From: a virus
Length of the DNA: 64,000 nucleotides
Reading direction: 5' to 3' (one strand)
IMG/VR virus record: IMGVR_UViG_3300033049_000020
Location: 32,001 to 96,000 of that record
Positions 1-64,000 of this stretch are shown here, in pieces. The notes beneath the pieces are model-generated. The model made no database searches. It worked only from the letters and a program-made list of their open reading frames with translations, and was not told where the DNA came from. The number at the start of each line of letters is the position of its first letter. Position 1 is the stretch's first letter. The position numbers and the translations under genes were made by a program.

Positions 1-113
1 ATGACGGTGTGGTAAGTATCAGAAAGACCAAAAAATCTGTCATTTCGAACCAAAAAGGTGAATAAGGCTAACTTTAATAAATATGCCGATATTTATATAC
101 AAAGCATTCTATA

Positions 114-1175
114 ATGGATAAAGAATTTATTAAAAATCGTTTAAGAAAGACTGTGGCTGAGGCTGCTGTTCCAGGCGTGACAGTAACTGATAAAACTCAG
201 ACTGCTTCAAAGAAGGAAAACGATAAAGCTTATAAGGACGTGGAGAAGAAGATGGCCAAATACGAGAAGGAAACCACCAAAGGTGCAACTGATGCGATTG
301 AAGAACCTAAGTATGAGTACGAAGGTAGTGAGGAAGAAACTCACAACGAAATGGAAATTCTAAATGGTCAAGAAATGCTTAGATACGATAATGACCCAAG
401 CAAGCGATTCAAAGAGAGAGCAATAATGGCGATTGAAGGTGATTCATTGATGGGTAATAGCCCTGAATATGCAAACGTTGTGGCTAAAGGCCAAGGCGGT
501 GACCCAGAATTCGGAAAAAAATTAGTCAGTAGAATTAAAGACTCTAGTGCAAAAAGAGACGCTGCCACTCCAGCTCTTGACCAATTTGGTGACGACATTG
601 AAGAAAAGAATGTTGGAATTAACGGTAAAAAGAGTGCAACTAAACCAGCTATAGATTCAAAGTCGGTAGCAGTGGAATCAAAAAAAGAAACAAAAAACCC
701 AATCATGGAAAACGATAAAATGAAAAGATTGAGATTCAAGAGTACATTCGATGGCGTTGAAAACGCATTGAATTTAATTCCTGAAAGCTACAGAGTAGAT
801 AACAAAGTCTTCGAAATGACTGATGGTAATGAAAATTATAGAATCAGATGGGAAGGTGACCTTAATGAAGGTACAGCAATTGTATTGAGAGCTTCTGATA
901 AAACGTTGGTTGAAGCAGATATGACACATATGCGACACCTTATGGGATTCAAGTCTGACTTGGGAATTCCTACGTCTGCCGAAAGACTACAAGAGAATGA
1001 TACGTTCTTAGAGAGTCTTAATATTTCAAGAGCATTGCTTACCGAATCTGAAGGTGAAAAGACTGAACTTATTTCTGAGGAGACAAGAGAAGCTTTTGGA
1101 CTTTTGAATGAAGAAATCGATGAAGCGGTTGAGCCAATCACTGCCGATACTGAAGTAGAAAAAAAAAAGTTGTAA
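114..1175 (+). CDS. Acidic, Glu/Lys-rich probable head/internal virion protein; possible -1 frameshift extension to 1441
   Basis: 353 aa ORF after ATATTTATA (89); several L/I-x-E motifs; ends at an A10 run containing A_AAA_AAG. Confidence 0.5.
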   Translation: MDKEFIKNRLRKTVAEAAVPGVTVTDKTQTASKKENDKAYKDVEKKMAKYEKETTKGATDAIEEPKYEYEGSEEETHNEMEILNGQEMLRYDNDPSKRFKERAIMAIEGDSLMGNSPEYANVVAKGQGGDPEFGKKLVSRIKDSSAKRDAATPALDQFGDDIEEKNVGINGKKSATKPAIDSKSVAVESKKETKNPIMENDKMKRLRFKSTFDGVENALNLIPESYRVDNKVFEMTDGNENYRIRWEGDLNEGTAIVLRASDKTLVEADMTHMRHLMGFKSDLGIPTSAERLQENDTFLESLNISRALLTESEGEKTELISEETREAFGLLNEEIDEAVEPITADTEVEKKKL

Positions 1176-1443
1176 CTGAAGTTTCCGAAAGGAAGAAGAA
1201 GGAACACGCACACGATGAGCATCATCACAGTGATTACCCTGATGGGTCTAAGTCTGACTGTTGTGGTGCTTCATTTGTTGATGGTGACCGATGCTCAGAC
1301 TGTAAAGAGCATGCTAACAAATACGAAGAAGTAAAAGAAGCTAGCGAATACGGTCACAATGGGGTAGACCCATTTATGAATGTGGGTAAAGACGGAAGCT
1401 TCAACGAGAGTTTCGAATTATTTAAAAAATTAAACAAGTAATC

Positions 1444-1767
1444 ATGAGAAGAAGAGATAAAACAAAGAATATGCTTAAAGCCAATAGAATGGCCGAACAA
1501 TATTACCTCGAATCAAAAGGTATTATAGCTGAAACTACTGTAGTTGAAGGAGCTGGTATGACACATGCGGCAGGTTTTGCTGATGGTGGAAGCGGCTTTG
1601 TAAACGGTGGAGGTATGATGAAGGAAAAAGAAGATGAGATAAAAGAATCGGACACATCAAATGGTAAGGTCGACCCTAAGTGTGAAACTTGTGGTGGGTC
1701 TGGCAGGTACGAAACCAATACTGGAAACGGTCATGATGTTGAAGCTGTTTGTCCATGTGTTAAATAA
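1444..1767 (+). CDS. Hypothetical protein with C-terminal CxxCxGxG...CxC zinc finger
   Basis: CETCGGSG...VCPC. Confidence 0.5.
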   Translation: MRRRDKTKNMLKANRMAEQYYLESKGIIAETTVVEGAGMTHAAGFADGGSGFVNGGGMMKEKEDEIKESDTSNGKVDPKCETCGGSGRYETNTGNGHDVEAVCPCVK

Positions 1768-1779
1768 TTAATTTAACTT

Positions 1780-2721
1780 ATGAGAGTAGAGAGAGGAGAT
1801 AAAGGGGCTTCCGTAAAGGAGATTCAGAAGTTATTAGGAATTAAAGCCGATGGAGATTTCGGTGGTGGTACAGAAGACGCAGTAAAGAAGTTTCAAAGAA
1901 GTAGAGGGCTAAAAGATGATGGTATCGTAGGTAATAAGACCTATGCGCTTCTAATATCCTTCACCAGCGATATTTCAGATGGTACGTTCATAGAGAACGA
2001 TGGTATTATTAATGATAGTGGTATATATACAACCACAGAGGGCTTAATCATCAACAAGTCATACTTGGATACCGATGAGTATGTTACAGACCGTGGTACG
2101 ACAGAAAAAGACACAATATTTATTCACCATACCGCAGGTAGAGCAAATCCATATAAAACGATAAAAAATTGGAACTTAGATACCAGAGGTAGAATCGCCA
2201 CCCAATATGTGATTGGCGGCATGTCATTGAATGGTAATACCGAAAATGATGGTGTTGTTGTGGAGTGTTTTCCAGACGAATATTTCGCTTGGCATTTAGG
2301 AAAAACTGGTAGTCATCATATGCATACTCATTCAGTGGGTATAGAACTAAATAACTGGGGCTATTTATATAAAGATGCTAACACTTATTACAATTATGTT
2401 GATATTGAAGTTCCTAAAGGACAAGTGGTCAAATTGACCCGAAAGTTCAACGGTAATTATTACTATCACAAATATACTGACGCTCAAATAGAATCGTTAA
2501 AATTATTAATCTACGAGATTAAGCGAAGACACCCAAAAGTAAATATTAATCTTGGATTACCACAGATGTTGATGAATATGGATAAATATGAAGCATTTGG
2601 ATTCCAGAAAGCCGCATACGATGGCGACATTAAGGGTATATTAACACACACAAATGTGCGTATAGATAAAACAGATTGTTATCCCGATGATAGGTTAGTC
2701 AGTATGTTAAATAATTTGTAA
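1780..2721 (+). CDS. Endolysin-like: peptidoglycan-binding domain plus Amidase_2 N-acetylmuramoyl-L-alanine amidase
   Basis: ADGDFGGGTEDAVKKFQ..DGIVG PG-binding repeat; IFIHHTAG, AWHLG, SVGIEL, THTN..KTD amidase motifs. Confidence 0.85.
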   Translation: MRVERGDKGASVKEIQKLLGIKADGDFGGGTEDAVKKFQRSRGLKDDGIVGNKTYALLISFTSDISDGTFIENDGIINDSGIYTTTEGLIINKSYLDTDEYVTDRGTTEKDTIFIHHTAGRANPYKTIKNWNLDTRGRIATQYVIGGMSLNGNTENDGVVVECFPDEYFAWHLGKTGSHHMHTHSVGIELNNWGYLYKDANTYYNYVDIEVPKGQVVKLTRKFNGNYYYHKYTDAQIESLKLLIYEIKRRHPKVNINLGLPQMLMNMDKYEAFGFQKAAYDGDIKGILTHTNVRIDKTDCYPDDRLVSMLNNL

Positions 2722-2771
2722 TCAAAACTATTCACTTTACGGTTAGATTGGTTATTCTTTACTCATAGCCA

Positions 2772-3230
2772 ATGGGATTATTAAAACACATCAGAACGCC
2801 TATCAGTAGGCAGAGTATAGAAATACTATACAATAGCAATAATGTAGAGTACGAGAAGGTCGTATTGTATGGAGATTTTGTTAACTCATTTGTAGACTTA
2901 GTATTAACCACCTACATGGGTGATGACGTTACCACAGACTTGCAGCAATTATACCACTTTAACTGGTGTTGGAGGAAAACCGTTAACAATTTTGAAGAAG
3001 AGGGGGTCAACTTAGGGAAGTTAGATAATGCTAGAGCTTATTTCTTAGATTTCATGATAGAGTTTTATTATAATGCTATAGATAAGAGTTTAGAATCTAC
3101 TGCGGTCACCAAGACCAGTACCTTATGGTTTCAATTGTTTGATTATATGGGAGAAAAAACTAGAGCCGATATTGACGGTTTCTTAGAAGTTTATAAACTA
3201 TTTGAAAAATCTGTCAAAGATAAGACTTGA
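2772..3230 (+). CDS. Hypothetical protein
   Basis: 152 aa ORF in gene-dense run. Confidence 0.5.
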   Translation: MGLLKHIRTPISRQSIEILYNSNNVEYEKVVLYGDFVNSFVDLVLTTYMGDDVTTDLQQLYHFNWCWRKTVNNFEEEGVNLGKLDNARAYFLDFMIEFYYNAIDKSLESTAVTKTSTLWFQLFDYMGEKTRADIDGFLEVYKLFEKSVKDKT

Positions 3231-3262
3231 TAATTGTTTTATAAGTTCGTATATTTATCACT

Positions 3263-3529
3263 ATGAGAATTTGGAATACCGTATTTACTGGATTAATACA
3301 TGAAAAAAGCAAAATTGAAAGTGATTTAGAGAGAGCTATTAATAACGATGATAATGCCGATAATAAAACTATTATCATTGGTGAACTATTAAACATGTAT
3401 GTGTTGGTAGAGGCCAAGATAGTTAAATGGGGAGATTTGAAGACTGCATACTTGCAGACTGCATACTTGCAGGCTCAGACGCCACAACAAAACGAAGAAA
3501 ATGGAGATACTGATAGCACTACTGGATAA
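3263..3529 (+). CDS. Hypothetical protein
   Basis: 88 aa ORF after ATATTTAT (3251). Confidence 0.45.
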   Translation: MRIWNTVFTGLIHEKSKIESDLERAINNDDNADNKTIIIGELLNMYVLVEAKIVKWGDLKTAYLQTAYLQAQTPQQNEENGDTDSTTG

Positions 3530-3719
3530 GATACTATTATTCATATTTTTTATGGCAACACTAAACATTATCAGGAACAGTTTTAACTTAATACAAACGT
3601 TTTTCGCTAGTACGGAAAATGATACAGTTAAATACTTGTTATCAACCAAGGAATTAATATTTTTAGGAATGTCTGTAGCATTCGTACTAATGTCAATATT
3701 CAGTGGAATAATTATTTAA
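3501..3719 (+). CDS. Small two-helix membrane protein
   Basis: Two hydrophobic segments. Confidence 0.5.
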   Translation: MEILIALLDKILLFIFFMATLNIIRNSFNLIQTFFASTENDTVKYLLSTKELIFLGMSVAFVLMSIFSGIII

Positions 3720-3724
3720 ATAAT

Positions 3725-4342
3725 ATGTTAATACAAGAAAGATTGGACGAGCTGAGTCCCTACGTTACAGCCATACAATACAGTAAAATTCCTATCATTG
3801 AAGCTGCCTTCCCAAAATCGTGGGGTGTACAAGAGCATCAGAAGATTGCGGTTAAACCAATAGAAGGTGATAATAAATTGATATTTAACTGTATTGTATA
3901 CAGCGAATTAGATGACGTATCGATAGATGATGTATTAGATTACATAGGTCAAACAATTTTAATAAATAAAGAGCGAGAAGCTAAAAAAGTGTTACTGAAA
4001 CATAAAGTGGAGGAACTAAAAGTACTTTTCAATGCCAACTCATTGACCAAGTTAGGCGACTTATATTTTGGGTTCTCGGAAGAGGATGTAGAAGATGAGT
4101 TAGAATTAGAGTTAGAATTAGAGCCAGATAAGGTAAAAGAGGAAGAGTCAGAAGTGATAGAAGAGGGTGTGGTCACGAATGCTGAATTAGATAAACGTAT
4201 TAAACAGAAAAAAAAGGAAGAGATAGTGACTAAAGTAGAGTTACCACCAAGAAAACCAGTGGCTCCAGTACTTGAAGAGTTCGTAATACCGACATGCAAC
4301 TGTGGGCAAGGACAGTCTTGCCCTGAATGTACGGATTACTAA
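3725..4342 (+). CDS. Hypothetical acidic protein with C-terminal Cys cluster
   Basis: 205 aa; CNC...CPEC. Confidence 0.5.
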   Translation: MLIQERLDELSPYVTAIQYSKIPIIEAAFPKSWGVQEHQKIAVKPIEGDNKLIFNCIVYSELDDVSIDDVLDYIGQTILINKEREAKKVLLKHKVEELKVLFNANSLTKLGDLYFGFSEEDVEDELELELELEPDKVKEEESEVIEEGVVTNAELDKRIKQKKKEEIVTKVELPPRKPVAPVLEEFVIPTCNCGQGQSCPECTDY

Positions 4343-4677
4343 GCATTAGGTCTATACTCGAACCATTCTTGAATAGTATGCATAATCCATACACATCCAG
4401 AAGTTAATATTCCATCAAGGAATATCGCAGCCCAGAACATTTCCACACCATACATTTCCATTGGCGTATGCCAACCTAATGTTTGGAATGTGGCAGACAA
4501 AAGGAATCCAACCCAAGTACCTAAACACATAGGGCAACTGAATAATTTACCAAAGAAGTTAGGGCTAAAGCTATCCCATCTCTCTCTCCATTTGTCGAAA
4601 AGTGAGCCGAATACCATAATATTAGTCCAACCGTAGGCTAGAAGCATGAATACTAATAATGTTGTGAATAATGTCAT
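4339..4677 (-). CDS. DUF1360-like membrane protein (likely start ATG 4677)
   Basis: FFGKLFSCPMCLGTWVG motif with hydrophobic helices. Confidence 0.6.
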   Translation of the reverse strand: MTLFTTLLVFMLLAYGWTNIMVFGSLFDKWRERWDSFSPNFFGKLFSCPMCLGTWVGFLLSATFQTLGWHTPMEMYGVEMFWAAIFLDGILTSGCVWIMHTIQEWFEYRPNA

Positions 4678-4732
4678 TTTGTTCTTTATTTGATTACAAA
4701 GATATTTATAAAAGACAAATAAGTAAAGAGAT

Positions 4733-5176
4733 ATGAATGTTAGAAATAATTTGAGAGGTCGACTATTTGAAGGTGACCATAAAAAAGCAGTAGGAGTATG
4801 TATCATTGCGGAAGACACCAACAAGGTCTTGTTATTACTTAGAGGGTGGACACCACACAAAGGACATTGGTCACTACTCAGTGGTGGAATGGAAGAAGGT
4901 GAGGATAAATTGGAAACACTAAAGAGGGAGATAATGGAAGAAATTAGTATAAATGCTGACGCCAAATTAGACCTTAAATACAAACATACTGAAAAGAATG
5001 TAGATGGTACTACATTTCATTACTACGAAGGCTTTACTCCTACCGAATTTATACCTAAATTGGACGGAGAGAATAAGGATTTTGGTTGGTATGATGTAAA
5101 TAACTTACCATCTCCCCTATATCCTAAGACTAAAGAAAAGATAGAAAAAGCATGTCAGAAGAACTTGGAAAAATAA
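4733..5176 (+). CDS. NUDIX hydrolase
   Basis: Nudix box GGMEEGEDKLETLKREIMEEI. Confidence 0.9.
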   Translation: MNVRNNLRGRLFEGDHKKAVGVCIIAEDTNKVLLLLRGWTPHKGHWSLLSGGMEEGEDKLETLKREIMEEISINADAKLDLKYKHTEKNVDGTTFHYYEGFTPTEFIPKLDGENKDFGWYDVNNLPSPLYPKTKEKIEKACQKNLEK

Positions 5177-5472
5177 CAGAAGTAAACCAAGAACAGATAC
5201 CAAGTCTGGTACAACACTATATTAAGAATTTTAATACCTCAGACGCCCCAATAATGGTAGAAGACGAACTTGAAACCGTTGATATGGTTAAGAATGATAT
5301 AAAATCAATTGTAATGGATACAGATAGGAAGAAAGACCTATTCATCAAAGACATTAGAAGTGACTTAGGTAAAGTAATCAAGGACAGTAAAGGTGTAGGA
5401 GTGAAAATAATTGAAAAACCTAAAGAGAATCCATTTATGAGGTTCTTAAGAAGTATATTTACAAAGTTTTAA
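5152..5472 (+). CDS. Hypothetical protein
   Basis: 106 aa ORF. Confidence 0.45.
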   Translation: MSEELGKITEVNQEQIPSLVQHYIKNFNTSDAPIMVEDELETVDMVKNDIKSIVMDTDRKKDLFIKDIRSDLGKVIKDSKGVGVKIIEKPKENPFMRFLRSIFTKF

Positions 5473-5474
5473 TA

Positions 5475-5711
5475 ATGAACTACAGATTAACATATGATGA
5501 TATTATTCAGACCGTTTCAGAGATAGTAGATAATGAGAGAATACTTAAAGATGGGTTAACTTTGACATATACTATACCAACATTTAATCATAAAAAATTA
5601 GATGAAGAATTATACTATCGACACAATCCAGAGGGTAACGGTTTTGCTCACCAAGACATCATAGAAATTGAAATTGGTGATATCAACATTGTAATTTTAA
5701 AGACTGAATAA
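5475..5711 (+). CDS. Hypothetical protein
   Basis: 78 aa ORF. Confidence 0.45.
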   Translation: MNYRLTYDDIIQTVSEIVDNERILKDGLTLTYTIPTFNHKKLDEELYYRHNPEGNGFAHQDIIEIEIGDINIVILKTE

Positions 5712-5761
5712 AAATTATCTTTCTGATTATCAGTTAGTTATAAATTATTTTTACGTTTTAC

Positions 5762-5793
5762 TTGACAGACTGAAATAAATTCGGTATCTTTGT
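5762..5793 (+). promoter_or_regulatory. Bacteroidota primary-sigma-type promoter (example; similar sites near 8203, 14250, 16091, 23960, 32887, 41828, 43747, 48516, 55606, 58862)
   Basis: TTGACA...GGTATCTTTGT matches the -33 TTTG / -7 TAnnTTTG consensus. Confidence 0.85.
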
Positions 5794-5833
5794 AATCCTA
5801 AACGGATAAACAGACATCTAAATTTTATAGGAC

Positions 5834-7288
5834 ATGAATACATTAGTTAACGCAATTAGAACAAACGACAAGACTACAGAGAATGGAATGGCAACAAACT
5901 CCACGACTCTTAGTATGTGCGTAGACCTATTCTCAAGAGTAGGTGCAATGAGAACACAAACTCCTCAAGAAGTTATTAATCTTTTCGTAAAGGCATTTGA
6001 TGAAGATGCTTTGACTGCTATGAAAATTCTTTTTTGGGCAAGAGACGTTAGAGGTGGAGCTGGCGAGAGAAGAATATCACGAGATATATTTAAGTATTTA
6101 GCTGAAAACAGAGCAACAGTTCTGGCTAAGAACCTACACTTGATTCCAGAGTTCGGAAGATGGGATGACACTATGGTGTTGTTCGGTACTCCATTGGAAG
6201 ATGCTACAATCGAAATGATTGTAAAGGCATTGAATAACAAAGAAGGTCTTTGCGCTAAGTGGATGCCACGTCCAAATGTAAAGGACGCAACTAAAAAAAG
6301 AGTTGTTAAGGCACTGAGGGATAAATTGAATTTGTCTCCAAAAGAGTACCGTAAGATGTTGGTTGAATTGACTAACGTAGTGGAAACTGCGATGTGTTCA
6401 GGAGACTGGTCATCTATCGAGTACGGGAAGATTCCATCAAAGGCAATGTCTGACTACATGAAGACGTTTGGTAAGCACGATACCGATAGGTTCGTTGCAT
6501 ACTTAGCATCTGTAGAAAAGGGTGAAGCTAAAATCAATGCTGGCGCTGTATATCCATACAACGTTGTAAATTCATTGAAGCAAGGCAACACTCAAGGGGC
6601 AAATGCTCAATGGAATGCACTTCCTAACTACTTGGAAGGTAACGCTGAAAGGTTGTTACCAGTGGTAGACGTATCGGGTTCAATGGGTTGTTTAGCTAGT
6701 GGTTCAGGGTCAGTAACATGCCTTGACGTAGCGATAAGCCTTGGACTATATGTTTCAGAAAGAAATGAAGGCGCATTTAAGGATGCATTTGTAACTTTCT
6801 CAAGCAATCCTGACCTTCAATTCCTTAAGGGGAGTTTAAGTGATAGGTACAATCAATTGTCACGTAGTCAATGGAATATGAGTACTAATATTGAAAAGGT
6901 GTTCAAACTTATCCTTGATAAGGGTATTGCTGGTAATGTTCCACAAGAACAAATGCCTACCATGATTACAATATTTAGTGACATGCAGTTTAATGCGGCA
7001 ACAAGTTCGGGTTGGGGAAACTCAGGCTCAGACTGGAACCCTACTGCGCAAAGCATGATAGAAACTATGTATGAAAATGCAGGTTATGAAGTGCCTAAGT
7101 TGGTTTACTGGAACCTACACGCTAGAAATGGTGATAGTCCAGTACAATTCGACAAGCAGGGAACTGCACTGGTAAGTGGATTTAACGTTAATCTCCTAAC
7201 AAATCTATTAGCTGGTAAGGATTTGTCTCCGTACAGTATGATGATGAGCACACTTAGTAACGATAGATATGCATCTATAGCAGTATAA
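5834..7288 (+). CDS. DUF2828-type protein: helical N-terminal domain plus vWA (Ro60/TROVE-related)
   Basis: WARDVRGGAGER, FGRWDD, AKWMPR; MIDAS VVDVSGSM; FSDMQF; YWNL; LVSGF. Confidence 0.8.
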   Translation: MNTLVNAIRTNDKTTENGMATNSTTLSMCVDLFSRVGAMRTQTPQEVINLFVKAFDEDALTAMKILFWARDVRGGAGERRISRDIFKYLAENRATVLAKNLHLIPEFGRWDDTMVLFGTPLEDATIEMIVKALNNKEGLCAKWMPRPNVKDATKKRVVKALRDKLNLSPKEYRKMLVELTNVVETAMCSGDWSSIEYGKIPSKAMSDYMKTFGKHDTDRFVAYLASVEKGEAKINAGAVYPYNVVNSLKQGNTQGANAQWNALPNYLEGNAERLLPVVDVSGSMGCLASGSGSVTCLDVAISLGLYVSERNEGAFKDAFVTFSSNPDLQFLKGSLSDRYNQLSRSQWNMSTNIEKVFKLILDKGIAGNVPQEQMPTMITIFSDMQFNAATSSGWGNSGSDWNPTAQSMIETMYENAGYEVPKLVYWNLHARNGDSPVQFDKQGTALVSGFNVNLLTNLLAGKDLSPYSMMMSTLSNDRYASIAV

Positions 7289-7301
7289 TTGGGTAGGTAG
7301 G

Positions 7302-7994
7302 TTAATCCCTACCTTTCCCATTTTTATACTTCCACTTATACTCATATGCGGTTGCTCTATCTCCTTTAGCACACCTATTAATAGACTTGGCCACCAAACC
7401 ACACTCACGCTCAACATCAGCCGCAGAATCCCACTCCCTGATTAAATCATCATCTAGAGTGTATTGTAATACGGGTATTTTCATTTTTGATAGGGCGGTA
7501 TTGGTATGTTTATTTCCGAACATAGGGTTATTAATACCGCCATTCATTTTACGATAGTTGGCTTTTTGCTCTTCAGAATGAATAGGAACGCCTGTTTTAG
7601 CTTTTGATACGTTATCTTTATGCTCCCTTGACAACGGCACCCCTTTTAATTTGTCCGATACTTTTTTTCTTGATAATGGATTAGACATTGGATTGGAATC
7701 GCCACCATCAGTCATATTTTTAAGTTTAAACCCCCACGACCTGAATTGTGCTATCCAATACTGCTCCAACCACTCCCATTCTCCGTATACTTCGTCTATA
7801 ATGTCCATTTTCGGTTCTACCCCCTCCTTCAATAGTGATTTAATCCAATTACATGATAAATTATTACGCCTTTTGGTTTTGGCGTCCTTGAGGTGTCCCT
7901 TTAACCGACCTTCGGGTGTTATGGTTTTACCGACATATTTCACTATATTAGTTCTAGGGTCTGATAACGTATAAATATATGTTAATTCTTCCAT
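7302..7994 (-). CDS. GIY-YIG homing endonuclease with NUMOD DNA-binding repeats
   Basis: YIYTL...YVGKT, R..H, E..WI, NMTDGG; C-terminal ..YKWKY. Confidence 0.85.
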   Translation of the reverse strand: MEELTYIYTLSDPRTNIVKYVGKTITPEGRLKGHLKDAKTKRRNNLSCNWIKSLLKEGVEPKMDIIDEVYGEWEWLEQYWIAQFRSWGFKLKNMTDGGDSNPMSNPLSRKKVSDKLKGVPLSREHKDNVSKAKTGVPIHSEEQKANYRKMNGGINNPMFGNKHTNTALSKMKIPVLQYTLDDDLIREWDSAADVERECGLVAKSINRCAKGDRATAYEYKWKYKNGKGRD

Positions 7995-8137
7995 TCGTCA
8001 ATGTGTTTCGATAGTATTAATTCTATTAATTTAGATTTATTCTTAGATAAGTGAGCTAATTTACCATTTAGTTCCCTAGATAGAGTAATACTTAGCTTTA
8101 TTTTAGTTTCTTCTGTTGGTAGTGATTTCTTACTCAT
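7982..8137 (-). CDS. 51 aa ribbon-helix-helix (CopG-like) protein, not in ORF track
   Basis: MSKKSLPTEETKIKLSITLSRELNGKLAHLSKNKSKLIELILSKHIDEWKN; minus-strand ATATTTAT upstream (about 8154-8161). Confidence 0.6.
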   Translation of the reverse strand: MSKKSLPTEETKIKLSITLSRELNGKLAHLSKNKSKLIELILSKHIDEWKN

Positions 8138-8250
8138 ATTATTCGTCTTTATAATAAATATGTAGATAAACTATAAAAGTAGTATAAAAGTAGTATAAAT
8201 ATTTGACAAATCGGAAATAAATGTGTATCTTTGTATATAATATAAAAATA

Positions 8251-8370
8251 CTGGTAAGTGGATTCTCTCCAGCATTGCTTAAGGCATTGTTGGCTGGAAC
8301 AACCATGACTCCAGAGTCAATGATGTATGATGTCATCGGTGCCGATAGGTACGATGTCGTAACGGTATAG
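8251..8370 (+). pseudogene. Displaced alternative C-terminus of the DUF2828/vWA gene
   Basis: LVSGFSPALLKALLAGTTMTPESMMYDVIGADRYDVVTV* aligns without gaps to 7169-7288. Confidence 0.85.
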
Positions 8371-8415
8371 TTTAACGACTGACAGACGCCCTGATACGGG
8401 TTAAGGTATCCATAA

Positions 8416-8447
8416 AGGTGAGATTTCGCAAGATTTCTCACCTTTTC
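8416..8447 (+). terminator. Intrinsic terminator
   Basis: AAGGTGAGA...TCTCACCTT followed by T run. Confidence 0.6.
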
Positions 8448-8759
8448 TGTGTATTCTACTTTACTATCTCATTATTTTTGTGTAACGTTAAAGTATAAAA
8501 CAAAGATAATGAAGATAATAGTGAAAAATAGCGATAGGCTAGTGAGCACATTCCATGAAGATAAAGTAATGGATGAGTACTTAGTTTATTTAATGGATGA
8601 GGATGTAAAGGTATCCGTAGATATGGTTTATGGTGATGAGGCTAAGAATAGACTAATAGATAAATTACTTGAGGATAATTACGAATCCTTTGGTAAATAC
8701 TTCCTAAACGATGTTATCGAAGAGGTAGCATTTGAGGATTTTAATAAACAATACATATA

Positions 8760-9062
8760 ATGGAAAAATCAACACCAACAACACTTGTTTTCTACTTAGA
8801 CAGAGAGCTAATGTCCAATGCCGATATATTCATGCCTTACAGCGAGTTCATAAATGAAATGCTTGCCGAGAAGAGTGATAATATGATGGCAATATTCATG
8901 CCTACAGATGGTAATGAAAGAGTGGACTGTATTAACCCTGTTATGTATCAAGAAGCTGATATGGATAAATTTAATGCTATCCTTAATGACATTAAAGAGA
9001 ATTTTCAAGTAGGTGAAAATATGGGTGAAAATATGGGTGAAGATGCTACCAAAGATGACTAA
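8760..9062 (+). CDS. Hypothetical protein
   Basis: 100 aa ORF coupled to upstream ORF ending at 8760. Confidence 0.45.
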   Translation: MEKSTPTTLVFYLDRELMSNADIFMPYSEFINEMLAEKSDNMMAIFMPTDGNERVDCINPVMYQEADMDKFNAILNDIKENFQVGENMGENMGEDATKDD

Positions 9063-9340
9063 CTTAGTTTTTGAAGACCCACGAATTGAGTTTGATAGAT
9101 ATTACTATCTTGATGGTGAAACACTACAATCAGTGGTAAAGAATGATGTAAAACTAGAAGTCTTATATTTTGTGATAACCACCAAGGTGAATAGGTTCAA
9201 CGACCCTATATTTAGATTCGGTAAATTTAAGGATATTTCTGGTTATTACCGACTTATTCCTTTCATAGACTCAACTAGTTGGTATTATTATCCATACTTT
9301 CTTAAACATAACGTGAAGAAAAAACTAAAAGAATTAGAGA

Positions 9341-9748
9341 ATGAGTAAGAAGATTTTATTGTGTGATATAGACGGAACCATTTGTGAAGATATACCTAAT
9401 GAAGAGATGGAACGAATGGCCACGGCTGAAGCGTTCCCAGATGCTAAAGAAAGACTGAATAAATGGTATGATGAAGGAGATGAAATTCATTTCTTCACAT
9501 CCCGTACCGATGACATGCGAGAGATAACTGAAACATGGCTCAAAGCTAACGGTTTTAAATATCATACACTAATCATGAATAAACCTAGAATCAAAGATGA
9601 TGAGGTTTACATGTGGATTGACAATAAGCCTGTTAAAGGTATAACACATAAAGGTAGGTGGACTGCCTTAGTAAAGAAGACCATCCAAATTGAGGAGTTT
9701 GCTACGCAAGCTGATTTTGACGCATATGAGGCAGAAGCGGAAGATTGA
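9341..9748 (+). CDS. Capless HAD-family phosphatase
   Basis: CDIDGT, FTSR, MNKP, WIDN. Confidence 0.8.
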   Translation: MSKKILLCDIDGTICEDIPNEEMERMATAEAFPDAKERLNKWYDEGDEIHFFTSRTDDMREITETWLKANGFKYHTLIMNKPRIKDDEVYMWIDNKPVKGITHKGRWTALVKKTIQIEEFATQADFDAYEAEAED

Positions 9749-9768
9749 TAAGGGAGTATGTGAATGCT

Positions 9769-10428
9769 CTATGGTCGAGTAGATGTTCGCCTAATCTTGG
9801 TGTATGGCCAACCTGTATTATCGTGAATGATGTCGTATAGGGTTGGGATGTTAGCACTGCCACACGTTCCCATGAATACGATACCTTTAATCTTCTCATC
9901 CTTACTGTAATCATGCAGCTTATGATGTAGTCTCTGACAATCTAACTTATTCTTACAGATAATCATGTCAAATCTATCTTCATTCTGAACAACTAGCTTA
10001 TTGTGGACAACAATCGCTTGCCTACTACTATTAGCATCCTCAGAATCTGTGAAAACCAGCCTTAGCACGTCTTTAAAGGTTTTTCTATCCTTTCGGGAAG
10101 GGTGACCATATATCCAGAAAGTTTCTTCAATAAAATACTCGCTAGACTCTTTTACCGTCCATAGGTCAAATATTGGTGTTTCCTCATATACACGACCAAG
10201 TTCATCCCTTATGAATCGATTTTTATCACCCCCTTCAATATCCTTAACTAAGAATATTTCATACTTGATGGGTTTAATCACTTTATCGTTCACGAACGCC
10301 TTGGGGAAAATAACTGACTCGTTTTCTTCCTTAATCCTATTGTAGTTAATATACGCTGTTGACTCCTTCACACATCTATGAATTGTCTTGCGATATTTGC
10401 CGTTCCCAATTAAAATTGTTCGATACAT
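9769..10428 (-). CDS. Hypothetical protein
   Basis: 219 aa ORF. Confidence 0.5.
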   Translation of the reverse strand: MYRTILIGNGKYRKTIHRCVKESTAYINYNRIKEENESVIFPKAFVNDKVIKPIKYEIFLVKDIEGGDKNRFIRDELGRVYEETPIFDLWTVKESSEYFIEETFWIYGHPSRKDRKTFKDVLRLVFTDSEDANSSRQAIVVHNKLVVQNEDRFDMIICKNKLDCQRLHHKLHDYSKDEKIKGIVFMGTCGSANIPTLYDIIHDNTGWPYTKIRRTSTRP

Positions 10429-10477
10429 TTGGTTTTTACATAAATAATACGTATCTTTGTGGTAAATACAATACTTA

Positions 10478-11482
10478 ATGAAAGATTATTATGCGATTCT
10501 GGGAGTATCAAAGGATGCTACTGAAAAGGAGATAAAGAAGGCTTACCGTAAATTATCAATGAAGCATCACCCAGATAAGGGTGGTGATGCTGATAAGTTT
10601 ACCGAACTTAATGAAGCCAATGAGATTCTCAGTGACGCTAATAAGAGAGCTAATTATGATAATCCCCCACAACAAGCTGGTGGCTTTGGTTTCGGTGGCT
10701 TTAGTTTCGGTGGTAGTATGCGCCAAGCACAACAAATCAATCCACATATAACAGTAAACATCACGATAAGTCTTGAAGAGTGCTTCACTGGCGCTGACGT
10801 TAACGTCAATTACGACAGACTTAATCTATGTACTGACTGTAATGGAGAAGGTGGTTCAAATCCTTCGACTTGTTCCGAATGCGGTGGCCAAGGTCACGTA
10901 AGATTCATGATGGGTAATACGGAAGTGGCGATGGAGTGTAGAACATGTGAAGGTTCTGGACAAATGAATATTGACCCATGTAATAAGTGTAACTCAACAG
11001 GATTTACTAAGATGAAAGCTGAGACGGTAATTAAGTTACCACCAAGTTTATTAACTGGCTCCATATTACGAGTAGCTGGTGGTGGAAACCAAGTCGGTGG
11101 TGGTCAAGCTGGAGAACTAAGAATTAAGGTCAAGGTAGACCCACATCCGATATTCGAACACGAATCACTCAACCAACCATTCAACTTAGTCCAAGACTTA
11201 GACCTAACCTATCCTGAGATGGTATTGGGCTGCGAAAAGACAGTGCCCAATATTGAAGGTAAGAAGTTGAAGATAACTATTCCACCATTAAGTCAGAACG
11301 GAGCCAAGTTACGACTTAAGGGTCAAGGTTTATTTCATAGAAGTTCTAGAGAGGTAAAGAAGAATAGAGGAGACATGACAGTTGAGGTATGGGTGAAGAT
11401 GCCCACCAATCTTTCAGAGTCCGAGGAAGAGGCGATTCGTCAACTTCAAGGTAAAATAGAGGAAAAAGAGATTAGGGGTTGA
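10478..11482 (+). CDS. dnaJ: DnaJ chaperone
   Basis: DYY..LGV, HPD, G/F region, CxxCxGxG repeats. Confidence 0.93.
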
Positions 11483-11543
11483 AATTGTCAAATTAATTGT
11501 GTATCTTCGCAATACAATAACGAAGTTTTAAAAATACAAATAA

Positions 11544-12014
11544 ATGTCAAAACAACCAAAATATAGTGAATTATTTCCTGACTTAGAGGACGTATTCAGA
11601 GCATCTTTCAGCATTGCTGATTTAGAACGTAACGTTAATCTATGCGTTATTAACACTCTAAATTTACCGATTACCAACGGATTACCAACCAAAGTGGTCA
11701 AGGCGTCACCAAAAGTGAAATATCATACTGGTGGTGAAGAAAATGGGTATGATGTAGAGGTTGAGGTTAATGGAGCTATCTTTGAAATGTTAACCCCAGC
11801 TCACCAAGCAATTATCGCTGAAGAAACCATCGCTCAAATTTCATATAGTTTTGAGAATGATAAGATTGCCATCACTCAACCAGATTACCAAGTAATGTCA
11901 CTGATTGCTAATAAGCATGGACATAATATTATGGAAGGAGTACGTAAAACTGTTAAGGCGTGTTACTCTCAACAAAAAGACTTAGCAGACGAAACTAAAG
12001 CAATTACAGCATAA
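11544..12014 (+). CDS. Hypothetical protein
   Basis: 156 aa ORF coupled to clpP. Confidence 0.45.
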   Translation: MSKQPKYSELFPDLEDVFRASFSIADLERNVNLCVINTLNLPITNGLPTKVVKASPKVKYHTGGEENGYDVEVEVNGAIFEMLTPAHQAIIAEETIAQISYSFENDKIAITQPDYQVMSLIANKHGHNIMEGVRKTVKACYSQQKDLADETKAITA

Positions 12015-12700
12015 TGAATGATTTCGAAAATTACGCAAAGAACCATCTCGGTGTTAGTGGAATGCAATTCCACAACTGGGAGAAGATGCAAGAACGGTTG
12101 TATGGAGCGACTGCTTCAATGACCCCTTACATTGTTGAAGAACGAGAAATGAGAGCCATCCAGATGGACATTTTCTCTAGATTGATGATGGATAGGATTA
12201 TTTGGTTGGCAGGACCTGTCCACGATGGCATGTCAACAGTGGTTCAAGCGCAGTTAATGTGGCTCGATTTGCAAGACGATTCAACAGACATAACAATGCA
12301 TATTGATACTCCAGGAGGCTCAGTTAAATCTGGTCTAAGTATGATTGATGTTATGAAGTATATTAGTCCTGACATTATCACGATTAATACTGGAATGGCT
12401 GCAAGTATGGGGAGTGTACTGTTAGGTGCTGGTACAAAGGGTAAACGATACTCTCTACCACACTCAAGAGTGATGCTACACCAAGTTAGTGGTGGTGCTC
12501 AAGGTAATATCCAAGATATGGAGATTAGTATTGCAGAAGCTAAGAAGGTGAACGCAGAGTTGTTCGAATTACTTGGAGAGTACTGCGGTAAAGCTCCAGA
12601 ACAAGTATTAGAGGATTCAACTAGAGATAACTGGTTGAAGAGTGATGAGGCCGTAGAATATGGAATCATTGATGAGATAATTGTTAAGAAAGTTAAATAA
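12014..12700 (+). CDS. clpP: ClpP protease subunit
   Basis: DIFSRLMMDRII, TPGGSV, GMAASMG (catalytic Ser), MLHQ, RDNW. Confidence 0.95.
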   Translation: MNDFENYAKNHLGVSGMQFHNWEKMQERLYGATASMTPYIVEEREMRAIQMDIFSRLMMDRIIWLAGPVHDGMSTVVQAQLMWLDLQDDSTDITMHIDTPGGSVKSGLSMIDVMKYISPDIITINTGMAASMGSVLLGAGTKGKRYSLPHSRVMLHQVSGGAQGNIQDMEISIAEAKKVNAELFELLGEYCGKAPEQVLEDSTRDNWLKSDEAVEYGIIDEIIVKKVK

Positions 12701-12750
12701 GAGTTGCCTTTCTAAGTAAGAGTCTTATATTTATAATATAGCGAATACAT

Positions 12751-13126
12751 GGGGTCGACTGGTTTTGACTGCAAGAGATTGGATGTATAAGCAAGCACTG
12801 GGAATTTTTGGATTATACCAGTATAAAATGTATCTGAAAACTATAACTGACGAAACTAACGTAACATCAGCACAATATCTAGAAAGCATTGCACTTGCAG
12901 TGACTTCAGAGAAGGCAGCGCTATCTGCATAATAAGCGCCAATTAGGAGAAGCCTAATAAAGCCTCAGTGTTCTTTCATTGATGAGGTTGAAACTACAAA
13001 GAAAGATGGGTTTGTGAATTCCTATAAAGATTCACTAGTTTGATGGTTTAGAAAAACTAAATAAGCTTGTAGAAAGTATGTATGGTACTTGTTAGGACGA
13101 GGGTTCGATTCCCTCCGACTCCACCC
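12751..13126 (+). ncRNA. ssrA: tmRNA with 27-codon tag DETNVTSAQYLESIALAVTSEKAALSA (12849-12932)
   Basis: 5' GGGGTCG pairs with 3' CGACTCC-A; T-arm GAGGGTTCGATTCCCTC; ATAACT before resume codon; Ala-ending tag then TAATAA. Confidence 0.9.
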
Positions 13127-13192
13127 CAGACATTCGCTTAAAAGATACGGATTAAAGTTGCATATGTCAATTTTTTTCCGTATCTTTGTTTT

Positions 13193-13348
13193 ATGGAAGA
13201 TAACGAACCAGTATTTGAAGGGTGTACATGTGCTACAGAATATGATGATGAGCACACATGCCCATTCGCAGAAGAGATTCATAACGATAGTGAAACACTA
13301 TGTACCTGCTGTGCCGTATGTACATACGAATGTGGAATGAACATATAA
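13193..13348 (+). CDS. 51 aa Cys-rich protein, not in ORF track
   Basis: MEDNEPVFEGCTCATEYDDEHTCPFAEEIHNDSETLCTCCAVCTYECGMNI, directly after a TATCTTTG promoter. Confidence 0.55.
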   Translation: MEDNEPVFEGCTCATEYDDEHTCPFAEEIHNDSETLCTCCAVCTYECGMNI

Positions 13349-13508
13349 TTTACACTTTTATCTTTTTCCCACATATTTAATAGAACCCACTAAGAAATTA
13401 ATCTTGCTATATGCTTCCACGCAAGTGGAATTAAGACCTCTGACTAAGCTCCTGTCAGGGGCTTTTCTTTTTCTAGTTAAGCTATATTTATATGTAAAGA
13501 TAATAATT

Positions 13509-13874
13509 ATGGCAAATATGTTAAAGGAAGCTCTAAGCTCCGACAGTAAAATTTCTAGTAAACGAGTAATCACTATCTCATCATTTCTATTGATGTCAGC
13601 CGCATTTATTGGTGACTTAGGGTGGGATTTAACAGTAGCTGAACATGTATATAACTCAATGTCATATATTACAATAGCTGGGTTGGGCTTTACGGCTTCA
13701 GAATGGTTATTTTCAGGTAAATCACCTAAAGACGGTAATGGGGGTGGTGGCCAAGGCGATTATCGAAACCAAACAGCTAATAGTGGATACGATAGGGGGT
13801 ATAAGGATGGGTATCAGGCAGGTAAAGAAGCATGCCTTAGTGGTAATAGTGAAACCGAAGCAGATATGTATTAA
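13509..13874 (+). CDS. Two-TM holin-like protein (likely start 13509)
   Basis: ISSKRV followed by two hydrophobic helices; ATATTTATA upstream. Confidence 0.45.
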   Translation: MANMLKEALSSDSKISSKRVITISSFLLMSAAFIGDLGWDLTVAEHVYNSMSYITIAGLGFTASEWLFSGKSPKDGNGGGGQGDYRNQTANSGYDRGYKDGYQAGKEACLSGNSETEADMY

Positions 13875-14313
13875 TTACTTTTTAGGTCTTGGCTTAGGCT
13901 TTGGCTTATTACAGCCACAACCTCTAAATTCAAATGATTTAAGTTGTGTTTTCATATCTATAAATATGCGTGAGCACGAATAAAGTCTTGAATCATTAGT
14001 AAAATGACTTAAATTAGTAAAAATGTTTGATAAGAAAATACACATAATCAACAAACAATGGGATTATATCACATCCATGAGAACAGCATCAGTTCCACAT
14101 AGAGACGAGCTAATTCATATTGACGGACAATACAATATAGTAGTAAATATAATCTACGAATCTAAGTGGTATGGTACCAAAATATTCGTTATTACGGAAC
14201 CAGTTACAACTAATATTGAACCTGAAACAGAAAAAAAGTAAGAAAAAGCTTGTATTATCGGATAATTATTCGTATCTTTGTCATCAACTAATATTTATAT
14301 AAAAACAAGTAAG

Positions 14314-14697
14314 ATGAAGAAAGAACAAGATTGTATGTAGATTTGTAAGAACAACAAGTTAATTACTATTACGAGGCAAGATATGCCTTATGGGTATCAG
14401 TGCGTCCAGAGCGCACATTCAGTAGCATACTTTGCTATTGACTACCGTGAAGAATTCGAAAGATGGCACGAGACCTCACAATACATGGTCTCCCTAGGTG
14501 CTAAAGATGAAAATCATTTAAAGGAGCTAATCAATAAAGCTGATGAGAAGGGTGTTAAAGTCTCTATCTTCATCGAGCCTGACCTTGATAATCAAATAAC
14601 GTCTATAACATTGGAACCTTGTGAGGCAGCTCGTAAGATGACCAGTTCATTACCAAAAATAATGAAAGAATTAGGTTGGGAGGTGCCAGCATCATGA
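14314..14697 (+). CDS. Pth2-like peptidyl-tRNA hydrolase with in-frame TAG at codon 9 (14338-14340)
   Basis: MKKEQDCM*ICKNNKLITITRQDMPYGYQCVQSAH...FIEPDLDNQITSI...TSSLP. Confidence 0.75.
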
Positions 14698-14997
14698 GAA
14701 CTATCATATTCAAAGACGATAAGGTACGCCCTATCACATTCCATTTCAATAAAGGTCATTTACAAGACTCTAACATTCCAATGTGGATTGTTAAGTATAA
14801 GGGTGAGACACATTACGTCCACCATGTTACTGTAAGTGAAGGGATAGGATTATCGACTAAGGAATCACCCGACCACCCGACTACCAAAGGTAGCTTAAGG
14901 TTCAAAGGGTCGTTAACCATAACTACAGGGGATGATAAGAAATTATTAGCCGAAATTTGCTAAAGTGAAAATAATTTAGTATCTTTGTATAATAGAA

Positions 14998-15068
14998 GTG
15001 TAGGTGTCAGAGTGGTTATGTAGTTCCCTGCAAAGGTTCTTACGGTGGTTCGATTCCATCCCTACACT
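14998..15068 (+). tRNA. tRNA-Cys(GCA), weak anticodon stem
   Basis: GTGTAGG/CCTACAC acceptor, CT-GCA-AA loop, U73. Confidence 0.65.
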
Positions 15069-15334
15069 CTTAATCATAATATTTATGGAATATTATTTAA
15101 CTAATAAATGACTAATTATTACGAAATAACTAAATACACTAAGTTCTTTATACAGCACTTGAACTCAGATGTATATACCATACATAGAGACGATAATAAT
15201 TGTCCTAATATTAAAGTAGGTGACACCATCAATGTCGGGGGTGAGGTATTTGAGATAGAGAAGATGGAAAGCTTTGAAAAATCATTCGGATTAAAGGGGC
15301 AGAACGTTGCAGTAGTAGTAAGAGCAAAGAATAT

Positions 15335-15408
15335 GCCTTTGTAGCTCAGTTGGTCAGAGTAGGGGACTCTAAATCCTTTGGTCGTGGGTTCGAATCCCAC
15401 CATTGGCA
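15335..15408 (+). tRNA. tRNA with CTA anticodon (amber-suppressor type)
   Basis: Cloverleaf; GGGGA-CT-CTA-AA-TCCTT; two U-U pairs in acceptor stem. Confidence 0.85.
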
Positions 15409-15413
15409 CATAA

Positions 15414-15482
15414 GGGACAATTGTAGGTACGGGTCTGAGATTCTAAACCTCAAGGCATGGGGTTCGAATCCCCATTGTCCCT
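15414..15482 (+). tRNA. Second CTA-anticodon tRNA, degenerate D-arm
   Basis: GGGACAA/TTGTCCC; TGAGA-TT-CTA-AA-CCTCA; canonical T-arm. Confidence 0.7.
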
Positions 15483-15515
15483 CTGTTATTACCAAATAAA
15501 CTTAATATCTTTATT

Positions 15516-16043
15516 ATGTTAAAACAAATTTCATACTTCGAGAAGGAAGCTCTCATCAGGGCGGCATTTCCTAAAGATATCATTTGTCATATCTCTGGTG
15601 CTTATACTAATGGTGACGATAGTGATGAGCTTACAATAGAGAAATCCTTAAAGCAGATAGCTTTTAGAAAACAATGGAATATAGATAACCCACATGAGGT
15701 TATATACGAACCTTCTGGTACTACATATAAACGACCAGAACCAGAACTATTCGTCTTACAAGAAATAGACCCTGATTGGACTTTAGATTATTACTTCCGA
15801 GAGGAATATGGTCAAGCTATCTTTGATGAGCTGACAGCCAAACATAGGGGACAACGAATTAACTTCAAATATACTAATATAGATAAGGATATTAACATCG
15901 ATATTGATGGTACAGTAGTTGAGTTATATGCGCCTCCGAATAAAGATGCTAAACGAAATAAGGACAACTATAGGGTCTTATGGGATGACGGAAAGATAGG
16001 TGTAGTAGAATTAGAAGAAAAAGCCATAACTTTATTGAACTGA
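15516..16043 (+). CDS. Hypothetical protein
   Basis: 175 aa ORF. Confidence 0.45.
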   Translation: MLKQISYFEKEALIRAAFPKDIICHISGAYTNGDDSDELTIEKSLKQIAFRKQWNIDNPHEVIYEPSGTTYKRPEPELFVLQEIDPDWTLDYYFREEYGQAIFDELTAKHRGQRINFKYTNIDKDINIDIDGTVVELYAPPNKDAKRNKDNYRVLWDDGKIGVVELEEKAITLLN

Positions 16044-16154
16044 TTATCAATCACTTAGTAATTATTTTCAAAAAACTTTACAATAATACTTGACAAATCC
16101 AAATAAATATAGTATCTTTGTATCATAATTAACCGAAAGGTTCTTTGAAATTTT

Positions 16155-16533
16155 GGCCTTGTAGCTCAGAGAAGACGGATTTATAAGTACTTCGGTACCT
16201 TTATCTTAAAGAGCACTGTCTAGACAGATGTCGCAGGTTGAATCCCTGCCGAGGCCACATATGGGGATGAAGTAAGTACACCTAGTGTAAACTGCTTTTG
16301 GAAGCTCACCCTTCCCATCCCCACCAATTGGGGACGAAGCATTGGGGTTAAAGCCAAACGCTTACTTGGTAGTGAAAATCTACCCGTCCCCACTAATATG
16401 CGTGGATAGCATAATCAGAAAGGACACTGATAATATTGTCGTTGAATTACATTCTTGGTCGACAATCGCTAATTATACCTTTCTAGTGCAACTGCTTAGG
16501 TAGTTTGTTGAGGTGGAAACCCTCATCCATGCA
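16155..16533 (+). ncRNA. Four tandem tRNA-like RNAs lacking a normal anticodon loop (16155-16257, 16263-16326, 16330-16395, 16400-16533)
   Basis: Each has a 7-bp acceptor stem and a T-arm-like hairpin; preceded by promoter and boxA-like GTTCTTTGAAA. Confidence 0.7.
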
Positions 16534-16541
16534 CTTTTTAA

Positions 16542-16737
16542 AAGTTAGGTTCAGCAACCAAATCCAACTATGGAAGTCTGTTTCATGCGTTAACTAACTA
16601 ACTTGTAAAATATTAAAAGTAGATTTCAGCAACCCAAATCTTTCAGATAAGAAAAACCATCTACTTGAACTTTTAAAGGAAGCTTACAGCAACTTACAAA
16701 TCTAAAATCAATTTTAACGGAAAAAGATGCCTTCCTG
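16542..16737 (+). ncRNA. Three tandem CAGCAA hairpin RNAs (16542-16605, 16617-16667, 16677-16737)
   Basis: Closing stems AAGTTAG/CTAACTT, AAGTAGA/TCTACTT, AGGAAG/CTTCCT, each followed by T(T/A)CAGCAA. Confidence 0.7.
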
Positions 16738-16744
16738 ATGCACT

Positions 16745-16774
16745 AAACCCTTAGCTAACCGCTAAGGGTTTTTT
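16745..16774 (+). terminator. Intrinsic terminator of the small-RNA operon
   Basis: AAACCCTTAGC-TAACC-GCTAAGGGTTT-TTT. Confidence 0.85.
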
Positions 16775-16814
16775 CTTTATCGATAATATCAATTATTTTC
16801 GGTATCTTTGCAGT

Positions 16815-17387
16815 ATGGAAATTAAATATACCAATATTATGAATGAGAAAGTGAAGAATAAAAACGGGGTAATATTTCCTAAGTTATTAATCATCGGAAA
16901 TGGTCGCCATGGGAAAGATACAGTAGCTGAAATTCTACGAGACGAATACCAGATGACATTCAAGTCGTCATCATTAGCAGCAGCAGAGATATTCCTGTAT
17001 GATGCATTAAAAGACAAATACAATTATCAGACTCCAGAAGAGTGTTTTGAGGATAGAGCTAATCATAGACCAGAGTGGTATGAAATGATTTGTGATTATA
17101 ACAATCTTGATAAGGCTAAGTTAGCCAAGTCTATCCTAAAGGAGGCTGACTGTTATGTTGGTATGCGAGATAGAGGTGAGATAGTAGAATGTCTAAAACA
17201 AGGAGTATTTGAACTCGTTATTTGGGTGGACGCATCTGACCGATTACCGTTGGAACCAGCATCCTCATTCAACATAGATAAGTCTTGTGCAGATATAATT
17301 ATCGAGAACAATGGTACTTTAGAAGAGTTAGTCGCTAAAGTAAAGAGATTAGGAAGTGTATTGGACGTTTACGAGCCAATGTTCTAA
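16815..17387 (+). CDS. P-loop dNMP-kinase-like protein
   Basis: IIGNGRHGKDT; IIIENNGTL. Confidence 0.7.
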   Translation: MEIKYTNIMNEKVKNKNGVIFPKLLIIGNGRHGKDTVAEILRDEYQMTFKSSSLAAAEIFLYDALKDKYNYQTPEECFEDRANHRPEWYEMICDYNNLDKAKLAKSILKEADCYVGMRDRGEIVECLKQGVFELVIWVDASDRLPLEPASSFNIDKSCADIIIENNGTLEELVAKVKRLGSVLDVYEPMF

Positions 17388-17469
17388 AAGTCAGCTAAAT
17401 AGATTAATAGAAAAGCTCAGATTTGGTTATCTGGGCTTTTTTTCGTACCTTTGTATTATATTTATAGAT

Positions 17470-17928
17470 ATGAAGTTAGGAGAAGCATTTGATGAGATAA
17501 CTAACGAGCCACATATCGAAGTAGAGGATACGGAGGATGGGTTTGACGTAACGGTATATGTGGGTGGCATAAAAGCTGGTAAATTAGTGGCACAATACAT
17601 TACTGGTGGCTATTGGGGATTCGAGGATGAATTCAGTGAGGAGGAGTATGATGTAATGTTCCCAGACGATAGTTTCTTCAAGATTGAGTATGTATCTGTA
17701 GATGACGGATACAAGGGTGATGGGTTAGGTAAACTTATGATGAGTAAAGCGATTGCACTGATTAAGAATAATGGGATAGATACCGTATATTTGAATGCCT
17801 CTCCCATGGGCTTTACTGGTTTAGATATATCCGATTTAGTAGGGTTCTACAAGAAATTCGGATTTAAGGTTATACAAAAAACAGGTGATAAGTATCACGA
17901 GAATAAAGAAATGATATTGAAATTATGA
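17470..17928 (+). CDS. GNAT acetyltransferase (likely start 17470)
   Basis: VDDGYKGDGLGK; FYKKFGF. Confidence 0.85.
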   Translation: MKLGEAFDEITNEPHIEVEDTEDGFDVTVYVGGIKAGKLVAQYITGGYWGFEDEFSEEEYDVMFPDDSFFKIEYVSVDDGYKGDGLGKLMMSKAIALIKNNGIDTVYLNASPMGFTGLDISDLVGFYKKFGFKVIQKTGDKYHENKEMILKL

Positions 17929-18368
17929 GTGTAAGAGAAAATTTGCGAGGAAGACTACTAATCGAATCTGAGGAGAAGCGTATTCCTATGAATATTGAAA
18001 TCCCAGATGATATACGTAAGATTGAACAAGTGTTCAAGTCTAACGGTAAGAAGTTGTTCGTAGTGGGTGGCTCAATTAGAGACGCTATATTGGGTAAAGA
18101 ACCTAAAGATTGGGATTTGGCAACTGACGCGGTGCCAGATGATGTGATACGAATGCTTAAAATGCAATCGTTCGTCACTAACGTTATTGAGACTGGTAAA
18201 GCGTTCGGAGTCATTAATGCTTTGACAGTTAATGACGAATACGAAATTGCCACATTCAGAAAGGATATTTTTCATAATGAGAAGAAGGATTTAGATTCAT
18301 TTTTAATATATCTAAAAGGTACAGATATTGCTAAGTATGAATTGTTTAAAGAAGGGCTAATGAAATAG
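17925..18368 (+). CDS. CCA-adding/poly(A) polymerase family, N-terminal part
   Basis: VVGGSIRD, KDWDLAT, GKAFG, EIATFRKD. Confidence 0.9.
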   Translation: MSVRENLRGRLLIESEEKRIPMNIEIPDDIRKIEQVFKSNGKKLFVVGGSIRDAILGKEPKDWDLATDAVPDDVIRMLKMQSFVTNVIETGKAFGVINALTVNDEYEIATFRKDIFHNEKKDLDSFLIYLKGTDIAKYELFKEGLMK

Positions 18369-18386
18369 CGACTTTTAGACTTCTTC

Positions 18387-19085
18387 ATGATATTTATAAT
18401 AAAGAATATCATGGTAAAAGGTTACATATATAAATTGATTTGTCCGATAAGTGGTGAATGTAGATATGTTGGTAAGACTGTTCAGAGATTAAATAAACGA
18501 CTTAACAAACATAAGTATGATAAGAGAAAGAATCCGAGCCATAAGAATAGTTGGTTAATTCAATTAGAGGATAAAGGGTTATTAGGTGATATAAAAATTG
18601 AAATAATAGAGGAATGTGATACTTCGGTATTAAATGATAGGGAAATATTTTGGATTGCTAAATTAACTAGTAGTGGTTATAAGTTAACCAATATGACGGA
18701 AGGTGGTGATGTTGGTTCGTTAGGTTATAAACACACTGACGAAGCCATACGTAAAATTTCTGAGGCTGGAAAAAAACGTAAGGGGTTTAAACATACTGAT
18801 GAAGCTAAGAAAAACATTAGTAAATCTCTTATTGGTAATGATAGGCATAAAGGGTGTAACCATTCGGAAGAAACGAAGAAACAAATATCCGAAAGTAAGA
18901 AAGGTACTGTTAGTTGGAATGCACAAACAGTTTTACAATTGGATAAGGAAAGTAACATAATAAGTGAGTGGAGAAGTGCTAAGTATGCTGCCGAACAACT
19001 TGGTTTAAGTCAGGGTAATATTTGGTCGGTAATAAACGGTGACCGAAACACTTGTGGTGGGTTTAAATGGAAAAAAAATGGATGA
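18387..19085 (+). CDS. GIY-YIG homing endonuclease (NUMOD3/NUMOD1) interrupting the CCA-adding enzyme gene
   Basis: GYIY..YVGKT; HTDE/HSEETK repeats; GFKW. Confidence 0.85.
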   Translation: MIFIIKNIMVKGYIYKLICPISGECRYVGKTVQRLNKRLNKHKYDKRKNPSHKNSWLIQLEDKGLLGDIKIEIIEECDTSVLNDREIFWIAKLTSSGYKLTNMTEGGDVGSLGYKHTDEAIRKISEAGKKRKGFKHTDEAKKNISKSLIGNDRHKGCNHSEETKKQISESKKGTVSWNAQTVLQLDKESNIISEWRSAKYAAEQLGLSQGNIWSVINGDRNTCGGFKWKKNG

Positions 19086-19258
19086 AACTTATAAATATAT
19101 GAAAGGGTGGGTCGATAGAGTTAATCAACCACAAAAAGATTTTTGGGTTGAAACTCCATGGGGTAGATTTAAAAATCTTAGACCTATAACAACAGAAAAT
19201 GACGAGATTGGTGAAATTACTATAACTATGCAATATGATAAATGGGATAAACAATCAG

Positions 19259-20173
19259 ATGATGAGTAACTGGGAAGAAATAGCTAAACAATTGGTACCT
19301 GATGAATATAATGAGTTTATGGCTCATTCTTCTGATGGCCGTAGACCAGATGAGGTAGAGTTCACGGACATTGCAACCGATGTTAAAAGGCGAGACTTGA
19401 CTATTAACGCACTTTTTTATGATTTGGATACCAATGAGGTTGTTGACCTCGTAGGTGGAGTAGAGGACATTAAAAATGGTGTAGTGAAGACCGTAGGGGA
19501 TGCTGGCGAACGTTTTGAAGAGGATAAACTTAGAATCCTCAGAGCTATCAGGTTTGCTGGTAGATTCGGGAGTCAAGTGGATTCAAAGATTGACCAACTA
19601 CTTAGTAAGGATATTGACATGTCCCAGATTTCTGGAGAACGTATTAGAGACGAGTTCATTAAAGGTATTGAAAAGGCTAAATCAACAGTGCAATTCTTAG
19701 CTCTGATGAACAAGTACGACCTATTGGCACATGTGTTTCCAGACTTAATTCCTAAAGCAGGGGCTAATTCTAAAACGTTTATGGAGAGCCATGACCCAGT
19801 ACTGGTCATATCCTCAATCCTATTACCATTTGCAACCAGTAAATTAAAATCTCAATTGAATGGGCTTAAATACCCACAGTCTGAGGCTTCTAATATAGAA
19901 TTTTTAACGACTTGGCTACCAAATCTTAACCCTAATTTCATAAATCAATTTAAGAAGAAGCAAGTCAGAACTACATTATCTGATGAACAGGTAATGGAGT
20001 TTGCCAAGTTCAACAGTATGGATGTTAATATGATTTCTACTATGCTTAAGTTTAACCTAAGCGTTAAAGGTGATGAAGTGATGTCCAAATATGGAATTAA
20101 GGGTAAAGAAGTGGGTAACATGATAGATAAACTTGAGGCCAGTAACTTCAAGTCTACCCTTAATAACTTGTAG
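19259..20173 (+). CDS. CCA-adding/poly(A) polymerase family, C-terminal part
   Basis: DGRRPD, RRDLTINAL, RFEEDKLRILRAIRF, ISGERIRDE. Confidence 0.9.
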   Translation: MMSNWEEIAKQLVPDEYNEFMAHSSDGRRPDEVEFTDIATDVKRRDLTINALFYDLDTNEVVDLVGGVEDIKNGVVKTVGDAGERFEEDKLRILRAIRFAGRFGSQVDSKIDQLLSKDIDMSQISGERIRDEFIKGIEKAKSTVQFLALMNKYDLLAHVFPDLIPKAGANSKTFMESHDPVLVISSILLPFATSKLKSQLNGLKYPQSEASNIEFLTTWLPNLNPNFINQFKKKQVRTTLSDEQVMEFAKFNSMDVNMISTMLKFNLSVKGDEVMSKYGIKGKEVGNMIDKLEASNFKSTLNNL

Positions 20174-20354
20174 TTAACAAATTTCACGGAAAAATGTTAA
20201 GAAACTTGACACTTGTTTTATCTACTTTAAAATCGTAACATATTGATAATCATCAGTTTACGTTAACCTAGGGTTAATAAAATTGACTCGGTAGAGGTAT
20301 GAAGACAAGTACTATGGTACTTGTCTTCATATTTATAGAAGAATAATTGGAAAT

Positions 20355-20978
20355 ATGGAAGATATAGTGAATACGTTATTGACTGGTGGGGTAGCAGTTG
20401 CATTGATTGGGGTGGCTAGTCAGTTATTATTCTGGTGGTTAAACTATGAAAAACCACCCAACTACAAAGAGGAGGGTGAAGTATCATCAACTTATTTTGA
20501 TGATTTGATTGAGATACAGCAGATTATGGAACGAGTTCTGAATAAGACCGATGTCCAGAGGTTTTTAATATTAAAAACCGAAAATGGGGGTGGTAAACCT
20601 AGATTGGGGAGCCATCTATATGCTAGTGTTATGTATGAGGCCATAGATGAACCCTTAGAATCGGTAAGAGATGACTATCAAAGATTATTGGTTGACGATA
20701 TTTATGTCAAGATGTTAAGTGATATAGGTCCTGGAATTCCTAATAAACTTATCAGGAATAAAATGAAAGATGGCATTCTTAAGCGTATTTATTTAAAAGA
20801 GAATATTGCCTATTCTGAAGTACACTATATAGATGAAACGGACAGTGCGTTTTTCTATCTTAGTTTAGCAACTAGTGAGGACTCAAGATTTGATAATCCG
20901 ATAGATAGGGTGGAGATTGAAATAGCTATAAGCAAATTGGTCAATATATTTGACCGCATTAAAAAGGGGGAATTGTAA
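20355..20978 (+). CDS. Membrane-anchored protein
   Basis: N-terminal TM helix; paired with the next gene. Confidence 0.45.
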   Translation: MEDIVNTLLTGGVAVALIGVASQLLFWWLNYEKPPNYKEEGEVSSTYFDDLIEIQQIMERVLNKTDVQRFLILKTENGGGKPRLGSHLYASVMYEAIDEPLESVRDDYQRLLVDDIYVKMLSDIGPGIPNKLIRNKMKDGILKRIYLKENIAYSEVHYIDETDSAFFYLSLATSEDSRFDNPIDRVEIEIAISKLVNIFDRIKKGEL

Positions 20979-21539
20979 ATGGAGTTACTAATCGCAATAA
21001 TACTCGTATTAATATTCATTAATACGTGGATGATGTTTAAATTATTTTTAAATCCTACCCGTGTTATCACACCAGCAATGAAAGCAATTAAGGCGATAGA
21101 CGAAGTTTATACTATATTGAATGAAATGGCAGATGGTACAGATACACATAAAGTATCGATAGGTAGGGTTTGTTATACGTCTGACGAACCGTTTGTAGAA
21201 ATATTATACGATAATAATATCGTGGATGAGATTAGGTACAATAAGAAGTTTAATAAAATATTTTTAGACCAGAAAATGGTCGATGAATTTAAATTGGTAT
21301 CTAAAGGTGATGTTTTAAAGATAACTATTTCAGATTTATCAGCAGGGCAAAGAAAAACTATATGCCAACATGAAGACATCAAATATTCTGAAATACATAA
21401 GATAATAGAGAATGACTCGGTTATGTATGTTCTAGGATTACATCATAAAAAAGAGATAGGTGAAATTAAACAAGTATCACCTAACATATATGTTGATAGA
21501 TTAATTGACATTTTCCAAAATAACGAGACAGACACTTAA
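20979..21539 (+). CDS. Membrane-anchored protein
   Basis: N-terminal TM helix. Confidence 0.45.
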   Translation: MELLIAIILVLIFINTWMMFKLFLNPTRVITPAMKAIKAIDEVYTILNEMADGTDTHKVSIGRVCYTSDEPFVEILYDNNIVDEIRYNKKFNKIFLDQKMVDEFKLVSKGDVLKITISDLSAGQRKTICQHEDIKYSEIHKIIENDSVMYVLGLHHKKEIGEIKQVSPNIYVDRLIDIFQNNETDT

Positions 21540-21575
21540 TTGTAAATCCCAATTTTATTTCGTATCTTTGTAGAT

Positions 21576-22616
21576 ATGATTTCAAAGGGGCACCCATTAT
21601 ACATTAATAAAAAGGTTTGGAACAAGTTTTCAGACCAAGAAATGGAACGGTTTGTTAAAGACGTATTTGATAATTATCGAGATTCCTCATTTCCTTACTT
21701 TAATTTATCTCCAGAAGATGTGGAGAAAGGAGTTAAGAAGATGTTGGAGTTTGATACCAGTACTTTGACATTAAAGGATAATACGCTCAAACAAGTAATG
21801 TTAGGATTGAACGTAGTTAATTACTTTATGCCGCATATGTTTGATGTGAAATGTAATAACTTCCAATCCCCAATGGAATGTTTCGAGGATGATGAGAAGT
21901 TCATGAAGGCGATTCGCAAGAGAATTAAGCTTGGAGATAATATGAGTGACGCTGGAATGAGAAAGGCGTTAAGTTGGACAAGTGGAACCCAGAAAGTGTC
22001 TAACTTCAGACCAACAATAGCAAAATACATTTATGATAATTACTCTGGTGATGGTGGTGTACTAGATTTCAGTTCGGGGTTCGGTGGCCGACTATTAGGA
22101 GCCACCACATCAGATAAAGTGAAGAAGTATACTGGCGTTGACCCATCAAAGGAAACATTCTATCGATTGTGTGAACTAGCTGAAGAAATATCGGAATATG
22201 GTACAGACACACCTTACATCGCTATGCATAATAATGCAATAGAGGATTGTGTGTTTTCTGATGGTGAATTTGACTTAGCATTCTCATCCCCACCATACTT
22301 CAATACTGAAGAGTATGCATATGAAGAGACTCAATCTTTTGTGAGATATACCGAAGCTGAATTGTGGAGAGACAATTTTTTAGTACCATTAATAGACAAC
22401 TGTCACAAATGGTTAAAGGAAGATGGGTATTTTATAATCAATATAGCTGATGTAAGGACATATAAGACGTTAGAAGATGATACGGTTAGGTTGGCTAAGG
22501 AAAGAGGATTTAAGCTCGTTAAAACGTATAAAATGGCGTTGTCGTCACTAATGAAAGGAGGGTTCAAGTATGAGCCAATATTTGTATTTAAAAAAGAGAA
22601 CAATGAAAATAATTGA
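21576..22616 (+). CDS. Amino (N4-C/N6-A) DNA methyltransferase
   Basis: LDFSSGFGG (motif I), FSSPPYF (motif IV). Confidence 0.85.
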   Translation: MISKGHPLYINKKVWNKFSDQEMERFVKDVFDNYRDSSFPYFNLSPEDVEKGVKKMLEFDTSTLTLKDNTLKQVMLGLNVVNYFMPHMFDVKCNNFQSPMECFEDDEKFMKAIRKRIKLGDNMSDAGMRKALSWTSGTQKVSNFRPTIAKYIYDNYSGDGGVLDFSSGFGGRLLGATTSDKVKKYTGVDPSKETFYRLCELAEEISEYGTDTPYIAMHNNAIEDCVFSDGEFDLAFSSPPYFNTEEYAYEETQSFVRYTEAELWRDNFLVPLIDNCHKWLKEDGYFIINIADVRTYKTLEDDTVRLAKERGFKLVKTYKMALSSLMKGGFKYEPIFVFKKENNENN

Positions 22617-23024
22617 AAATTTAGACGTTAGAGTAACTTACGTAGTAGGACTTGGTAATGTAGAAGTACCTGATGAAATATATGAAGAGCTTATGGATAT
22701 TGCCAATAACGGAATTGAAGTAGATGAGCATTGCCAACATTATGAAGCTGCTGAATGGTTACGTAATAACATTAGAGAAGGAGATAGTTGCGAACATAGC
22801 ACTGAAATTGAAGACATGTTTTAATGAACGAGACCGAAAACCCAATAGCATCGGAAGTGACACCAACTAAACCTAATAGTATTAGATGTAAGTTTGGTTC
22901 ACATAAGAAAATATATGTACAAGAACATAGAATTAACGGAGAACCATTTGATAAGAAGTGCGTTCGATGTGGAAAGGATTTCGATGTTCTATACCTAATA
23001 ACATTAATGTAATAGAAATAAGAT

Positions 23025-23522
23025 ATGTATAATGAAGTAACAGGTAACTTAATTAAATTAGCGGAGGCTGGAGAATTTGATGTAATTGCACATGGTTGTA
23101 ATTGCTTCTGTCAGATGGGTGCTGGAATAGCACCACAGATGGCCAAGGCATTCGGAGTAGATGACTTCAAGTTGGAAGGTGATGAGTATAAACGAGACTT
23201 TAATAAACTTGGTAATATTGATTACGAACATGTTGGTTATCACCCAAAAGGGGCTAAGGTAGGTAGACGGTTGACTGCGGTTAATACTTATACTCAGTTT
23301 GGATTCGGTAGAAATCATGACAATGGAACTGAGCAACCTTTGAATTATTATGCATTAGGTATGTGCCTGACAAAAATTAATCACGAATTTAAGGGTCAAC
23401 ATATTGGGTTACCGATGATTGGGTGCGGTCTTGCAGGTGGAGATTGGGATGTGGTTAAGGAGATGATTAAAGACCTATTGGTCGATTGTAACGTAACAGT
23501 AGTAATGTACGATGGAATATAG
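23025..23522 (+). CDS. Macro domain protein (ADP-ribose processing)
   Basis: HGCNCFCQMGAGIA; PMIGCGLAGGDW. Confidence 0.88.
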   Translation: MYNEVTGNLIKLAEAGEFDVIAHGCNCFCQMGAGIAPQMAKAFGVDDFKLEGDEYKRDFNKLGNIDYEHVGYHPKGAKVGRRLTAVNTYTQFGFGRNHDNGTEQPLNYYALGMCLTKINHEFKGQHIGLPMIGCGLAGGDWDVVKEMIKDLLVDCNVTVVMYDGI

Positions 23523-24051
23523 AGCAGACATTCCCACACCACCAAATAAAAATAATAAACTATGATAGAAGAAGACAATATAACCGCTCAGTTAATAGAA
23601 GAGCAAGCATCACTAACGATGATAATAGAACAACTGGATAGTATGACCTCAATAGAATTTGTTGAGTTCGGTAACGCAACACGATTGAGTAGAGATATTA
23701 CTAAAGGTAAGATAGAAGCATTGAAATGGGTATTAGAAATAGAGAATGACCAATAAGAAATTTGCATTAACCCTAGTGGCAATGGCTACAATAGGAGCCA
23801 TACCATTATTATTATTAGAGGGTAGAGAAATAATAATTGGAGTCACCGTTTGGTACCTATCAGTATTAGTGATGATAGGTAATGGTACAACCGTAGTAAA
23901 AAATTTTTGGAAAATTAAGCACAAAATACAAAAATAATAGAAAATATTTTCCAGAAGACTTGTATTATTGGAAACTTTTTCGTATCTTTGTACTAATTAT
24001 AATAAACAGGTAGAACTTTCTGCCTAACCTAAAGAATAGAAATCGGTGAAA

Positions 24052-24141
24052 ATGATGAGTATACATATTAGTTCGATTAATTGGAGACGCAATGTCACCA
24101 TGGTCAGCAATTGCTTAGATTTCACCAAAACAGGAATATAA
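24052..24141 (+). CDS. Leader peptide of tRNA array 1: MMSIHISSINWRRNVTMVSNCLDFTKTGI
   Basis: Lies between promoter (23960-23991) and terminator; codons match the downstream tRNA isotypes. Confidence 0.75.
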   Translation: MMSIHISSINWRRNVTMVSNCLDFTKTGI

Positions 24142-24161
24142 AGCAATATCTCGAAAGAGTT

Positions 24162-24196
24162 AAGCCCTGACCAGTTAAACGGTCAGGGCTTTTTTA
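24162..24196 (+). terminator. Attenuator terminator 1
   Basis: AAGCCCTGACC...GGTCAGGGCTT-TTTT; competing TGGTCAG at 24101-24107. Confidence 0.85.
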
Positions 24197-24202
24197 TTAT
24201 AT

Positions 24203-24274
24203 GGTGTTTTAAGCTTTAAGGTGAAGCGCTAGGCTGTGAACCTAGAGAAAACGGCTCGGTACCGTTATTACACC
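24203..24274 (+). tRNA. tRNA-His(GTG), atypical T-loop
   Basis: CTAGG-CT-GTG-AA-CCTAG; G-1/C73. Confidence 0.75.
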
Positions 24275-24327
24275 CTTTAGTGGTCGTTTTTGTACCAGCG
24301 ACATATTTATATTAAAACAATATAGAT

Positions 24328-24975
24328 ATGGCAAGGAAACGAAACAAGTATCACTACATTTATAAGACTACCAATCTTTTAAATGATAAATATTACATAG
24401 GTATGCACTCAACGTCTAATTTAGACGATGGGTACATGGGAAGCGGTAAGAGATTGAGGTATTCAATCAATAAGCATGGTGTAACAAACCATAAGATTGA
24501 GATACTGGAATTCTTCGACAGTAGAGAAGAGTTGGTTAAGCGTGAAGAGGAAGTGGTTAATTTAGATGAAATAGCCAAAGTGGAGTGTATGAATTTAAGA
24601 GTTGGTGGTAGTGGTGGGTTTTCACCAGAACAACAACGATTAAACGCTGAGAAGTCCAATGCGAAGCAAAGGGTTCTTAGGGAAACAGACCCAGAGTGGG
24701 TGGGAGCATACAATAATAAGATTAGTGCTGCTAGAGTAAAGGAGTACGCTGATGGTGAGAGAAGTAAGAAGTGGCAGAAGGATTGGACAGGACTAAAACA
24801 TAGTGAAGAGGCTAAACGAAAGATGAGCGAATCCACTAAAGGTACTGGAACTGGGAAGGATAATTCACAGTATGGTACTTATTGGATAAGTAAAGATGGG
24901 GTTAGCAAAAAAATAAAGAAGGAAGACTTAGAAAGTATGACTCAACAAGGTTGGGTCAGAGGAATAAAAAAATAG
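24328..24975 (+). CDS. Seg-like GIY-YIG/NUMOD3 homing endonuclease
   Basis: YIYKTTN..YYIGMH..YMGSG; NSQYGTYW. Confidence 0.85.
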   Translation: MARKRNKYHYIYKTTNLLNDKYYIGMHSTSNLDDGYMGSGKRLRYSINKHGVTNHKIEILEFFDSREELVKREEEVVNLDEIAKVECMNLRVGGSGGFSPEQQRLNAEKSNAKQRVLRETDPEWVGAYNNKISAARVKEYADGERSKKWQKDWTGLKHSEEAKRKMSESTKGTGTGKDNSQYGTYWISKDGVSKKIKKEDLESMTQQGWVRGIKK

Positions 24976-25051
24976 TTGTTATCTGTGAGATAACATGTTC
25001 TTTGACATCTTGGTATTAATTTTATCCGCACATAACCGTGTGCGGATATAC

Positions 25052-25122
25052 ACAGGTGAGAGCTTAGGAGCCAGCAAGTCTCCAAAACTTCGCTGTAGGG
25101 GGTTCGATGCCCTCCACCTGTG
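25052..25122 (+). tRNA. tRNA-Trp(CCA)
   Basis: ACAGGTG/CACCTGT; AAGT-CT-CCA-AA-ACTT. Confidence 0.75.
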
Positions 25123-25127
25123 CAATC

Positions 25128-25215
25128 GGAAAGGCAAGCCAATAGGTGGTGGCCGCACTTTGCTAAAGTGTTAGGAGTAACCAGTCTCGTATGGGTTCGA
25201 TTCCCATTCTTTCCG
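25128..25215 (+). tRNA. tRNA-Ser(GCT)
   Basis: GCACT-TT-GCT-AA-AGTGT; long variable arm; G73. Confidence 0.85.
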
Positions 25216-25222
25216 CAACAAT

Positions 25223-25305
25223 AGAGGGTACCGTCAAGGTGACAAACTGGTTTTGAACGTCAGGGGTACGGGTGACTGTACGGGTTTCGATTACTCTACC
25301 CTCTA
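25223..25305 (+). tRNA. tRNA-Ser(TGA)
   Basis: AGAGGGT/ACCCTCT; CTGGT-TT-TGA-AC-GTCAG; long variable arm. Confidence 0.75.
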
Positions 25306-25329
25306 CCCTTGACTTTTTGGTACTTAGCA

Positions 25330-25371
25330 CTACGTTTATTCGTAGCAATGGTTCGATTCCATTATCTTCCG
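25330..25371 (+). pseudogene. 3' half of a Ser-type tRNA
   Basis: Variable arm CTACG/CGTAG, T-arm, ATCTTCCG; preceded by an orphan endonuclease-leader motif. Confidence 0.6.
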
Positions 25372-25382
25372 CTTGACTTTAT

Positions 25383-25454
25383 GGTGTCTATAGTGTAGTG
25401 GTAACACGACTGCTTGTGGTGCAGTTATCGTCAGTTCGAACCTGATTAGACACC
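25383..25454 (+). tRNA. tRNA-His(GTG)
   Basis: CTGC-TT-GTG-GT-GCAG; G-1/C73. Confidence 0.85.
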
Positions 25455-25464
25455 CTTAAATTTT

Positions 25465-25580
25465 TAGGTGAAAGCGGAATGGGAGACGCGGCTCTAAAAC
25501 GTGGAGTGTCAGAGACTAAAATCTCGCAATGAAACCTACCAAGGTGAATTTGTAATTGAGTTCGAATCTCAATCACCTGA
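25465..25580 (+). ncRNA. Expanded tRNA-like RNA with extra internal hairpins
   Basis: TAGGTGA/TCACCTG acceptor, GCG/CGC D-arm, TTGAGTTCGAATCTCAA T-arm. Confidence 0.6.
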
Positions 25581-25620
25581 CTAAAATTAAAAAAATGTGT
25601 AGAATTAACAAATGAAATAA

Positions 25621-25694
25621 GGGGAGATGTATAACTGGTTTAATCGGTGGCGTTGTTAGCGCTTACCATGTCGGTTCGAATCCGACTCGCCCCT
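25621..25694 (+). tRNA. Atypical tRNA-Asn(GTT) with extended anticodon stem
   Basis: GGT-GGCG-TT-GTT-AG-CGCT-TACC; canonical T-arm. Confidence 0.6.
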
Positions 25695-25726
25695 CAAAAT
25701 GCCTCCATGGTGTAACTGGATAACAT

Positions 25727-25802
25727 GGCTCTATGGTGTAATTGGATAACATTTTTCTCTTCTAAAGAAAAGTTTCAGGTTCGAACCCTGATAGGGCTAC
25801 CA
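25727..25802 (+). tRNA. tRNA-Arg(TCT), inside a split tRNA-Arg (halves 25701-25726 and 26380-26422)
   Basis: TTTCT-CT-TCT-AA-AGAAA; encoded CCA. Confidence 0.88.
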
Positions 25803-25852
25803 TGTAACGGATAATTTTTGAACTTTATCCATTGCACTCCATATTTATTACT

Positions 25853-26380
25853 ATGGAGAAAGAATTTCTAGTGGATTGTATTGACAAAGATATGTCAGTA
25901 TACCAAATATCTAAGGTGATTAAAAAAGCGCCTAACACTGTTACCTATTGGTTGAACAAGTTTGAATTAAAGACTAACCATAAATCGTTTAAAGATAAGG
26001 GTATTCTTGACTATGGTGGTGAAAGGGAATGTCCCAGATGCACTAAAACAAAGCCGTTAAGTGAATATTACGATAGAAGGGGTAAGAAGGGTTCATCAGT
26101 TTATTGTAAGCCCTGTACCACAGACCAATCTACAGAACGACAACGTAACTTGAAGCAGCTTGCTATCGATTATAAGGGTGGTGGTTGTGAAGTGTGTGGG
26201 TATGACAAATATAATGGTGCTTTAGATTTTCACCATATAGACCCTACTGAAAAGGATTTCAACATATCCAAAATAACTAGTTACACGTTTACTGATAAAG
26301 TTAAAGCTGAATTAGATAAATGTGCCCTAGTATGCTCCAATTGTCATAGGGAGATATATGGTGGGGTAATAGAATTGTAG
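25853..26380 (+). CDS. HNH endonuclease
   Basis: YKGGGCEVCGY..LDFHH..ELDKCALVCSNCHRE. Confidence 0.88.
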   Translation: MEKEFLVDCIDKDMSVYQISKVIKKAPNTVTYWLNKFELKTNHKSFKDKGILDYGGERECPRCTKTKPLSEYYDRRGKKGSSVYCKPCTTDQSTERQRNLKQLAIDYKGGGCEVCGYDKYNGALDFHHIDPTEKDFNISKITSYTFTDKVKAELDKCALVCSNCHREIYGGVIEL

Positions 26381-26829
26381 CCTTCTAAGCGTTTGTTCTG
26401 GGTTCGAGTCCTAGTGGGGGTACATTAATAATTAAAATTAGAAACAATGGCAAGAGAACTATTACCTGAAGTACGAGAGTTCACATATGACTATGTGAAA
26501 AGGTATCCATATACCACTTCAGCACCTATTGTTAGCCTATCTTATATTAAAGGTTGGAGCGATGGTTTGAAGCATATGGAATTGAGAGCATTGGTCATCA
26601 AAGAGATGGACAGAGCTAAGAAGAGAATTAAGGGTGAGAAAGATGACCTTATAACTAAACATGGTGGTAAGTGTAAGAAGTGTAAGAGAGATGTTAAGTT
26701 TGAGGTGATGCCCGATTATGATAGAATGGAAGATTATGGTAGGGCTATAATGTATGGTGACGGTCACGGACACAGCGATGTGATGTATTGTCAACGATGT
26801 TATACGCATAGAATAACAAAATAATAAAT

Positions 26830-26903
26830 TGGGTGTCCTAGTAGTAGGGTACATTGTAGTCTGCGCAGATGAAATTACGAAGGTGCAACACCTTCACACC
26901 CAG
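26830..26903 (+). ncRNA. tRNA-like RNA
   Basis: TGGGTGT/ACACCCA stem; GAAGG-TGCAACA-CCTTC T-like arm; no canonical anticodon loop. Confidence 0.5.
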
Positions 26904-26986
26904 CATATTGACTTATGGTGAAATTGGTTATCACTTGACTTTTATAGAACTAGCGTTATATTTATATCATATAAAGATACATTAAT

Positions 26987-27589
26987 ATGGCTAGTTTAAA
27001 AGAAAAGATAGTAAAATTACGTAAAGAAGGTAAAACGTATGACGATATAAAAGAAAATTTAGGATGTTCAAAATCGACAATATCTTATCATTGCCAAAGA
27101 CATAACGTTGGAGATAAGCGTAAGCGAACGTTTTTAACTGATGAGGATGTTATTAAATTACAAAATTATTACTTAATACACACCATTGAGGAATGCTGTA
27201 ACGAGTTCAACATTTCAAGGACTACAGTACATAGATATACTGACAATAAGATTTGGGGTCTGACGGAGGATGAGAAAAAAAGTAGAAATTATAATAGGGT
27301 TAAATTACATAGACAAAAGATAAAAGAGAAAGCAGTAGAATATAAAGGTGGGGAGTGTGAAAAATGTGGATACAATAAATGCTATTGGGCATTCGATTTT
27401 CACCATACTAACCCAGATGACAAAGAATTTACTATCTCCAAATACTCAACTCTGTCATGGGACAGAATTAAAGTGGAATTAGATAAGTGTGAGATGTTAT
27501 GTGCTAACTGTCATAGAGAATCACATTATCAAGAGTATATCGATGATTTATATTGTGCGGTAACCAGCGTGTCTGATACACATGACTAA
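26987..27589 (+). CDS. HTH plus HNH endonuclease
   Basis: N-terminal HTH; FDFHH..ELDKCEMLCANCHRE. Confidence 0.88.
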   Translation: MASLKEKIVKLRKEGKTYDDIKENLGCSKSTISYHCQRHNVGDKRKRTFLTDEDVIKLQNYYLIHTIEECCNEFNISRTTVHRYTDNKIWGLTEDEKKSRNYNRVKLHRQKIKEKAVEYKGGECEKCGYNKCYWAFDFHHTNPDDKEFTISKYSTLSWDRIKVELDKCEMLCANCHRESHYQEYIDDLYCAVTSVSDTHD

Positions 27590-27630
27590 GGTAACGGTTG
27601 AAAATAAGGGTTCGATTCCCTTTCGCACAA
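27554..27630 (+). tRNA. Rearranged tRNA-Ile(GAT)
   Basis: TGTGCGG/TCGCACA; CGTGT-CT-GAT-AC-ACATG lies before the D-loop-like GTAACGG. Confidence 0.7.
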
Positions 27631-27635
27631 CACAT

Positions 27636-27729
27636 AGGCATGTAGCAGCCCAACCTGATAAGTTGGAGAACTGTAATTGGTATCTTGCGATAACTTCAAA
27701 TGTGGGTTCGATTCCCATCTTGCCTACCA
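27636..27729 (+). tRNA. Rearranged tRNA-Ile(GAT)
   Basis: CCAAC-CT-GAT-AA-GTTGG before GTAATTGG; encoded CCA. Confidence 0.7.
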
Positions 27730-27861
27730 ATAAGTCACCAACGCCTCTCGTAGAAGCGCATCTTGGTATCTAAATGAGAATCAACGGATGTCGGCAGATG
27801 TTGATAGGATTTGTGACGGATGTTTATGGTCATCTAGGGCGTTCTTTTTAAAACCATACTT

Positions 27862-27941
27862 CCAGACATACCGAGCCAAGCTTATATCTTGGATATTCGT
27901 AGCGGTTGTTGAAAACGAGGGTTCGAATCCCTCTGTCTGGA
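27862..27941 (+). tRNA. Rearranged tRNA-Ile(TAT)
   Basis: CCAGACA/TGTCTGG; CCAAG-CT-TAT-AT-CTTGG before GTAGCGG. Confidence 0.7.
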
Positions 27942-28010
27942 CTTTTATAGTTGATTTATATACTTGTTGAATTGTATATGTTAAATTAATTTAGTATCTT
28001 TACATTATAT

Positions 28011-28085
28011 TGCGGATTGGAGCAGTAGTAGCTCGCAAGGCTCATAACCTTGAGGTCGGGGGTGCAAATCCCTCATCCGCTTCCA
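28011..28085 (+). tRNA. tRNA-Met(CAT), initiator-like
   Basis: 1:72 mismatch; CAAGG-CT-CAT-AA-CCTTG; encoded CCA. Confidence 0.8.
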
Positions 28086-28451
28086 GAGGTTTACTTTTTG
28101 TTCCTAGATTAAAGGTCGTAAGATATAATAATATGAAGTCAATTAATCAAATATTCTTAACTAATCCATCGTTGATGGATGAATCTGAAGTAAAAGATTT
28201 AATCGAATATTGTCAAGAACTGGAAGATGACGTAATTGAATTAAAACAGGAAGATGTAGCCATTATGGAGAATAAATTATCAGTATTGGTTTCAGATATT
28301 TATCATAGTATTAATGATGTATTAAAAAAAGACGCTGAATCTATACGATTTGGTGATACTGAACGAATAGATTTTAATAAAGCCATAATTAATTTAAAGG
28401 AGTACTTATTGGATTTTTCTAAAAGTAATGGGTTCTATTTTTAAACATAAA

Positions 28452-28539
28452 TGCAGGGTCGAGAAGTGGTATCTCATGAGTCTCATAAGCTCAAATAGCC
28501 TAACGGTTGTCGATGGTTCGATTCCATCTCCTGCTTCCA
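28452..28539 (+). tRNA. tRNA-Met(CAT), long variable arm
   Basis: TGAGT-CT-CAT-AA-GCTCA; encoded CCA. Confidence 0.8.
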
Positions 28540-28592
28540 GAGGTTTACTTTTTGTACTTTAGCCTTATATTTATATCTAAACGATATAGATT

Positions 28593-29216
28593 ATGGCAAG
28601 AAGAGAAAAGAAGTTTCACTACATCTACAAGACAACTAATTTACTTAGTGGTAGATATTACATCGGTATGCATTCAACAGATAACTTAGAAGATGGTTAT
28701 ATGGGTTCTGGAACAAGATTAAAGAGGTCACTTAATAAACATGGTAAAGAAAACCATAAGGTTGAATTCATAGAGTTCCTTGACACCAGAAAAGAGTTGA
28801 AGGATAGGGAAACTGAAATAGTTAATCTTAATGAGGTAGCTAAAGAAGACTGTATGAATCTGAAGGTAGGTGGTGAAGGCGGCTTCTCAAGTGAAGAACA
28901 GAGAAAGAATTTCCATTCTGCTGGTGGTCGCAAAGTATTCCAATTATTGAGTAGTAGACACGCCAATAGACTAAAAACAGACCCAAATTACAGAGAATAC
29001 TGGTTAGCGTCTTTAAAGCCATACGATTGGACTGGTCGAAAGCATTCAGAGGAAACAAAAGAGAAGATGTCTGAATCATCTAAAGGTATGGGAACTGGAA
29101 AGACTAACTCTCAATACGGTACTTGTTGGGTAACCAGAGATGGCTTAAATAAGAAGATAAAGAAAGATAATCTTAGCGAATTTATCGATGATGGGTGGAT
29201 AAGGGGTCGAAAGTGA
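28593..29216 (+). CDS. Seg-like GIY-YIG/NUMOD3 homing endonuclease
   Basis: Paralog of 24328..24975. Confidence 0.85.
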   Translation: MARREKKFHYIYKTTNLLSGRYYIGMHSTDNLEDGYMGSGTRLKRSLNKHGKENHKVEFIEFLDTRKELKDRETEIVNLNEVAKEDCMNLKVGGEGGFSSEEQRKNFHSAGGRKVFQLLSSRHANRLKTDPNYREYWLASLKPYDWTGRKHSEETKEKMSESSKGMGTGKTNSQYGTCWVTRDGLNKKIKKDNLSEFIDDGWIRGRK

Positions 29217-29506
29217 TTTGTATATGTCAAATATGTTTTGTATCTTTGCACTATGGAAGATGTTAAAATGTTTCTATTCGCAAGGTGGATAGCCACTTGT
29301 TATGCTGACACTCACTTAGATGGTGAGATGAGAAGTGAAGCTGATAAAGGGTTTGACGTATCAGATAATATGTCTGTTTTGAACGGGGAAGATGGTTATT
29401 GGTATAAGAAACAACTCAAACACTTCAATGAAGTTGTATACCCTAACTACCTTGAGAATGGAACAGTTAAGGATACTGAAGACTTCCTTAAAGTAAAATA
29501 ATATAT

Positions 29507-29598
29507 CGCGGAAATGAGGGCTGGTGGTGACGCTCAGATAGGCTCATAACCTATCAGGTTGAAACATACTGTGATTGGTTCGATTCCAACTTCCGCAA
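29507..29598 (+). tRNA. tRNA-Met(CAT), C1-A72 mismatch, long variable arm
   Basis: ATAGG-CT-CAT-AA-CCTAT. Confidence 0.75.
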
Positions 29599-29688
29599 CT
29601 TTTGATATTTCTCTAGAGAGGCTGATACCCGTAGAGTGTAAAGTGGTAATATAGCTTAGAAAGTGAAGTTCACAATATCAAAAAATAT

Positions 29689-29774
29689 TCTCAGTTCGCA
29701 TAGTGGCCGATTGCAGAAGACTGTTAATCTTCCGAGGGTTCCCCTCCACGCTAGTTCGAATCTAGCACTGAGAG
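29689..29774 (+). tRNA. tRNA-Asn(GTT), long variable arm
   Basis: GAAGA-CT-GTT-AA-TCTTC; G73. Confidence 0.85.
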
Positions 29775-29832
29775 CATCTATTTACATTTTCTTGTAAGTT
29801 GACTATATTTATTAACGTAAACAGTTAATAAT

Positions 29833-30282
29833 ATGAGCGATACACGACACAAGAATAAACTATCTGAAGAGTTAGTAACTAAGTTACAGAATTACTATGA
29901 TGAAGGTAATTCATGTCAGAAAACGGCAGATAAGTTTGGCGTTGGTAAGACAACTGTTAGGAGTTACGTTACTATCAGACCTAAGAAATTATTGACAGAT
30001 AAGGAGCGCAAGGCGTCTGCTGTTAAGGCGGTCACCAAACGAAGGCGTAAAATTAAAGAAATGGCCATCGAATATAAAGGTGGTAAATGCTGTAAATGTA
30101 GTTATAATAGGTGTAATGACGTTTTGGAGTTCCACCATTTAGACCCAAGTAAAAAAGATTTTAACATTTCTCAAAGAGGACATTCAAGGTCTTGGGTTAG
30201 AGTAAAAAAAGAATTAGATAAATGTATTATGGTGTGTAGTAATTGTCATAGAGAGATACATGCTGGACTTATAGAGGCTTAA
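29833..30282 (+). CDS. HTH plus HNH endonuclease, followed by a tRNA 3' half (30279-30319)
   Basis: LEFHH..ELDKCIMVCSNCHRE. Confidence 0.88.
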   Translation: MSDTRHKNKLSEELVTKLQNYYDEGNSCQKTADKFGVGKTTVRSYVTIRPKKLLTDKERKASAVKAVTKRRRKIKEMAIEYKGGKCCKCSYNRCNDVLEFHHLDPSKKDFNISQRGHSRSWVRVKKELDKCIMVCSNCHREIHAGLIEA

Positions 30283-30441
30283 CTCTCAGGTCGAGATTTC
30301 GAAATTCTCTGTAGGCGCAAAATGAATTGTCCAGATGGTATAAAGCAGTCTGGTTTAAGGAGTTCGAATCTCCACCTAGGGGTCTTACCCAAGATTCCCT
30401 AGGTATAACAAATCAAGGAAGAGCGTACATTCATTTAACAA

Positions 30442-30513
30442 CCCGATATGGTATAATGGCTAGAACGACACTCTCATAAGGTGTAGGACACAGTTCGATT
30501 CTGTGTATCGGGA
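30442..30513 (+). tRNA. tRNA(CAT), Met or Ile2
   Basis: ACACT-CT-CAT-AA-GGTGT. Confidence 0.8.
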
Positions 30514-30520
30514 CTAACAT

Positions 30521-30590
30521 TGCGGTGCTTAGTGGCAGAGGTCTTTGGCTCATATCCGAAGATAAGGCAGTTCGAACCTGCTCACCGCGA
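30521..30590 (+). tRNA. tRNA(CAT), reduced D-arm
   Basis: TTTGG-CT-CAT-AT-CCGAA. Confidence 0.7.
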
Positions 30591-30628
30591 CACTTGATTT
30601 TTTAGTAATAAATGTGTATCTTTGTAAA

Positions 30629-30967
30629 ATGGAAGAAATTAAAATGAGTGGAGACACTAACAACTTGATAACGGTAAAAGCTAAGATTCGTTTACATAGT
30701 CGAGGTGGTAGAAAAGCTGGCATTGTAAGTGGATATCGACCAGAACACGTATTTGAATATCTACACGGTGACACCATCAAAGCAAATTTCATGGGTCAAA
30801 TAGACTTTGAGTATGATGAAATAAAACGTGGAGAAGATAAAATTGTAACGGTTAAATTCATTAACACTGAAACCGTTAGAGAATACCTTACCGTTGGACG
30901 TACATGGTGGTTGTACGAAGGTGCCCGTCAAGTAGGTGAAGGTAAGATAATCGAAATAGTGGAATGA
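30629..30967 (+). CDS. Stand-alone EF-Tu domain III-like protein
   Basis: GGRKAGIVSGYRPEHVF...LYEGARQVGEGKI resembles EF-Tu GGRH..F..GYRPQFYF...REGGRTVGAG. Confidence 0.7.
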   Translation: MEEIKMSGDTNNLITVKAKIRLHSRGGRKAGIVSGYRPEHVFEYLHGDTIKANFMGQIDFEYDEIKRGEDKIVTVKFINTETVREYLTVGRTWWLYEGARQVGEGKIIEIVE

Positions 30968-31189
30968 ACGAACAAATAAAAAGATTTTTTAAAGGATATA
31001 CAGATTCAATGAATCTACCCAACCTAATAGTGGTACTTATTCTATTTAATGTTATGTTATTTTCGGATGAATTTACATGGTGGGCATTTATGGCTCTAAA
31101 TGGATTCTTCTTCGTAATAACGTGGTTGAACTACTTAACATGGCATTTCGAGAAAAAAAAACTAAAAAGAACCTTAAAAACAAGGAATA

Positions 31190-32380
31190 ATGAAAATCAA
31201 AATCAATGAGGTAAAACAAACCCCACCTAATATGGATTTCGGTCTATGTGTGTACGGGAAGCCTAATGAAGAAGTCACTGAATGGTGTGAACATTGGGGA
31301 TTGGCAACGGAGGAATCTGGAGCTTATACCAACATCATATTGAATGATGACTCTATCTTAGAACATATGTTTGAAGGTCATACGGTGTATAAGTATATGG
31401 ATGGGTTTAGTCCTAATCTTAATAAGCACTTACACGTTGGCCACCTATCCAACTTAGTTTTTGCTTCAGCATTCAGTAATATGGGAGTAACAGCAAAGAC
31501 TATCACTATTTTAGGTGATACGTTAGAGGGTGAAGTCGCTCATAAGGATGCGCTAGAAGAATTTGTAATTATATGTAACCAGTTCAATTATTACGTTGAT
31601 GATTATCATTATGCTTCTATGGTTGAATGCGACCATGAGTTGCTTGTAGCTGGTGAAGACGATTACGAAGGTACTTTAGTATTCGATTTGGGAGAAGAGA
31701 AGATTGTCGGGCTTAAATCGGACGGTAATACAACATACTTCTATCAAGATGTGGCTTTAGCCACACAATTAAATGACGATACATTATACTTGACTGGTGC
31801 AGAACAAGAAAACCACTTTACCCTATTGAAAACGATTGCACCTAAAGTAAACCACTTACCATTAGGTTTAGTGATGGTAGGTAATAATAAACTTAGTAGT
31901 CGAAACGGTAATGCAATGTTAGCTTCCGAATTGATTGCAGAGCTGATGGAAAAGTTAGATAATAACATCGAATTGGTGGTAAACATTATCAAAGGTCAGT
32001 TTTTGAAGTCAAAACCTAACTCAACTAAGAATATCTGGATTAAGGATATGTTAGAACCTAAAACATCCTCTGGATTGTATCTTAGCTACACAATGGCTCG
32101 TTTACTATCTGCTGGGTTGGCACTCCCAACGTATGAAGATATATTAGCTGATTCCTTCATCAGTAAGGAGATTCAATTCGCCTACATTAAGGCAAAGATT
32201 AATATGATGCCTAATACGCTATTAGAAGCGTTGGTAGAGCACTGTAAGATGATTAACACGTTATACATCGACCATCATATTAAGGACAATCCTGAGAATC
32301 AGAAGATGTTCCAGCCAATGTTGGAAGATTTATCTTACGGAATGTTGTGCTTAGGTATGTACGAAGTAACTAAAGTATAA
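31190..32380 (+). CDS. argS: Short arginyl-tRNA synthetase-like protein
   Basis: SPNLNKHLHVGHL, KSDG.TTY..QD, EQ..HF, KLSSRNG, YLSYTMARL. Confidence 0.8.
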   Translation: MKIKINEVKQTPPNMDFGLCVYGKPNEEVTEWCEHWGLATEESGAYTNIILNDDSILEHMFEGHTVYKYMDGFSPNLNKHLHVGHLSNLVFASAFSNMGVTAKTITILGDTLEGEVAHKDALEEFVIICNQFNYYVDDYHYASMVECDHELLVAGEDDYEGTLVFDLGEEKIVGLKSDGNTTYFYQDVALATQLNDDTLYLTGAEQENHFTLLKTIAPKVNHLPLGLVMVGNNKLSSRNGNAMLASELIAELMEKLDNNIELVVNIIKGQFLKSKPNSTKNIWIKDMLEPKTSSGLYLSYTMARLLSAGLALPTYEDILADSFISKEIQFAYIKAKINMMPNTLLEALVEHCKMINTLYIDHHIKDNPENQKMFQPMLEDLSYGMLCLGMYEVTKV

Positions 32381-32520
32381 TGGCGACTATTGGAGAAAAC
32401 TGGAATGAGCATGAGTCAGATGATAAGGTGCTAATGATTCTTGCCTTTGTAATTGGTTTTATAATGGCAATGGGATTTGGATTAGGTTTTTTAATTGCTT
32501 GGTTCATGTTTGCTTAAAAC

Positions 32521-32591
32521 GCCCCTATGGTGTAATGGATGCATAAGACTTTCCTAAAGTTTTGGTGGAGGTTCGAACCCTTCTAGGGGTA
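32521..32591 (+). tRNA. tRNA-Arg(CCT)
   Basis: AGACT-TT-CCT-AA-AGTTT. Confidence 0.82.
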
Positions 32592-32594
32592 CAC

Positions 32595-32667
32595 ACTCTC
32601 TTGGTGTAACTGGATAGCACTTGAAACTACGAATTTCAGAGTAAGAGTTCAAATCTCTTGGAGAGTA
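32595..32667 (+). tRNA. tRNA-Arg(ACG)
   Basis: TGAAA-CT-ACG-AA-TTTCA. Confidence 0.85.
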
Positions 32668-32673
32668 CTTTAT

Positions 32674-32752
32674 GGCGGTGTAGCCCGTTCAGGTTTCGAC
32701 CCTGTTAACGGTAATGGAGCTGCAAATGTGGGTTCGAATCCCACCTCCGTCT
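32674..32752 (+). tRNA. Rearranged tRNA-Arg(TCG)
   Basis: CCGTT-CAGG-TT-TCG-AC-CCTG-TT-AACGG then TAATGGA. Confidence 0.7.
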
Positions 32753-32785
32753 CAACGTTACAGTATATACTTTATTGTGTAATAT

Positions 32786-32865
32786 GGGGGTATAACCGAC
32801 TAAGTTTTCTAAACTTTTAATCGTAATCGGAGTTGAAAATGGGGGTTCGAGTCCCTCTACCCCTT
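32786..32865 (+). tRNA. Rearranged tRNA-Arg(TCT)
   Basis: AAGT-TT-TCT-AA-ACTT then GTAATCGGA. Confidence 0.7.
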
Positions 32866-34232
32866 CAACAATTTAATACCAAGGTTTACATTGATTTTCT
32901 CAATAATTATGCGTATCTTTGTACTATAAAACTTAGAACATGATTAAACTTAAAGAGAAAAATACGGACAAGCCCAAAGGTGGCAAAATACCTTATTACG
33001 AACTAGTATTCGACTACATGATTGGTGATGCTAATGGGGATACAACAGAGACGATTACAACATCAGTGGACAACCCACATGTAGAGAGATTTGTAAAATT
33101 AATAAACAGCTTAAAACCACTAAACGGTACTTGGGGTATCGTATTCTGTGAATATGAGGTAGAGGGATTTTCAGAGCAATTGGAATTGGAGGACTACCAA
33201 TTTCTGAATGCTGCATTGTTTGGTATTCACGGTAGAGAGGATTTGGATGATAATCCATATTTCGCAGAGGGTTTTGAAGATAACTATTTATGTGAATTTG
33301 AAGACGGAGTTCGTGGAGAGACTGAGTATTCATTCTTAGTATTTCAAGGAGTTGACCTATATTACTATGACGAATACGGTGTAAAGAACGAAACTGAAAT
33401 CACCTCATAATGGTAGATATCAAGGAAGAGTATAACAAATTCGAAGTCTGGCTATCAACACAATCTAAAGTTGATATAGCTGGTCTTTTGTTGCCGACTA
33501 GAAATTGGTCTAATATAAAGACCAATGCTCACGAAATTCTTGAAAGACGTTATCGTTGGTTTACAACAATACAAGAGGAACCTAATATCGAAATAGTAAT
33601 GGGTGATAAGGTAGTTACGTTGGAAGATATATCTAACCATATGGTTAAGTACATTAGTAAGTTTGAGGATGAGCCTCAATCGGTGACTTTGACTGAAGCT
33701 CAGTATAAAGTGCTGGAAGAGTCAGAACACAAACGAATGTGGTTACGGTCATTAAAGAACATCTAATGAAATGTGATAAGCATAGTCAAGGTATGATAGT
33801 CCTACACGCATTCTCCGATGGTGAGTGTGAAGTATGTGGACAAGAGGTAGTTACAGCGCATATCCCTTGTGATGAGGTATGTGAACGTTGTAGTGAAGAC
33901 AATAACCTTTGCCAAGTTTGTGGAGAGAAGATAAGTAAGGTTACAGTCAAGATTGGCCACGTAACCGACATTGACGAGGGAGTGGTAACCTGTTTACTAC
34001 GAGCCGAAAAAGAAATTCACGATGAAATCGAATTCAACATAGAAACATTAACTGAAGAACAACTACAATACGTAGAAATAGGTAATACTATGAGATTCAA
34101 TAAGGAGACTTATGAGATTGAATTCATGAAAGAAGATATGAGCTACATCCAACCTAATTATGAGTTGGAGTACTGTGAAACCTGTATACAAATGACCAAC
34201 CACTTATACGGTAAGTGTCAAAAACATAAAAA

Positions 34233-34547
34233 ATGAAAGAACATTACGAACGAAGTCATGAGCTTAATACTTATGATGTTGCACCCACTTCTGAGAAGCT
34301 ATGTAAATTATTCGAAGAGGTCGGAGAATTGGCTCAAGGGGTTAATAAAACCATCGGTAGAAAGATTACCAATGATACGCCAGAAGATATACGAGATAAT
34401 GTATTAGAAGAGGCGGCAGATACACTACAATGTATTTTCTCCCTATTGGGTGATTATGACGTTACTTACGAAGAATTATGTGACCGAATAGGAGTCAAAA
34501 ATGAGAGATGGTTAGAAGTAATTAATAAGCGTAAACAGAAGGTATAA
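34233..34547 (+). CDS. MazG-like nucleotide pyrophosphohydrolase
   Basis: LFEEVGELA...EEAAD. Confidence 0.8.
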   Translation: MKEHYERSHELNTYDVAPTSEKLCKLFEEVGELAQGVNKTIGRKITNDTPEDIRDNVLEEAADTLQCIFSLLGDYDVTYEELCDRIGVKNERWLEVINKRKQKV

Positions 34548-34783
34548 TCTTTACCATGTGAGGCGATATTTATATCTAAAGCCCACATGAAGGACTCAAT
34601 CAGAAATAAGCTTCGGGAAGCTATTAAGTTTAATGGTATAGTTTACGATGGTGTAGACACACCTAACGGTAAAGTCATGATAAGTGACGATGGTGTATTA
34701 GGTTATGATGGAATTCTAATTCCGTGGGATATAATCGAAAGCCAAATGATTAAACGTGGGGCTAGTAATTGTTCTCAGTGGAA

Positions 34784-35434
34784 ATGAAATTGTACCCAAT
34801 ATTAGAATCAGTTTTATCTGAAGAGGAAGTATTTGAAACTATCGAGACTTTAATGGGTGAAGAATATCCTTCCAGTTTTAATATGGAAGAGTTCAAAACA
34901 TTGCGTTCATATAGTGCAAGGGTACGATACTGTGAAACTCATTTACAACGAATAGCGGCTGGTACTGCCAGAGTGGTATTTAAAATTGATAATGAAAAGG
35001 TACTTAAGTTGGCCAAGAATCAAAAAGGTCTGGCTCAGAACGAAGTTGAAATATCTTATTCCCAATATAATGACCTTGAACATGTTCTAGCTAGAACATT
35101 CGATTACGAACCAAATGAAACTAAATACAGCACAATTCACTAATATAACAGGATTCAAATGGAAGGATTTTCAAGCTGCTATTCATAATTATGGACAAGA
35201 TGTTAATGGACGTGGTGGTGGTTATAAAATGCCAATAGACCACATGGTTTCATAAACCATGTGGGAAGAAGAATTTATTTATGGTGTATTCGATTATATT
35301 GGTAACTACGGTGTTCCAGCAGGTGACCTTACTAGAATGAATTCTTATGGAGTTGTTAAGCGTGGTGGAACTGACGAAATTGTTATCATTGACTACGGTT
35401 TAACATCTGACGTATATTCATCATATTATAGTTA
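34784..35434 (+). pseudogene. Disrupted protein-kinase-like gene
   Basis: GTARVVF, VLKLAK, NEVE; frame change near 35143; internal TAA; then GDL..NSYG and IIDYG. Confidence 0.7.
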
Positions 35435-35554
35435 AATTTATTTGTATTTCTCAATTTAATTTAGTATCTTTGTAATATGATTTTTGCAATAGATTTTGAT
35501 GGGTAGCGGATTTTACTGATTTATCTACATATTTATTACTATAAAGGTAATGAT

Positions 35555-36271
35555 ATGGCAAAGGATAAAATCGGTATCTATATGATACTTAACAAAGTTA
35601 ACGGTAAAAGGTATATAGGTTCATCTAAGAATGTTCGGAAAAGAAAAAACAGACATTTTAGTGAACTTAGACGAGACGTACATAAGAATCGTAAGTTACA
35701 AAATTCATTTAACAAATACGGTGAAGATAAGTTTGAATTTAAACTATTAGAGGAAGTTTCGGACGAGAAGGACTTGATAGTTAGGGAACAGGTATTTATA
35801 AACGAATTAAAACCAAAGTTAAATATAAATTTAATTGCAAACTCTTCATTAGGTGTAAAACGAAGTGAGGAGACTAAAGAGAAAGTAAGGCAAGCTAACT
35901 TAGGACTTAAACATCCAGAATGGAGAAATAAAATAAAGAGTGAGGCGCAGGGTGGTGATAATCATTGGACTAAGAGTAAATCGTTTTCTGATGAAGCCAA
36001 AGAAAATATGAGTAACACTCATAAAGAGTTATATAAAAATGGGTATGTTAACCCTAGAAAAGGGGTTAAGGAATCTGAAGAGATTATAAATAGGAAGAGA
36101 ATAATAAGTGCTAAACCAATACAAATGTTTGATTTAGAGGGTAATATGGTTGGAGAATTTGGTTCTGCGAAAGAAGCGCACGAACAATGCGGCTTCAGTC
36201 CCCAATACATTGGTCAATGTTGTAATGGTAAACGAGAAAAATATAAAGGATATGTCTGGAAATTCAAATAA
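35555..36271 (+). CDS. GIY-YIG homing endonuclease
   Basis: GIYMI..YIGSS; NUMOD repeats; GYVWK. Confidence 0.9.
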   Translation: MAKDKIGIYMILNKVNGKRYIGSSKNVRKRKNRHFSELRRDVHKNRKLQNSFNKYGEDKFEFKLLEEVSDEKDLIVREQVFINELKPKLNINLIANSSLGVKRSEETKEKVRQANLGLKHPEWRNKIKSEAQGGDNHWTKSKSFSDEAKENMSNTHKELYKNGYVNPRKGVKESEEIINRKRIISAKPIQMFDLEGNMVGEFGSAKEAHEQCGFSPQYIGQCCNGKREKYKGYVWKFK

Positions 36272-36683
36272 AACAATTACAGTAGCCGTGGATTTTGATG
36301 GTACTTGTGTCACACATGAATACCCATTAGTGGGTTCGGATATAGGTGCGGCTGAAGTTCTACGTAAATTAGTAGATAAAGGCCATCAATTAATCCTATT
36401 CACTATGCGTAGTGATGGAGAGGTAAGTAATACGAGTTTCGGCACTCCACATGGACTAACCGATGCCGTTAATTGGTTCAAAAAGAATGACTTACCATTA
36501 TTTGGTATTCAGACTAATCCAGAGCAAAAATCGTGGACAGAATCACCAAAGGCATATGCTCAAATGTATATTGACGATGCAGCATTAGGTTGTCCGTTAC
36601 TATATGATGCAAATTTATCCTTAAGACCATTTGTAGATTGGAAAAGTGTAGAAAAACTATTAAAAGCTAAAGAGTTGATATGA
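36252..36683 (+). CDS. Capless HAD hydrolase (likely start 36252)
   Basis: AVDFDGT, LFTMR, SPK, YIDD. Confidence 0.85.
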   Translation: MSGNSNKTITVAVDFDGTCVTHEYPLVGSDIGAAEVLRKLVDKGHQLILFTMRSDGEVSNTSFGTPHGLTDAVNWFKKNDLPLFGIQTNPEQKSWTESPKAYAQMYIDDAALGCPLLYDANLSLRPFVDWKSVEKLLKAKELI

Positions 36684-37441
36684 AACGTGCATTTTTAGAA
36701 AAGGAAGCTGGTGAATGGGCTTATGATTTTGTTTTCACGTCCAAACAAGCAGCTATTGATTTAGGGTATGAAGTAATACCTTGTGATACTGTCAGAGGAT
36801 TCGACTTTAATTACCCAAATATTACTGAGGATATTTGTATTGGTTCAGTAGAGTTCACAGAGATGTTTTTCAAGGAATGTGGTGTAATGACTCCTGAATA
36901 TCTTGGCTATCCAGACTCTCTCATTAATAATAAGAGCGCTATGGGTAGAACTGTAACTGAATGTACTGTGTATGACTTAATTAACCATGAATATCCATAC
37001 TTTGTTAAACCTTCAAGAAAGGTTAAACAGTTTACGGGTGACGTGATAGAGAATGATGGTCAAATGCGAATATTCAGAGATTATTATGATGTAGCTGATG
37101 ATACGGAATTGTACCTATCAGATGTGGTTAATTTCGTAAGTGAATATCGATGCTTTATTCATAATGGTGAGTTGAAAGGTATTCAATACTATAAAGGTGA
37201 CTTTACGGTATTCCCTAGAATGAAAGCGATTAAATACATTATGAATATCTATGAAAATGATTTAACCACAAAACCATTGGCTTATACAATGGATGTTGGT
37301 GTATTGGATACTGGGGAAACACATTTGGTAGAGTTGAATGACATGTGGGCAATTGGTGCTTATGGATTTGACTCAGAGGATTATGTTAGAATGATAATTA
37401 GTCGTTTTAGACAAATGGCTTTTGCGTTAACTACGAAATAA
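36680..37441 (+). CDS. ATP-grasp protein (DUF4343/R2K-like)
   Basis: FVKP, FTG, SEYRCF, DVG, LVELND. Confidence 0.75.
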   Translation: MKRAFLEKEAGEWAYDFVFTSKQAAIDLGYEVIPCDTVRGFDFNYPNITEDICIGSVEFTEMFFKECGVMTPEYLGYPDSLINNKSAMGRTVTECTVYDLINHEYPYFVKPSRKVKQFTGDVIENDGQMRIFRDYYDVADDTELYLSDVVNFVSEYRCFIHNGELKGIQYYKGDFTVFPRMKAIKYIMNIYENDLTTKPLAYTMDVGVLDTGETHLVELNDMWAIGAYGFDSEDYVRMIISRFRQMAFALTTK

Positions 37442-37447
37442 TAAGAA

Positions 37448-38398
37448 ATGAACAAGAACGTAATAAGAAATAAGGTAAGAGAAGCACTAGGAAGTGTTAA
37501 CTCTATTGGGGTGGCTATCACTAAGCCAAACCAAGAGTTAATTGTTATGAGGGGTGTTTCTGGGGCTGGTAAGTCCACTAGAGCTAGAGAAGTAGTCGGT
37601 GAAGGAGCAATACACTCAACTGATGACCTTTGGGAAGCTACTGGTGACTACTTAGGTGCCTTCAAGAAGATGAACGAGACTGGTGACTGGTCGGCACACG
37701 GTAAGATGCATAACTTAAATTTCACTAACGCGAAAGCGTCAATGGAAACGGGTGTATCTCCAGTTGTTATCGATAATACCAATCTTAAGGCTTCGGATGC
37801 GAAAGCATATGTTAAGGCTGCATTGGAATTGGGTTATTCGGATGTTAATATCAAGGTTGAAGACGTTGGAACGAACGGTTTGACTGTTGAGGTATTGGCT
37901 GAAAGAAATACTCACGGTGTACCATTGGATAAAATTAAGAAGATGGTTAACGTTCATAAGAGCGTTGGAACATTGACAGTTAAGAAGATTATGGAAGCCT
38001 CTGGCGGTAAGAACCGACCAAAGGTTCTATATTCTGCTGTGGTTTTAGATGAAAACTCTAAGACCAAATTGTTGACTGCGTTGAAGCATTTAATCCCAGA
38101 AGGATGGGCACTATTCGCGCATCACATGACAATTGTATTTGCTAAAGGACTACCTGATGACCTTAAAGGGGATTTGGGTGAGACTGTGACGCTTAGAGCG
38201 ACTGAAATCGGTATATCCGATATGGCGATAGCCGTTAAGGTTGATGGATATTTCACAACTAACGATATTCCACACATTACGCTTGCGGCTAACACTGAGG
38301 CAGGTGGGAAGCCATTCATGTCTAATAAAATTACAAATTGGAAACCATTGGGGTCATACGTGAGCCTTACTGGTGTTGTAACTGAGATAAGGTCATGA
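37448..38398 (+). CDS. P-loop polynucleotide kinase fused to 2H cyclic phosphodiesterase (RNA end healing)
   Basis: MRGVSGAGKST, IDNTN, RNTHGVP; HHMTI and PHITL. Confidence 0.8.
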   Translation: MNKNVIRNKVREALGSVNSIGVAITKPNQELIVMRGVSGAGKSTRAREVVGEGAIHSTDDLWEATGDYLGAFKKMNETGDWSAHGKMHNLNFTNAKASMETGVSPVVIDNTNLKASDAKAYVKAALELGYSDVNIKVEDVGTNGLTVEVLAERNTHGVPLDKIKKMVNVHKSVGTLTVKKIMEASGGKNRPKVLYSAVVLDENSKTKLLTALKHLIPEGWALFAHHMTIVFAKGLPDDLKGDLGETVTLRATEIGISDMAIAVKVDGYFTTNDIPHITLAANTEAGGKPFMSNKITNWKPLGSYVSLTGVVTEIRS

Positions 38399-38655
38399 GG
38401 ATAGTTGATAAAATAATTGAACAGTATCCTGATGAACATATAATATTGTTTGATGGTTTTGACGATGCAGTTATTGGGCTTGACCCATATAAAATGACTG
38501 TTATATATTCAATAGAGCAGTGTCTGGAGATTCTTGTTGAAAGAGATGAAATGACTCCAGACGAAGCTGTTGAATTCTTTGAATTCAACGTAGCTGGCAC
38601 ATTATTAGGTGAAGACACACCAATATGGTTGGATGATTTAACGGAATATTAGGAT

Positions 38656-39210
38656 ATGTCAAAATTATTTCGTACCTTTGTAGAAGAAAAAAGAAAACAG
38701 AAAAATATGCCAAAAGACATAGAGATTGAACGTAAGTTTCTAATGAGGGTTAATCCTTTCAGATTCGATTATGACGATGTAGTAGAGATACACCAATGCT
38801 ACCTTCCCAGAGATGAGGAAGGGTTTACGGTTAGATATCGAGCAACAGCATTAGATGGAGTCGCGGCATACGTCAAGACAAGGAAGAAAAGAATATCTGA
38901 CATGTCATGTACAGAACTTGAACATAAAGTGACCAAGCCTGAGTATGATAGAGCAGAAGAAGAGAGTTTAAAGAGTTTAGTAAAATTAAGATATAGAAAG
39001 AAAATAGGTAATTTAGTTTGGGAACTAGATGATTTCTTAACGTCCCGACTTATGATTATGGAGGTAGAATTACCTAGCGAAGATTATGAGTTTGATATTC
39101 CTAAAGAGGTGGAAATTTGTACACTTATGGAAGTAACGGGAATTGATGAGTTCTACAATGAAAACATTGCAATTACAGACGAAGTTGCTGCAACACAGAT
39201 AAGAGTATGA
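38656..39210 (+). CDS. CYTH-domain protein
   Basis: EIERKFL, WELD, EVEL, EVTG. Confidence 0.85.
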   Translation: MSKLFRTFVEEKRKQKNMPKDIEIERKFLMRVNPFRFDYDDVVEIHQCYLPRDEEGFTVRYRATALDGVAAYVKTRKKRISDMSCTELEHKVTKPEYDRAEEESLKSLVKLRYRKKIGNLVWELDDFLTSRLMIMEVELPSEDYEFDIPKEVEICTLMEVTGIDEFYNENIAITDEVAATQIRV

Positions 39211-39379
39211 TTGACGGAGACGAATTAATTAAAAGATTTTGGAAAGAAAGTGCTGAACTTATGGAAAGGCACAGGGAAAAGGATAAAGAAAGACAAGCTC
39301 AAGGTATAGTAGATTGTAGAATCTTAATAACTAGGATACAGGGCACGTTAAAACAAGAAGAGTTTAACAAGAAGAAATA

Positions 39380-40075
39380 ATGATTATAATTGGTGACATC
39401 CACGGTAACTTCGGGTACCTTGAGTACCTATTTAAGCAAATGAAGGGGCTAAACCTTTTTCATGTTGGTGATTTCGGTATGGGCGATAGCATCATCAATG
39501 GTGGTGTTACGCTTAAGAGGTTAGATGCTAAATTGAAAGTGGCCAATAATGTCATGTACGTTATTCGTGGTAATCACGACAATCCAGCATTTTGGACTGG
39601 TGACCACATGTACGACAACATCAAGCTAATTCCTGACTACACAGTTGTAGAAGCAGAAGGAAAAAGGTTTCTTGGTGTAGGTGGTGCAATAAGCATCGAT
39701 AGAGTACCTAGATTAGCTGGAATTGGGTTTTGGTGGGAAGATGAGGTATTCGTTCTAGATAGAGATAAATTGGCTGAGATGCGAGATATAGATGTCGTAG
39801 TGACACATACTGCGCCTCACTTTGCATATCCTACTGAAATTAATGGTCTTGTGAGAAGCTACGCTAAGAACGACCCAATGCTGATTCAAATGTTGGCAAA
39901 GGAGAGACTTGACCTTACAGAGATGTATGATATTATTAAGGAGAATAATACCATCACTGATTGGTTTTACGGTCACTTTCATACTAACAAGTTGACGCTG
40001 CATGATGGTGTTAAGTTTAGAGTTATCGGAATTAACGATACTTACGACCTAAGATTAGATATGGAGACTGGGTAG
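39380..40075 (+). CDS. Calcineurin-like metallophosphoesterase
   Basis: GDIHG, GDFG, RGNHD, GHFH. Confidence 0.9.
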   Translation: MIIIGDIHGNFGYLEYLFKQMKGLNLFHVGDFGMGDSIINGGVTLKRLDAKLKVANNVMYVIRGNHDNPAFWTGDHMYDNIKLIPDYTVVEAEGKRFLGVGGAISIDRVPRLAGIGFWWEDEVFVLDRDKLAEMRDIDVVVTHTAPHFAYPTEINGLVRSYAKNDPMLIQMLAKERLDLTEMYDIIKENNTITDWFYGHFHTNKLTLHDGVKFRVIGINDTYDLRLDMETG

Positions 40076-40121
40076 ACAATTTAGTCTACCCAGTCTCCTA
40101 CTTATAGAAAAGAAGATTACA

Positions 40122-40706
40122 ATGGAAAATGAAGTATTAAATAATTTAAGGAAAAGATTGACTGAGATGAAGAATGGGGTAACAAGGTTAGAGGTATTTG
40201 ATTTTGATGGCACTTTGATTGATACGCCACTACCAGAGAATGGGAAACCAATCTGGGAGAAAGCAACTGGTAAAGAATGGCCACATAAAGGTTGGTGGAG
40301 TAGACTTGAGTCTCTTGACCAAGACATCTTCGAGATGAGAGCTTTGCCACAGGTAACTGCTGCTTACAAGCAAGCGGCATCTAGACTAGATACCATGAAA
40401 ATCATGATGACAGGAAGACGTGGTGGGCGAAAGTATGATGCGCTGATGGCGGCTGTTAAATCTATCTTAGACAAGAAGGGACTTACTTTCGATGGGTATT
40501 ACTACAACTATAAGGGTGAAACATCTGCTTATAAGATTAGTGAACTTAATAAAATATTGTCTGAAAATCCTAACATCGTTGATGTAACGTTGTATGATGA
40601 TAGAGTGGCTCACGAGCCAACATTTCAGGAATGGGGGAAATCGCTACTAGATAATGGGAGACTAGAGAATTTCACATTTAACTTGGTAACGAGTGACCAT
40701 CATTAG
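40122..40706 (+). CDS. HAD phosphatase, RNA-repair-associated type
   Basis: FDFDGTL..TP, GWW, MTGR, YDDR..H. Confidence 0.75.
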   Translation: MENEVLNNLRKRLTEMKNGVTRLEVFDFDGTLIDTPLPENGKPIWEKATGKEWPHKGWWSRLESLDQDIFEMRALPQVTAAYKQAASRLDTMKIMMTGRRGGRKYDALMAAVKSILDKKGLTFDGYYYNYKGETSAYKISELNKILSENPNIVDVTLYDDRVAHEPTFQEWGKSLLDNGRLENFTFNLVTSDHH

Positions 40707-41325
40707 AATCCTTTTTTATGAATCGATTAATATAAGTGCATAATGGTTGAAGATTTGTATGATGGTTTAACCTGATTACATCTTCTTCCGTTATTGCTGA
40801 CGATATTACCACAACGTGGTCAATATCCCAAGTCTTATTCAGTTCATATATACCGTCTTTAGGATTACCGTAGTTGTCCCAATTCATCCAATCTTCCCAT
40901 TGTGACTCAATATGTATTTTGAATTCATCGAATGAACATCCTAATATTTCATGGGTTCTAGACTTCTTACGATACCCACGTTTCTTAAATGCGCCCCTAA
41001 TGGAACATCTAGTATAATGCTTCAACTTATATAGTGGGTCGGTAGCTAGCTTCTTACGAACATAATCCCCATTAGCTTTTTTACGTTTATCTGGGTTATT
41101 TTTAGCCCATAACACTTTTCTAGCGTTTTCTTGCTCTACATTCTTCTGAGCGTATTTCTTATCACTAATCTTTTTTCCCTCTTTATTACGCAGTTTATTC
41201 TCCGCAATTATATCTGGATTTTTCATTCTCCATACTTTAGCCTTTTCCCGTAGTTTAACTTTGTTTTTCCTCCGATATTCTATATCGTATAATCTTTTAG
41301 CTTCTTTTTTCTCTTCTGGTATCAT
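40678..41325 (-). CDS. HNH-type endonuclease (likely start 41325)
   Basis: ILGCS, WMNWDNYG, WDIDHV, HTNLQPL. Confidence 0.8.
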   Translation of the reverse strand: MIPEEKKEAKRLYDIEYRRKNKVKLREKAKVWRMKNPDIIAENKLRNKEGKKISDKKYAQKNVEQENARKVLWAKNNPDKRKKANGDYVRKKLATDPLYKLKHYTRCSIRGAFKKRGYRKKSRTHEILGCSFDEFKIHIESQWEDWMNWDNYGNPKDGIYELNKTWDIDHVVVISSAITEEDVIRLNHHTNLQPLCTYINRFIKKDSNDGHSLPS

Positions 41326-41869
41326 ACTATTGTTTTTAGATAAATATAGGGCTAACAACCCAAAAGACGACAGAGACGAACATTTATTTTCGGTTGGGGG
41401 GTTGACAAAACGAAAAGTTTCGCGTAACTTTGTACTATAAATTAATACTATGACATTTAATAATAAAATTAACATACCAAACCCACCCCAGTTTCCTGTG
41501 ATGGAATTTAGCGATAAAGCACTAATATGTATATACGGCAATGTTGACCTAACAGAAGTTAGAAAGTTAAAGCCTTACCATGAGGTGCTGAAAGATATTC
41601 CATGGTTTTTAAGTAATCACGATATTACCAAAGTAAAAGAAATTAATAAGATGCCTTTTATGGAAATATTAGAACGATTAAATAGTATAGTGGAAACTAA
41701 TAACCTACCAAAGAAAATGATACCTAATTTAAAAAAGATTAGTCTTATTCCAAGAAAGAAAATTGATACGAGGACTGGAGATGTCACAGCGCAATGAGTT
41801 TGCTGAAATTTATTATCCGTAAAGACTTGTATAAGTCAATATAATTTCGTATCTTTGTAAAGAAAGAAG

Positions 41870-42379
41870 ATGAATTACATGGACACAAAAGTAAAAGAAG
41901 CAAGGATGGTCGCTGTTAAGGCGCACTCAGGACAATACTATGATGATATTTTCCCTTACGAGAAGCATCTTGATGATGTAGTAGAGGTTCTTAAATCTCA
42001 TAATATTGTATCACCTTCATTATTGAAGGCGGCTTATCTACACGATGTGATTGAGGACTGTAATGTATCCTACAACGATATTAAAGATTATTTTGGTGAA
42101 GATGTTGCAGAAATTGTGTACTGTGTAACAGATGAGCTTGGACGTAATCGTAAAGAGCGAAAAGCTAAGACTCTTCCAAAGATAGCGTCAAACGCTGATG
42201 CCGTCATCGTGAAGCTGGCTGATAGAATTGCCAATATTAATCACGGTGGTAAGGTTGGTATGTATGCTAAAGAGTACTCTGATTTTAGAGATGTATTAAA
42301 GCAACCTGACACATTAGCTGAACCACTATGGGATGAACTAGATAGAATTATGAATTATAAAATAGAGGTAAATGTCTAA
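41870..42379 (+). CDS. HD-domain (p)ppGpp hydrolase-like protein
   Basis: AHSGQ..PY..H; AYLHDVIED; VTD; VKLADRIAN. Confidence 0.82.
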   Translation: MNYMDTKVKEARMVAVKAHSGQYYDDIFPYEKHLDDVVEVLKSHNIVSPSLLKAAYLHDVIEDCNVSYNDIKDYFGEDVAEIVYCVTDELGRNRKERKAKTLPKIASNADAVIVKLADRIANINHGGKVGMYAKEYSDFRDVLKQPDTLAEPLWDELDRIMNYKIEVNV

Positions 42380-42788
42380 TAATTGGGACGAGCTTGCGGC
42401 CAAGGAAGGTTTAGAGACTGAAGCTGGATATAAAGTGGTTTTTATGAATCACAAACATTTCGATAGAAATAGTCCTATGATGTTAAATCATTTTAAGGAT
42501 GGTGAGAAATATGTTACAGTAGAAGAAGCATTAAGTGCCATAAGATTAGCAGAACAAGCACTAAAAAAGAAGTACAATATAAAATAATGCAACACAAGAA
42601 AGATTTATTAATGGGTAGAGTCCTTAAATTAAAGGAAGATACCGAGTTAAGCAACGATTTAAAGTTCAAGAAAGGACAAGAGTTTGAATTGGTTAAGAAT
42701 ATGGTGTACATGAGGGGTATACCAGTTCAACCTAATATGCAACGGTACATATATAACTGGATAATAAACAACCAAAAACTATTTGTAG

Positions 42789-43517
42789 ATGACACAAGAA
42801 CTTGGTAAGAAACAATCACCATACAAATGGTGTTTAGAACATAACGTAAGACCTTTTAATCCTGAGAAATGGGGTGAGGGTAGCAATGAATTTAGCTTTG
42901 GTCACTTCCATGAAACAATGATGAGTGAAGAAGACTTTCTAAATAGATTGAAGGATGTTAAGTATAAAAATAATTCTCGTCCACGTAAGATGAATGAGTT
43001 CCTAGCATATAGGATGTATGGAATGGTTATATACCAATTGAAGGGTATCCAACAAGGTATTCAATTCCAACACTCAACATCTAGATATGTTAAAAATTTA
43101 CCTGAAGAAACCAATCTTATCAACACCTACAACTGGTGGATGGAAAGGAATGAAACTAGTATCATATTGAATGGTGGTAGTACTAATAATAATCTTAACC
43201 GTTTAGGAACAATTAATGTATTCATGAATGAGTTGATTGATAATGGTATTCATGTAGAGCCATTCTATGAAATTGACCTTAATGATGCTTTAACTGCATT
43301 CTCCTTCGTGGTGGATGAAAGAGTGTTCCTTAAGGAAGATTACCCAGATTATAAGAACTCACCATACACTTGGGATTCGAAGCATACACCTAATGACGCT
43401 ACTTACAAGAAGTGGGAGGACGATAATGCTAAGAATCATAAGAAGTGGGTAGAGAAGATAGGTGGAGAGCAAAACGCTTTCTTACGCGAATTTTTAATTG
43501 GAAAAAGATTAGCCTAA
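42789..43517 (+). CDS. Second Pth2-like protein
   Basis: GIQQGIQFQH, IILNGG, FYEIDLNDALTA. Confidence 0.5.
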   Translation: MTQELGKKQSPYKWCLEHNVRPFNPEKWGEGSNEFSFGHFHETMMSEEDFLNRLKDVKYKNNSRPRKMNEFLAYRMYGMVIYQLKGIQQGIQFQHSTSRYVKNLPEETNLINTYNWWMERNETSIILNGGSTNNNLNRLGTINVFMNELIDNGIHVEPFYEIDLNDALTAFSFVVDERVFLKEDYPDYKNSPYTWDSKHTPNDATYKKWEDDNAKNHKKWVEKIGGEQNAFLREFLIGKRLA

Positions 43518-43785
43518 AATGTTACCAAGAAAATTACACTTAGAGCAGATTAATAGGTTTCACGACACTTATGAAAAATTGGACACTGATATTCAGAATA
43601 AAATAGATGAAGTAGCTGACGTACACGATGACGAACTATACCAACTAATGAAAATCTGGAGAGATATGATTAAGATTTGGGAAAAGATGGACGACTTCAT
43701 TGAATATGATATTAAACATGAGTTAGATTGTAATATCAAAGTTTAATTTGGTTTTCTCAATTTAATTTAGTACCTTTGTATAACA

Positions 43786-44325
43786 ATGAAGGAAAACACC
43801 ATAACGGTTAAAGGTAAAATCGTGTTCGACCCTGACAACAAAACCAAGAAGCACTCAGCTCAAGGTAGTTGGAAGAGGGTCGCAATGGTATTTTTTTCTG
43901 GTGACCTATGCGAATATTATGCTTGGTTTGTTGAAAAGCGATACGCACTACCATTAGCAAGACCATTAAGGAATGCACATATTTCTTTTATCAACGATAG
44001 AGGAAGTGATACCAATGGTAAGTGGGAAGAGGTAAAGAAGAAGTGGGATGGTAAGAAGATTGAAATAACGTTAAGTGTTGACCCAAGAACCGATGCCACA
44101 CACTGGTGGTTAATTGTCCCAGAGGGAGATAGAGTAGAGTTACAAGGTATACGAAGTGAGTTAGGGTTATCTAATCCGTATTACCCTTTTCATATGACGA
44201 TAGGGTATCCTACTGACTCATATGATAATGTTGATTTAGGGTCTAACGTGGCGAAGGCTAAACGAATGAATAAAGAGCATTCGAAGTATATTCATAGACT
44301 AATCAGGGATGGGTGGATTAGTTAA
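43786..44325 (+). CDS. 2H phosphoesterase
   Basis: AHISF and FHMTIG. Confidence 0.7.
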   Translation: MKENTITVKGKIVFDPDNKTKKHSAQGSWKRVAMVFFSGDLCEYYAWFVEKRYALPLARPLRNAHISFINDRGSDTNGKWEEVKKKWDGKKIEITLSVDPRTDATHWWLIVPEGDRVELQGIRSELGLSNPYYPFHMTIGYPTDSYDNVDLGSNVAKAKRMNKEHSKYIHRLIRDGWIS

Positions 44326-45090
44326 GTCCACCCCCATTTATAACCCAAATACGTCTTTCTCTTACCGTAACATACTCTACTCACATTGGTTTTACTAAAT
44401 CCAGCGAGACCCAATTTTATTGGTTCAATCACCATTCGGTTTCTACTGGCAAATATTAGGGGCTTGGGATGAGGAGATGATTTTATTAGGAGAACTATAA
44501 ATAGAAAATAATTGGTGATAAAATAAAGAATTATGACACAAGACAAAAAAGCAAAACTGTACGATGACCTAGTAAGAGAAGGTGATAAAATAAATGCAAA
44601 GATTAGTAAATTAAAAGCCAATACAATCTCTGGTATGACACCAGAGGATGAACAGAATTTAGCTAACCTTAAGGAACAATTAACTAATTTAGAAAAGCGA
44701 GTTCAACAATTAATGAACGGTTAAAAATAAGAAGCACTTAAATTATTAACTAAATGAGAGAGTTTAAAACAATGTTTGATGGTATTGTGGACTTAGATGA
44801 CCCTAACACCTACGACTATCTACCTAGGGATGTTAAAACGTTGCAGAATAGGATATTGTTCGAGATTGGGTATTCTCATGTGTGGCAAAAGCATTGGCAT
44901 CCAGAAGGTAAATCCTCTCAACCAGAGCGAGTAGAAATATTGGTTAAGGAGTTTGCAGATGATTATATGACTAATATTAGTAACGTATTATGGTTACAAG
45001 AATTTTTATTCCGATTTGTAGATGAAATCGAGAATATGTGTTAAAAATAAGATTAAACTAAATAGTATATTAACTAAAAGAATTAGATAA

Positions 45091-46089
45091 ATGGGTGGTA
45101 GAGCACTAAAAAATACCGTAACAAGGCGTTACAATAAGAGGGAATTCACCAGCATTTCAACTGATATTTTAAGGAAAGTCAGGCGTGAATTTGCTAAGGC
45201 TGAGGTACCTAGATATTATCACAATAAGGAAACTTTTGGTGATGCCGATATTATTGTATCAATCGAAGGTTACAAGGGTGATATTCACAAATGGATTAAA
45301 GAAGTATTTGAGCCTAATGAAACATTCTCTAATGGTAATTGTATATCATTTGACTACAAAGAGTTCCAAATTGACCTAATGTTGGTTGAGGGAGAACATT
45401 TTGATTCAATGTTCAATTATCTGAGTTTTAATGATTTAGGTAACTTTATTGGTAGATTATCTCATGGATTCGGATTGAGATATGGTCAAGAAGGATTATG
45501 GTACACCTATTTTTATAAGAATACTAAGCACAAGCTAATGGTATCCAAGGACTATCCAAAGATATATGAATTCTTGGGGTTAGATTATAGACGATGGTTG
45601 AAAGGTTTTGATACGCTTGAGGATATCTTCGAGTTTATATCAGAATCACCTTATTTCAATTGGCAAAAGTTCCAACCTGAAGAGTTGAATAGGATTAATA
45701 GAGAGCGTAACCTTAAGAGAGCTTCCTATATGACGTTCCTTGAATGGATGGATGTCAATGTAGCTGATGAAGACCATGAGTATAAGTTCGAAAAGGACAA
45801 GACTACTTACCTGTCAATAATTGACCGATTCTTCCCAGAAGCTGGTCTTTTGAATGAGATGGAAAGAGTAGACTACGAGGTCTCAAAGAAGAAGTACGCT
45901 GCTACAATATTCAATGGTAAGCTAATAATGGATACCTATGGATTGACTGGTGGTGAACTTGGAAAATCTTTGCAGGGGTTTAAGGAGCATCTAGAAATGA
46001 GAGGTACTGATGACATCCCAGATTACTATATCCAAATGGGTAGGAAGCAGATGTTAGTAGAGTACGATTACTACCTGGATGTTCAATAA
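45091..46089 (+). CDS. Pol-beta superfamily nucleotidyltransferase
   Basis: KETFGDADII, FQIDL. Confidence 0.65.
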   Translation: MGGRALKNTVTRRYNKREFTSISTDILRKVRREFAKAEVPRYYHNKETFGDADIIVSIEGYKGDIHKWIKEVFEPNETFSNGNCISFDYKEFQIDLMLVEGEHFDSMFNYLSFNDLGNFIGRLSHGFGLRYGQEGLWYTYFYKNTKHKLMVSKDYPKIYEFLGLDYRRWLKGFDTLEDIFEFISESPYFNWQKFQPEELNRINRERNLKRASYMTFLEWMDVNVADEDHEYKFEKDKTTYLSIIDRFFPEAGLLNEMERVDYEVSKKKYAATIFNGKLIMDTYGLTGGELGKSLQGFKEHLEMRGTDDIPDYYIQMGRKQMLVEYDYYLDVQ

Positions 46090-46096
46090 TACCTTC

Positions 46097-46411
46097 TCAG
46101 GTATAAAAGGGATTCTCCCGTAAAAGAAGGTCGATGAGTTCATCGGCCTTTTTTGCTTCATCACTAAACGACATTACTTGTTTGTGAGTTAAATTAAACC
46201 ATTCACCAATAGCTCTGCTAGTTCCGTAATAACGATGCAGCATACCCTCAACTTTACGATAGTTAACAGAGTCGTATTTGTTGACTAAGAATATCTCTTG
46301 AGAGTTGCCAGTTTGGAGTTGTTTAATACGTTTATTCACATCACTTTTAGTGATACCGATTTTGAATCTGCCATTATCGCAGAACTCACCTAATAGATAA
46401 ACTGTTCCCAT
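46097..46411 (-). CDS. T5orf172/GIY-YIG family protein
   Basis: KIGIT, RIKQLQTGN, GEWF. Confidence 0.8.
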   Translation of the reverse strand: MGTVYLLGEFCDNGRFKIGITKSDVNKRIKQLQTGNSQEIFLVNKYDSVNYRKVEGMLHRYYGTSRAIGEWFNLTHKQVMSFSDEAKKADELIDLLLRENPFYT

Positions 46412-48496
46412 ACTTTAAATATACACATTAAATTTGCATATGTCAATTATTTTTAGTATCTTTGTTCTATGAAAATTAAAAATGTTTGAAATTTTAAAGA
46501 AATACTTCAATATTCAGAATTCAAGTCAAAAGGCTTTGATAGTTGAAGAGAAGATTAAGTACAATGAAATCATTGACGCTATACGAACTGATGACAACAG
46601 TAATAGTAGGGAAATAACTAATCGACTTAATGGTCGTTGTCCTAATTGTGGTGAGACAACCAAAATAGTGAATAAGATACAACAAACCCATGGTAGTGGC
46701 TCAGTATCTGGTAGCTTTTCTTTAGGGTTTGGCTCAGTATATGGTAGTTCCAGTTTGGATACTGACCCTGTAAATCACTGTAATGGTTGTGGTAATCAAT
46801 GGAAGAAATACCGTTCTAATCATAAGAGTAGTAAGGATGTGTCACGAAGTATGTTAAGAAGTGTGGAAAGTATCTTGGAGGGAAATGATTATAGATTCCA
46901 ACTTAGTGATTATGAAAAACTTAAACATTTTCATGCCGAAACTATAGAGGTTGTTAATGAAGATTTAGGTGGCCATTGGCTTACGGGACAGAGGGAGTTC
47001 ACACTAAAAGAATTAAGAACGATGTTTAAATCAGTATTTGACAAACAATAATATGGGATGTGATATACACGGATACCTTGAATACTCAGGGATACCAAAG
47101 AAAGAAGACTTAGATAAAGGTAAAAAGAGATATTGGCGCTCAATGGGTGACCAGATTTCATTAAATAGAAACTATTACATGTTTGGAACATTATGTAAGG
47201 GTGTTAGGGGAGACCTAAAACATACATTTATACCTAAAGGTATCCCAGAAGATATTGGGTATTTTGCTCAGTTTGATAATAGATTACACCTAACAGATAA
47301 CCCAAATGAGGGAGGGGAAGAGTATGCCGACAGTAAGTCAGCCAAAAGGTGGGTGGAACAAGGTATAAGTGAATATCTTATGAATAGAGATGGCAAACCA
47401 TATGCGGTGACACATCCAGACTGGCACTCACACAGTTACCTATCAACTGCTGAATTTAAAGAAGCGTTTGAGATGTACAAGAAGAATCTAACTAATGAGG
47501 GAGATGATTCGGAAGGATGGGGTCTTGCTGCTACATACTACGCGGTGTTAGGGGCAATGGAAGCATATGAAACCAGAGACATGGAAGCCAGATTTGTATT
47601 TTGGTTTGATAACTAATGGAAGGCGGTCAAGAAATAATACGCAACGTTCTCAAGAGAATAAAGAAGCGTAAATCACCTTTCCACGGTAACATAAAGTGTG
47701 ATTGTGGCCATACTCAGAAAGACCATTCTGGTGGTCAAGGATGGTGTCACGATAGTAGACATCCAAATGCTGGAAAGTGTGGTTGCACTTGGTTTCACCC
47801 AAATGTAAGTTATATTAATAAACGAAAAAATAAATAATTATGCCATCAGGATTTACAGCAGGTATTATAGACGGAAAACACAAAACCTTCACAGACTTTG
47901 CAAAGGATTGTATGAGGAACTTTGGTGCCACCATACATATGAGAGATGATGCTAGGGATAAGGAATATGAAGCTAGAGTTGTTTCTCCATACTACAACGA
48001 AAGGTTTGAGGAATATGTAATAAACTTAGGTAAACTATTAACAGCAACTGACAAGCAACTAATAACTAAGGAGAAAAAAAAACTAAAAGATAGGATAGTT
48101 CGTGCTACCGAAAAAATAATAGAAATTACTGCAACCAAAGAACGGTTAAACGCTTTCTTAAAAGAGGCTAAAGCATACCAATCACCGACACCAGAACATG
48201 ACGGTATTAGAGAGTTCATGATTAATCAAATTAAAGAGACTACTAAGTTTGATGGTAGTACTGAGTATTACGATAAAGAATTAGCTACCTGTAAAGAAGA
48301 GTTAAAGAATATTAACGTTGAAGAGATAAGAAGTAAAAATAAAGTATATCTTAAGGAAGATATTGAACGTGCTCTTGAGAATGAGAAAGACGAAAAAGAT
48401 AGATGTGACAACTCAAATGAGTGGGTTAGAACATTTCTTGATAGTCTTGAAGAAGAAAAAACCGAGAGTATTTGAACTTAAATTAGATAAAAATCA

Positions 48497-48566
48497 AAAA
48501 TATTTTACAAAAGACTTGTATTATCCAAATACTTTTCGTATCTTTGTACTATATTTAATAGAAAGA
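48497..48566 (+). repeat. About 70-bp promoter block, identical copy at 58843-58912
   Basis: AAAATATTTTACAAAAGACTTGTATTATCCAAATACTTTTCGTATCTTTGTACTATATTTAATAGAAAGA at both sites. Confidence 0.9.
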
Positions 48567-48577
48567 AGAAACAAGTT

Positions 48578-48673
48578 ATGTTTACAACAATTACAATATT
48601 AGTCTTATGTTTACTGAGCAGCGTGGTGCTGTTGAGGCAAGAGAGCTATGATGTAATCTATTGTAAAGCATAA
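48578..48673 (+). CDS. Leader peptide of tRNA array 2: MFTTITILVLCLLSSVVLLRQESYDVIYCKA
   Basis: Promoter, Leu/Val/Cys-rich uORF, terminator. Confidence 0.75.
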   Translation: MFTTITILVLCLLSSVVLLRQESYDVIYCKA

Positions 48674-48698
48674 AGAACTACAATACTTAATACATTAG

Positions 48699-48729
48699 AA
48701 GCTCTTACTCTCCAGTAAGGGCTTTTTTT
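48699..48729 (+). terminator. Attenuator terminator 2
   Basis: AAGCTCTTACT-CTCC-AGTAAGGGCTT-TTTTT. Confidence 0.85.
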
Positions 48730-48755
48730 ATGTCCAGTTCTTTGAAATAAAATAT

Positions 48756-48841
48756 GTGTAGGTGCCTGAGTGGTCGAAAGGTGCGGTCTGCAAAACCGTA
48801 AGGAGAAATCCTCATCGTCAGTTCGAATCTGACCCTACACT
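48756..48841 (+). tRNA. tRNA-Cys(GCA), long variable arm
   Basis: GCGGT-CT-GCA-AA-ACCGT; U73. Confidence 0.85.
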
Positions 48842-48847
48842 CTAAAT

Positions 48848-48920
48848 GTCCCTATAGTGTAGCGGTTCAGCACGTAACTCTTACAAAGTTGCAGCCCAGA
48901 TTCGAATTCTGGTGGGGATA
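48848..48920 (+). tRNA. tRNA-Val(TAC)
   Basis: TAACT-CT-TAC-AA-AGTTG. Confidence 0.85.
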
Positions 48921-48947
48921 CAAAGAGGAATGAAGTACAAGTTCCTT

Positions 48948-49464
48948 GGCTAAGTGGTGGAATTGGTATACACGCCCTCTGAAGGGGAGAGTTCATTACG
49001 ATACCAGAACGGAGTTGCGAGAGCGTGAGAAGGAGTTAGTTAATGAGGGTTTGTTGAAAGAGGTTTTATGTATGAATTTGGCAATAGGTGGAGGCGGTGG
49101 GTTTACTAGTAAAGAGCATATGTTAAAAGCTACTAAAGCTGGTAATAAAGCGACCCTTAAGAAGAGGTGGATTGATAATAGAGAAGTGAATGTTGATAAT
49201 TTGGTTAAACTAAACAAGAGTATGTGGGCTGACCCACATATGAGAGAAAAAATGCTTAAATCTAATGGGTTTAAAGATAAGACACATAGTGAAGAAACGT
49301 TGGGGAAGATGAGAGAGGTTATGAAGGGTAAAGGTACTGGGAAGGATAACTCGCAATATGGTACTTGTTGGATAACCAGAGATGGTGAGAGTAAGAAGAT
49401 AAATAAAGAAGGAATTAACGAATACCTTGCAAAAGGTTGGGCTAAAGGAAGAAAAGGAACATAA
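48948..49464 (+). pseudogene. 5' part of a Leu-type tRNA fused to an N-terminally truncated Seg-like endonuclease
   Basis: GTGGTGGAATTGGTATACACG D-arm; ORF lacks the GIY-YIG motif but keeps CMNL..GG and NSQYGTCW. Confidence 0.7.
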
Positions 49465-49696
49465 AATGGGTAAAGTAAAATATATAAGTAAAGTAGGTGA
49501 ATGGTTTAAAGAAGGTACAGAAGCTTTCCGTGAAGAACCTACCTATGAGGGTCATGCAATATACAAAGGTGTTTATGTTGTCGGAAGTTCTGGTGGTGGG
49601 TATGACAACTTTTGGTATAATAAAGGTCATAAGGATGGTGATGAGGTAGAGATGAGGGAACATTGTTCAGATGATGAATTTGATATTAAATAATAC

Positions 49697-49768
49697 GTCT
49701 CTATGGTGTAACGGCAAGCATCTCACTATGACATGGTGAACGGATTGGTTCGATTCCAATTAGAGATA
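49697..49768 (+). tRNA. tRNA-Val(GAC)
   Basis: TCACT-AT-GAC-AT-GGTGA. Confidence 0.8.
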
Positions 49769-49779
49769 CAATAATATAA

Positions 49780-49862
49780 GCCGCAGTGGTGAAATGGTAG
49801 ACACGCCAGACTTAGAATCTGGTGCCCTTACGGGCGTGTGAGTTCGAGTCTCACCTGCGGTA
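49780..49862 (+). tRNA. tRNA-Leu(TAG)
   Basis: CCAGA-CT-TAG-AA-TCTGG. Confidence 0.9.
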
Positions 49863-49873
49863 CAGTATCACAT

Positions 49874-49956
49874 GGGGATGTGGTGGAATGGTAGACACAC
49901 TAGCTTGAGGGGTTAGTGCCGTGAAAGGCGTGTGGGTTCGACTCCCACCATCCTCA
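49874..49956 (+). tRNA. tRNA-Leu(GAG)
   Basis: CTAGC-TT-GAG-GG-GTTAG. Confidence 0.88.
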
Positions 49957-49964
49957 CAACATAT

Positions 49965-50042
49965 GCGCTAGTAGTCCAATTGGTTAGAGGCATCAGGCTT
50001 AAACCCTGTCCAGTGTGGGTTCGAGTCCCACTTAGCGTACCA
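49965..50042 (+). tRNA. tRNA-Leu(TAA), short variable loop
   Basis: CAGG-CT-TAA-AC-CCTG; encoded CCA. Confidence 0.85.
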
Positions 50043-50045
50043 AAT

Positions 50046-50129
50046 GCCGTAGTGGTGGAATAGGTAGACACGAGGGTTTCAAAAGCCCTTTCCAGTAATG
50101 GAGTGTGGGTTCGAGTCCCACTTACGGTA
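50046..50129 (+). tRNA. tRNA-Leu(CAA)
   Basis: AGGGT-TT-CAA-AA-GCCCT. Confidence 0.88.
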
Positions 50130-50458
50130 CAAAATGAATGGAAAGCTAAAAACGGATATTAAGATGGAAATGAAACATAGTATTAAAGAAATAGTGAAAG
50201 ACAATACAGCTATACTGGAGTATAGTCAAAGTGGTAAATTATATTACTCTGTGGAAGTTGCAGATAGTACATATAGTGTGACAGCTACTAAATATACCTT
50301 CCCAGTAGACGTTACTAATAGTGATGACGTTGGAGATAGCAGATTTGAGTTAACGCATAAAGCGATTACTCTAATGAGGTATATTCGAAAGGCTATTAAG
50401 TCTGAAGAGATTCGTTGGGAAGAGTGTGCTATAAACTTTTCACAGTTGTAATTAGTAT

Positions 50459-50530
50459 TTCCCTATGGCGTAACGGCAAGCGTATCGTTTTTACATGACG
50501 AAGGGGATGGTTCGATTCCATCTAGGGAAA
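50459..50530 (+). tRNA. tRNA-Val(TAC)
   Basis: TCGTT-TT-TAC-AT-GACGA. Confidence 0.82.
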
Positions 50531-50568
50531 CTGGTGACTTTTTGGTACCTAGCACTATATTTAACTAT

Positions 50569-51213
50569 ATGAGGAAACCAAAAACGATACATTACATTTA
50601 CAAAACCACTTGTGATGTAACTGGTCGATACTATGTAGGGATGCATAGTACCAGTAACCTAGAAGATGGTTATATGGGTTCAGGTAAGAGGTTAAGACGT
50701 TCCATACGTAAGTACGGAGAAGATAATCATACCAAAGAGGTTGTGGCGTTCTACGATAGTAGGGAACTACTGGTTGAAGCTGAGAAGGAAGCCATCACAC
50801 CATATATGATTGGGGATAGGGATTGTATGAATCTGATGGGAGGTGGAACTGGCGGTTGGTGTAGTGAGGAGCACATGGTTAAATGTACTATAGCTGCTGG
50901 AAAAGCTAATAAAGTAAGGTTTGAAGTGGATATTGAGTATAAGAATTGGTGTTTAGATATTATGGCTAAAGGTAGGGCTAAATTAATTGATACGGGAGCG
51001 TATAAAAAGAAAGGTAAGGGGTTAGGTAGAGTTCATTCAGATGAAACTAAACAGAAAATGTCCAAATCGTCTAAAGGGAATGGTGTTGGAAAGTCTAACT
51101 CTCAATATGGTACTTGTTGGATAACCAGAGATGGTGAGAACAAAAAAATAAAGAAAGAAACTCTTAATGAATACTTAGAGATAGGTTGGGTTAGGGGAAG
51201 AGGAATAAAATGA
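50569..51213 (+). CDS. Seg-like GIY-YIG/NUMOD3 homing endonuclease
   Basis: YIYKTT..YYVGMH..YMGSG. Confidence 0.85.
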   Translation: MRKPKTIHYIYKTTCDVTGRYYVGMHSTSNLEDGYMGSGKRLRRSIRKYGEDNHTKEVVAFYDSRELLVEAEKEAITPYMIGDRDCMNLMGGGTGGWCSEEHMVKCTIAAGKANKVRFEVDIEYKNWCLDIMAKGRAKLIDTGAYKKKGKGLGRVHSDETKQKMSKSSKGNGVGKSNSQYGTCWITRDGENKKIKKETLNEYLEIGWVRGRGIK

Positions 51214-51302
51214 AGGATAGGTTCAGCAAAAACCAACAGGTAAACAATTTGATTTCAACTCAGATTCAGGTGGTTCAAATCCATCGAACAATATCTATCC
51301 TG
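51214..51302 (+). ncRNA. CAGCAA hairpin RNA with an embedded TCA anticodon arm and T-arm
   Basis: AGGATAG/CTATCCT; GTTCAGCAA; TTTGA-TT-TCA-AC-TCAGA; GGTGG-TTCAAAT-CCATC. Confidence 0.65.
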
Positions 51303-51603
51303 TCTTATTTAATTTGGATAAGTGAAAATTTTTACTTATCTTTGTACTATTATGACTAAAGAAGAGAAAAAAGCTAAAAGATTAGCAAGGGCAGAACGCA
51401 GACGCGAGAAGCAACGTAAGAGAACTTGGTTCGACTATGGTACTCTTCGTACAGACATCCCTCTTTGGGCTGCAAGACAGATTGCCCGAAAAGGCTACTC
51501 TTCAGCAAGTTGGGATGACCCTAGTTCACCAACTGGCAGAAGCCAAGTTTGTGATTGGAGTGGAGTCTGTCAAGCTCCTTGTAATGGTGATTGTTAGTAT
51601 ATC

Positions 51604-51662
51604 TGTGGGGTAGCTCAGTTGGCTAGAGCCTTGTTTCGGTGGTTCGAATCCGCCCCCCACAA
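51604..51662 (+). ncRNA. tRNA-like RNA without anticodon arm
   Basis: Intact acceptor, D-arm and T-arm joined by the 8-nt CTTGTTTC. Confidence 0.75.
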
Positions 51663-51887
51663 CTAAATAATTATTTATATGTTTGAAAAATTAAAATGTA
51701 AGGTGTTTGGTCATGAGTGGAGATATAACTTCTCCACCATGCCAAACAAAACTATTTGTGCTAATTGCAAAATAAAGGCTAAGTTTGATTTGAGAGGATT
51801 GGAGTGGAATCCAATCGACACCTTTGAAGGTGAAAAAAGAACCGATGAAGAATTAATTGCCGAGTGGGGTAGTAAATTGTATTAATA

Positions 51888-53162
51888 ATGAAAGAAGATA
51901 AGTTTTACTGTTTGACTATGTTTCCTTATCCTAGTGGTAGTGGGTTGCATGTCGGTCACGCCTATAACTACGCTGTTATGGATAGCTATTGCCGTTGGAA
52001 GAATTTCTGTGGCGTAGAGACATTCCAACCGTTTGGTTATGATGCATTTGGCTTGCCAGCAGAGAATTACGCTATTAAACACAATCGAGACCCAAGAGAG
52101 ATTACTTATGAAAATATCGATAATTTTCGTGGTCAAATGGATAGAATGACTACCAATTACGAAGAGATGGTTATCACTTCTGACCCATCTTACTACAAGT
52201 GGTCACAATGGTTGTTCACCAAGATGGTGGAACACGATATGGCCTACAAGAAGAATGCGCCTGTGAATTTTTGTCCTTCATGTAATACTGCTTTGGCTAA
52301 CGCTCAAGTGGTTGAAGATAAGTGTGAACGATGCGATACTAAGGTAGAACAACGAGATATGAACCAATGGTTTTTCAGGTTGAGCAAGTATGCAGATAGG
52401 TTGGTCTCCAACTTGGACATCATTGACTTCCCAGAGAAGACAAAGAAGCAGCAACGTCACTGGTTGAAAGAACCCCAAGATTGGTGTGTATCTAGGCAAA
52501 GAGCTTGGGGTACACCAATCCCTATTAAGGGAGAAACCGACACATTGGATACATTCGTTGACAGCTCATTTTACTTTATAAGGTATTGTGACCCAACTAA
52601 CGAGAATGAAATAGCCGCTAAGGATAAGATACGTCAAGTAGACTTGTATGTAGGTGGTAATGAACACGCTTGTATGCACTTGGTGTATGCTAGGTTTGTA
52701 AATATGTTCTTGTTTGATATTGGTGTGACCCCATTTGAAGAGCCATTCAAGAAATTGGTTCACCAAGGTATGATAATCAAGGATGGTGAGAAGATGAGCA
52801 AATCTAAAGGTAATATTGTTAATCCAGACGATTATGACCCAGACGAGATGCGAGAATATTTGATGTTTTTGGGTCCTTATACCCAAGGTGGTGATTGGAG
52901 CGATAGTGCTATGGTGGGCATTAGGAGGTTCAACGGTAGGTTTAATAGATGGTTGGGTAATGCCCAGATTGACGGTGAATCAATAGATGTTGGACAATTG
53001 ATGAGTGATATTGATAAAAATGTGGAGATATTTAATTTTCATTTGGTTATTAGTTCATTTATGAAATTCTATAATTCAAACAAGGGTAAAGTTATCAACA
53101 TTAACACTAAGAATGAATTGACTAAAATGTTTACCTGTTTTGCACCCAATTTTACGTCTTAG
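51888..53162 (+). CDS. leuS: Short leucyl-tRNA synthetase-like protein (no CP1 editing domain)
   Basis: MFPYPSG..LHVGH, DAFGLPAEN, DWCVSRQRAWGTPIP, DTFVDSS, KMSKSKGN; only 424 aa. Confidence 0.88.
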   Translation: MKEDKFYCLTMFPYPSGSGLHVGHAYNYAVMDSYCRWKNFCGVETFQPFGYDAFGLPAENYAIKHNRDPREITYENIDNFRGQMDRMTTNYEEMVITSDPSYYKWSQWLFTKMVEHDMAYKKNAPVNFCPSCNTALANAQVVEDKCERCDTKVEQRDMNQWFFRLSKYADRLVSNLDIIDFPEKTKKQQRHWLKEPQDWCVSRQRAWGTPIPIKGETDTLDTFVDSSFYFIRYCDPTNENEIAAKDKIRQVDLYVGGNEHACMHLVYARFVNMFLFDIGVTPFEEPFKKLVHQGMIIKDGEKMSKSKGNIVNPDDYDPDEMREYLMFLGPYTQGGDWSDSAMVGIRRFNGRFNRWLGNAQIDGESIDVGQLMSDIDKNVEIFNFHLVISSFMKFYNSNKGKVININTKNELTKMFTCFAPNFTS

Positions 53163-54039
53163 GAAATATTTCGTCTAACCAACCATTTTTATATGCGGAT
53201 TTATAAGCGGCTTGATTATCACCTCTAAAAGATGTCCTATTTTTATAACCCGTTGAAGCCTCAAAACATTTATCCTTAGTCCAATAGTATTTTTCGTGCC
53301 CATCCTTGGACATGTGCTTACAAATATCATCCAACCAACCCCTTCTTAATGCTATATTATAAACTGAAACGTGTTTTTTTCTAAATTCACTTTTAGTCTT
53401 ACAATTAATGCTTATTTCCCGACACCTGTCCTTATCCCAAAACCCTCTGGGTTTAATTTTATTTGGAATAATATCGTATACGTCTACCAACCACCCACCG
53501 TTTTTTGCCGAATTGTAAGCTCCATGGTATTTTTTTATGAAATAGTCTCTACTTTCACATAATTTAGCCACTTCCAGACATTTTTCTCTTGTCCACTTGG
53601 TAGTATTACCCCCTAAACCACCACGTTTTCGATTAATTATATTAACCTTAGACTCTTGGTATTCTTTAATTATTTTAGACTCTAATTTAGCCGCTTCTTC
53701 TTTATCTATATAGTCGGTTAATTGTTTGACAATGAATTTATGATTATTCTTAGCTAAATATCGGTATATTGAACTTCTTCGGTCTACTCTGTGTTTATAT
53801 TTCCTAACGTCTAAATTGTAAGTTAAACCAATATAGATAGCGCCACCCTCAAATTCATAAGCGTATACGCACCTATTATATCTGTTACCGTTATTAGACA
53901 TATGTTCACATAGTTCTTCGTGCCACCCCATTTTCAACGACTTATTATAAGCACCACTGAACCTAATAGTAAATTCGGTTTTAGTAGAACATAATAAGGC
54001 TAATTCCTTACATTTATTTTTGGTTAGTTTATATTTCAT
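53152..54039 (-). CDS. GIY-YIG endonuclease with W-T-K-E-K-C type repeats
   Basis: VYAY..YIGLT; repeated WT/D...C...A...GWL. Confidence 0.75.
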   Translation of the reverse strand: MKYKLTKNKCKELALLCSTKTEFTIRFSGAYNKSLKMGWHEELCEHMSNNGNRYNRCVYAYEFEGGAIYIGLTYNLDVRKYKHRVDRRSSIYRYLAKNNHKFIVKQLTDYIDKEEAAKLESKIIKEYQESKVNIINRKRGGLGGNTTKWTREKCLEVAKLCESRDYFIKKYHGAYNSAKNGGWLVDVYDIIPNKIKPRGFWDKDRCREISINCKTKSEFRKKHVSVYNIALRRGWLDDICKHMSKDGHEKYYWTKDKCFEASTGYKNRTSFRGDNQAAYKSAYKNGWLDEIFPKT

Positions 54040-54090
54040 TATTACGGTTTATTATAAATATGGGCTAGAACCAAGAAAACCCATTAATTT

Positions 54091-54396
54091 ATGTACTTGA
54101 TGTTCATTGGTCACTATTTCGAAGGTGGTGATTGGGACGATAGGGCTATTAAAGGTATTCGTAAGTTCAAAGGACGAATGGATAGATGGTTGAACGAAGC
54201 TGAGAAGCATGGTGAAGCTATTGACGTTAGAACGTTTATCGATACAGTTGATGGGTACGTTGAGGCATTCAAATTCAATAAGGTTATTAGTAGTTTTATG
54301 GAGTTCTACAATAAGAACAAGAATACCACAATAGATATACCTACGGCCAATATCATAAGGGAGATGATGAAATGTATATCTCCTAATTTCAAATAA
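54091..54396 (+). pseudogene. Displaced alternative C-terminus of the LeuRS-like gene
   Basis: YLMFIG..GGDW..GIR..VISSFM.FYN.NK..PNF aligns to 52857-53162. Confidence 0.85.
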
Positions 54397-54822
54397 GGTT
54401 GCACAAGTCAATTTAATTTAGTATCTTTGTATTATGAAAAATTTTATATATTTCGTTATGGCGGTGCAAGTAGTTCTAATAGGCTTAGGTGTCTATGATG
54501 TTTACCAAGGAGACGTAGGTTTCGGAGTAAGTATGATACTATTCAACGGATTCTTCTTAGCTAATAATGTGAAGACTATGAATCGCTGAGACTAATGGCA
54601 ACTGACGAAGAATTACTGAAAATCTATAGGCTCGGCTTCAATGATGAACTATGGGATAAGCCACGACAAGCTTTTAATGATGACTTCCAAGACCGAGCCT
54701 ATGGGTTAGGTATGATGGATGCAATAGCAGGTGATGACGTATCATCAGTCGATGAGAAGTCCAACGAGGAAACCTTGAAGCAGATTAAAGGATTATAGCT
54801 CGGTTAACCTATATTTATAGGT

Positions 54823-55605
54823 ATGTTACCAAGCATAAGAAAAAGTTTACGAGAAGGATTAATGTTCGAGCACGATGTTGTGGACTCAAAGAGAGTACGC
54901 AATCAAATAGACCACATACGGTATGTCTTTACAGTTAATGGTGTTTTATATAACGTCAATTTCTGGCATGATGACAAGGTGCATAAATTTGGTGAGTACG
55001 AACTAGAGTTTTCAATTGATAATCAAAACAATACTGGTCAAAGAGTTGGTAAAGACCTTAGACACCTTAACACAGTTTTATACACGGTTACCAACATTAT
55101 CGAAAGAGAAGTTCAAGAAAAAGGTATCATACGAGTGAAGATTGAGGGTGCTGGTGACGCTAAGGATAGTGCTGGAATATTCAATCCAACTATTAGAGCT
55201 AAACTATACCTTAGATTCCTAAAGAACAAATATCCAACGGACGCTATAACTGCCGCAGGTCGTTATATTAATATGGATATGACCAAGATATATCCTAACA
55301 TGAAACGAGACGCTGAGAGTAGCTCAGATAAGCTTATCAAGGCTCTACTGGTTGTGTCTGATGCCGACCCAGATGAGACAGGTCTTAGAAGAGGCTTAAG
55401 TGGTAAGGATGAGTCACAATTCGTCATCAATACTGACTTTATTCAAAGCTCTAAATTTGGAACCATCTACGTAGAGATACGAGTGTGGGGTGCTATCAAC
55501 GAATATGAGCTTGCTTGGGATATAAACAGTACTGGAAACGAAGGTAGTAAAGAGTTCGAGAGCGTTGACCAAATGGTTGAGTTCATATTAGCCAATTTTA
55601 AATAA
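54823..55605 (+). CDS. Probable late/virion protein
   Basis: ATATTTATA promoter motif; IRKSLRE N-terminus. Confidence 0.45.
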   Translation: MLPSIRKSLREGLMFEHDVVDSKRVRNQIDHIRYVFTVNGVLYNVNFWHDDKVHKFGEYELEFSIDNQNNTGQRVGKDLRHLNTVLYTVTNIIEREVQEKGIIRVKIEGAGDAKDSAGIFNPTIRAKLYLRFLKNKYPTDAITAAGRYINMDMTKIYPNMKRDAESSSDKLIKALLVVSDADPDETGLRRGLSGKDESQFVINTDFIQSSKFGTIYVEIRVWGAINEYELAWDINSTGNEGSKEFESVDQMVEFILANFK

Positions 55606-55661
55606 ATTTGTATATATCAATTTAATTTAGTATCTTTGTATTATTAAATCAAAACATATAA

Positions 55662-56879
55662 ATGGGTAGTTTTTCATATACTTGCAAATTAACTGGAGTC
55701 CCTATCACATCAGGTGAGCCAGCAGTTCTAATCCCGATAAAACCTTCGGGGAAATTATATGACAATTCAGAAAAGAGTCTAAGTGAGTACGGAAAAACGT
55801 GCTTGGTATCAAATGATGGTGCTAGACTTAAATTTAATCCATGCTGGTTCCCAATCAGATTAAACTATAACGACTATGGTAGTGGTGAAGATATTGTAAA
55901 GGACGACAACACTGAAGTACTGGAAAAGTACTATAATCTACCCATAGAAACATTGGTTGAAATCATCACTTCACATAGAAAGGATGATGGATATGATGAT
56001 GCATTAGATGAAATCAAAGACCAAGAAAATCCTGGTGAGTACGGAGCGCCTAATTACCAAGATAGATATAAAGAACTTTTGAATATTTCTGGCATGTGGG
56101 TTCATGGAACCGTATATGATGAATTAGTCAAAGAGCAAGACCACTCGACCACTTCATGGGGATTTCCATTAGACTTGGGTATGCCAGAGATTCTAATTTC
56201 TTTCGGGTTTACCGAGATTGAAGAAGACCCGAAAGAAGCTAGATATAAACGACAGTTTGAGAAAGACGGATTGGTTGTTAATTCTGATGGTACTTGGTTA
56301 CATGTTAAAGACACTAATGGGATATATGATTTAGTTAACCTACAAGACTATTGTAAGTCGGAAGGGGTTACAATCGACATCAGTAATCATGAAAATAAGA
56401 GTTCTTGGGAGTTACTAAATGACTTCTTCATACCAACTATAGATAACTTAGACGGTGACCGTGGCTTGTTACTTAGTATGAGCACAAAGTCTATGGGTAC
56501 TATACTTAGAGAGCTAATGGCTGACGGAATGGATGAGGAAGATGCTGCGGATTTAGCTTTCGAATTAAAACATGGTATGATGTCCGAATCTAAAAAGAAA
56601 ATCGCTTACCGATTACTTAATTTTGGTTGTAATGAACATTCAGTTAAAAATCCGATAACTAGAGCATACTTTGAAGCTGTCAAAGAAGGTAAACTGAGAG
56701 ATGTAGTTAGAGACTTCTGGAGATTCGACAGTTATATGTACCCAACTGGTAGATTTTACGATATTATCGGTACGTCTCCACAATGTGGAGACGCTATATC
56801 GGTTAAAAGAGTATTGGAAGCCGCATTGGTAGCAGTAGCCCCACAAGTAGCTCAAGAAGAGGAATACGCAAACGAATGA
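55662..56879 (+). CDS. Hypothetical protein
   Basis: 405 aa ORF after a TATCTTTG promoter. Confidence 0.5.
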   Translation: MGSFSYTCKLTGVPITSGEPAVLIPIKPSGKLYDNSEKSLSEYGKTCLVSNDGARLKFNPCWFPIRLNYNDYGSGEDIVKDDNTEVLEKYYNLPIETLVEIITSHRKDDGYDDALDEIKDQENPGEYGAPNYQDRYKELLNISGMWVHGTVYDELVKEQDHSTTSWGFPLDLGMPEILISFGFTEIEEDPKEARYKRQFEKDGLVVNSDGTWLHVKDTNGIYDLVNLQDYCKSEGVTIDISNHENKSSWELLNDFFIPTIDNLDGDRGLLLSMSTKSMGTILRELMADGMDEEDAADLAFELKHGMMSESKKKIAYRLLNFGCNEHSVKNPITRAYFEAVKEGKLRDVVRDFWRFDSYMYPTGRFYDIIGTSPQCGDAISVKRVLEAALVAVAPQVAQEEEYANE

Positions 56880-57586
56880 AAAAAAATTTAAAAACATCAA
56901 AAGAGTGGGAAGAGTTAGTTCCCAAAAGATTTAAATTGCAAATCCTAGACCCAGATGGTTGGGATAGAAGTAACTATGAATTCTCCTTTCATGAGGAGTT
57001 GATTACGTGGGAGCAATTCCGTAACAGGATGTCTTATTCTACGTGCATTGTACATGCCGATATTCATAAGTGGGATGGTTTAATATTTCGGGAGGAATTA
57101 GAAGAAAACGGATGGAAAGAAGAAGAAGGATTGTGGCGTCACGAAACGTTCGGTGCAGAAGGATTGATGTACGATGAGGCGGTACCAAACCTACCATCAC
57201 AAAATGAAATACCAGAAGGCTGGATGGATTGGAATAATCAGTCAATGGACTTCTATGTAAGTGTACTTGGGGGGTGGCAATTCCAAAGTAGTGGAGAAGC
57301 TAAAGCTATATGCAAATTGATAGCGTTCTATGAAGCCAACAAGGATAGAGACCCAAACCGAACAGAAACGGAACTATACTCAATCAAAGACGAGTGGGTG
57401 CGACATAACGCTAAAACAGATAGAGTAATTGCAGAAGGAACTAATCGTATAAATGGAATGTTCACAATGGAAGAAGCTCAAGCGTATGTAGCTAAACAAG
57501 ATGAGAGGGTAGAACTAGAGAAGTTCAACCAATATAGGTTACACTCTTTTATAATAGAAGAAATCACCAGTAAACCATTAGTATAA
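56876..57586 (+). CDS. Hypothetical protein
   Basis: 236 aa; ILDPDGWDR motif. Confidence 0.5.
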   Translation: MKKNLKTSKEWEELVPKRFKLQILDPDGWDRSNYEFSFHEELITWEQFRNRMSYSTCIVHADIHKWDGLIFREELEENGWKEEEGLWRHETFGAEGLMYDEAVPNLPSQNEIPEGWMDWNNQSMDFYVSVLGGWQFQSSGEAKAICKLIAFYEANKDRDPNRTETELYSIKDEWVRHNAKTDRVIAEGTNRINGMFTMEEAQAYVAKQDERVELEKFNQYRLHSFIIEEITSKPLV

Positions 57587-58923
57587 GATGGACTTAGAAA
57601 AACAATGGAACGACTTACGTAACGATGGTAAATTATTATCATATATTGAGGATAAGTTTGACCACTATAAAGAACTTGGCTATCAAGTAAGTGCCTTCAT
57701 AAGCTCTTCTTATATTAGTATTGGAGATGAGAGTATCACAGGCAACAAATCCATGTACCACGAATTAAAGAGTATTCATGATATGGATGCGTACTTAAAA
57801 GATAAAGAGGAAAGTCAACCATGAACAAACTACACGCAAGAAAAATAAGTGAAACCATACCTGATGTTGCAATATTCAACATGCTGGAACGTGCTAAGAC
57901 TGAGGTAAAGGATTGGTCGGTTCCATGTAAGGTGAATGGTCAGATAAGTAGGGGACATTTCTGGAACATGTTCGCATGTCAACTTAAAGCTCCAGATTTT
58001 GAAATCGTGAGTAGTATGGTTAAGTATAGTCTTATATATGAGTTCGGTGACCTACTTCCAAAGGAGTACCAACCACCCAAAAAGAAAAAAGGTAAGGAGT
58101 TACCATTAAACTATATTCATTCAGAACCAAAATTTAACTAATGGAAACAGATGGAGATTACGATACTGGATGGGATGAATCAGAAGATACTGAACTAGAA
58201 GCATGGGATGTAGAAACGGATTCTGAAGACCCAGAATTTGAAACTGGTAAGGAACCAAATAAGGATATTGATTATTTATACATTCTTGGTGAGGCTTGGC
58301 CAGTATATCCGCAAGGTATCACCACTATTTTCGAAGATAAATATGAAAGACCTCATATTGTATCTAGAGAGCAATTTGATGCTATTCACACCAAATACTC
58401 TTGTATAGATATTGATGATGAGGTAACGGCTATCGATATAGTCAAAATTGGAAACACATCTTACGAATTTACCATTAAAGAACTTAATATCAGATGTCGC
58501 TCTAACTATCCTTGGGCATTCTTTGAGAACACTCCAGAGAATAGACCGAAAATCAATGAGTACTATAGACAGAAAAAGAATAGAGAAGAGTTGGCTGAAA
58601 TAGTTGAAGTATTAAGAAACGATATTGCACAACTATGAACGAAGAAGTTACCCACTTCAATTATTGTATAGCTAGACCATGGAAAAATAATCCAAATAGT
58701 CTATCCGCATACGCTTTAGGTACTCAATTATTTTATGGTACTATGGAGGAGGCTGAAGACACAAGAGCGAATATAAGTAAACGAGCTGGAAAAGAATATG
58801 AAATCTATAAGCTTGATAATCAACCACTTATGAGAAAACCTTAAAATATTTTACAAAAGACTTGTATTATCCAAATACTTTTCGTATCTTTGTACTATAT
58901 TTAATAGAAAGACATAAACAGTT

Positions 58924-58992
58924 ATGAGAAACTTTAACGACATATTCGAATTCAACTTTGCCGCATTTGCGGAGGAGGATGATTGCATCTAG
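58924..58992 (+). CDS. Leader peptide of tRNA array 3: MRNFNDIFEFNFAAFAEEDDCI
   Basis: Promoter, Phe/Ala/Glu/Asp-rich uORF, terminator. Confidence 0.8.
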   Translation: MRNFNDIFEFNFAAFAEEDDCI

Positions 58993-59034
58993 ATGCCAAA
59001 GGATATGTTGTAAACGAAACTCAATACGATATAC

Positions 59035-59068
59035 AAAACCTTTGGCTAACCAGTCAAAGGTTTTTTTT
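59035..59068 (+). terminator. Attenuator terminator 3
   Basis: AAAACCTTTGGCT-AACC-AGTCAAAGGTTTT-TTTT; competing GCCAAAGG at 58995-59002. Confidence 0.88.
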
Positions 59069-59185
59069 ATGCCTTAAAATTAAAATATGCGACCTAAGCT
59101 AACTTGGTAGAAGCACTGGCTTGAAACCCTTCTTTCTAATAGAAGTAAAACAATTAGAGTGAGTTCTTTGACATCTTGGTTAAAT

Positions 59186-59259
59186 GGGGTAGTGGTAGAG
59201 TTGGTCAATTGCGTTCGGTTGAAGCCCGAAAGATGTAGGTTCGATTCCTACCTGCCTCA
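59186..59259 (+). tRNA. tRNA-Phe(GAA), inside a split tRNA-Phe (halves 59089-59129 and 59741-59768)
   Basis: TTCGG-TT-GAA-GC-CCGAA. Confidence 0.85.
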
Positions 59260-59323
59260 CAAAAGTTTGAACTATTTTTACACTTTTCAGTCTTTGTTGA
59301 TATTTATATTAAACGATGATATT

Positions 59324-59740
59324 ATGGAAAAGAAAATTTGTACACGATGTGAAGATAGTAAAGAGTTAGACGACTTCAGTTGGAAGAGTAAAGTAAAAGG
59401 GACTAAACAGTCTAAGTGTAAAGTATGTATGCGTGAGTTGGATAAGATAAAATACGCTAATGATACTGAAAGGAGAAGAAGAATAAGGGAAACCGCAAAA
59501 CTGGCTTATATTAGGAATCGTGATTTTGTGCGGAGAGTAAAAAGGTTGGGTAGCTGCTCTGAATGTGTAGAAGATAGGTGGTATTGTTTAGACTTCCATC
59601 ATTGTGGAGATAAAGAGTTTGAACTTAGTGATATGGTACATTCTGGGTATTCCATTATTAAGATTAAAAAGGAAATTAGAAAATGTAAGCTTCTATGTGC
59701 TAATTGTCATAGAGAAGAACATTACCAGAATGGTTATTGA
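59324..59740 (+). CDS. HNH endonuclease
   Basis: LDFHH..EIRKCKLLCANCHRE. Confidence 0.88.
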   Translation: MEKKICTRCEDSKELDDFSWKSKVKGTKQSKCKVCMRELDKIKYANDTERRRRIRETAKLAYIRNRDFVRRVKRLGSCSECVEDRWYCLDFHHCGDKEFELSDMVHSGYSIIKIKKEIRKCKLLCANCHREEHYQNGY

Positions 59741-59776
59741 CGCGGTTCGAAACTGGTAGGTCGCACCAAAACATAC

Positions 59777-59849
59777 GTGACAGTAGCTCAGTTGGTAGAG
59801 CATCGCCCTGAAGAGGCGAGTGTCGGGGGTTCGAGACCCTCTTGTCACA
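59777..59849 (+). tRNA. tRNA-Phe(GAA)
   Basis: TCGCC-CT-GAA-GA-GGCGA. Confidence 0.9.
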
Positions 59850-60013
59850 CAGCTAATATTTTAGCCAGAAATAGCTAAAATAGAGGTAAATAGTTAATAT
59901 ATTAGCTATTGTTCTTTGACATCTTGGTTAAATGGTGCTGTATGCAAGCGGTTCAACGCAGCAATTTGACATTTTCTAAATGTTTAGTATATTTATATTA
60001 AAATAGATATATT

Positions 60014-60640
60014 ATGGTAAGAAAATGGAGAGAAAAGGAAATTGAGTTTTTAAAGCTTAATTATGGTGCTAATGGTTGTAAATACGTTTGTGAAAAATTA
60101 AATAGAGGTAGAGGTAGTGTACAGAAAAAGGCTAAAGTCTTCAACCTGAAAGTAGATAGGAAAAAAATTTATTATTCAGTGGAAGTTGTTAGTAGAATAG
60201 TCAGTGAAAGTATGTCGATGAAGGATGTGGTGTTGGCATTAGGTAAAAGTGTTAGTGGTAAACAATATAAGGTAATAAAAAAGTTTATAGATGATAATAG
60301 TATTGACGATACACATTTTAATCCTTACCACTTAAATAAAACTAATTTAAAAATTGGTAGAGTCACATATCCAATTGACCATTGGCTTAAGAACGGTTCT
60401 AATATTAGTAGTTCTAACTTAAAGGTTAAACTATATAAAGAAGGTCTGAAGAAGAGGGATTGCGAAATGTGTGGGCAAGGTGAAGAATGGTTAGGTAAAA
60501 AAATGAGTTTAATACTTGACCATATTAATGGGGTGAATGATGATAATAGGTTGGATAACTTAAGGATTGTTTGCCCTAATTGTAACGCTACCTTGGAAAC
60601 CCATTGTAGAGGTAGTAAGGGATTAAAACAACGTGCGTAA
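60014..60640 (+). CDS. HNH endonuclease
   Basis: CEMCG..LDHINGVNDDNRLDNLRIVCPNC. Confidence 0.9.
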   Translation: MVRKWREKEIEFLKLNYGANGCKYVCEKLNRGRGSVQKKAKVFNLKVDRKKIYYSVEVVSRIVSESMSMKDVVLALGKSVSGKQYKVIKKFIDDNSIDDTHFNPYHLNKTNLKIGRVTYPIDHWLKNGSNISSSNLKVKLYKEGLKKRDCEMCGQGEEWLGKKMSLILDHINGVNDDNRLDNLRIVCPNCNATLETHCRGSKGLKQRA

Positions 60641-60714
60641 TGCAATTGGGTGCGCAACTGGGCTTTCACCCCAGCTACATTGTTAGAGAGTGGGTTCGAT
60701 TCCCACACGCATGA
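60632..60714 (+). tRNA. tRNA-Glu(TTC), long variable arm, inside a split tRNA (halves 59934-59964 and 60720-60767)
   Basis: CTGGG-CT-TTC-AC-CCCAG. Confidence 0.8.
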
Positions 60715-60908
60715 CTATACAACCTTGTGTCTATATGACTTCGAGGGTTCGAATCCCTTCGGCACTACATTATTGGTGTTCCAAATTGACCTAAAATTGA
60801 GTGTTTTGGAACACCAATAACCAGCCAAAACTACCTGTTTTAGGGTACATTTGGCTGGTTATAGAACGCGGAATGTACTTAAATGTGGTAGATTCCGAGA
60901 AATATCAC

Positions 60909-60981
60909 CGCCCGTTGGTCTATCGGTTAGGACGTCTGGTTTTCAACCAGAAGGTGATGGGTTCAATTCCCATACGGGTGA
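60909..60981 (+). tRNA. tRNA-Glu(TTC)
   Basis: TCTGG-TT-TTC-AA-CCAGA. Confidence 0.88.
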
Positions 60982-61011
60982 CCTTGACAATCTGGAAAGA
61001 CAGATAATTAT

Positions 61012-61088
61012 GGGGGATGGGACTGCTTTGGAGTGGTCACCTCACTTGCAATGAGGAAATCAGATGGGTTCGAATCCCATATCCTCCA
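61012..61088 (+). tRNA. tRNA-Ala(TGC)
   Basis: CCTCA-CT-TGC-AA-TGAGG; G3-U70. Confidence 0.85.
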
Positions 61089-61153
61089 CTCAATGTGGGA
61101 CTTTGATTTACTTTTTCTCCACTTTGCGTATATTTATAATAAAGACTAAATAA

Positions 61154-61933
61154 ATGGCTAAGTGTAAGAATATTGAGTGTAAAAATAATACAGAAGGTAA
61201 ACGAGTTTATTGTTCGTTACAGTGTAGGAACTATTATGTTAACAAATATATTAGGGACTACAATAAAAATAGCAAGGGGCTTGCCAAAGACGCTAAGAAA
61301 GTTTATGAGGACAACCCTAAATATTGCTTAAACCCTAATTGCGGAGAGAAGATAACATATAAGAAAAGAAGGAACCAATATTGTAATAGCTCATGTCAGG
61401 CGTCTGTTACGGGTGTAGGTAGAATTGTTAGCGAAAGTACTAGGGAAAAGCATAGATTAAGTAGGTTAAAACAAATTGGTGATTACAAAAAGGTTGATTG
61501 TAAATGGTGTGGTTCAGAACTATTAGTTATGAATAGAAGACTATATTGTGATTCAGAATGTAGAAGAAAATATAATCGTAAGAATATGGATGAGTTCTTA
61601 ATCTACAAAGCTGACACAAAATTCGGTTTTAATTTGGGTGATTATCCTAAAGAATTTAATTTTGGGCTGATAGAGGAACACGGTTGGTACTCACCAACCA
61701 ATTCAAGAAAGCCTAATATTGGTGGTATAAGTAGAGACCACATGTTATCAGTTAGAGAAGGGTTTAATAGTGGGATAGACCCAAAATTATTGAGTCATCC
61801 AGCCAATTGTAAATTGATGATTCATGGTGATAATATTAGTAAGAATAAGAAATCTAGTATAACAGAAGAAGAATTAAAGGAAAGGATTAAAGAATGGAAT
61901 AAGAAATATGGGGCTATGGTGACAACTGGCTAA
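61154..61933 (+). CDS. Zinc-finger-rich HNH-like endonuclease
   Basis: YCS..C repeats; SRDH..HPANC. Confidence 0.7.
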   Translation: MAKCKNIECKNNTEGKRVYCSLQCRNYYVNKYIRDYNKNSKGLAKDAKKVYEDNPKYCLNPNCGEKITYKKRRNQYCNSSCQASVTGVGRIVSESTREKHRLSRLKQIGDYKKVDCKWCGSELLVMNRRLYCDSECRRKYNRKNMDEFLIYKADTKFGFNLGDYPKEFNFGLIEEHGWYSPTNSRKPNIGGISRDHMLSVREGFNSGIDPKLLSHPANCKLMIHGDNISKNKKSSITEEELKERIKEWNKKYGAMVTTG

Positions 61934-61983
61934 CACGTTGCTTTTGCAAGGCAGAGATGGGGTATCGTACACCCCTAGCTCCA
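61910..61983 (+). tRNA. tRNA-Ala(TGC), atypical T-loop
   Basis: GGGGCTA/TAGCTCC with G3-U70; TT-TGC-AA loop. Confidence 0.8.
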
Positions 61984-62297
61984 CTTATTAACTTAAAAAT
62001 GAAGTAAAATGAGACTTACAGAGAAAAGAGAAATGCTTATGAAATTGGGTGAGAACCTAATGAGTAAAGGTGGTAAGCTAACACTTAACTTCACCAACGG
62101 TAGTATGAGGTATACGGAGCTTATAGCTTCTGAACAGTATCACTATCAAAGTGACAAACGATATGTCGAAATATCGGCTATGGTTCATTTCAGTGAACCA
62201 AACGTCTACAGGGTAATACCTATAGGCACTAATACAATTAGTTTTGTACTGGAAACACTTCTGAGTAACTCCAAGTAACCGCTTGGCATCAGTAATT

Positions 62298-62369
62298 GGT
62301 CTTGAAGCACAATGGCTGTGCAACTCGTTGTCTGCGAGAAAGTTGCGAGTTCGAATCTCGTCAGGACCG
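62298..62369 (+). tRNA. tRNA-Asp(GTC)
   Basis: CTCG-TT-GTC-TG-CGAG; G73. Confidence 0.82.
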
Positions 62370-62398
62370 CCTTTGACAATCTGGAAAGACAGATAAAT

Positions 62399-62481
62399 GG
62401 ATATGGCGCATAACGGCTGGTGTACCTGACTGTCACTCAGGTGTGTGTAACACGTAGTGGGTTCGACTCCCATCATATCTG
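62399..62481 (+). tRNA. tRNA-Asp(GTC), long variable arm
   Basis: CCTGA-CT-GTC-AC-TCAGG; G73. Confidence 0.82.
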
Positions 62482-62517
62482 CCCTTGACTTTTTGGTACT
62501 TAGCCATATTTATATGT

Positions 62518-63159
62518 ATGAGGAAACCAAAAACGATACATTACCTTTACAAGACTACTTGTAAAGTAACAAATAGGTACTATGTAGGGATGCATAGTAC
62601 CAACGACTTAGAAGACGGTTATATGGGTTCTGGAAGAAGGTTACGAGCCTCAATCAGGAAACATGGTGAAGATAACCATACCAAAGAGATATTGGAGTTC
62701 TTTGATGATAGAGGACGACTGATAGAAGCAGAGAAGGAATCTATTACCTTAGACATGATTGATGATAAGGATTGTATGAATCTGATGGGAGGTGGAACAG
62801 GTGGTTTCATCAGCGAAGACCAACAGAGGCATCGTTCAACGATTGCAGTGGAGAAGAGAGAAAAGAAGAGAGAGGACGACCCAGAGTGGGATAAAGAGTA
62901 TAGACAAGCTCAATCCCTATCATTGATGAAGCAATATGAGAGTGGTAAGCGAGTATCCAAGCTCCCAAACTGGGAAGGTAGGAAACATTCAGAAATTACT
63001 AAAGAGAAGATGAGGGAGACTAAGAAGGGACAAGGCTCTGGCGAAACTAACTCTCAATACGGTACTTGTTGGATAACCAAAGATGGTTCCAACAAGAAGA
63101 TTAAGAAACAACTTCTTGATTCATTCCTTACTGAAGGATGGGTTAAAGGTAGAAAATAA
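62518..63159 (+). CDS. Seg-like GIY-YIG/NUMOD3 homing endonuclease
   Basis: Close paralog of 50569..51213. Confidence 0.85.
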   Translation: MRKPKTIHYLYKTTCKVTNRYYVGMHSTNDLEDGYMGSGRRLRASIRKHGEDNHTKEILEFFDDRGRLIEAEKESITLDMIDDKDCMNLMGGGTGGFISEDQQRHRSTIAVEKREKKREDDPEWDKEYRQAQSLSLMKQYESGKRVSKLPNWEGRKHSEITKEKMRETKKGQGSGETNSQYGTCWITKDGSNKKIKKQLLDSFLTEGWVKGRK

Positions 63160-63465
63160 TTTGGATAGGTCGAATATTTTACGTATCTTTTACGTATCTT
63201 TGTAGGATGAAAAGATTTAAGATAGGCGATACGTTCGTCAATAATGTAGACCATAGTAAGGTTAGTTCTAAAGGATATGACCATGCAGTTAACTACCTGC
63301 CATACACTTCAGAACCAGATGAAAGTTTGGAAACTATTGGTAAAACACAAACGGTTATAGATATTGAAGATGGTGATACTATAATCACTGATTTTGTTTT
63401 ATCATCTGGAGAAACGTACTGGTTTGAAAAGGATTCCTCATACGCAGAAAGTTGTAAAAAAATAC

Positions 63466-63576
63466 GAATGTAAGAGCAAGCTGTCGTGAGACGCTGTATT
63501 GGGTTCATTACCCGATAAGTCTACGGTTAAAGGTGGTACCATTGTTAACTTATAGGTGCAATTCCTATTACATTCG
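63466..63576 (+). ncRNA. Expanded tRNA-like RNA
   Basis: GAATGTA/TACATTC; ATAGG-TGCAATT-CCTAT T-like arm. Confidence 0.5.
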
Positions 63577-63579
63577 CTA

Positions 63580-63661
63580 AGGTTGAATACAGCAAACAAA
63601 AATTCCGAGAGATGTGCCCACGGGCACCCTTCCCGACCAAATTCCCGAAAGGGGTCAACCT
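63580..63661 (+). ncRNA. CAGCAA hairpin RNA
   Basis: AGGTTGA/TCAACCT; ATACAGCAA; internal GC hairpins. Confidence 0.6.
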
Positions 63662-63667
63662 ACATTC

Positions 63668-63739
63668 CGTCCTATGGTGTAACGGCTAACATGCTACCCT
63701 GTCACGGTGGCGCTAGGGGTTCGATTCCCCTTGGGACGG
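63668..63739 (+). tRNA. tRNA-Asp(GTC)
   Basis: CTACC-CT-GTC-AC-GGTGG; G73. Confidence 0.88.
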
Positions 63740-64000
63740 CTCTGGAACTTTTGTACCTTAGCTATATGAGGAAACAAAATGATGGTGTTTCAAGTAGAAA
63801 ATAATTTGTAAATGTCAAATAAATTTTGTATCTTTGTATTATGAGTAGATATGAAGTAAGGGTAATATGGTACGAGGGTGCCACTCAAACTGAAATAATC
63901 ACAGGTAACCTAACCATGGGTAATAATTATTATCAGATAGTTGACGAAGATTTTAAGGACTGGTTCTTCCCAATGGGAAGAACCGTAATTCAAGAACTAT

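Follow-up and report, generated by a model that had tools for sequence, protein, structure and literature searches.

Prophages and islands that integrate into tRNA genes are inserted within the gene and restore its function, and the redundant, diverged tRNAs of large phages are usually ascribed to codon usage or to the replacement of tRNAs cut by host defences. The free-standing endonuclease SegB of phages T4 and T6 cuts within tRNA genes of a phage infecting the same cell, and it drives the inheritance of itself and of flanking tRNAs (PMC2330249, PMC13096335). Breaks made in T4 can be repaired by a one-sided illegitimate route, which involves microhomology and end degradation (PMC2988022). 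For phage T5, PMC10644984, citing Akulenko 2004, describes F-TflI, F-TflII, and also F-TflIV, as free-standing HNH endonucleases with a patchy distribution among relatives. A search of the literature on split or truncated tRNA genes with HNH or homing nucleases, with most subscription papers lying beyond its coverage, revealed no description of the arrangement reported here.

The window is the whole stretch of DNA that was analysed, 64,000 nucleotides of an uncultured large phage. A sequence-only reading had noted four tRNA genes that appeared to be split by an HNH gene together with a tRNA of the same isotype. In three cases this arrangement was recovered at the same positions (Table 1): tRNA-Arg(TCT) and HNH1 lie between two complementary tRNA-Arg halves, tRNA-Phe and HNH3 between both halves of a tRNA-Phe, and HNH4 and tRNA-Glu between complementary tRNA halves. 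A random 7-mer would pair with the respective acceptor strand in fixed register with a probability of 2e-5 to 6e-4. The isotype of the last split gene, previously deduced from its context, could be corroborated, as the closest HNH4 homologs (L189, L191-L193 and L300) adjoin tRNA-Glu; after its 6 lost nucleotides had been filled in, ARAGORN called tRNA-Glu(TTC).

Table 1. Positions in the window of cassette components, tRNA fragments and associated signals; all features lie on the plus strand
Feature	Position	Support or remark
Orphan tRNA-Ser(GGA) 3′ half, fused to GIY-YIG promoter remnant	25330-25372	
Split tRNA-Arg(TCT), 5′ half: acceptor strand, D arm	25701-25726	
Carried tRNA-Arg(TCT), intact	25727-25802	59 bits
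HNH1, 175 aa, with HTH, zinc finger and HNH; of the clade linked to Arg(TCT)	25853-26380	PHROG 2255, E 9e-38
Split tRNA-Arg(TCT), 3′ half: anticodon loop, perfect T arm, acceptor strand	26380-26424	
Orphan 5′ half with acceptor and D arm; resembles Ile, isotype not certain	26909-26934	
HNH2, 200 aa, HTH + HNH	26987-27589	PHROG 2255, E 2e-29
tRNA-Ile(GAT), non-cloverleaf (rewired), overlaps HNH2 end	27554-27630	Rfam tRNA, 31 bits
Second rewired tRNA-Ile(GAT)	27636-27726	Syntenic ortholog in nuclease-free relatives
Possible 3′ acceptor remnant, 10 nt, weak	27731-27740	
tRNA-Asn(GTT) carried by the fifth cassette, with a long variable arm	29689-29775	
HNH5, 149 aa, Asn(GTT)-linked clade	29833-30282	PHROG 2255, E 1e-27
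Orphan tRNA-Asn 3′ half	30279-30319	T arm identical to that of KVP40 tRNA-Asn
Split tRNA-Phe(GAA), 5′ half including GAA anticodon loop	59089-59129	D-arm type intact in L294
Foreign 56-nt leader within insert; tRNA-array-heading motif TTCTTTGACAT at 59164	59130-59185	
Carried tRNA-Phe(GAA)	59186-59260	73% identical to Phe adjoining homolog L273
HNH3, 138 aa; nearest homologs adjoin tRNA-Phe	59324-59740	PHROG 2255, E 2e-28
Split tRNA-Phe, 3′ half: a portion of the T stem plus acceptor strand and CCA	59743-59768	
Split tRNA, 5′ half, most likely Glu	59934-59964	Homolog L189
Sigma-70-like promoter (11/12) at left edge of Glu cassette, TTGACA at 59966	59966-59993	
HNH4, 208 aa, second HNH family	60014-60640	Pfam HNH; PHROG 10822, E 3e-34
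Carried tRNA-Glu(TTC), long variable arm	60632-60715	Acceptor strand as in L189
Split Glu-like tRNA, 3′ half	60720-60768	

The inserts have lengths of 0.6-0.8 kb, their sole content is one HNH gene and the tRNA(s), and both an integrase and att-like direct repeats are absent from them. The positions of the junctions vary from the D stem to the T stem, and 3-10 tRNA bases are missing (3-4 nt for Arg, about 9-10 nt for Phe). A search for group I introns (RF00028) and group II introns yielded none in this genome, while the same RF00028 search detected the group I introns of the homologous loci L094 (74 bits) and L012 (68 bits). Because introns of both groups are lacking and tRNA bases have been lost at the junctions, the inserts are, as judged from the DNA alone, not introns, and the HNH genes are by the same standard free-standing, outside any intron or intein. 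The same organization recurs elsewhere. Of the seven HNH1 loci that are closest and for which DNA was available (the window counted among them), six retain at least one tRNA half, and four, namely the window, L005, L295 and L297, retain both. Orphan halves in the same pattern were found at the Glu homolog L189 and at the Phe homolog L273, and the position of the junction at the Phe 3′ half is as in L273.

The fourth proposed case, Ile, was substantiated only in part. The order of its elements was verified and the 5′ half is real, with a D arm that matches an Ile(GAT) gene in L130 at 19 of 19 positions. In contrast, the putative 3′ remnant is weak: its CCA is shifted out of register by one base, and relatives without a nuclease have a similar TCA-CCA spacer at this place. 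HNH2 itself belongs to an Asn-dominated clade of the nuclease core tree, and neither this tree nor the counts of neighbouring tRNAs indicated a linkage to Ile. The evidence for a genuine split gene is thus weak here, and the chances are about evenly balanced. The two orphan 3′ halves that had been listed in addition turned out to be of different nature. The one at 30279 is part of a fifth HNH cassette, with tRNA-Asn, while the one at 25330 is, judged against L006, the scar of a deletion that began in a GIY-YIG promoter, and not an HNH split.

The designation of the nucleases as homing-type HNH enzymes was upheld. In profile searches HNH1, HNH2, HNH3 and HNH5 matched PHROG 2255 and HNH4 matched PHROG 10822. 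The HNH motifs are intact and invariant across 56 homologs; in two alignments the catalytic motif was His-His in HNH1-3 and HNH5 and Asp-His in HNH4, and zinc-binding Cys pairs and a C-x-N-C motif were conserved. A Foldseek search with an HNH1 model gave no match at E 0.001 and only weak HNH folds (Cap5, McrA, Hpy99I, PacI). The window also contains SegB-like genes, which are of the GIY-YIG/NUMOD3 type; the five cassette nucleases are not of this type, all of them being HNH enzymes.

The linkage of the nucleases to a tRNA of the same isotype could be extended across homologs. Arg(TCT) adjoins 17 of the 20 closest HNH1 homologs (2.1 expected) and Asn(GTT) adjoins 25 of 35 HNH5-like proteins (5.9 expected). 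On the nuclease core tree the Arg and Asn labels required two changes, compared with 24 when they were shuffled, and the isotype accompanies the nuclease across phages and hosts that are unrelated, and across orientations. In the wider families few loci have orphan halves; those of the 3′ type were found at 11 of 106 loci versus 4 of 156 controls (p 0.012) with a crude automatic half-finder, which missed the 3′ half of L005 owing to a spurious tRNA call, and 5′ halves were not significant.

The comparison with relatives that have empty sites, which had been suggested as a check, succeeded for the nuclease family but not for the sites of this phage. A degenerate Arg pattern had no match, a 3′-half pattern retrieved only Lys and Arg(CCT) genes, and a Phe pattern retrieved one intact Phe gene (L294) with the same D-arm type but a different allele. 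Searches with neighbouring proteins led to two distant homologs, to relatives, at 38-81%, whose tRNA alleles differ, or to nothing, so that no empty allele of its own sites was recovered by either approach. Among near-identical cultured phages, related HNH genes are patchily present. The Bacillus phages Janet and Bastille carry an Asn cassette at a site that is empty in OTooleKemple52; a chimeric tRNA has been restored there and only the displaced 3′ half is left. In Anthony, compared with Evoli, a tRNA-Asp is split and no spare tRNA is carried; the pairing of Anthony/Vinny with Evoli shows a loss of 5 nt. Of the Pseudomonas phages, PAK_P2 has a replaced tRNA-Arg and PaoP5 a split tRNA without a spare, each compared with PaP1. 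A further cultured pair is KP13-7 versus K64-1. In Janet/Bastille, and likewise in PAK_P2, incoming and resident tRNA have different anticodon arms.

The claim that the enclosed tRNA replaces the broken one held insofar as a tRNA of the same isotype is carried, but such a replacement is not obligatory. Further Arg(TCT), Phe(GAA) and Glu(TTC) genes exist in this genome outside the cassettes, and some relatives carry no spare (Anthony, PaoP5), so a spare tRNA is not needed here; in L297 it is an Arg(ACG) that is enclosed in a split Arg-type gene. Among themselves the carried Arg tRNAs show 51-70% similarity, which equals the background of unrelated Arg(TCT) genes (median 60%), and the figure for the nuclease genes is 72%, indicating that the cassette has been re-assembled and is not a fixed unit. 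The carried tRNAs are often atypical, with long variable arms or rewired folds. In the Arg cassette the D arms of the carried tRNA and of the 5′ half are nearly identical and the anticodon stems differ. No simple sequence rule was found that separates carried from split anticodon arms. A rule of G39 in the target and A39 in the carried tRNA holds for the window and for PAK_P2; it was rejected because L005, L006, L010 and L015 do not obey it. Next to the nucleases of L010 and L015, which are 48%-identical homologs, an intact Arg(TCT) gene shares the anticodon-loop context of the split gene, and resistance is therefore not evident from the sequence. Genes for an ArgRS-like protein and for a CCA-adding enzyme are also present in the phage.

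Taken together, the cassettes are probably the product of isotype-specific intronless homing by free-standing HNH nucleases, followed by imprecise repair of the break. Each HNH lineage would have as its target the gene of a single tRNA isotype. During mixed infection it would cut the cognate tRNA gene of the other phage, presumably in the region from the anticodon to the T arm; that the HNH gene sits inside the broken tRNA gene suggests that the cut site lies nearby. The ends would then be trimmed and repaired from the donor. In homologous tRNA arrays this could lead to a clean allele swap, as in PAK_P2, or to a chimeric tRNA with a leftover 3′ half, as in Janet/Bastille. In non-homologous arrays, illegitimate repair would insert the nuclease together with the adjoining donor tRNA, and both halves would stay, with a few bases lost, as in the window. 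The neighbour would normally be of the same isotype because the nuclease resides where its own target used to be, and the nuclease would survive there only beside an allele that is poorly cut or holds an intron; some homologs do adjoin an Arg(TCT) gene with a group I intron. The partner tRNA would often be exchanged, and repeated rounds would give rise to duplicated, diverged tRNAs.

Several other explanations have to be weighed against this one. It is extremely unlikely that the inserts are introns whose flanking halves become functional tRNAs by splicing or ligation. The acceptor strands and T arms are indeed still perfectly paired, and the direct Arg join was accepted by ARAGORN, with a weak anticodon stem possible if three insert bases are borrowed. 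However, no ribozyme is present, the junctions paired no better than shuffles in a test of duplex energy, which was not specific to the bulge-helix-bulge (BHB) ends of archaeal-type split or intron-containing tRNAs but gave no sign of them, and many homologs keep one half alone. Joining of junction pairs in silico resulted in a tRNA call in 0 of 438 combinations for Phe and 0 of 21 for Ile, the Glu joins listed were called as other isotypes, and the direct Glu join was not called; the Phe halves gave no ARAGORN call even with the lost bases filled in. With bases lost at the junctions and halves that do not yield a complete tRNA on joining, the earlier view of insertion rather than splicing is well founded. 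Degraded mobile group I introns, which lost the ribozyme and recruited a tRNA afterwards, would be in line with the homologs that adjoin Arg(TCT) genes interrupted at the anticodon by a group I intron (L094, L012). Yet the nuclease lies outside the intron at both loci, this genome holds no intron remnant, and the junctions span the D stem to the T stem instead of marking one intron site, which makes this origin highly improbable.

It is unlikely, though less remote, that the tRNA merely hitch-hikes with a mobile tRNA-targeted nuclease, as a co-converted donor flank without selection for resistance or replacement. The background-level similarity of the carried Arg tRNAs, the splits without a spare, the Arg(ACG) of L297, the same-anticodon copies elsewhere in this genome and the donor's array leader in the Phe insert would all be expected; against it stand the tracking of the nuclease by the isotype across unrelated phages, and the differing anticodon arms of incoming and resident tRNAs. 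Very little probability was assigned to a nuclease directed at a tRNA gene or RNA of the host, with the diverged phage tRNA as antidote and the split phage genes as collateral damage. The strict isotype linkage, the atypical folds and the ArgRS-like and CCA-adding enzymes are compatible with it, but a selfish element better suits the scattered occurrence in near-identical phages and the insertion into tRNA genes of phages, and the HTH, zinc-finger and HNH domains indicate DNA, with no RNase signature seen.

If the homing explanation is taken further, HNH nucleases may, quite tentatively, be regarded as isotype-specific cut-and-replace drives on RNA genes, whose sweeps favour uncuttable tRNA alleles and shape the tRNA sets of phages. 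If this were true, the favoured alleles would include rewired non-cloverleaf tRNAs and intron-bearing tRNAs captured from other phage lineages, and much of tRNA number, redundancy and odd structure would be explained by recurring sweeps and not solely by codon demand or host anticodon nucleases. An isotype-specific selfish nuclease would be a third, testable force behind the dozens of redundant tRNAs in large phages. The nucleases are compact (140-210 aa) with targets predictable from lineage, and the cultured near-isogenic pairs with and without a cassette make the homing idea testable without culturing this phage.

Among known systems, elements that integrate into tRNA genes resemble the Janet/Bastille form, with its restored tRNA and displaced 3′ half; they differ in that the cassettes have no integrase, no att-like repeats, variable junctions and a changed anticodon arm. 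Group I introns in the anticodon loops of bacterial tRNA genes likewise place a nuclease at the anticodon region (PMC3984707), whereas here no ribozyme is present and function is kept by a second tRNA and not by splicing. With the T5 enzymes the cassette nucleases share the patchy, free-standing HNH character, and the part of PMC10644984 that is accessible mentions no split tRNA gene enclosing a tRNA. SegF, SegG and MobE, which stand for intronless and collaborative homing in T-even phages, also lie outside an intron, their own allele is presumably protected by a sequence difference or an intron, and one-sided illegitimate repair occurs (PMC2988022). However, known free-standing enzymes cut hundreds to thousands of bases away from their gene and convert the homologous allele (PMC2988022), while here the gene lies at the apparent cut site and the halves of the old gene remain. 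SegB shares with the present nucleases that it is a free-standing homing endonuclease encoded within the tRNA cluster of a phage. In contrast to the HNH enzymes it is a GIY-YIG enzyme that recognizes a T-loop motif of many tRNAs (PMC13096335, PMC2330249), and its neighbourhood has no isotype preference (PMC13096335), while the HNH nucleases are isotype-linked by clade. SegB sits between tRNA genes, whereas the HNH genes sit inside the broken target together with a tRNA of the same isotype.

The four arrangements described by the sequence-only reading, in which two halves of a tRNA gene flank an HNH nuclease gene and one or more intact tRNAs, were all recovered in the window, and the acceptor-strand pairings of the halves had chance probabilities of 2e-5 to 6e-4 (fixed register). 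The 5′ half in the Arg case stops past the D stem and its 3′ counterpart begins two bases ahead of the anticodon loop, at the nuclease stop codon, and thus 3–4 bases were lost. The 5′ half of the Phe case includes the anticodon loop, the 3′ half begins within the T stem, and about 9–10 bases are missing. This insert opens with a foreign 56-nt leader carrying the motif TTCTTTGACAT, which heads tRNA arrays in the window and in relatives and which resembles a boxA antitermination site. The 5′ half of the fourth case extends to position 29 and abuts an 11/12 promoter; the 3′ half restarts near position 36. Adding six bases yielded tRNA-Glu(TTC), and Glu adjoins the closest HNH4 relatives (loci L189 with 72%, L300, and L191–L193), supporting the Glu isotype that had been deduced from context.

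The second arrangement, attributed to Ile, is present, but its 3′ side is weak: ten bases are left and the CCA is one out of register. Relatives lacking the nuclease show a similar spacer and hold the second Ile gene as a resident, and HNH2 homologs showed no linkage to Ile tRNA; this case is a weak candidate for a split tRNA. The two reported orphan 3′ halves differed in origin. The one at 30279 comes from tRNA-Asn, has a T arm identical to that of a KVP40 tRNA-Asn, and marks a fifth cassette. The one at 25330 has another cause: it is a Ser(GGA) tail remaining from a deletion that started in a GIY-YIG promoter, the undeleted order being kept in the relative locus L006.

Features in the window and in homologous loci (L numbers)
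Feature	Position	Remark
HNH1 (Arg), HNH2 (Ile, weak case), HNH3 (Phe), HNH4 (Glu), HNH5 (Asn)	25853-26380, 26987-27589, 59324-59740, 60014-60640, 29833-30282	
Motif TTCTTTGACAT	24998, 59164, 59912	
Leader peptides	58924-58992, 24052-24096	ahead of attenuator-like hairpins; rich in amino acids of downstream array's tRNAs (22 aa ahead of Phe/Glu/Ala/Asp array include 5 Phe, 3 Ala, 3 Glu and 3 Asp)
CCA-adding enzyme	19235-20173	
ArgRS-like protein	31190-32380	
tmRNA	12751-13125	
SegB-like GIY-YIG/NUMOD3 genes (four)	24328-24975, 28593-29216, 50569-51213, 62518-63159	each immediately past 3′ end of diverged tRNA (His, CAT, Val, Asp)
Deletion scar	48948-49464	internal part of GIY-YIG gene joined to 5′ part of Leu-like tRNA
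HNH-like gene	61154-61933 (within 61012-61983)	Ala(TGC) genes on both sides, the second overlapping gene end
CTA-anticodon tRNAs (two)	15335-15483	yet TAG is the stop in 17/117 long ORFs
tRNA-like gene	51604-51662	acceptor, D and T arms present, anticodon arm absent (Rfam 40 bits)
Structured-RNA-like stretches, unannotated	27743-27850, 29600-29688	position of former conserved in L006, L184, L185
Non-cloverleaf Ile/Arg tRNAs (five)	27554-27630, 27636-27726, 27862-27941, 32674-32752, 32786-32865	5′ D strand, anticodon arm, then GG loop; related genes in L005, L006, L184, L185, L295
Half-tRNA cassettes in L006	2706-2815, 3822-4472	5′ half + Asn + HNH5 homolog; 5′ half + HNH + Arg(CCT)
Further HNH genes, in L274 outside the window	951-1298, 2558-3057	one flanked by Pro(TGG) genes; other preceded by two Tyr genes and tRNA-like stretch
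HNH1 homologs by Arg(TCT) gene with group I intron at anticodon	L094:3587-3787, L012:567-759; also L092, L095, L011	intron Rfam-confirmed for L094 and L012 only; nuclease on opposite strand; resembles collaborative homing

The source virus record, of which the window covers positions 32001–96000, is linear, 152 kb long, about 43% complete, has 36.5% G+C and contains about 55 tRNA genes and one tmRNA. Nearly all HNH and GIY-YIG genes found by motif scan adjoin a tRNA; none of the four SegB-like genes in the window splits one. HNH1, HNH2, HNH3 and HNH5 belong to PHROG 2255 and HNH4 to PHROG 10822, and the zinc and catalytic motifs of the cassette nucleases are intact. The structure of HNH1 was predicted confidently (pLDDT 91) and matched solved HNH folds weakly.

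Splicing of the halves was considered as the alternative to insertion. Rfam searches detected neither group I nor group II introns in the window, nor any group I intron across the virus genome; the model used detects introns in two homolog loci. Junction ends paired no better than shuffles, and no junction pair rebuilt the Phe or Ile tRNA. For Arg only a weak stem is possible, and it has to borrow from the start of the enclosed tRNA. The absence of introns, the lost bases and the shuffle-level pairing argue for insertion, as had been proposed.

The adjacent isotype was compared at 146 non-redundant homolog loci. Of the 20 nearest HNH1 relatives that have a neighbouring tRNA, 17 had Arg(TCT) (2.1 expected), and the proteins closest to HNH5 had Asn(GTT) in 25 of 35 (5.9 expected). 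Phe adjoins both closest HNH3 relatives, and in one of them (L273) the 3′ half is joined within the T stem, as in the window. On a FastTree tree of the 95-column nuclease core, which is rough and has many open forks, the Arg and Asn labels each required 2 changes, compared with about 24 in shuffles.

Both halves flank the cassette in the relatives L005, L295 and L297, while a single half is kept in L006 (3′) and L007 (5′). Compensated differences between the T stems of the halves across these loci suggest that different working alleles received independent insertions. Across the wider families, 3′ halves occurred at 11/106 loci versus 4/156 controls (p 0.012), and 5′ halves showed no significant excess over controls. 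Because halves are uncommon there, the nested arrangement appears to be recent and to decay into a simple tRNA–nuclease pair. The enclosed Arg tRNAs share 51–70% identity, the background level of Arg(TCT) genes, against 72% between the HNH1 genes of L005 and the window, indicating that the partner tRNA was exchanged and its isotype kept.

The suggested comparison with empty-site relatives was possible for the nuclease family in cultured phages, but not for this phage, for whose own sites searches with tRNA patterns and neighbour proteins found no empty allele. In the Bacillus phages Janet and Bastille, the 5′ end of the resident tRNA-Asn is followed by a new anticodon arm, a new T arm, the HNH gene and a 3′ half, whose gene of origin is whole in OTooleKemple52 and Anthony. 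The tRNA-Asp of Anthony and Vinny, whole in Evoli, holds an HNH gene with loss of 5 bases and no spare tRNA; the split Lys of Pseudomonas phage PaoP5 also has no spare. PAK_P2 carries a rewired, non-cloverleaf Arg(TCT) plus HNH in place of PaP1's canonical Arg(TCT); this tRNA is 100% identical to a P. putida phage copy, the match stopping short of the nuclease. In Klebsiella phage KP13-7 an Asn tRNA and an HNH gene stand at a place where K64-1 has neither.

Most likely, each nuclease lineage would target a single isotype, cutting its gene in a co-infecting phage, and donor-templated repair would import the nuclease plus the adjacent tRNA; we infer this cutting, its site and the resistance of the carried tRNA gene. 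Two-sided homology would result in a swap, one-sided homology in a restored chimera and a 3′ orphan, and lack of homology in the nested form. One-sided illegitimate repair involving microhomology and degradation of ends occurs in T4 (PMC2988022), and inheritance of SegB is driven by cutting of tRNA genes (PMC2330249). One simple rule for resistance, based on the anticodon stem, did not hold when loci were compared. The carried tRNA need not serve as a replacement: L297 encloses Arg(ACG), and further genes for Arg(TCT), Phe(GAA) and Glu(TTC) exist in this genome.

Taken together, the tRNA-splitting HNH arrangement is real, and isotype-specific free-standing homing with repair from a donor is quite probably its explanation. 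No published account of nested tRNA cassettes or of HNH clades tied to one isotype was found in a search largely confined to non-subscription literature, and the cassettes may represent a novel form of free-standing homing. They would operate like intronless homing, but do not belong to the SegB family and are neither introns nor integrative elements; SegB is without isotype preference (PMC13096335), whereas the cassette HNH clades are isotype-linked.

Follow-up and report, generated by a model that had tools for sequence, protein, structure and literature searches.

The short open reading frame (ORF) that precedes a group of Cys, Val and Leu tRNA genes in a large virus fragment probably belongs to a working leader-peptide transcription attenuator of that tRNA operon, a conclusion reached entirely in silico with nothing measured. 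The record is a 152,464-bp IMG/VR virus fragment, estimated to be 43% complete, that carries at least 44 tRNA genes and one tmRNA. The stretch analysed here (the window, 64,000 nt) comprises its bases 32001-96000, and coordinates below are window positions unless another source is named. A promoter, a 31-codon ORF, a terminator and eight tRNA genes (Cys, Val ×3 and Leu ×4) follow one another in this order on the plus strand, and both these sequence elements and their geometry are matters of direct observation. An initial annotation had likened the arrangement to an ilv/leu leader placed ahead of tRNA genes, and this likeness held up computationally, as all of the proposed elements are present and each performs better than its controls.

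The leader ORF lies on the plus strand from an ATG at 48578 to a TAA at 48671–48673. It consists of a generic Thr/Ile header (codons 1–7, 48578–48598) whose composition is shared by 31 leaders, a Leu/Val/Cys sensor (codons 8–19, 48599–48634) and a tail (codons 20–31) that encodes the 5′ strand of an antiterminator. The sensor reads Leu-Val-Leu-Cys-Leu-Leu-Ser-Ser-Val-Val-Leu-Leu, exactly as the codons had been listed in the initial annotation, and 10 of its 12 residues are Leu, Val or Cys; this density is reached in any window by only two of 708 genomic short ORFs (20–45 aa). Over the whole leader, Leu, Val and Cys account for 12 of 30 residues (binomial P = 1e-3, with a phage proteome background of 0.154), and this overall fraction of 40% is attained by ∼4% of the short ORFs (20–45 aa) of the genome. 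The Leu/Val/Cys signal of this leader is therefore moderate when taken alone and strong only in combination with the sister units and relatives described below. The 10 Leu, Val and Cys codons of the sensor (TTA ×3, CTG ×2, TTG, GTC, GTG ×2 and TGT) correspond to six of the seven different anticodons in the array, and all 12 such codons in the leader can be read by array anticodons. Two of the codons used in the sensor are rare in the phage, with CTG representing 5% of its Leu codons and GTC 9% of its Val codons. Among all 31 array sets compared in this study, it is the leader's own Cys/Val/Leu set that is most enriched in it.

The match had been described as loosened by Thr, Ile and Ser codons, and most of this could be explained. 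The Phe-Thr-Thr-Ile-Thr-Ile start (codons 2–7) is a generic header, because the 31 leaders share a Thr/Asn/Ile-rich start whatever their array: these three amino acids make up 54% of residues 2–7. The two Ser codons of the sensor remain without explanation; Ser recurs in the orthologous leaders, the array has no tRNA-Ser, and neither ARAGORN with a lowered threshold nor Rfam with E up to 10 detected a Ser, Thr or Ile tRNA in the array gaps. The sensing zone comprises 18 codons, eight of which specify Phe, Thr, Ile or Ser, and strict specificity is therefore impossible. No Shine-Dalgarno sequence is present before the leader ORF, as expected for a Bacteroidota-type host, and translation of the leader thus has no support from such a site. 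We infer that the header may assist initiation on RNA that is A/U-rich and unstructured, in a host that initiates without Shine-Dalgarno pairing.

The promoter is of the Bacteroidota type (48516–48546, plus strand) and features a TTG at 48516–48518, a 20-nt spacer and TATCTTTG at 48539–48546. The assignment to the TTTG/TAnnTTTG type is an assumption by analogy with Bacteroides and Flavobacterium promoters. From its position, transcription is inferred to start near 48552, about 25 nt before the leader ORF. Approximately 60 copies of the core motif occur in the 152-kb record, all of them on the plus strand and mostly just before a start codon. Many copies are followed by an ATG only 2–5 nt past TATCTTTGTA (for example at 29239, 30615, 43769, 54420 and 63827), a spacing that, judged from the sequence, would imply leaderless or nearly leaderless mRNAs. 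The promoter and 5′ untranslated region of the Cys/Val/Leu unit share 96% identity over 84 nt with those of a Phe/Glu/Asp unit (58843–58926), and weaker copies of this sequence head further units.

The tRNA array, which includes interspersed small ORFs, spans 48756–50531 on the plus strand. ARAGORN and Rfam both identified all eight tRNAs with the anticodons originally reported: Cys(GCA) starting at 48756, Val(TAC) at 48848, Val(GAC) at 49697, Leu(TAG) at 49780, Leu(GAG) at 49874, Leu(TAA) at 49965, Leu(CAA) at 50046 and a second Val(TAC) at 50459. The tRNA-Cys(GCA) (48756–48842) is unusual in its length of 87 nt and its long, stem-forming variable arm, and its charging identity is not settled; in bacteria this class II shape is normally limited to tRNAs for Leu, Ser, Tyr and Sec. 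In a 58-kb relative, the tRNA-Cys orthologue has a length of 76 nt. Directly after the first tRNA-Val are ∼150 nt of structured-looking non-coding sequence (48922–49071), one loop of which resembles a Ser(UGA) anticodon loop; neither ARAGORN nor Rfam called a tRNA here. Two ORFs that resemble homing endonuclease genes are associated with the array. The first (50542–51213, 223 aa) features a NUMOD3 domain and a weak GIY-YIG SegE match and separates the array from the next gene, and the other (49072–49464) has no Pfam match.

That next gene (51888–53162, plus strand) encodes a half-length, 424-aa class I aminoacyl-tRNA synthetase whose earlier description as LeuRS-like is supported by matches to Pfam tRNA-synt_1 (1.7e-42) and to the NCBIfam bacterial LeuRS model TIGR00396 (1.2e-120, 404 bits, below the cut-off of 548 bits). 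It has a promoter motif of its own at ∼51335, and no terminator was predicted between it and the array, so it may be part of the same transcription unit. In relatives, the LeuRS-like gene adjoins the array, within ∼100 nt of the last Leu or Val tRNA, and a Leu-rich leader probably governs this gene there too.

Between the leader and the array lies an intrinsic terminator (48697–48729, plus strand) with a 13-bp stem (48697–48709/48714–48726), a 4-nt loop, seven T (48723–48729) and a hairpin energy of -15.0 kcal/mol. Its stem begins 23 nt after the leader stop codon, which is also the median gap of the 31 units. The minimum-free-energy fold of 48550–48732 (-43.5 kcal/mol, z = -2.45 in comparison with shuffled sequences) comprises this terminator and an imperfect hairpin that spans the ORF (48576–48673, plus strand), equivalent to a 1:2 "protector" or possibly a pause structure. 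This hairpin is predicted to sequester the 5′ strand of the antiterminator when the leader is untranslated. The antiterminator itself is a predicted three-tier hairpin of 21 bp on the same strand (48641–48706; tiers 48641–48647/48700–48706, 48649–48655/48691–48697 and 48659–48665/48680–48686). Its outer helix contains the AGAGCT (48642–48647) and its complement AGCTCT (48700–48705) that had been proposed to pair, both of which are exact in the sequence. With the RNA up to a stalled ribosome masked, the antiterminator has an energy of -18.2 kcal/mol and occupies seven bases at the start of the terminator stem; in the models, formation of one fold thus excludes the other. The equilibrium fold of the full-length RNA also prefers the antiterminator when a ribosome is masked on the sensor codons.

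The predicted outcome depends on where the ribosome is placed. Calculated on RNA that ends before the 3′ arm of the terminator, the gain from pairing the terminator 5′ arm is -11 to -12 kcal/mol with codons 5–17 in the A site, -9 kcal/mol at codon 18 and approximately -1 kcal/mol from codon 19 to the stop codon. Shuffled controls gave -4.4 ± 2.1 kcal/mol, and none of 200 attained the observed gain. The stop codon (48671–48673) sits in the apical loop of the antiterminator, and a terminating ribosome would therefore hold this structure open. These results are thermodynamic predictions and assume a ribosome footprint that extends 13 nt beyond the A site.

A layout of promoter, short ORF, terminator and tRNA array occurs at four places in the 152-kb record. 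One sister leader (24053–24142) begins with codons for Met, Ser, Ile, His, Asn, Trp and Arg and precedes a His/Ser/Arg/Met/Asn array. Another (58925–58993), in which Phe, Glu, Asp and Ala are abundant, is followed by tRNAs for Phe, Glu and Asp, with an Ala tRNA called only under a lowered ARAGORN threshold. The fourth unit lies outside the window (genome positions 109643–109732) and has 15 consecutive codons that specify only Thr, Tyr, Lys, Gly, Gln and Pro, six amino acids that are exactly the isotypes of its array. The leader at 58925–58993 stops at a TAG 42 nt before the terminator stem, and reading through this codon would add seven codons and give a gap of 22 nt, which is the family norm. 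This stop may be linked to two adjacent tRNAs with the anticodon CTA (15335–15409 and 15414–15483), which are of the amber-suppressor type and were called as Pyl by ARAGORN, or it may be a coincidence. General recoding of TAG, suggested by these tRNAs and by the sister leader, was rejected, as the genome as a whole gives no indication of it: 17 of 152 long ORFs terminate at TAG, and the gain from read-through does not exceed that of a TGA control.

No near relative was found among GenBank phages, where the sole match was a 48-nt tRNA stretch, and none was found through the 211-aa protein encoded upstream. A promoter-pattern scan of viral contigs yielded one true relative, a 58-kb contig that is present in two samples and has its arrays in the same order as this phage. 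The productive anchor was the LeuRS-like protein, which led to 11 more loci, several of them in complete genomes of 370–508 kb. Units were then defined by a terminator no more than 400 nt upstream of a tRNA and a short ORF ending just before that terminator. In total, 31 distinct units were collected from eight related contigs (several of them genomes of 370–508 kb), with 27 of the units outside the present record. Examples of leaders that mirror their arrays are as follows: six Gln codons precede four tRNA-Gln genes, (Leu-Ser)×6 precedes Leu, Ser, Ser, Ser, Leu and Leu tRNAs, Ser4-Arg-Ser2 precedes Ser and Arg tRNAs, and Asn4-Gln3-Tyr-Gln2-Asn2-Tyr precedes Asn, Gln and Tyr tRNAs.

This family-wide link between leader and array was quantified over the 31 units by counting leader residues whose amino acid occurs among the isotypes of the array. 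Matches to the leaders' own arrays sum to 358, compared with 149.5 ± 16.6 for permuted pairings (maximum 235), and none of 200,000 permutations attained 358. The units are not all independent; as related units share arrays, the permutation test is, if anything, conservative on this contrast. The match is frame dependent, at 43% in frame and 18% and 16% in the two shifted frames, which argues that the leader ORFs are read as codons. Matching of individual codons is only modest across the family, where 81 of 98 codons for six-fold degenerate amino acids are readable by the leader's own array against 71 expected. An antiterminator of at least 8 kcal/mol that exceeds 95% of shuffles is predicted for 28 of 31 units when the stall position is chosen post hoc and for 12 of 14 units with predefined stall positions, and it is lost in all 31 units when the ribosome is placed at the stop codon. 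The sensing zone, defined as the codons before this loss, holds 282 of the 349 matched residues.

We therefore favor a scheme in which the unit reads the supply of its own products, where translation of the ORF, the conditional nature of termination and the physiological signal are all inferred. Transcription would begin near 48552 and a ribosome would load onto the 31-codon leader. If Leu-, Val- or Cys-tRNA were short, this ribosome would linger within codons 8–18, leaving the RNA from 48641 free, so that the antiterminator (48641–48706) could take the 5′ arm of the terminator. RNA polymerase would then pass a boxA-like site into the Cys, Val and Leu tRNA genes and possibly on into the LeuRS-like gene. 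With fast decoding, the ribosome would instead proceed to codon 19 and then to the stop codon, where it would hold the antiterminator open and allow the terminator (48697–48729) to form and transcription to stop. Without translation, the ORF-spanning hairpin would lock the antiterminator strand and the terminator would again form. Overall, this would amount to negative feedback, in which the tRNA set is made only while the codons that it serves are read slowly.

The boxA-like motif in this scheme, GTTCTTTGAAA, is located at 48737–48747 (plus strand) between the terminator and the first tRNA. The general form GTTCTTTGA(A/C)A is present at five window positions (16140, 24997, 48737, 59163 and 59911) compared with 0.15 expected, always on the plus strand and always adjoining tRNA genes. 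Its likeness to rrn boxA antitermination sites is assumed by analogy, and the sites suggest rrn-type processive antitermination on tRNA operons. At 16111–16400, a promoter and a boxA-like site lead directly into a tRNA-like sequence that contains a large insertion, with more structured RNA behind it. This RNA operon has no leader ORF and no terminator, and leader gating is thus not universal among the RNA operons of the phage.

An unlikely but surviving alternative is that the unit is a true attenuator whose signal is general amino-acid starvation or translation stress instead of tRNA supply, with the tRNA output being incidental or part of a stress programme. Ribosome stalling is blind to whether an amino acid or its tRNA is lacking, and the Thr, Ile, Phe and Ser codons within the sensing zone are compatible with a broader signal. 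Against this, extra tRNA would, by inference, give no relief from amino-acid starvation, and leaders across the family list the isotypes of their own arrays despite the absence of any metabolic link between them, as with Phe/Glu/Asp/Ala or His/Trp/Phe/Lys. The latter pattern therefore fits feedback on the products themselves, which is again an inference. The two kinds of shortage are indistinguishable from sequence, with product feedback on tRNA supply as the more parsimonious interpretation.

We give still less credence to the possibility that the ORF encodes a small hydrophobic membrane peptide in front of a constitutive terminator, with the array expressed by leak-through or from elsewhere and the Leu, Val and Cys residues forming a transmembrane helix. 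Residues 2–19 do form a hydrophobic stretch of 18 residues, a run of Leu, Val and Cys resembles a membrane helix, and, as noted above, the Leu/Val/Cys fraction is equalled by ∼4% of short ORFs in the genome. Conservation in related phages had been suggested as a check, and Cys/Leu/Val-rich leaders were indeed found before Cys/Val/Leu arrays in two other lineages. In a 368-kb relative (L028 7029–7103), a 24-codon leader with 12 Cys, Leu or Val among 23 residues precedes an array of Cys, Val, Leu ×4, Val and Leu. In the 58-kb contig, which is the closest relative (G001 38912–38989, reverse strand), the leader has a GTG start and 15 Cys, Leu or Val among 24 residues; it also has a Thr/Asn/Ile-type header, a stop-to-stem gap of 23 nt and an antiterminator that is kept up to codon 16. 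An ATG-start ORF in G001 was rejected as the leader, as only 6 of its 21 residues match and its stop codon is only 9 nt from the stem; the GTG-start ORF, which lies in a different frame, was preferred because it restores both the composition and the 23-nt gap.

These three leaders (31, 25 and 24 codons) have in common their composition, their hydrophobicity and one or two Ser beside Cys, and differ in residue order, length and nucleotide sequence, as judged without a formal alignment statistic. Conservation of the peptide beyond its composition was not observed among them. The shared hydrophobicity would suit a membrane peptide, but the retention of composition without residue order speaks against one. 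Furthermore, sister units with the same promoter type, geometry and switch design have hydrophilic leaders that mirror their arrays, such as runs of Gln, Ser/Arg or Asn/Gln/Tyr. Only 26 nt without a promoter motif separate the terminator from tRNA-Cys, the antiterminator exceeds all shuffles, and the tracking of the array is frame specific. An RNA-only element such as a riboswitch, a T-box-like tRNA sensor or a processing or stability signal, with the ORF a coincidence, can claim the highly structured region (z = -2.45) and the precedent of T-box leaders that sense tRNA upstream of translation-related genes, but is very improbable because the leader-array match is confined to the ORF reading frame and because leaders naming three to seven amino acids are beyond what a single specifier codon could explain. 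Rfam gave no T-box or leader family at gathering score anywhere in the window, and in 48400–50700, with E up to 10, its only non-tRNA matches were sRNA matches of chance level on the terminator.

Several other features of the window relate to translation. A phage tmRNA with a 27-residue tag is located at 12751–13125 (Rfam, 90.7 bits). Some tRNAs are unusually long for their isotype, namely two for Met (88 nt, 28452–28539, and 93 nt, 29507–29599), and those for Asn (87 nt, 29689–29775), Asp (87 nt, 62398–62484) and Glu (84 nt, 60632–60715), which suggests insertions or long variable arms. Together, the tmRNA, the tRNAs and the LeuRS-like gene represent a large translation toolkit.

If the attenuator reading of the Cys/Val/Leu unit is correct, large phages would express tRNAs on demand, isotype set by isotype set, through decoding speed, which would answer an open question of why and when these genes are used. 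The 31 variants would constitute a natural family of modular sensors with exchangeable codon specificity. From them one could predict the host tRNAs whose loss a phage anticipates, for instance through anticodon nucleases, and draw simple components for synthetic circuits that report how available a chosen tRNA is. On balance, we lean towards a broader proposal, with considerable reservation: that huge phages of Bacteroidota-type hosts carry a modular sensor of decoding capacity, in which isotype-sorted tRNA operons and a LeuRS-like gene are autoregulated by the speed at which ribosomes read a leader composed of the codons that these tRNAs serve. Attenuation of this kind would be the first known for tRNA genes, and would enable the phage to replace exactly those tRNAs that are removed by host defence nucleases or by host shut-off.

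Leader-peptide attenuation is known to control the biosynthesis of amino acids as well as certain aminoacyl-tRNA synthetases and resistance genes, and we know of no case in which tRNA genes are the output. A literature search found no account of an attenuator ahead of tRNA genes, whether of phages or of cells, with the reservation that coverage of subscription journals was limited and older work was possibly missed; one candidate paper was set aside as it concerned pheL only. The data support a classical attenuation mechanism that acts on a new kind of target and is modular and family-wide.

A close comparison is with the enterobacterial leaders of ilvGMEDA (Ile/Leu/Val), ilvBN (Val/Leu) and leu, which likewise have a short promoter-proximal ORF with a cluster of Leu and Val codons, mutually exclusive protector, antiterminator and terminator structures, and a stop codon positioned such that the antiterminator is blocked by a ribosome completing the leader; there too, one leader can sense several amino acids. 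In contrast, the output of the phage unit is a set of tRNA genes, perhaps with the LeuRS-like gene, instead of biosynthetic enzymes, and the unit is a phage-borne, repeated cassette with exchangeable sensor codons, a Bacteroidota-type promoter, no Shine-Dalgarno sequence and a boxA-like site after the terminator. No sequence homology to these leaders was seen, and the Rfam Leu, His, Thr and Trp leader families gave no match in the window at the gathering score or in 48400–50700 at E up to 10. The pheM leader of the Escherichia coli pheST operon is also a case of leader-peptide attenuation of the translation machinery that senses cognate charged tRNA, but it controls a protein-coding aminoacyl-tRNA synthetase operon and responds to one amino acid, whereas the phage leader would sense the whole isotype set of its array and gate tRNA genes. 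T-box riboswitches similarly read tRNA supply in the leader of a translation-related operon and switch between terminator and antiterminator. However, they bind uncharged tRNA through one specifier codon and without translation, whereas the phage signal is specific to a reading frame, and the T-box covariance model matched neither at gathering score in the window nor, with E up to 10, within 48400–50700. Further close counterparts of the Cys/Val/Leu unit are its sister units in this phage and its relatives, which have the same promoter class, header, sensor, antiterminator tail, gap of ∼23 nt and tRNA array. They differ only in their sensor codons and arrays, and the Cys/Val/Leu unit is the least self-evident of them owing to its membrane-helix-like composition.

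Follow-up and report, generated by a model that had tools for sequence, protein, structure and literature searches.

The window analysed here, a stretch of 64,000 nucleotides, is part of a virus record of 152 kb (G000). It encodes a tmRNA, about 50 tRNAs, an ArgRS-like protein and many homing endonucleases, and it also codes for CCA-adding-type, PTH2, RNA-repair and Ro60/TROVE-like proteins. The ArgRS-like protein is short (396 amino acids, 31190-32380), is embedded in the first tRNA array and adjoins tRNA-Arg genes. It has 634 homologs, many of them on contigs of jumbo-phage size and often adjoining tRNA arrays. Proteins with 50-56% identity to it occur on contigs as large as 727 kb, two phage records of 635 kb among them, and for this reason the record probably represents part of a jumbo phage. 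Promoters of the Bacteroidota type precede most genes of the window by pattern match, and a Bacteroidota host is inferred from this promoter type alone. A gene-free stretch at 16140-16770 contains several structured, tRNA-like or repeated elements with a terminator at its end. This may be a Y-RNA-like cluster; the Ro60/TROVE-like protein is encoded in the same window at 5834-7288.

Four leader-terminator cassettes are present in the genome and their arrays together cover all 20 amino acids. The third cassette, studied here, lies on the plus strand. It is preceded by a match to a host-type promoter at 58861-58892 with a TTG-type -33 element, a 20-nt spacer and the -7 element TATCTTTG. The site fits the consensus of Bacteroidota sigma-A-like promoters and is almost identical to the one preceding leader 2. 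Downstream of it a short open reading frame starts with the ATG at 58924, so that the arrangement expected of an attenuator, a promoter followed by a short ORF, is met at the level of a pattern match. The ORF (58924-58992) has 22 codons and ends with a TAG at 58990-58992. The initial annotation had described it as a peptide of 22 residues with 5 Phe, 3 Ala, 3 Glu and 3 Asp, and this composition was confirmed. The 14 codons for these four amino acids form a sensing block from codon 4 to codon 20 and draw on 9 of the 10 codons that exist for them; the remaining seven are non-cognate.

The share of Phe, Glu, Ala and Asp in leader 3 is 14 of 21 codons compared to 0.236 in the proteome (p=3.5e-5). 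Among 1,060 short ORFs of the genome, leader 3 ranks first for this share, followed by an ORF with 0.43. The amino-acid set of array 4, on the other hand, does not occur in leader 3 (0 of 21 codons). The leader is enriched for codons matching the downstream array, as an attenuator would demand. After the TAG, six more codons (M-P-K-D-M-L) are present in frame and are followed by a TAA at 59011-59013, as had been noted before. This tail (58993-59013) belongs to the leader in orthologs that lack the TAG. The Shine-Dalgarno-like sequence GGAGGAGG at 58971-58978 was considered as a re-initiation signal for the ATG at 58993 and rejected, because it is 14 nt away from this ATG and is accounted for by the Glu codons.

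The array behind the cassette had been described as containing only Phe, Glu, Ala and Asp tRNAs. This holds for all recognisable tRNAs (two for Phe, two for Glu, two for Ala and three for Asp), but not for one unidentified tRNA-like fold at 63467-63577. The fold has an acceptor-like stem of 7-8 bp, a T-arm-like hairpin, an extra long arm and a CAT-centred loop; it gave no hit in Rfam and no homolog among the fetched loci. Four homing-endonuclease-like genes and two unknown ORFs are also found in the array. The genes listed below are on the plus strand. The array starts with the 5' half (59089-59129) of a split tRNA-Phe(GAA) gene; an insertion separates it from the 3' half at about 59725-59769. 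An HNH endonuclease gene (59324-59740; phrog_2255, 1.8e-28) lies inside the split gene, and tRNA-Phe(GAA) genes are found at 59186-59260 and 59777-59850. A tRNA-Glu(TTC) gene is interrupted in the same manner into a 5' half (59934-59963) and a 3' half (60720-60768), with an HNH endonuclease gene (60014-60640; PF01844) and a tRNA-Glu(TTC) with a long variable arm (60632-60715) in between. The identity of the split halves was taken from intact homologs in the loci L146 (Phe) and L145 and L147 (Glu). In both cases (59089-59769 and 59934-60768) the HNH cassette brings a divergent replacement tRNA with the same anticodon, which we read as putative intron-less homing with replacement. In the locus L150, the Phe insertion starts as it does here and the endonuclease is apparently absent. 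Half-genes of a similar kind are found in arrays 1 and 4.

Further downstream follow a tRNA-Glu(TTC) (60909-60983), a tRNA-Ala(TGC) whose anticodon and G3:U70 pair were read from the sequence (61012-61088), an HNH-like endonuclease gene (61154-61933; phrog_1271, 5e-11) and a second tRNA-Ala(TGC) with G3:U70 (61910-61984), which was found with relaxed ARAGORN and is 92% identical to the tRNA-Ala of an ortholog. Two tRNA-Asp(GTC) genes (62298-62371 and 62398-62484), a homing endonuclease gene (62518-63159; phrog_314, 7.9e-34) and a third tRNA-Asp(GTC) (63668-63740), with an internal promoter of the host type upstream of it at 63195, complete the array. Short spacer motifs at 60985-61008, 62374-62396 and 62260-62297 are repeated upstream of the Ala and Asp tRNAs. 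They are kept in L146, L147, L150 and L152 and are possible processing signals.

Promoter-like sites were found within the array at 59300, 59989, 61130, 62506 and 63195. A second source that escapes attenuation may thus exist for the distal tRNAs, and the reach of the attenuator is probably limited by these sites. In the related phage G009, promoter-like sites are located between the terminator and the tRNAs. Orthologs without endonucleases, such as L151, are compact. The motif ATATTTA(T/A) occurs before gene starts (58897, 59300, 59989, 61130 and 62506) and upstream of each endonuclease gene in the array. It is strongly strand-biased and enriched before plus-strand genes (31 of 59 versus 3 of 29). 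The motif is the reverse complement of the T4 late promoter and possibly a late promoter of the phage.

A search with the boxA consensus from PMC13753749 gave five boxA-like 12-mers in the window, where 0.05 were expected. The copies in the array are at 59163-59174 and 59911-59922, and the first of them is 99 nt past the terminator of leader 3. The motif is also found past the terminators of leaders 2 and 4. Together with 16140, 24997 and 48737 in the window and 104310 and 109837 in G000, these sites are located before tRNA or tRNA-like genes. Considering all cassettes of the family described below, 8 of 56 terminators were followed by the motif, and no upstream control window contained it. 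This pattern is suggestive of an rrn-type Nus antitermination of the non-coding arrays of the phage, and the boxA-like site may help the polymerase through the untranslated array.

The sister cassettes allowed a comparison within the genome. Cassette 1 (24052-24200, plus strand) has a leader of 29 codons and a terminator before an H/W/S/N/R/I/M array, and cassette 2 (48578-48730, plus strand) has a leader of 31 codons and a terminator before a C/V/L array. Cassette 4 is outside the window (109643-109800 of G000), and its leader and terminator precede a P/Q/Y/G/K/T array. When each of the four leaders was compared with each of the four arrays, enrichment was confined to the diagonal, with p values of 5e-3 to 3e-5 for the own set and of at least 0.6 off the diagonal. 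A small hairpin is found between the promoter and the leader start, and its position shifts among the cassettes; it is located before leader 4 in this genome (109605-109629 of G000) and before leader 3 in L144-L146 and L152.

The terminator is located between the leader and the tRNA genes, as required for an attenuator. This intrinsic terminator (59035-59068) consists of a core stem (59039-59047 paired to 59052-59060) and a U-tract (59061-59068), with a computed energy of -10.1 kcal/mol for the core and -15.2 kcal/mol with the freed inner hairpin. The sequence GCCAAAGG at 58995-59002, two bases past the TAG, had been proposed to complement the terminator arm, and it is indeed matched exactly by CCTTTGGC at 59039-59046, the 5' arm of the terminator. 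The resulting antiterminator (58995-59046; -16.7 kcal/mol) stacks on an inner helix formed by 59004-59012 and 59025-59033. Its duplex has a z value of -3.9 against dinucleotide shuffles and is better than that of all 55 other leaders. Antiterminator and terminator are mutually exclusive, a further attribute of attenuators that is supported by folding, shuffles, control terminators and covariation. Without a ribosome, segment 1 (58937-58947) is predicted to pair with 59001-59011 in a protector helix 1:2 of -23.6 kcal/mol including inner hairpins. The same helix is predicted in the orthologs L145-L147 and L151. Termination in the absence of translation, as expected from a protector helix, is thus met by prediction and is weaker in L148 and L151.

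The switch was computed by equilibrium folding with an assumed ribosome footprint reaching to +13 from the P site. At the decision point, the probability of the terminator was 0.98 without a ribosome. With the A site on codons 4-21 it was 0.08-0.73 with a median of 0.22, and with the A site at codon 22, the TAG or the TAA it returned to 0.98. The flip from read-through to termination occurs directly past the last Asp codon. Stalls at codons 11-13 and 17-18 led to only weak switching (0.5-0.73). The earlier proposal that a ribosome at the stop codon covers 58995-59002 is supported by this model. Good switching was computed for the orthologs L145, L147 and L151, and poor switching for L146 (0.82-0.98) and L148 (0.49-0.93). 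According to the model, the antiterminator must be kinetically trapped in the latter two if they are to switch. The behaviour that defines an attenuator, a stall freeing the antiterminator and arrival at the leader end blocking it, is therefore met in the equilibrium model and weak in L146 and L148. Every structural criterion of an attenuator that can be tested from sequence was met.

Related phages were reached via the ArgRS-like gene and their tRNA regions were fetched. Without regard to composition, a pipeline picked out 52 distinct leader-terminator cassettes before tRNA arrays. Their mean excess of cognate codons was 0.255, compared to 0.015+/-0.016 after permutation, and was not reached in any of 5000 permutations. 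The cassettes are related by descent and are not independent trials, and therefore the permutation counts cannot be read as probabilities. Including all 56 cassettes, the antiterminator was better than shuffles at p<=0.05 in 80% (mean z -2.8), whereas only 6% of 69 control terminators behind long ORFs reached this level (mean z -0.1). The -7 motif, by pattern only, is found upstream of 36 of the 56 leaders. In 45 of 47 cases, the antiterminator arm starts 0-17 nt past the sensing run; in leader 3 the distance is 12 nt.

The grouping of the amino acids varies among the genomes, down to units for Gln or Lys only, and the leaders still match. Such a match bears on the possibility that the cassette senses the general speed of translation or the ribosome load, where any slowing would lead to read-through and the codon match would be secondary. 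By its geometry, the cassette would react to a stall anywhere in codons 4-21, and the non-cognate codons in the ORF are compatible with such a sensor. However, the leader content tracks the array across many re-partitions, including the Gln-only and Lys-only units, and four separate sensors would be redundant. We regard a general sensor as very unlikely. Poly-Gln leaders occur in nested cassettes before three to five tRNA-Gln genes (L048:18925, L057:35904, L100:8929, L106:9525, L118:9386 and L127:6435), and a nested poly-Lys leader precedes tRNA-Lys genes at L131:2198. On the minus strand of L121 (G029), at 6193 in reversed coordinates, a leader of 39 codons precedes a single array of 22 tRNAs. 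This array covers most amino acids and is an undivided form of the system.

The phage G009 has the same four-way partition as the phage studied here, with an ortholog of leader 3 before a Phe/Glu/Asp/Ala array. A search pattern built from both leaders, in which several sensing residues are fixed by construction, found nine metagenome loci with six leader types. The terminator and the order of the tRNAs were not part of the pattern. All seven loci of sufficient length have a terminator followed by Phe and then by Glu tRNAs, and Ala and Asp tRNAs are present where the contig reaches. The arrays of the relatives are not always pure, with a CAT tRNA in L147 and odd Phe-like genes in L150 and L151. 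Among the orthologs, changes on both sides were observed in 5 of 9 antiterminator pairs and in 5 of 10 terminator pairs; this covariation rests on two divergent lineages only. In L147 and L150, the 3' arm of the terminator is altered and the shared 5' arm is not. The close orthologs have no insertion or deletion in the leader, and their changes at codons 15 and 17, which are outside the search pattern, are synonymous.

The ortholog pattern had no match in 185,579 prokaryotic genomes, and for the neighbouring proteins no relatives were found in viral contigs or among proteins. The only other contig with the locus, L008, is 100% identical. The leader was not aligned in a DNA comparison with 35 related records, and cultured phages had only tRNA or HNH pieces in common. 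A pattern derived from the peptide gave one match that was judged a chance hit, and a pattern of the promoter plus the start gave six loci, none with a tRNA array behind the match.

Could a leaky terminator that works constitutively, together with a mini-ORF present by chance, account for the locus? Short ORFs and 8-bp complements occur frequently in DNA rich in A+T. The composition statistics, the antiterminator compared with shuffles, the orthologs and the covariation all speak against it, and this explanation is hardly credible. A T-box-like element, in which uncharged tRNAs would pair directly with the leader codons and stabilise the antiterminator without translation, would also have codons that match the downstream anticodons and a terminator/antiterminator pair. 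However, the cassette has no match to a T-box or leader family in Rfam, the cognate codons are all in one frame between the ATG and the stop, the close orthologs keep this frame without an indel and changed codons 15 and 17 only synonymously, and the antiterminator arm is located one ribosome footprint past the sensing run. We consider such an element highly improbable. Translation of the leader is inferred, and only the kept frame and the two synonymous changes speak for it, indirectly. The initial proposal of a leader-peptide attenuator matched to its array is supported by the composition, the controls, the conservation among orthologs, the covariation and the footprint model.

The role of the TAG codon was analysed with the same orthologs. 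The in-frame TAG is absent from L144, L145, L147, L149 and L150, where codons 23-24 read K-E or L-E, and also from both distant orthologs. Four of the five close orthologs without the TAG end at the same TAA after 29 codons and one contig ends at codon 24; three of the four that reach the TAA keep the terminator. Since the TAG-less orthologs reach the same TAA, the six extra codons are, judged from these sequences, real leader sequence in the relatives, which makes the TAG a natural variant. The TAG is common to L146 and L152, a distinct lineage, which excludes an assembly error, and differs from the form in L144 and L149 by a one-base shift of a TCTAGA palindrome. With the TAG, the gap from the stop to the terminator is 44 nt compared to 20-37 nt in 55 other leaders, and reading through the TAG restores a gap of 23 nt. 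The antiterminator arm starts inside the ORF in 46 of 47 family members, and leader 3 is the sole one in which it starts after the stop. Because the distant orthologs and these 46 of 47 members have the arm inside the ORF and the 44-nt gap is the sole outlier, the TAG is probably a derived, lineage-specific variant. The predicted switch point is before codon 23 with or without it, and in the model the TAG is not needed for the switch.

It had been suggested that amber suppression could influence the switch. In a stronger form of this idea, the switch is the same and the TAG is a designed input, with RF1 versus two amber suppressor tRNAs setting the state. Two genes for tRNAs with a CUA anticodon are present in the genome (15335-15409 and 15414-15483), the TAG recurs in L146 and L152, and leader 3 with its TAG is the outlier of the family that read-through would bring back. 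In pheL, the basal expression depends on the release of the ribosome at the stop (PMC3082878). Against this input stand the five close and both distant orthologs without the TAG, its one-base distance from the L144/L149 form and the same predicted state for a ribosome at the TAG or the TAA. The suppressor genes lie outside the Phe/Glu/Ala/Asp array, no sign of TAG recoding was found in the genome, and 15% frameshifting past the stop of pheL left pheA expression unchanged (PMC3082878). Taken together, amber suppression as a regulatory input is unsupported, and a designed input is unlikely. Since both stops terminate, TAG is not recoded and the bypass in pheL is incidental, suppression can do no more than modify the basal leak; it may still have a small effect on basal read-through.

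Recoding of TAG across the genome was rejected, since tables 15 and 4 raise the coding cover to the same extent, table 11 leaves long genes intact, and the extensions after TAG codons resemble those behind other stops. The two suppressor tRNA genes have no leader cassette of their own, and TAG is used as a stop. At 17925-18368, an ORF of 147 amino acids ends with a TAG and its frame is open for 238 more codons into the gene at 18387-19085. This may be a suppression-dependent fusion or merely an in-frame neighbour.

We conclude that cassette 3 is very probably a multivalent ribosome-mediated transcription attenuator that senses decoding capacity; there are no experimental data. The sequences show the anatomy, the match in composition, the conservation and the covariation, and the switch itself is computed. 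The direction and size of the regulation are inferred, and coupling of transcription and translation in the host was assumed. The host RNA polymerase would start at the -33/-7 promoter and the host ribosome would translate the leader. With fast decoding, the ribosome at codons 22-23, or at the TAA, would cover 58995-59002, the antiterminator would be barred and transcription would terminate at 59061-59068. Without a ribosome, helix 1:2 would likewise give termination. The natural trigger is inferred to be a scarcity of charged tRNA for any of the four amino acids, caused by amino-acid shortage, limited charging or tRNA destruction during infection. The ribosome would then lag in codons 4-20 and break helix 1:2, leaving segment 2 free. 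The antiterminator would capture the 5' arm of the terminator before the 3' arm is made, and the polymerase would go on into the array, where it might load Nus factors at the boxA-like site. A larger supply of tRNA would lead to faster decoding, which would close a negative feedback loop.

Multivalent attenuators are known from enterobacteria, with the leader thrL for Thr and Ile and the ilvGMEDA leader for Ile, Leu and Val; further examples are trpL, hisL and leuL. Like these, the phage cassette has a promoter, a short ORF rich in regulatory codons, the helices 1:2, 2:3 and 3:4 and a U-tract; a stall is predicted to cause read-through and one leader would sense several amino acids. In contrast, the phage cassette controls tRNA genes rather than biosynthetic enzymes and is one of four that cover all 20 amino acids. 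The classical criterion that biosynthetic enzymes or synthetases are located downstream is not met, since tRNAs and homing endonucleases are found there. The cassette matches none of the Rfam leader families (Phe, Trp, His, Thr and Leu); the best hits in Rfam were generic terminator-containing models far below the gathering score.

The leader pheM controls the Phe-tRNA synthetase, a translation component, and pheM-pheST is nearest in its logic to the phage cassette. Both pheL-pheA (PMC3082878) and pheM-pheST share with it the sensing of Phe codons and a ribosome at the stop that blocks the antiterminator. They respond to a single amino acid and have a protein product, whereas the product here is tRNA and Glu, Ala and Asp would be sensed as well. 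T-box riboswitches sense tRNA charging by binding the uncharged tRNA directly, without translation. The phage cassette resembles them in that charging would be sensed and a terminator/antiterminator pair acted on. The Rfam search gave no match to a T-box, with its Stem I, specifier loop and antiterminator bulge, and the antiterminator here is a plain helix.

Phage tRNA arrays have been discussed as a counter-defence against the depletion of host tRNAs, and these arrays share with the present one a large set of tRNAs (PMC10264068; PMC7824862); here the CCA-adding-type, PTH2, RNA-repair and Ro60/TROVE-like proteins and the tmRNA of the window come in addition. In the searched passages of both papers, a feedback control of array transcription is not described, and the terms 'attenuat' and 'leader' are absent from PMC7824862. 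The literature search, which left subscription papers mostly uncovered, found no description of an attenuation of tRNA genes, whether in phages, in their tRNA arrays or in Bacteroidetes. The mechanism of attenuation is textbook knowledge for amino-acid genes, and for tRNA genes no described precedent was found. New in our analysis are the test with control terminators, the covariation among orthologs and the resolution of the TAG question.

The reason for which phages carry tRNAs has long been an open question, with codon compensation on one side and the replacement of depleted or cleaved host tRNAs on the other (PMC10264068). On balance, we lean towards the view that the jumbo phages of this clade audit the decoding of the host. 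A few multivalent attenuators would cover the 20 amino acids, each opening only the stalled block, as an inducible counter-defence against anticodon nucleases and tRNA depletion, and the leaders would be re-written when the arrays are re-shuffled. If this is true, the tRNA supply is driven by demand, with each block switched on only when its own codons stall, and the question becomes testable with a reporter of 150 nt that tells which stress opens which block. The leaders would provide an independent read-out of tRNA identity where the genes of an array are too odd for tRNA finders, and they could serve as compact multi-codon biosensors. Attenuation would thereby reach beyond enzyme genes, to genes for tRNAs and into viruses.
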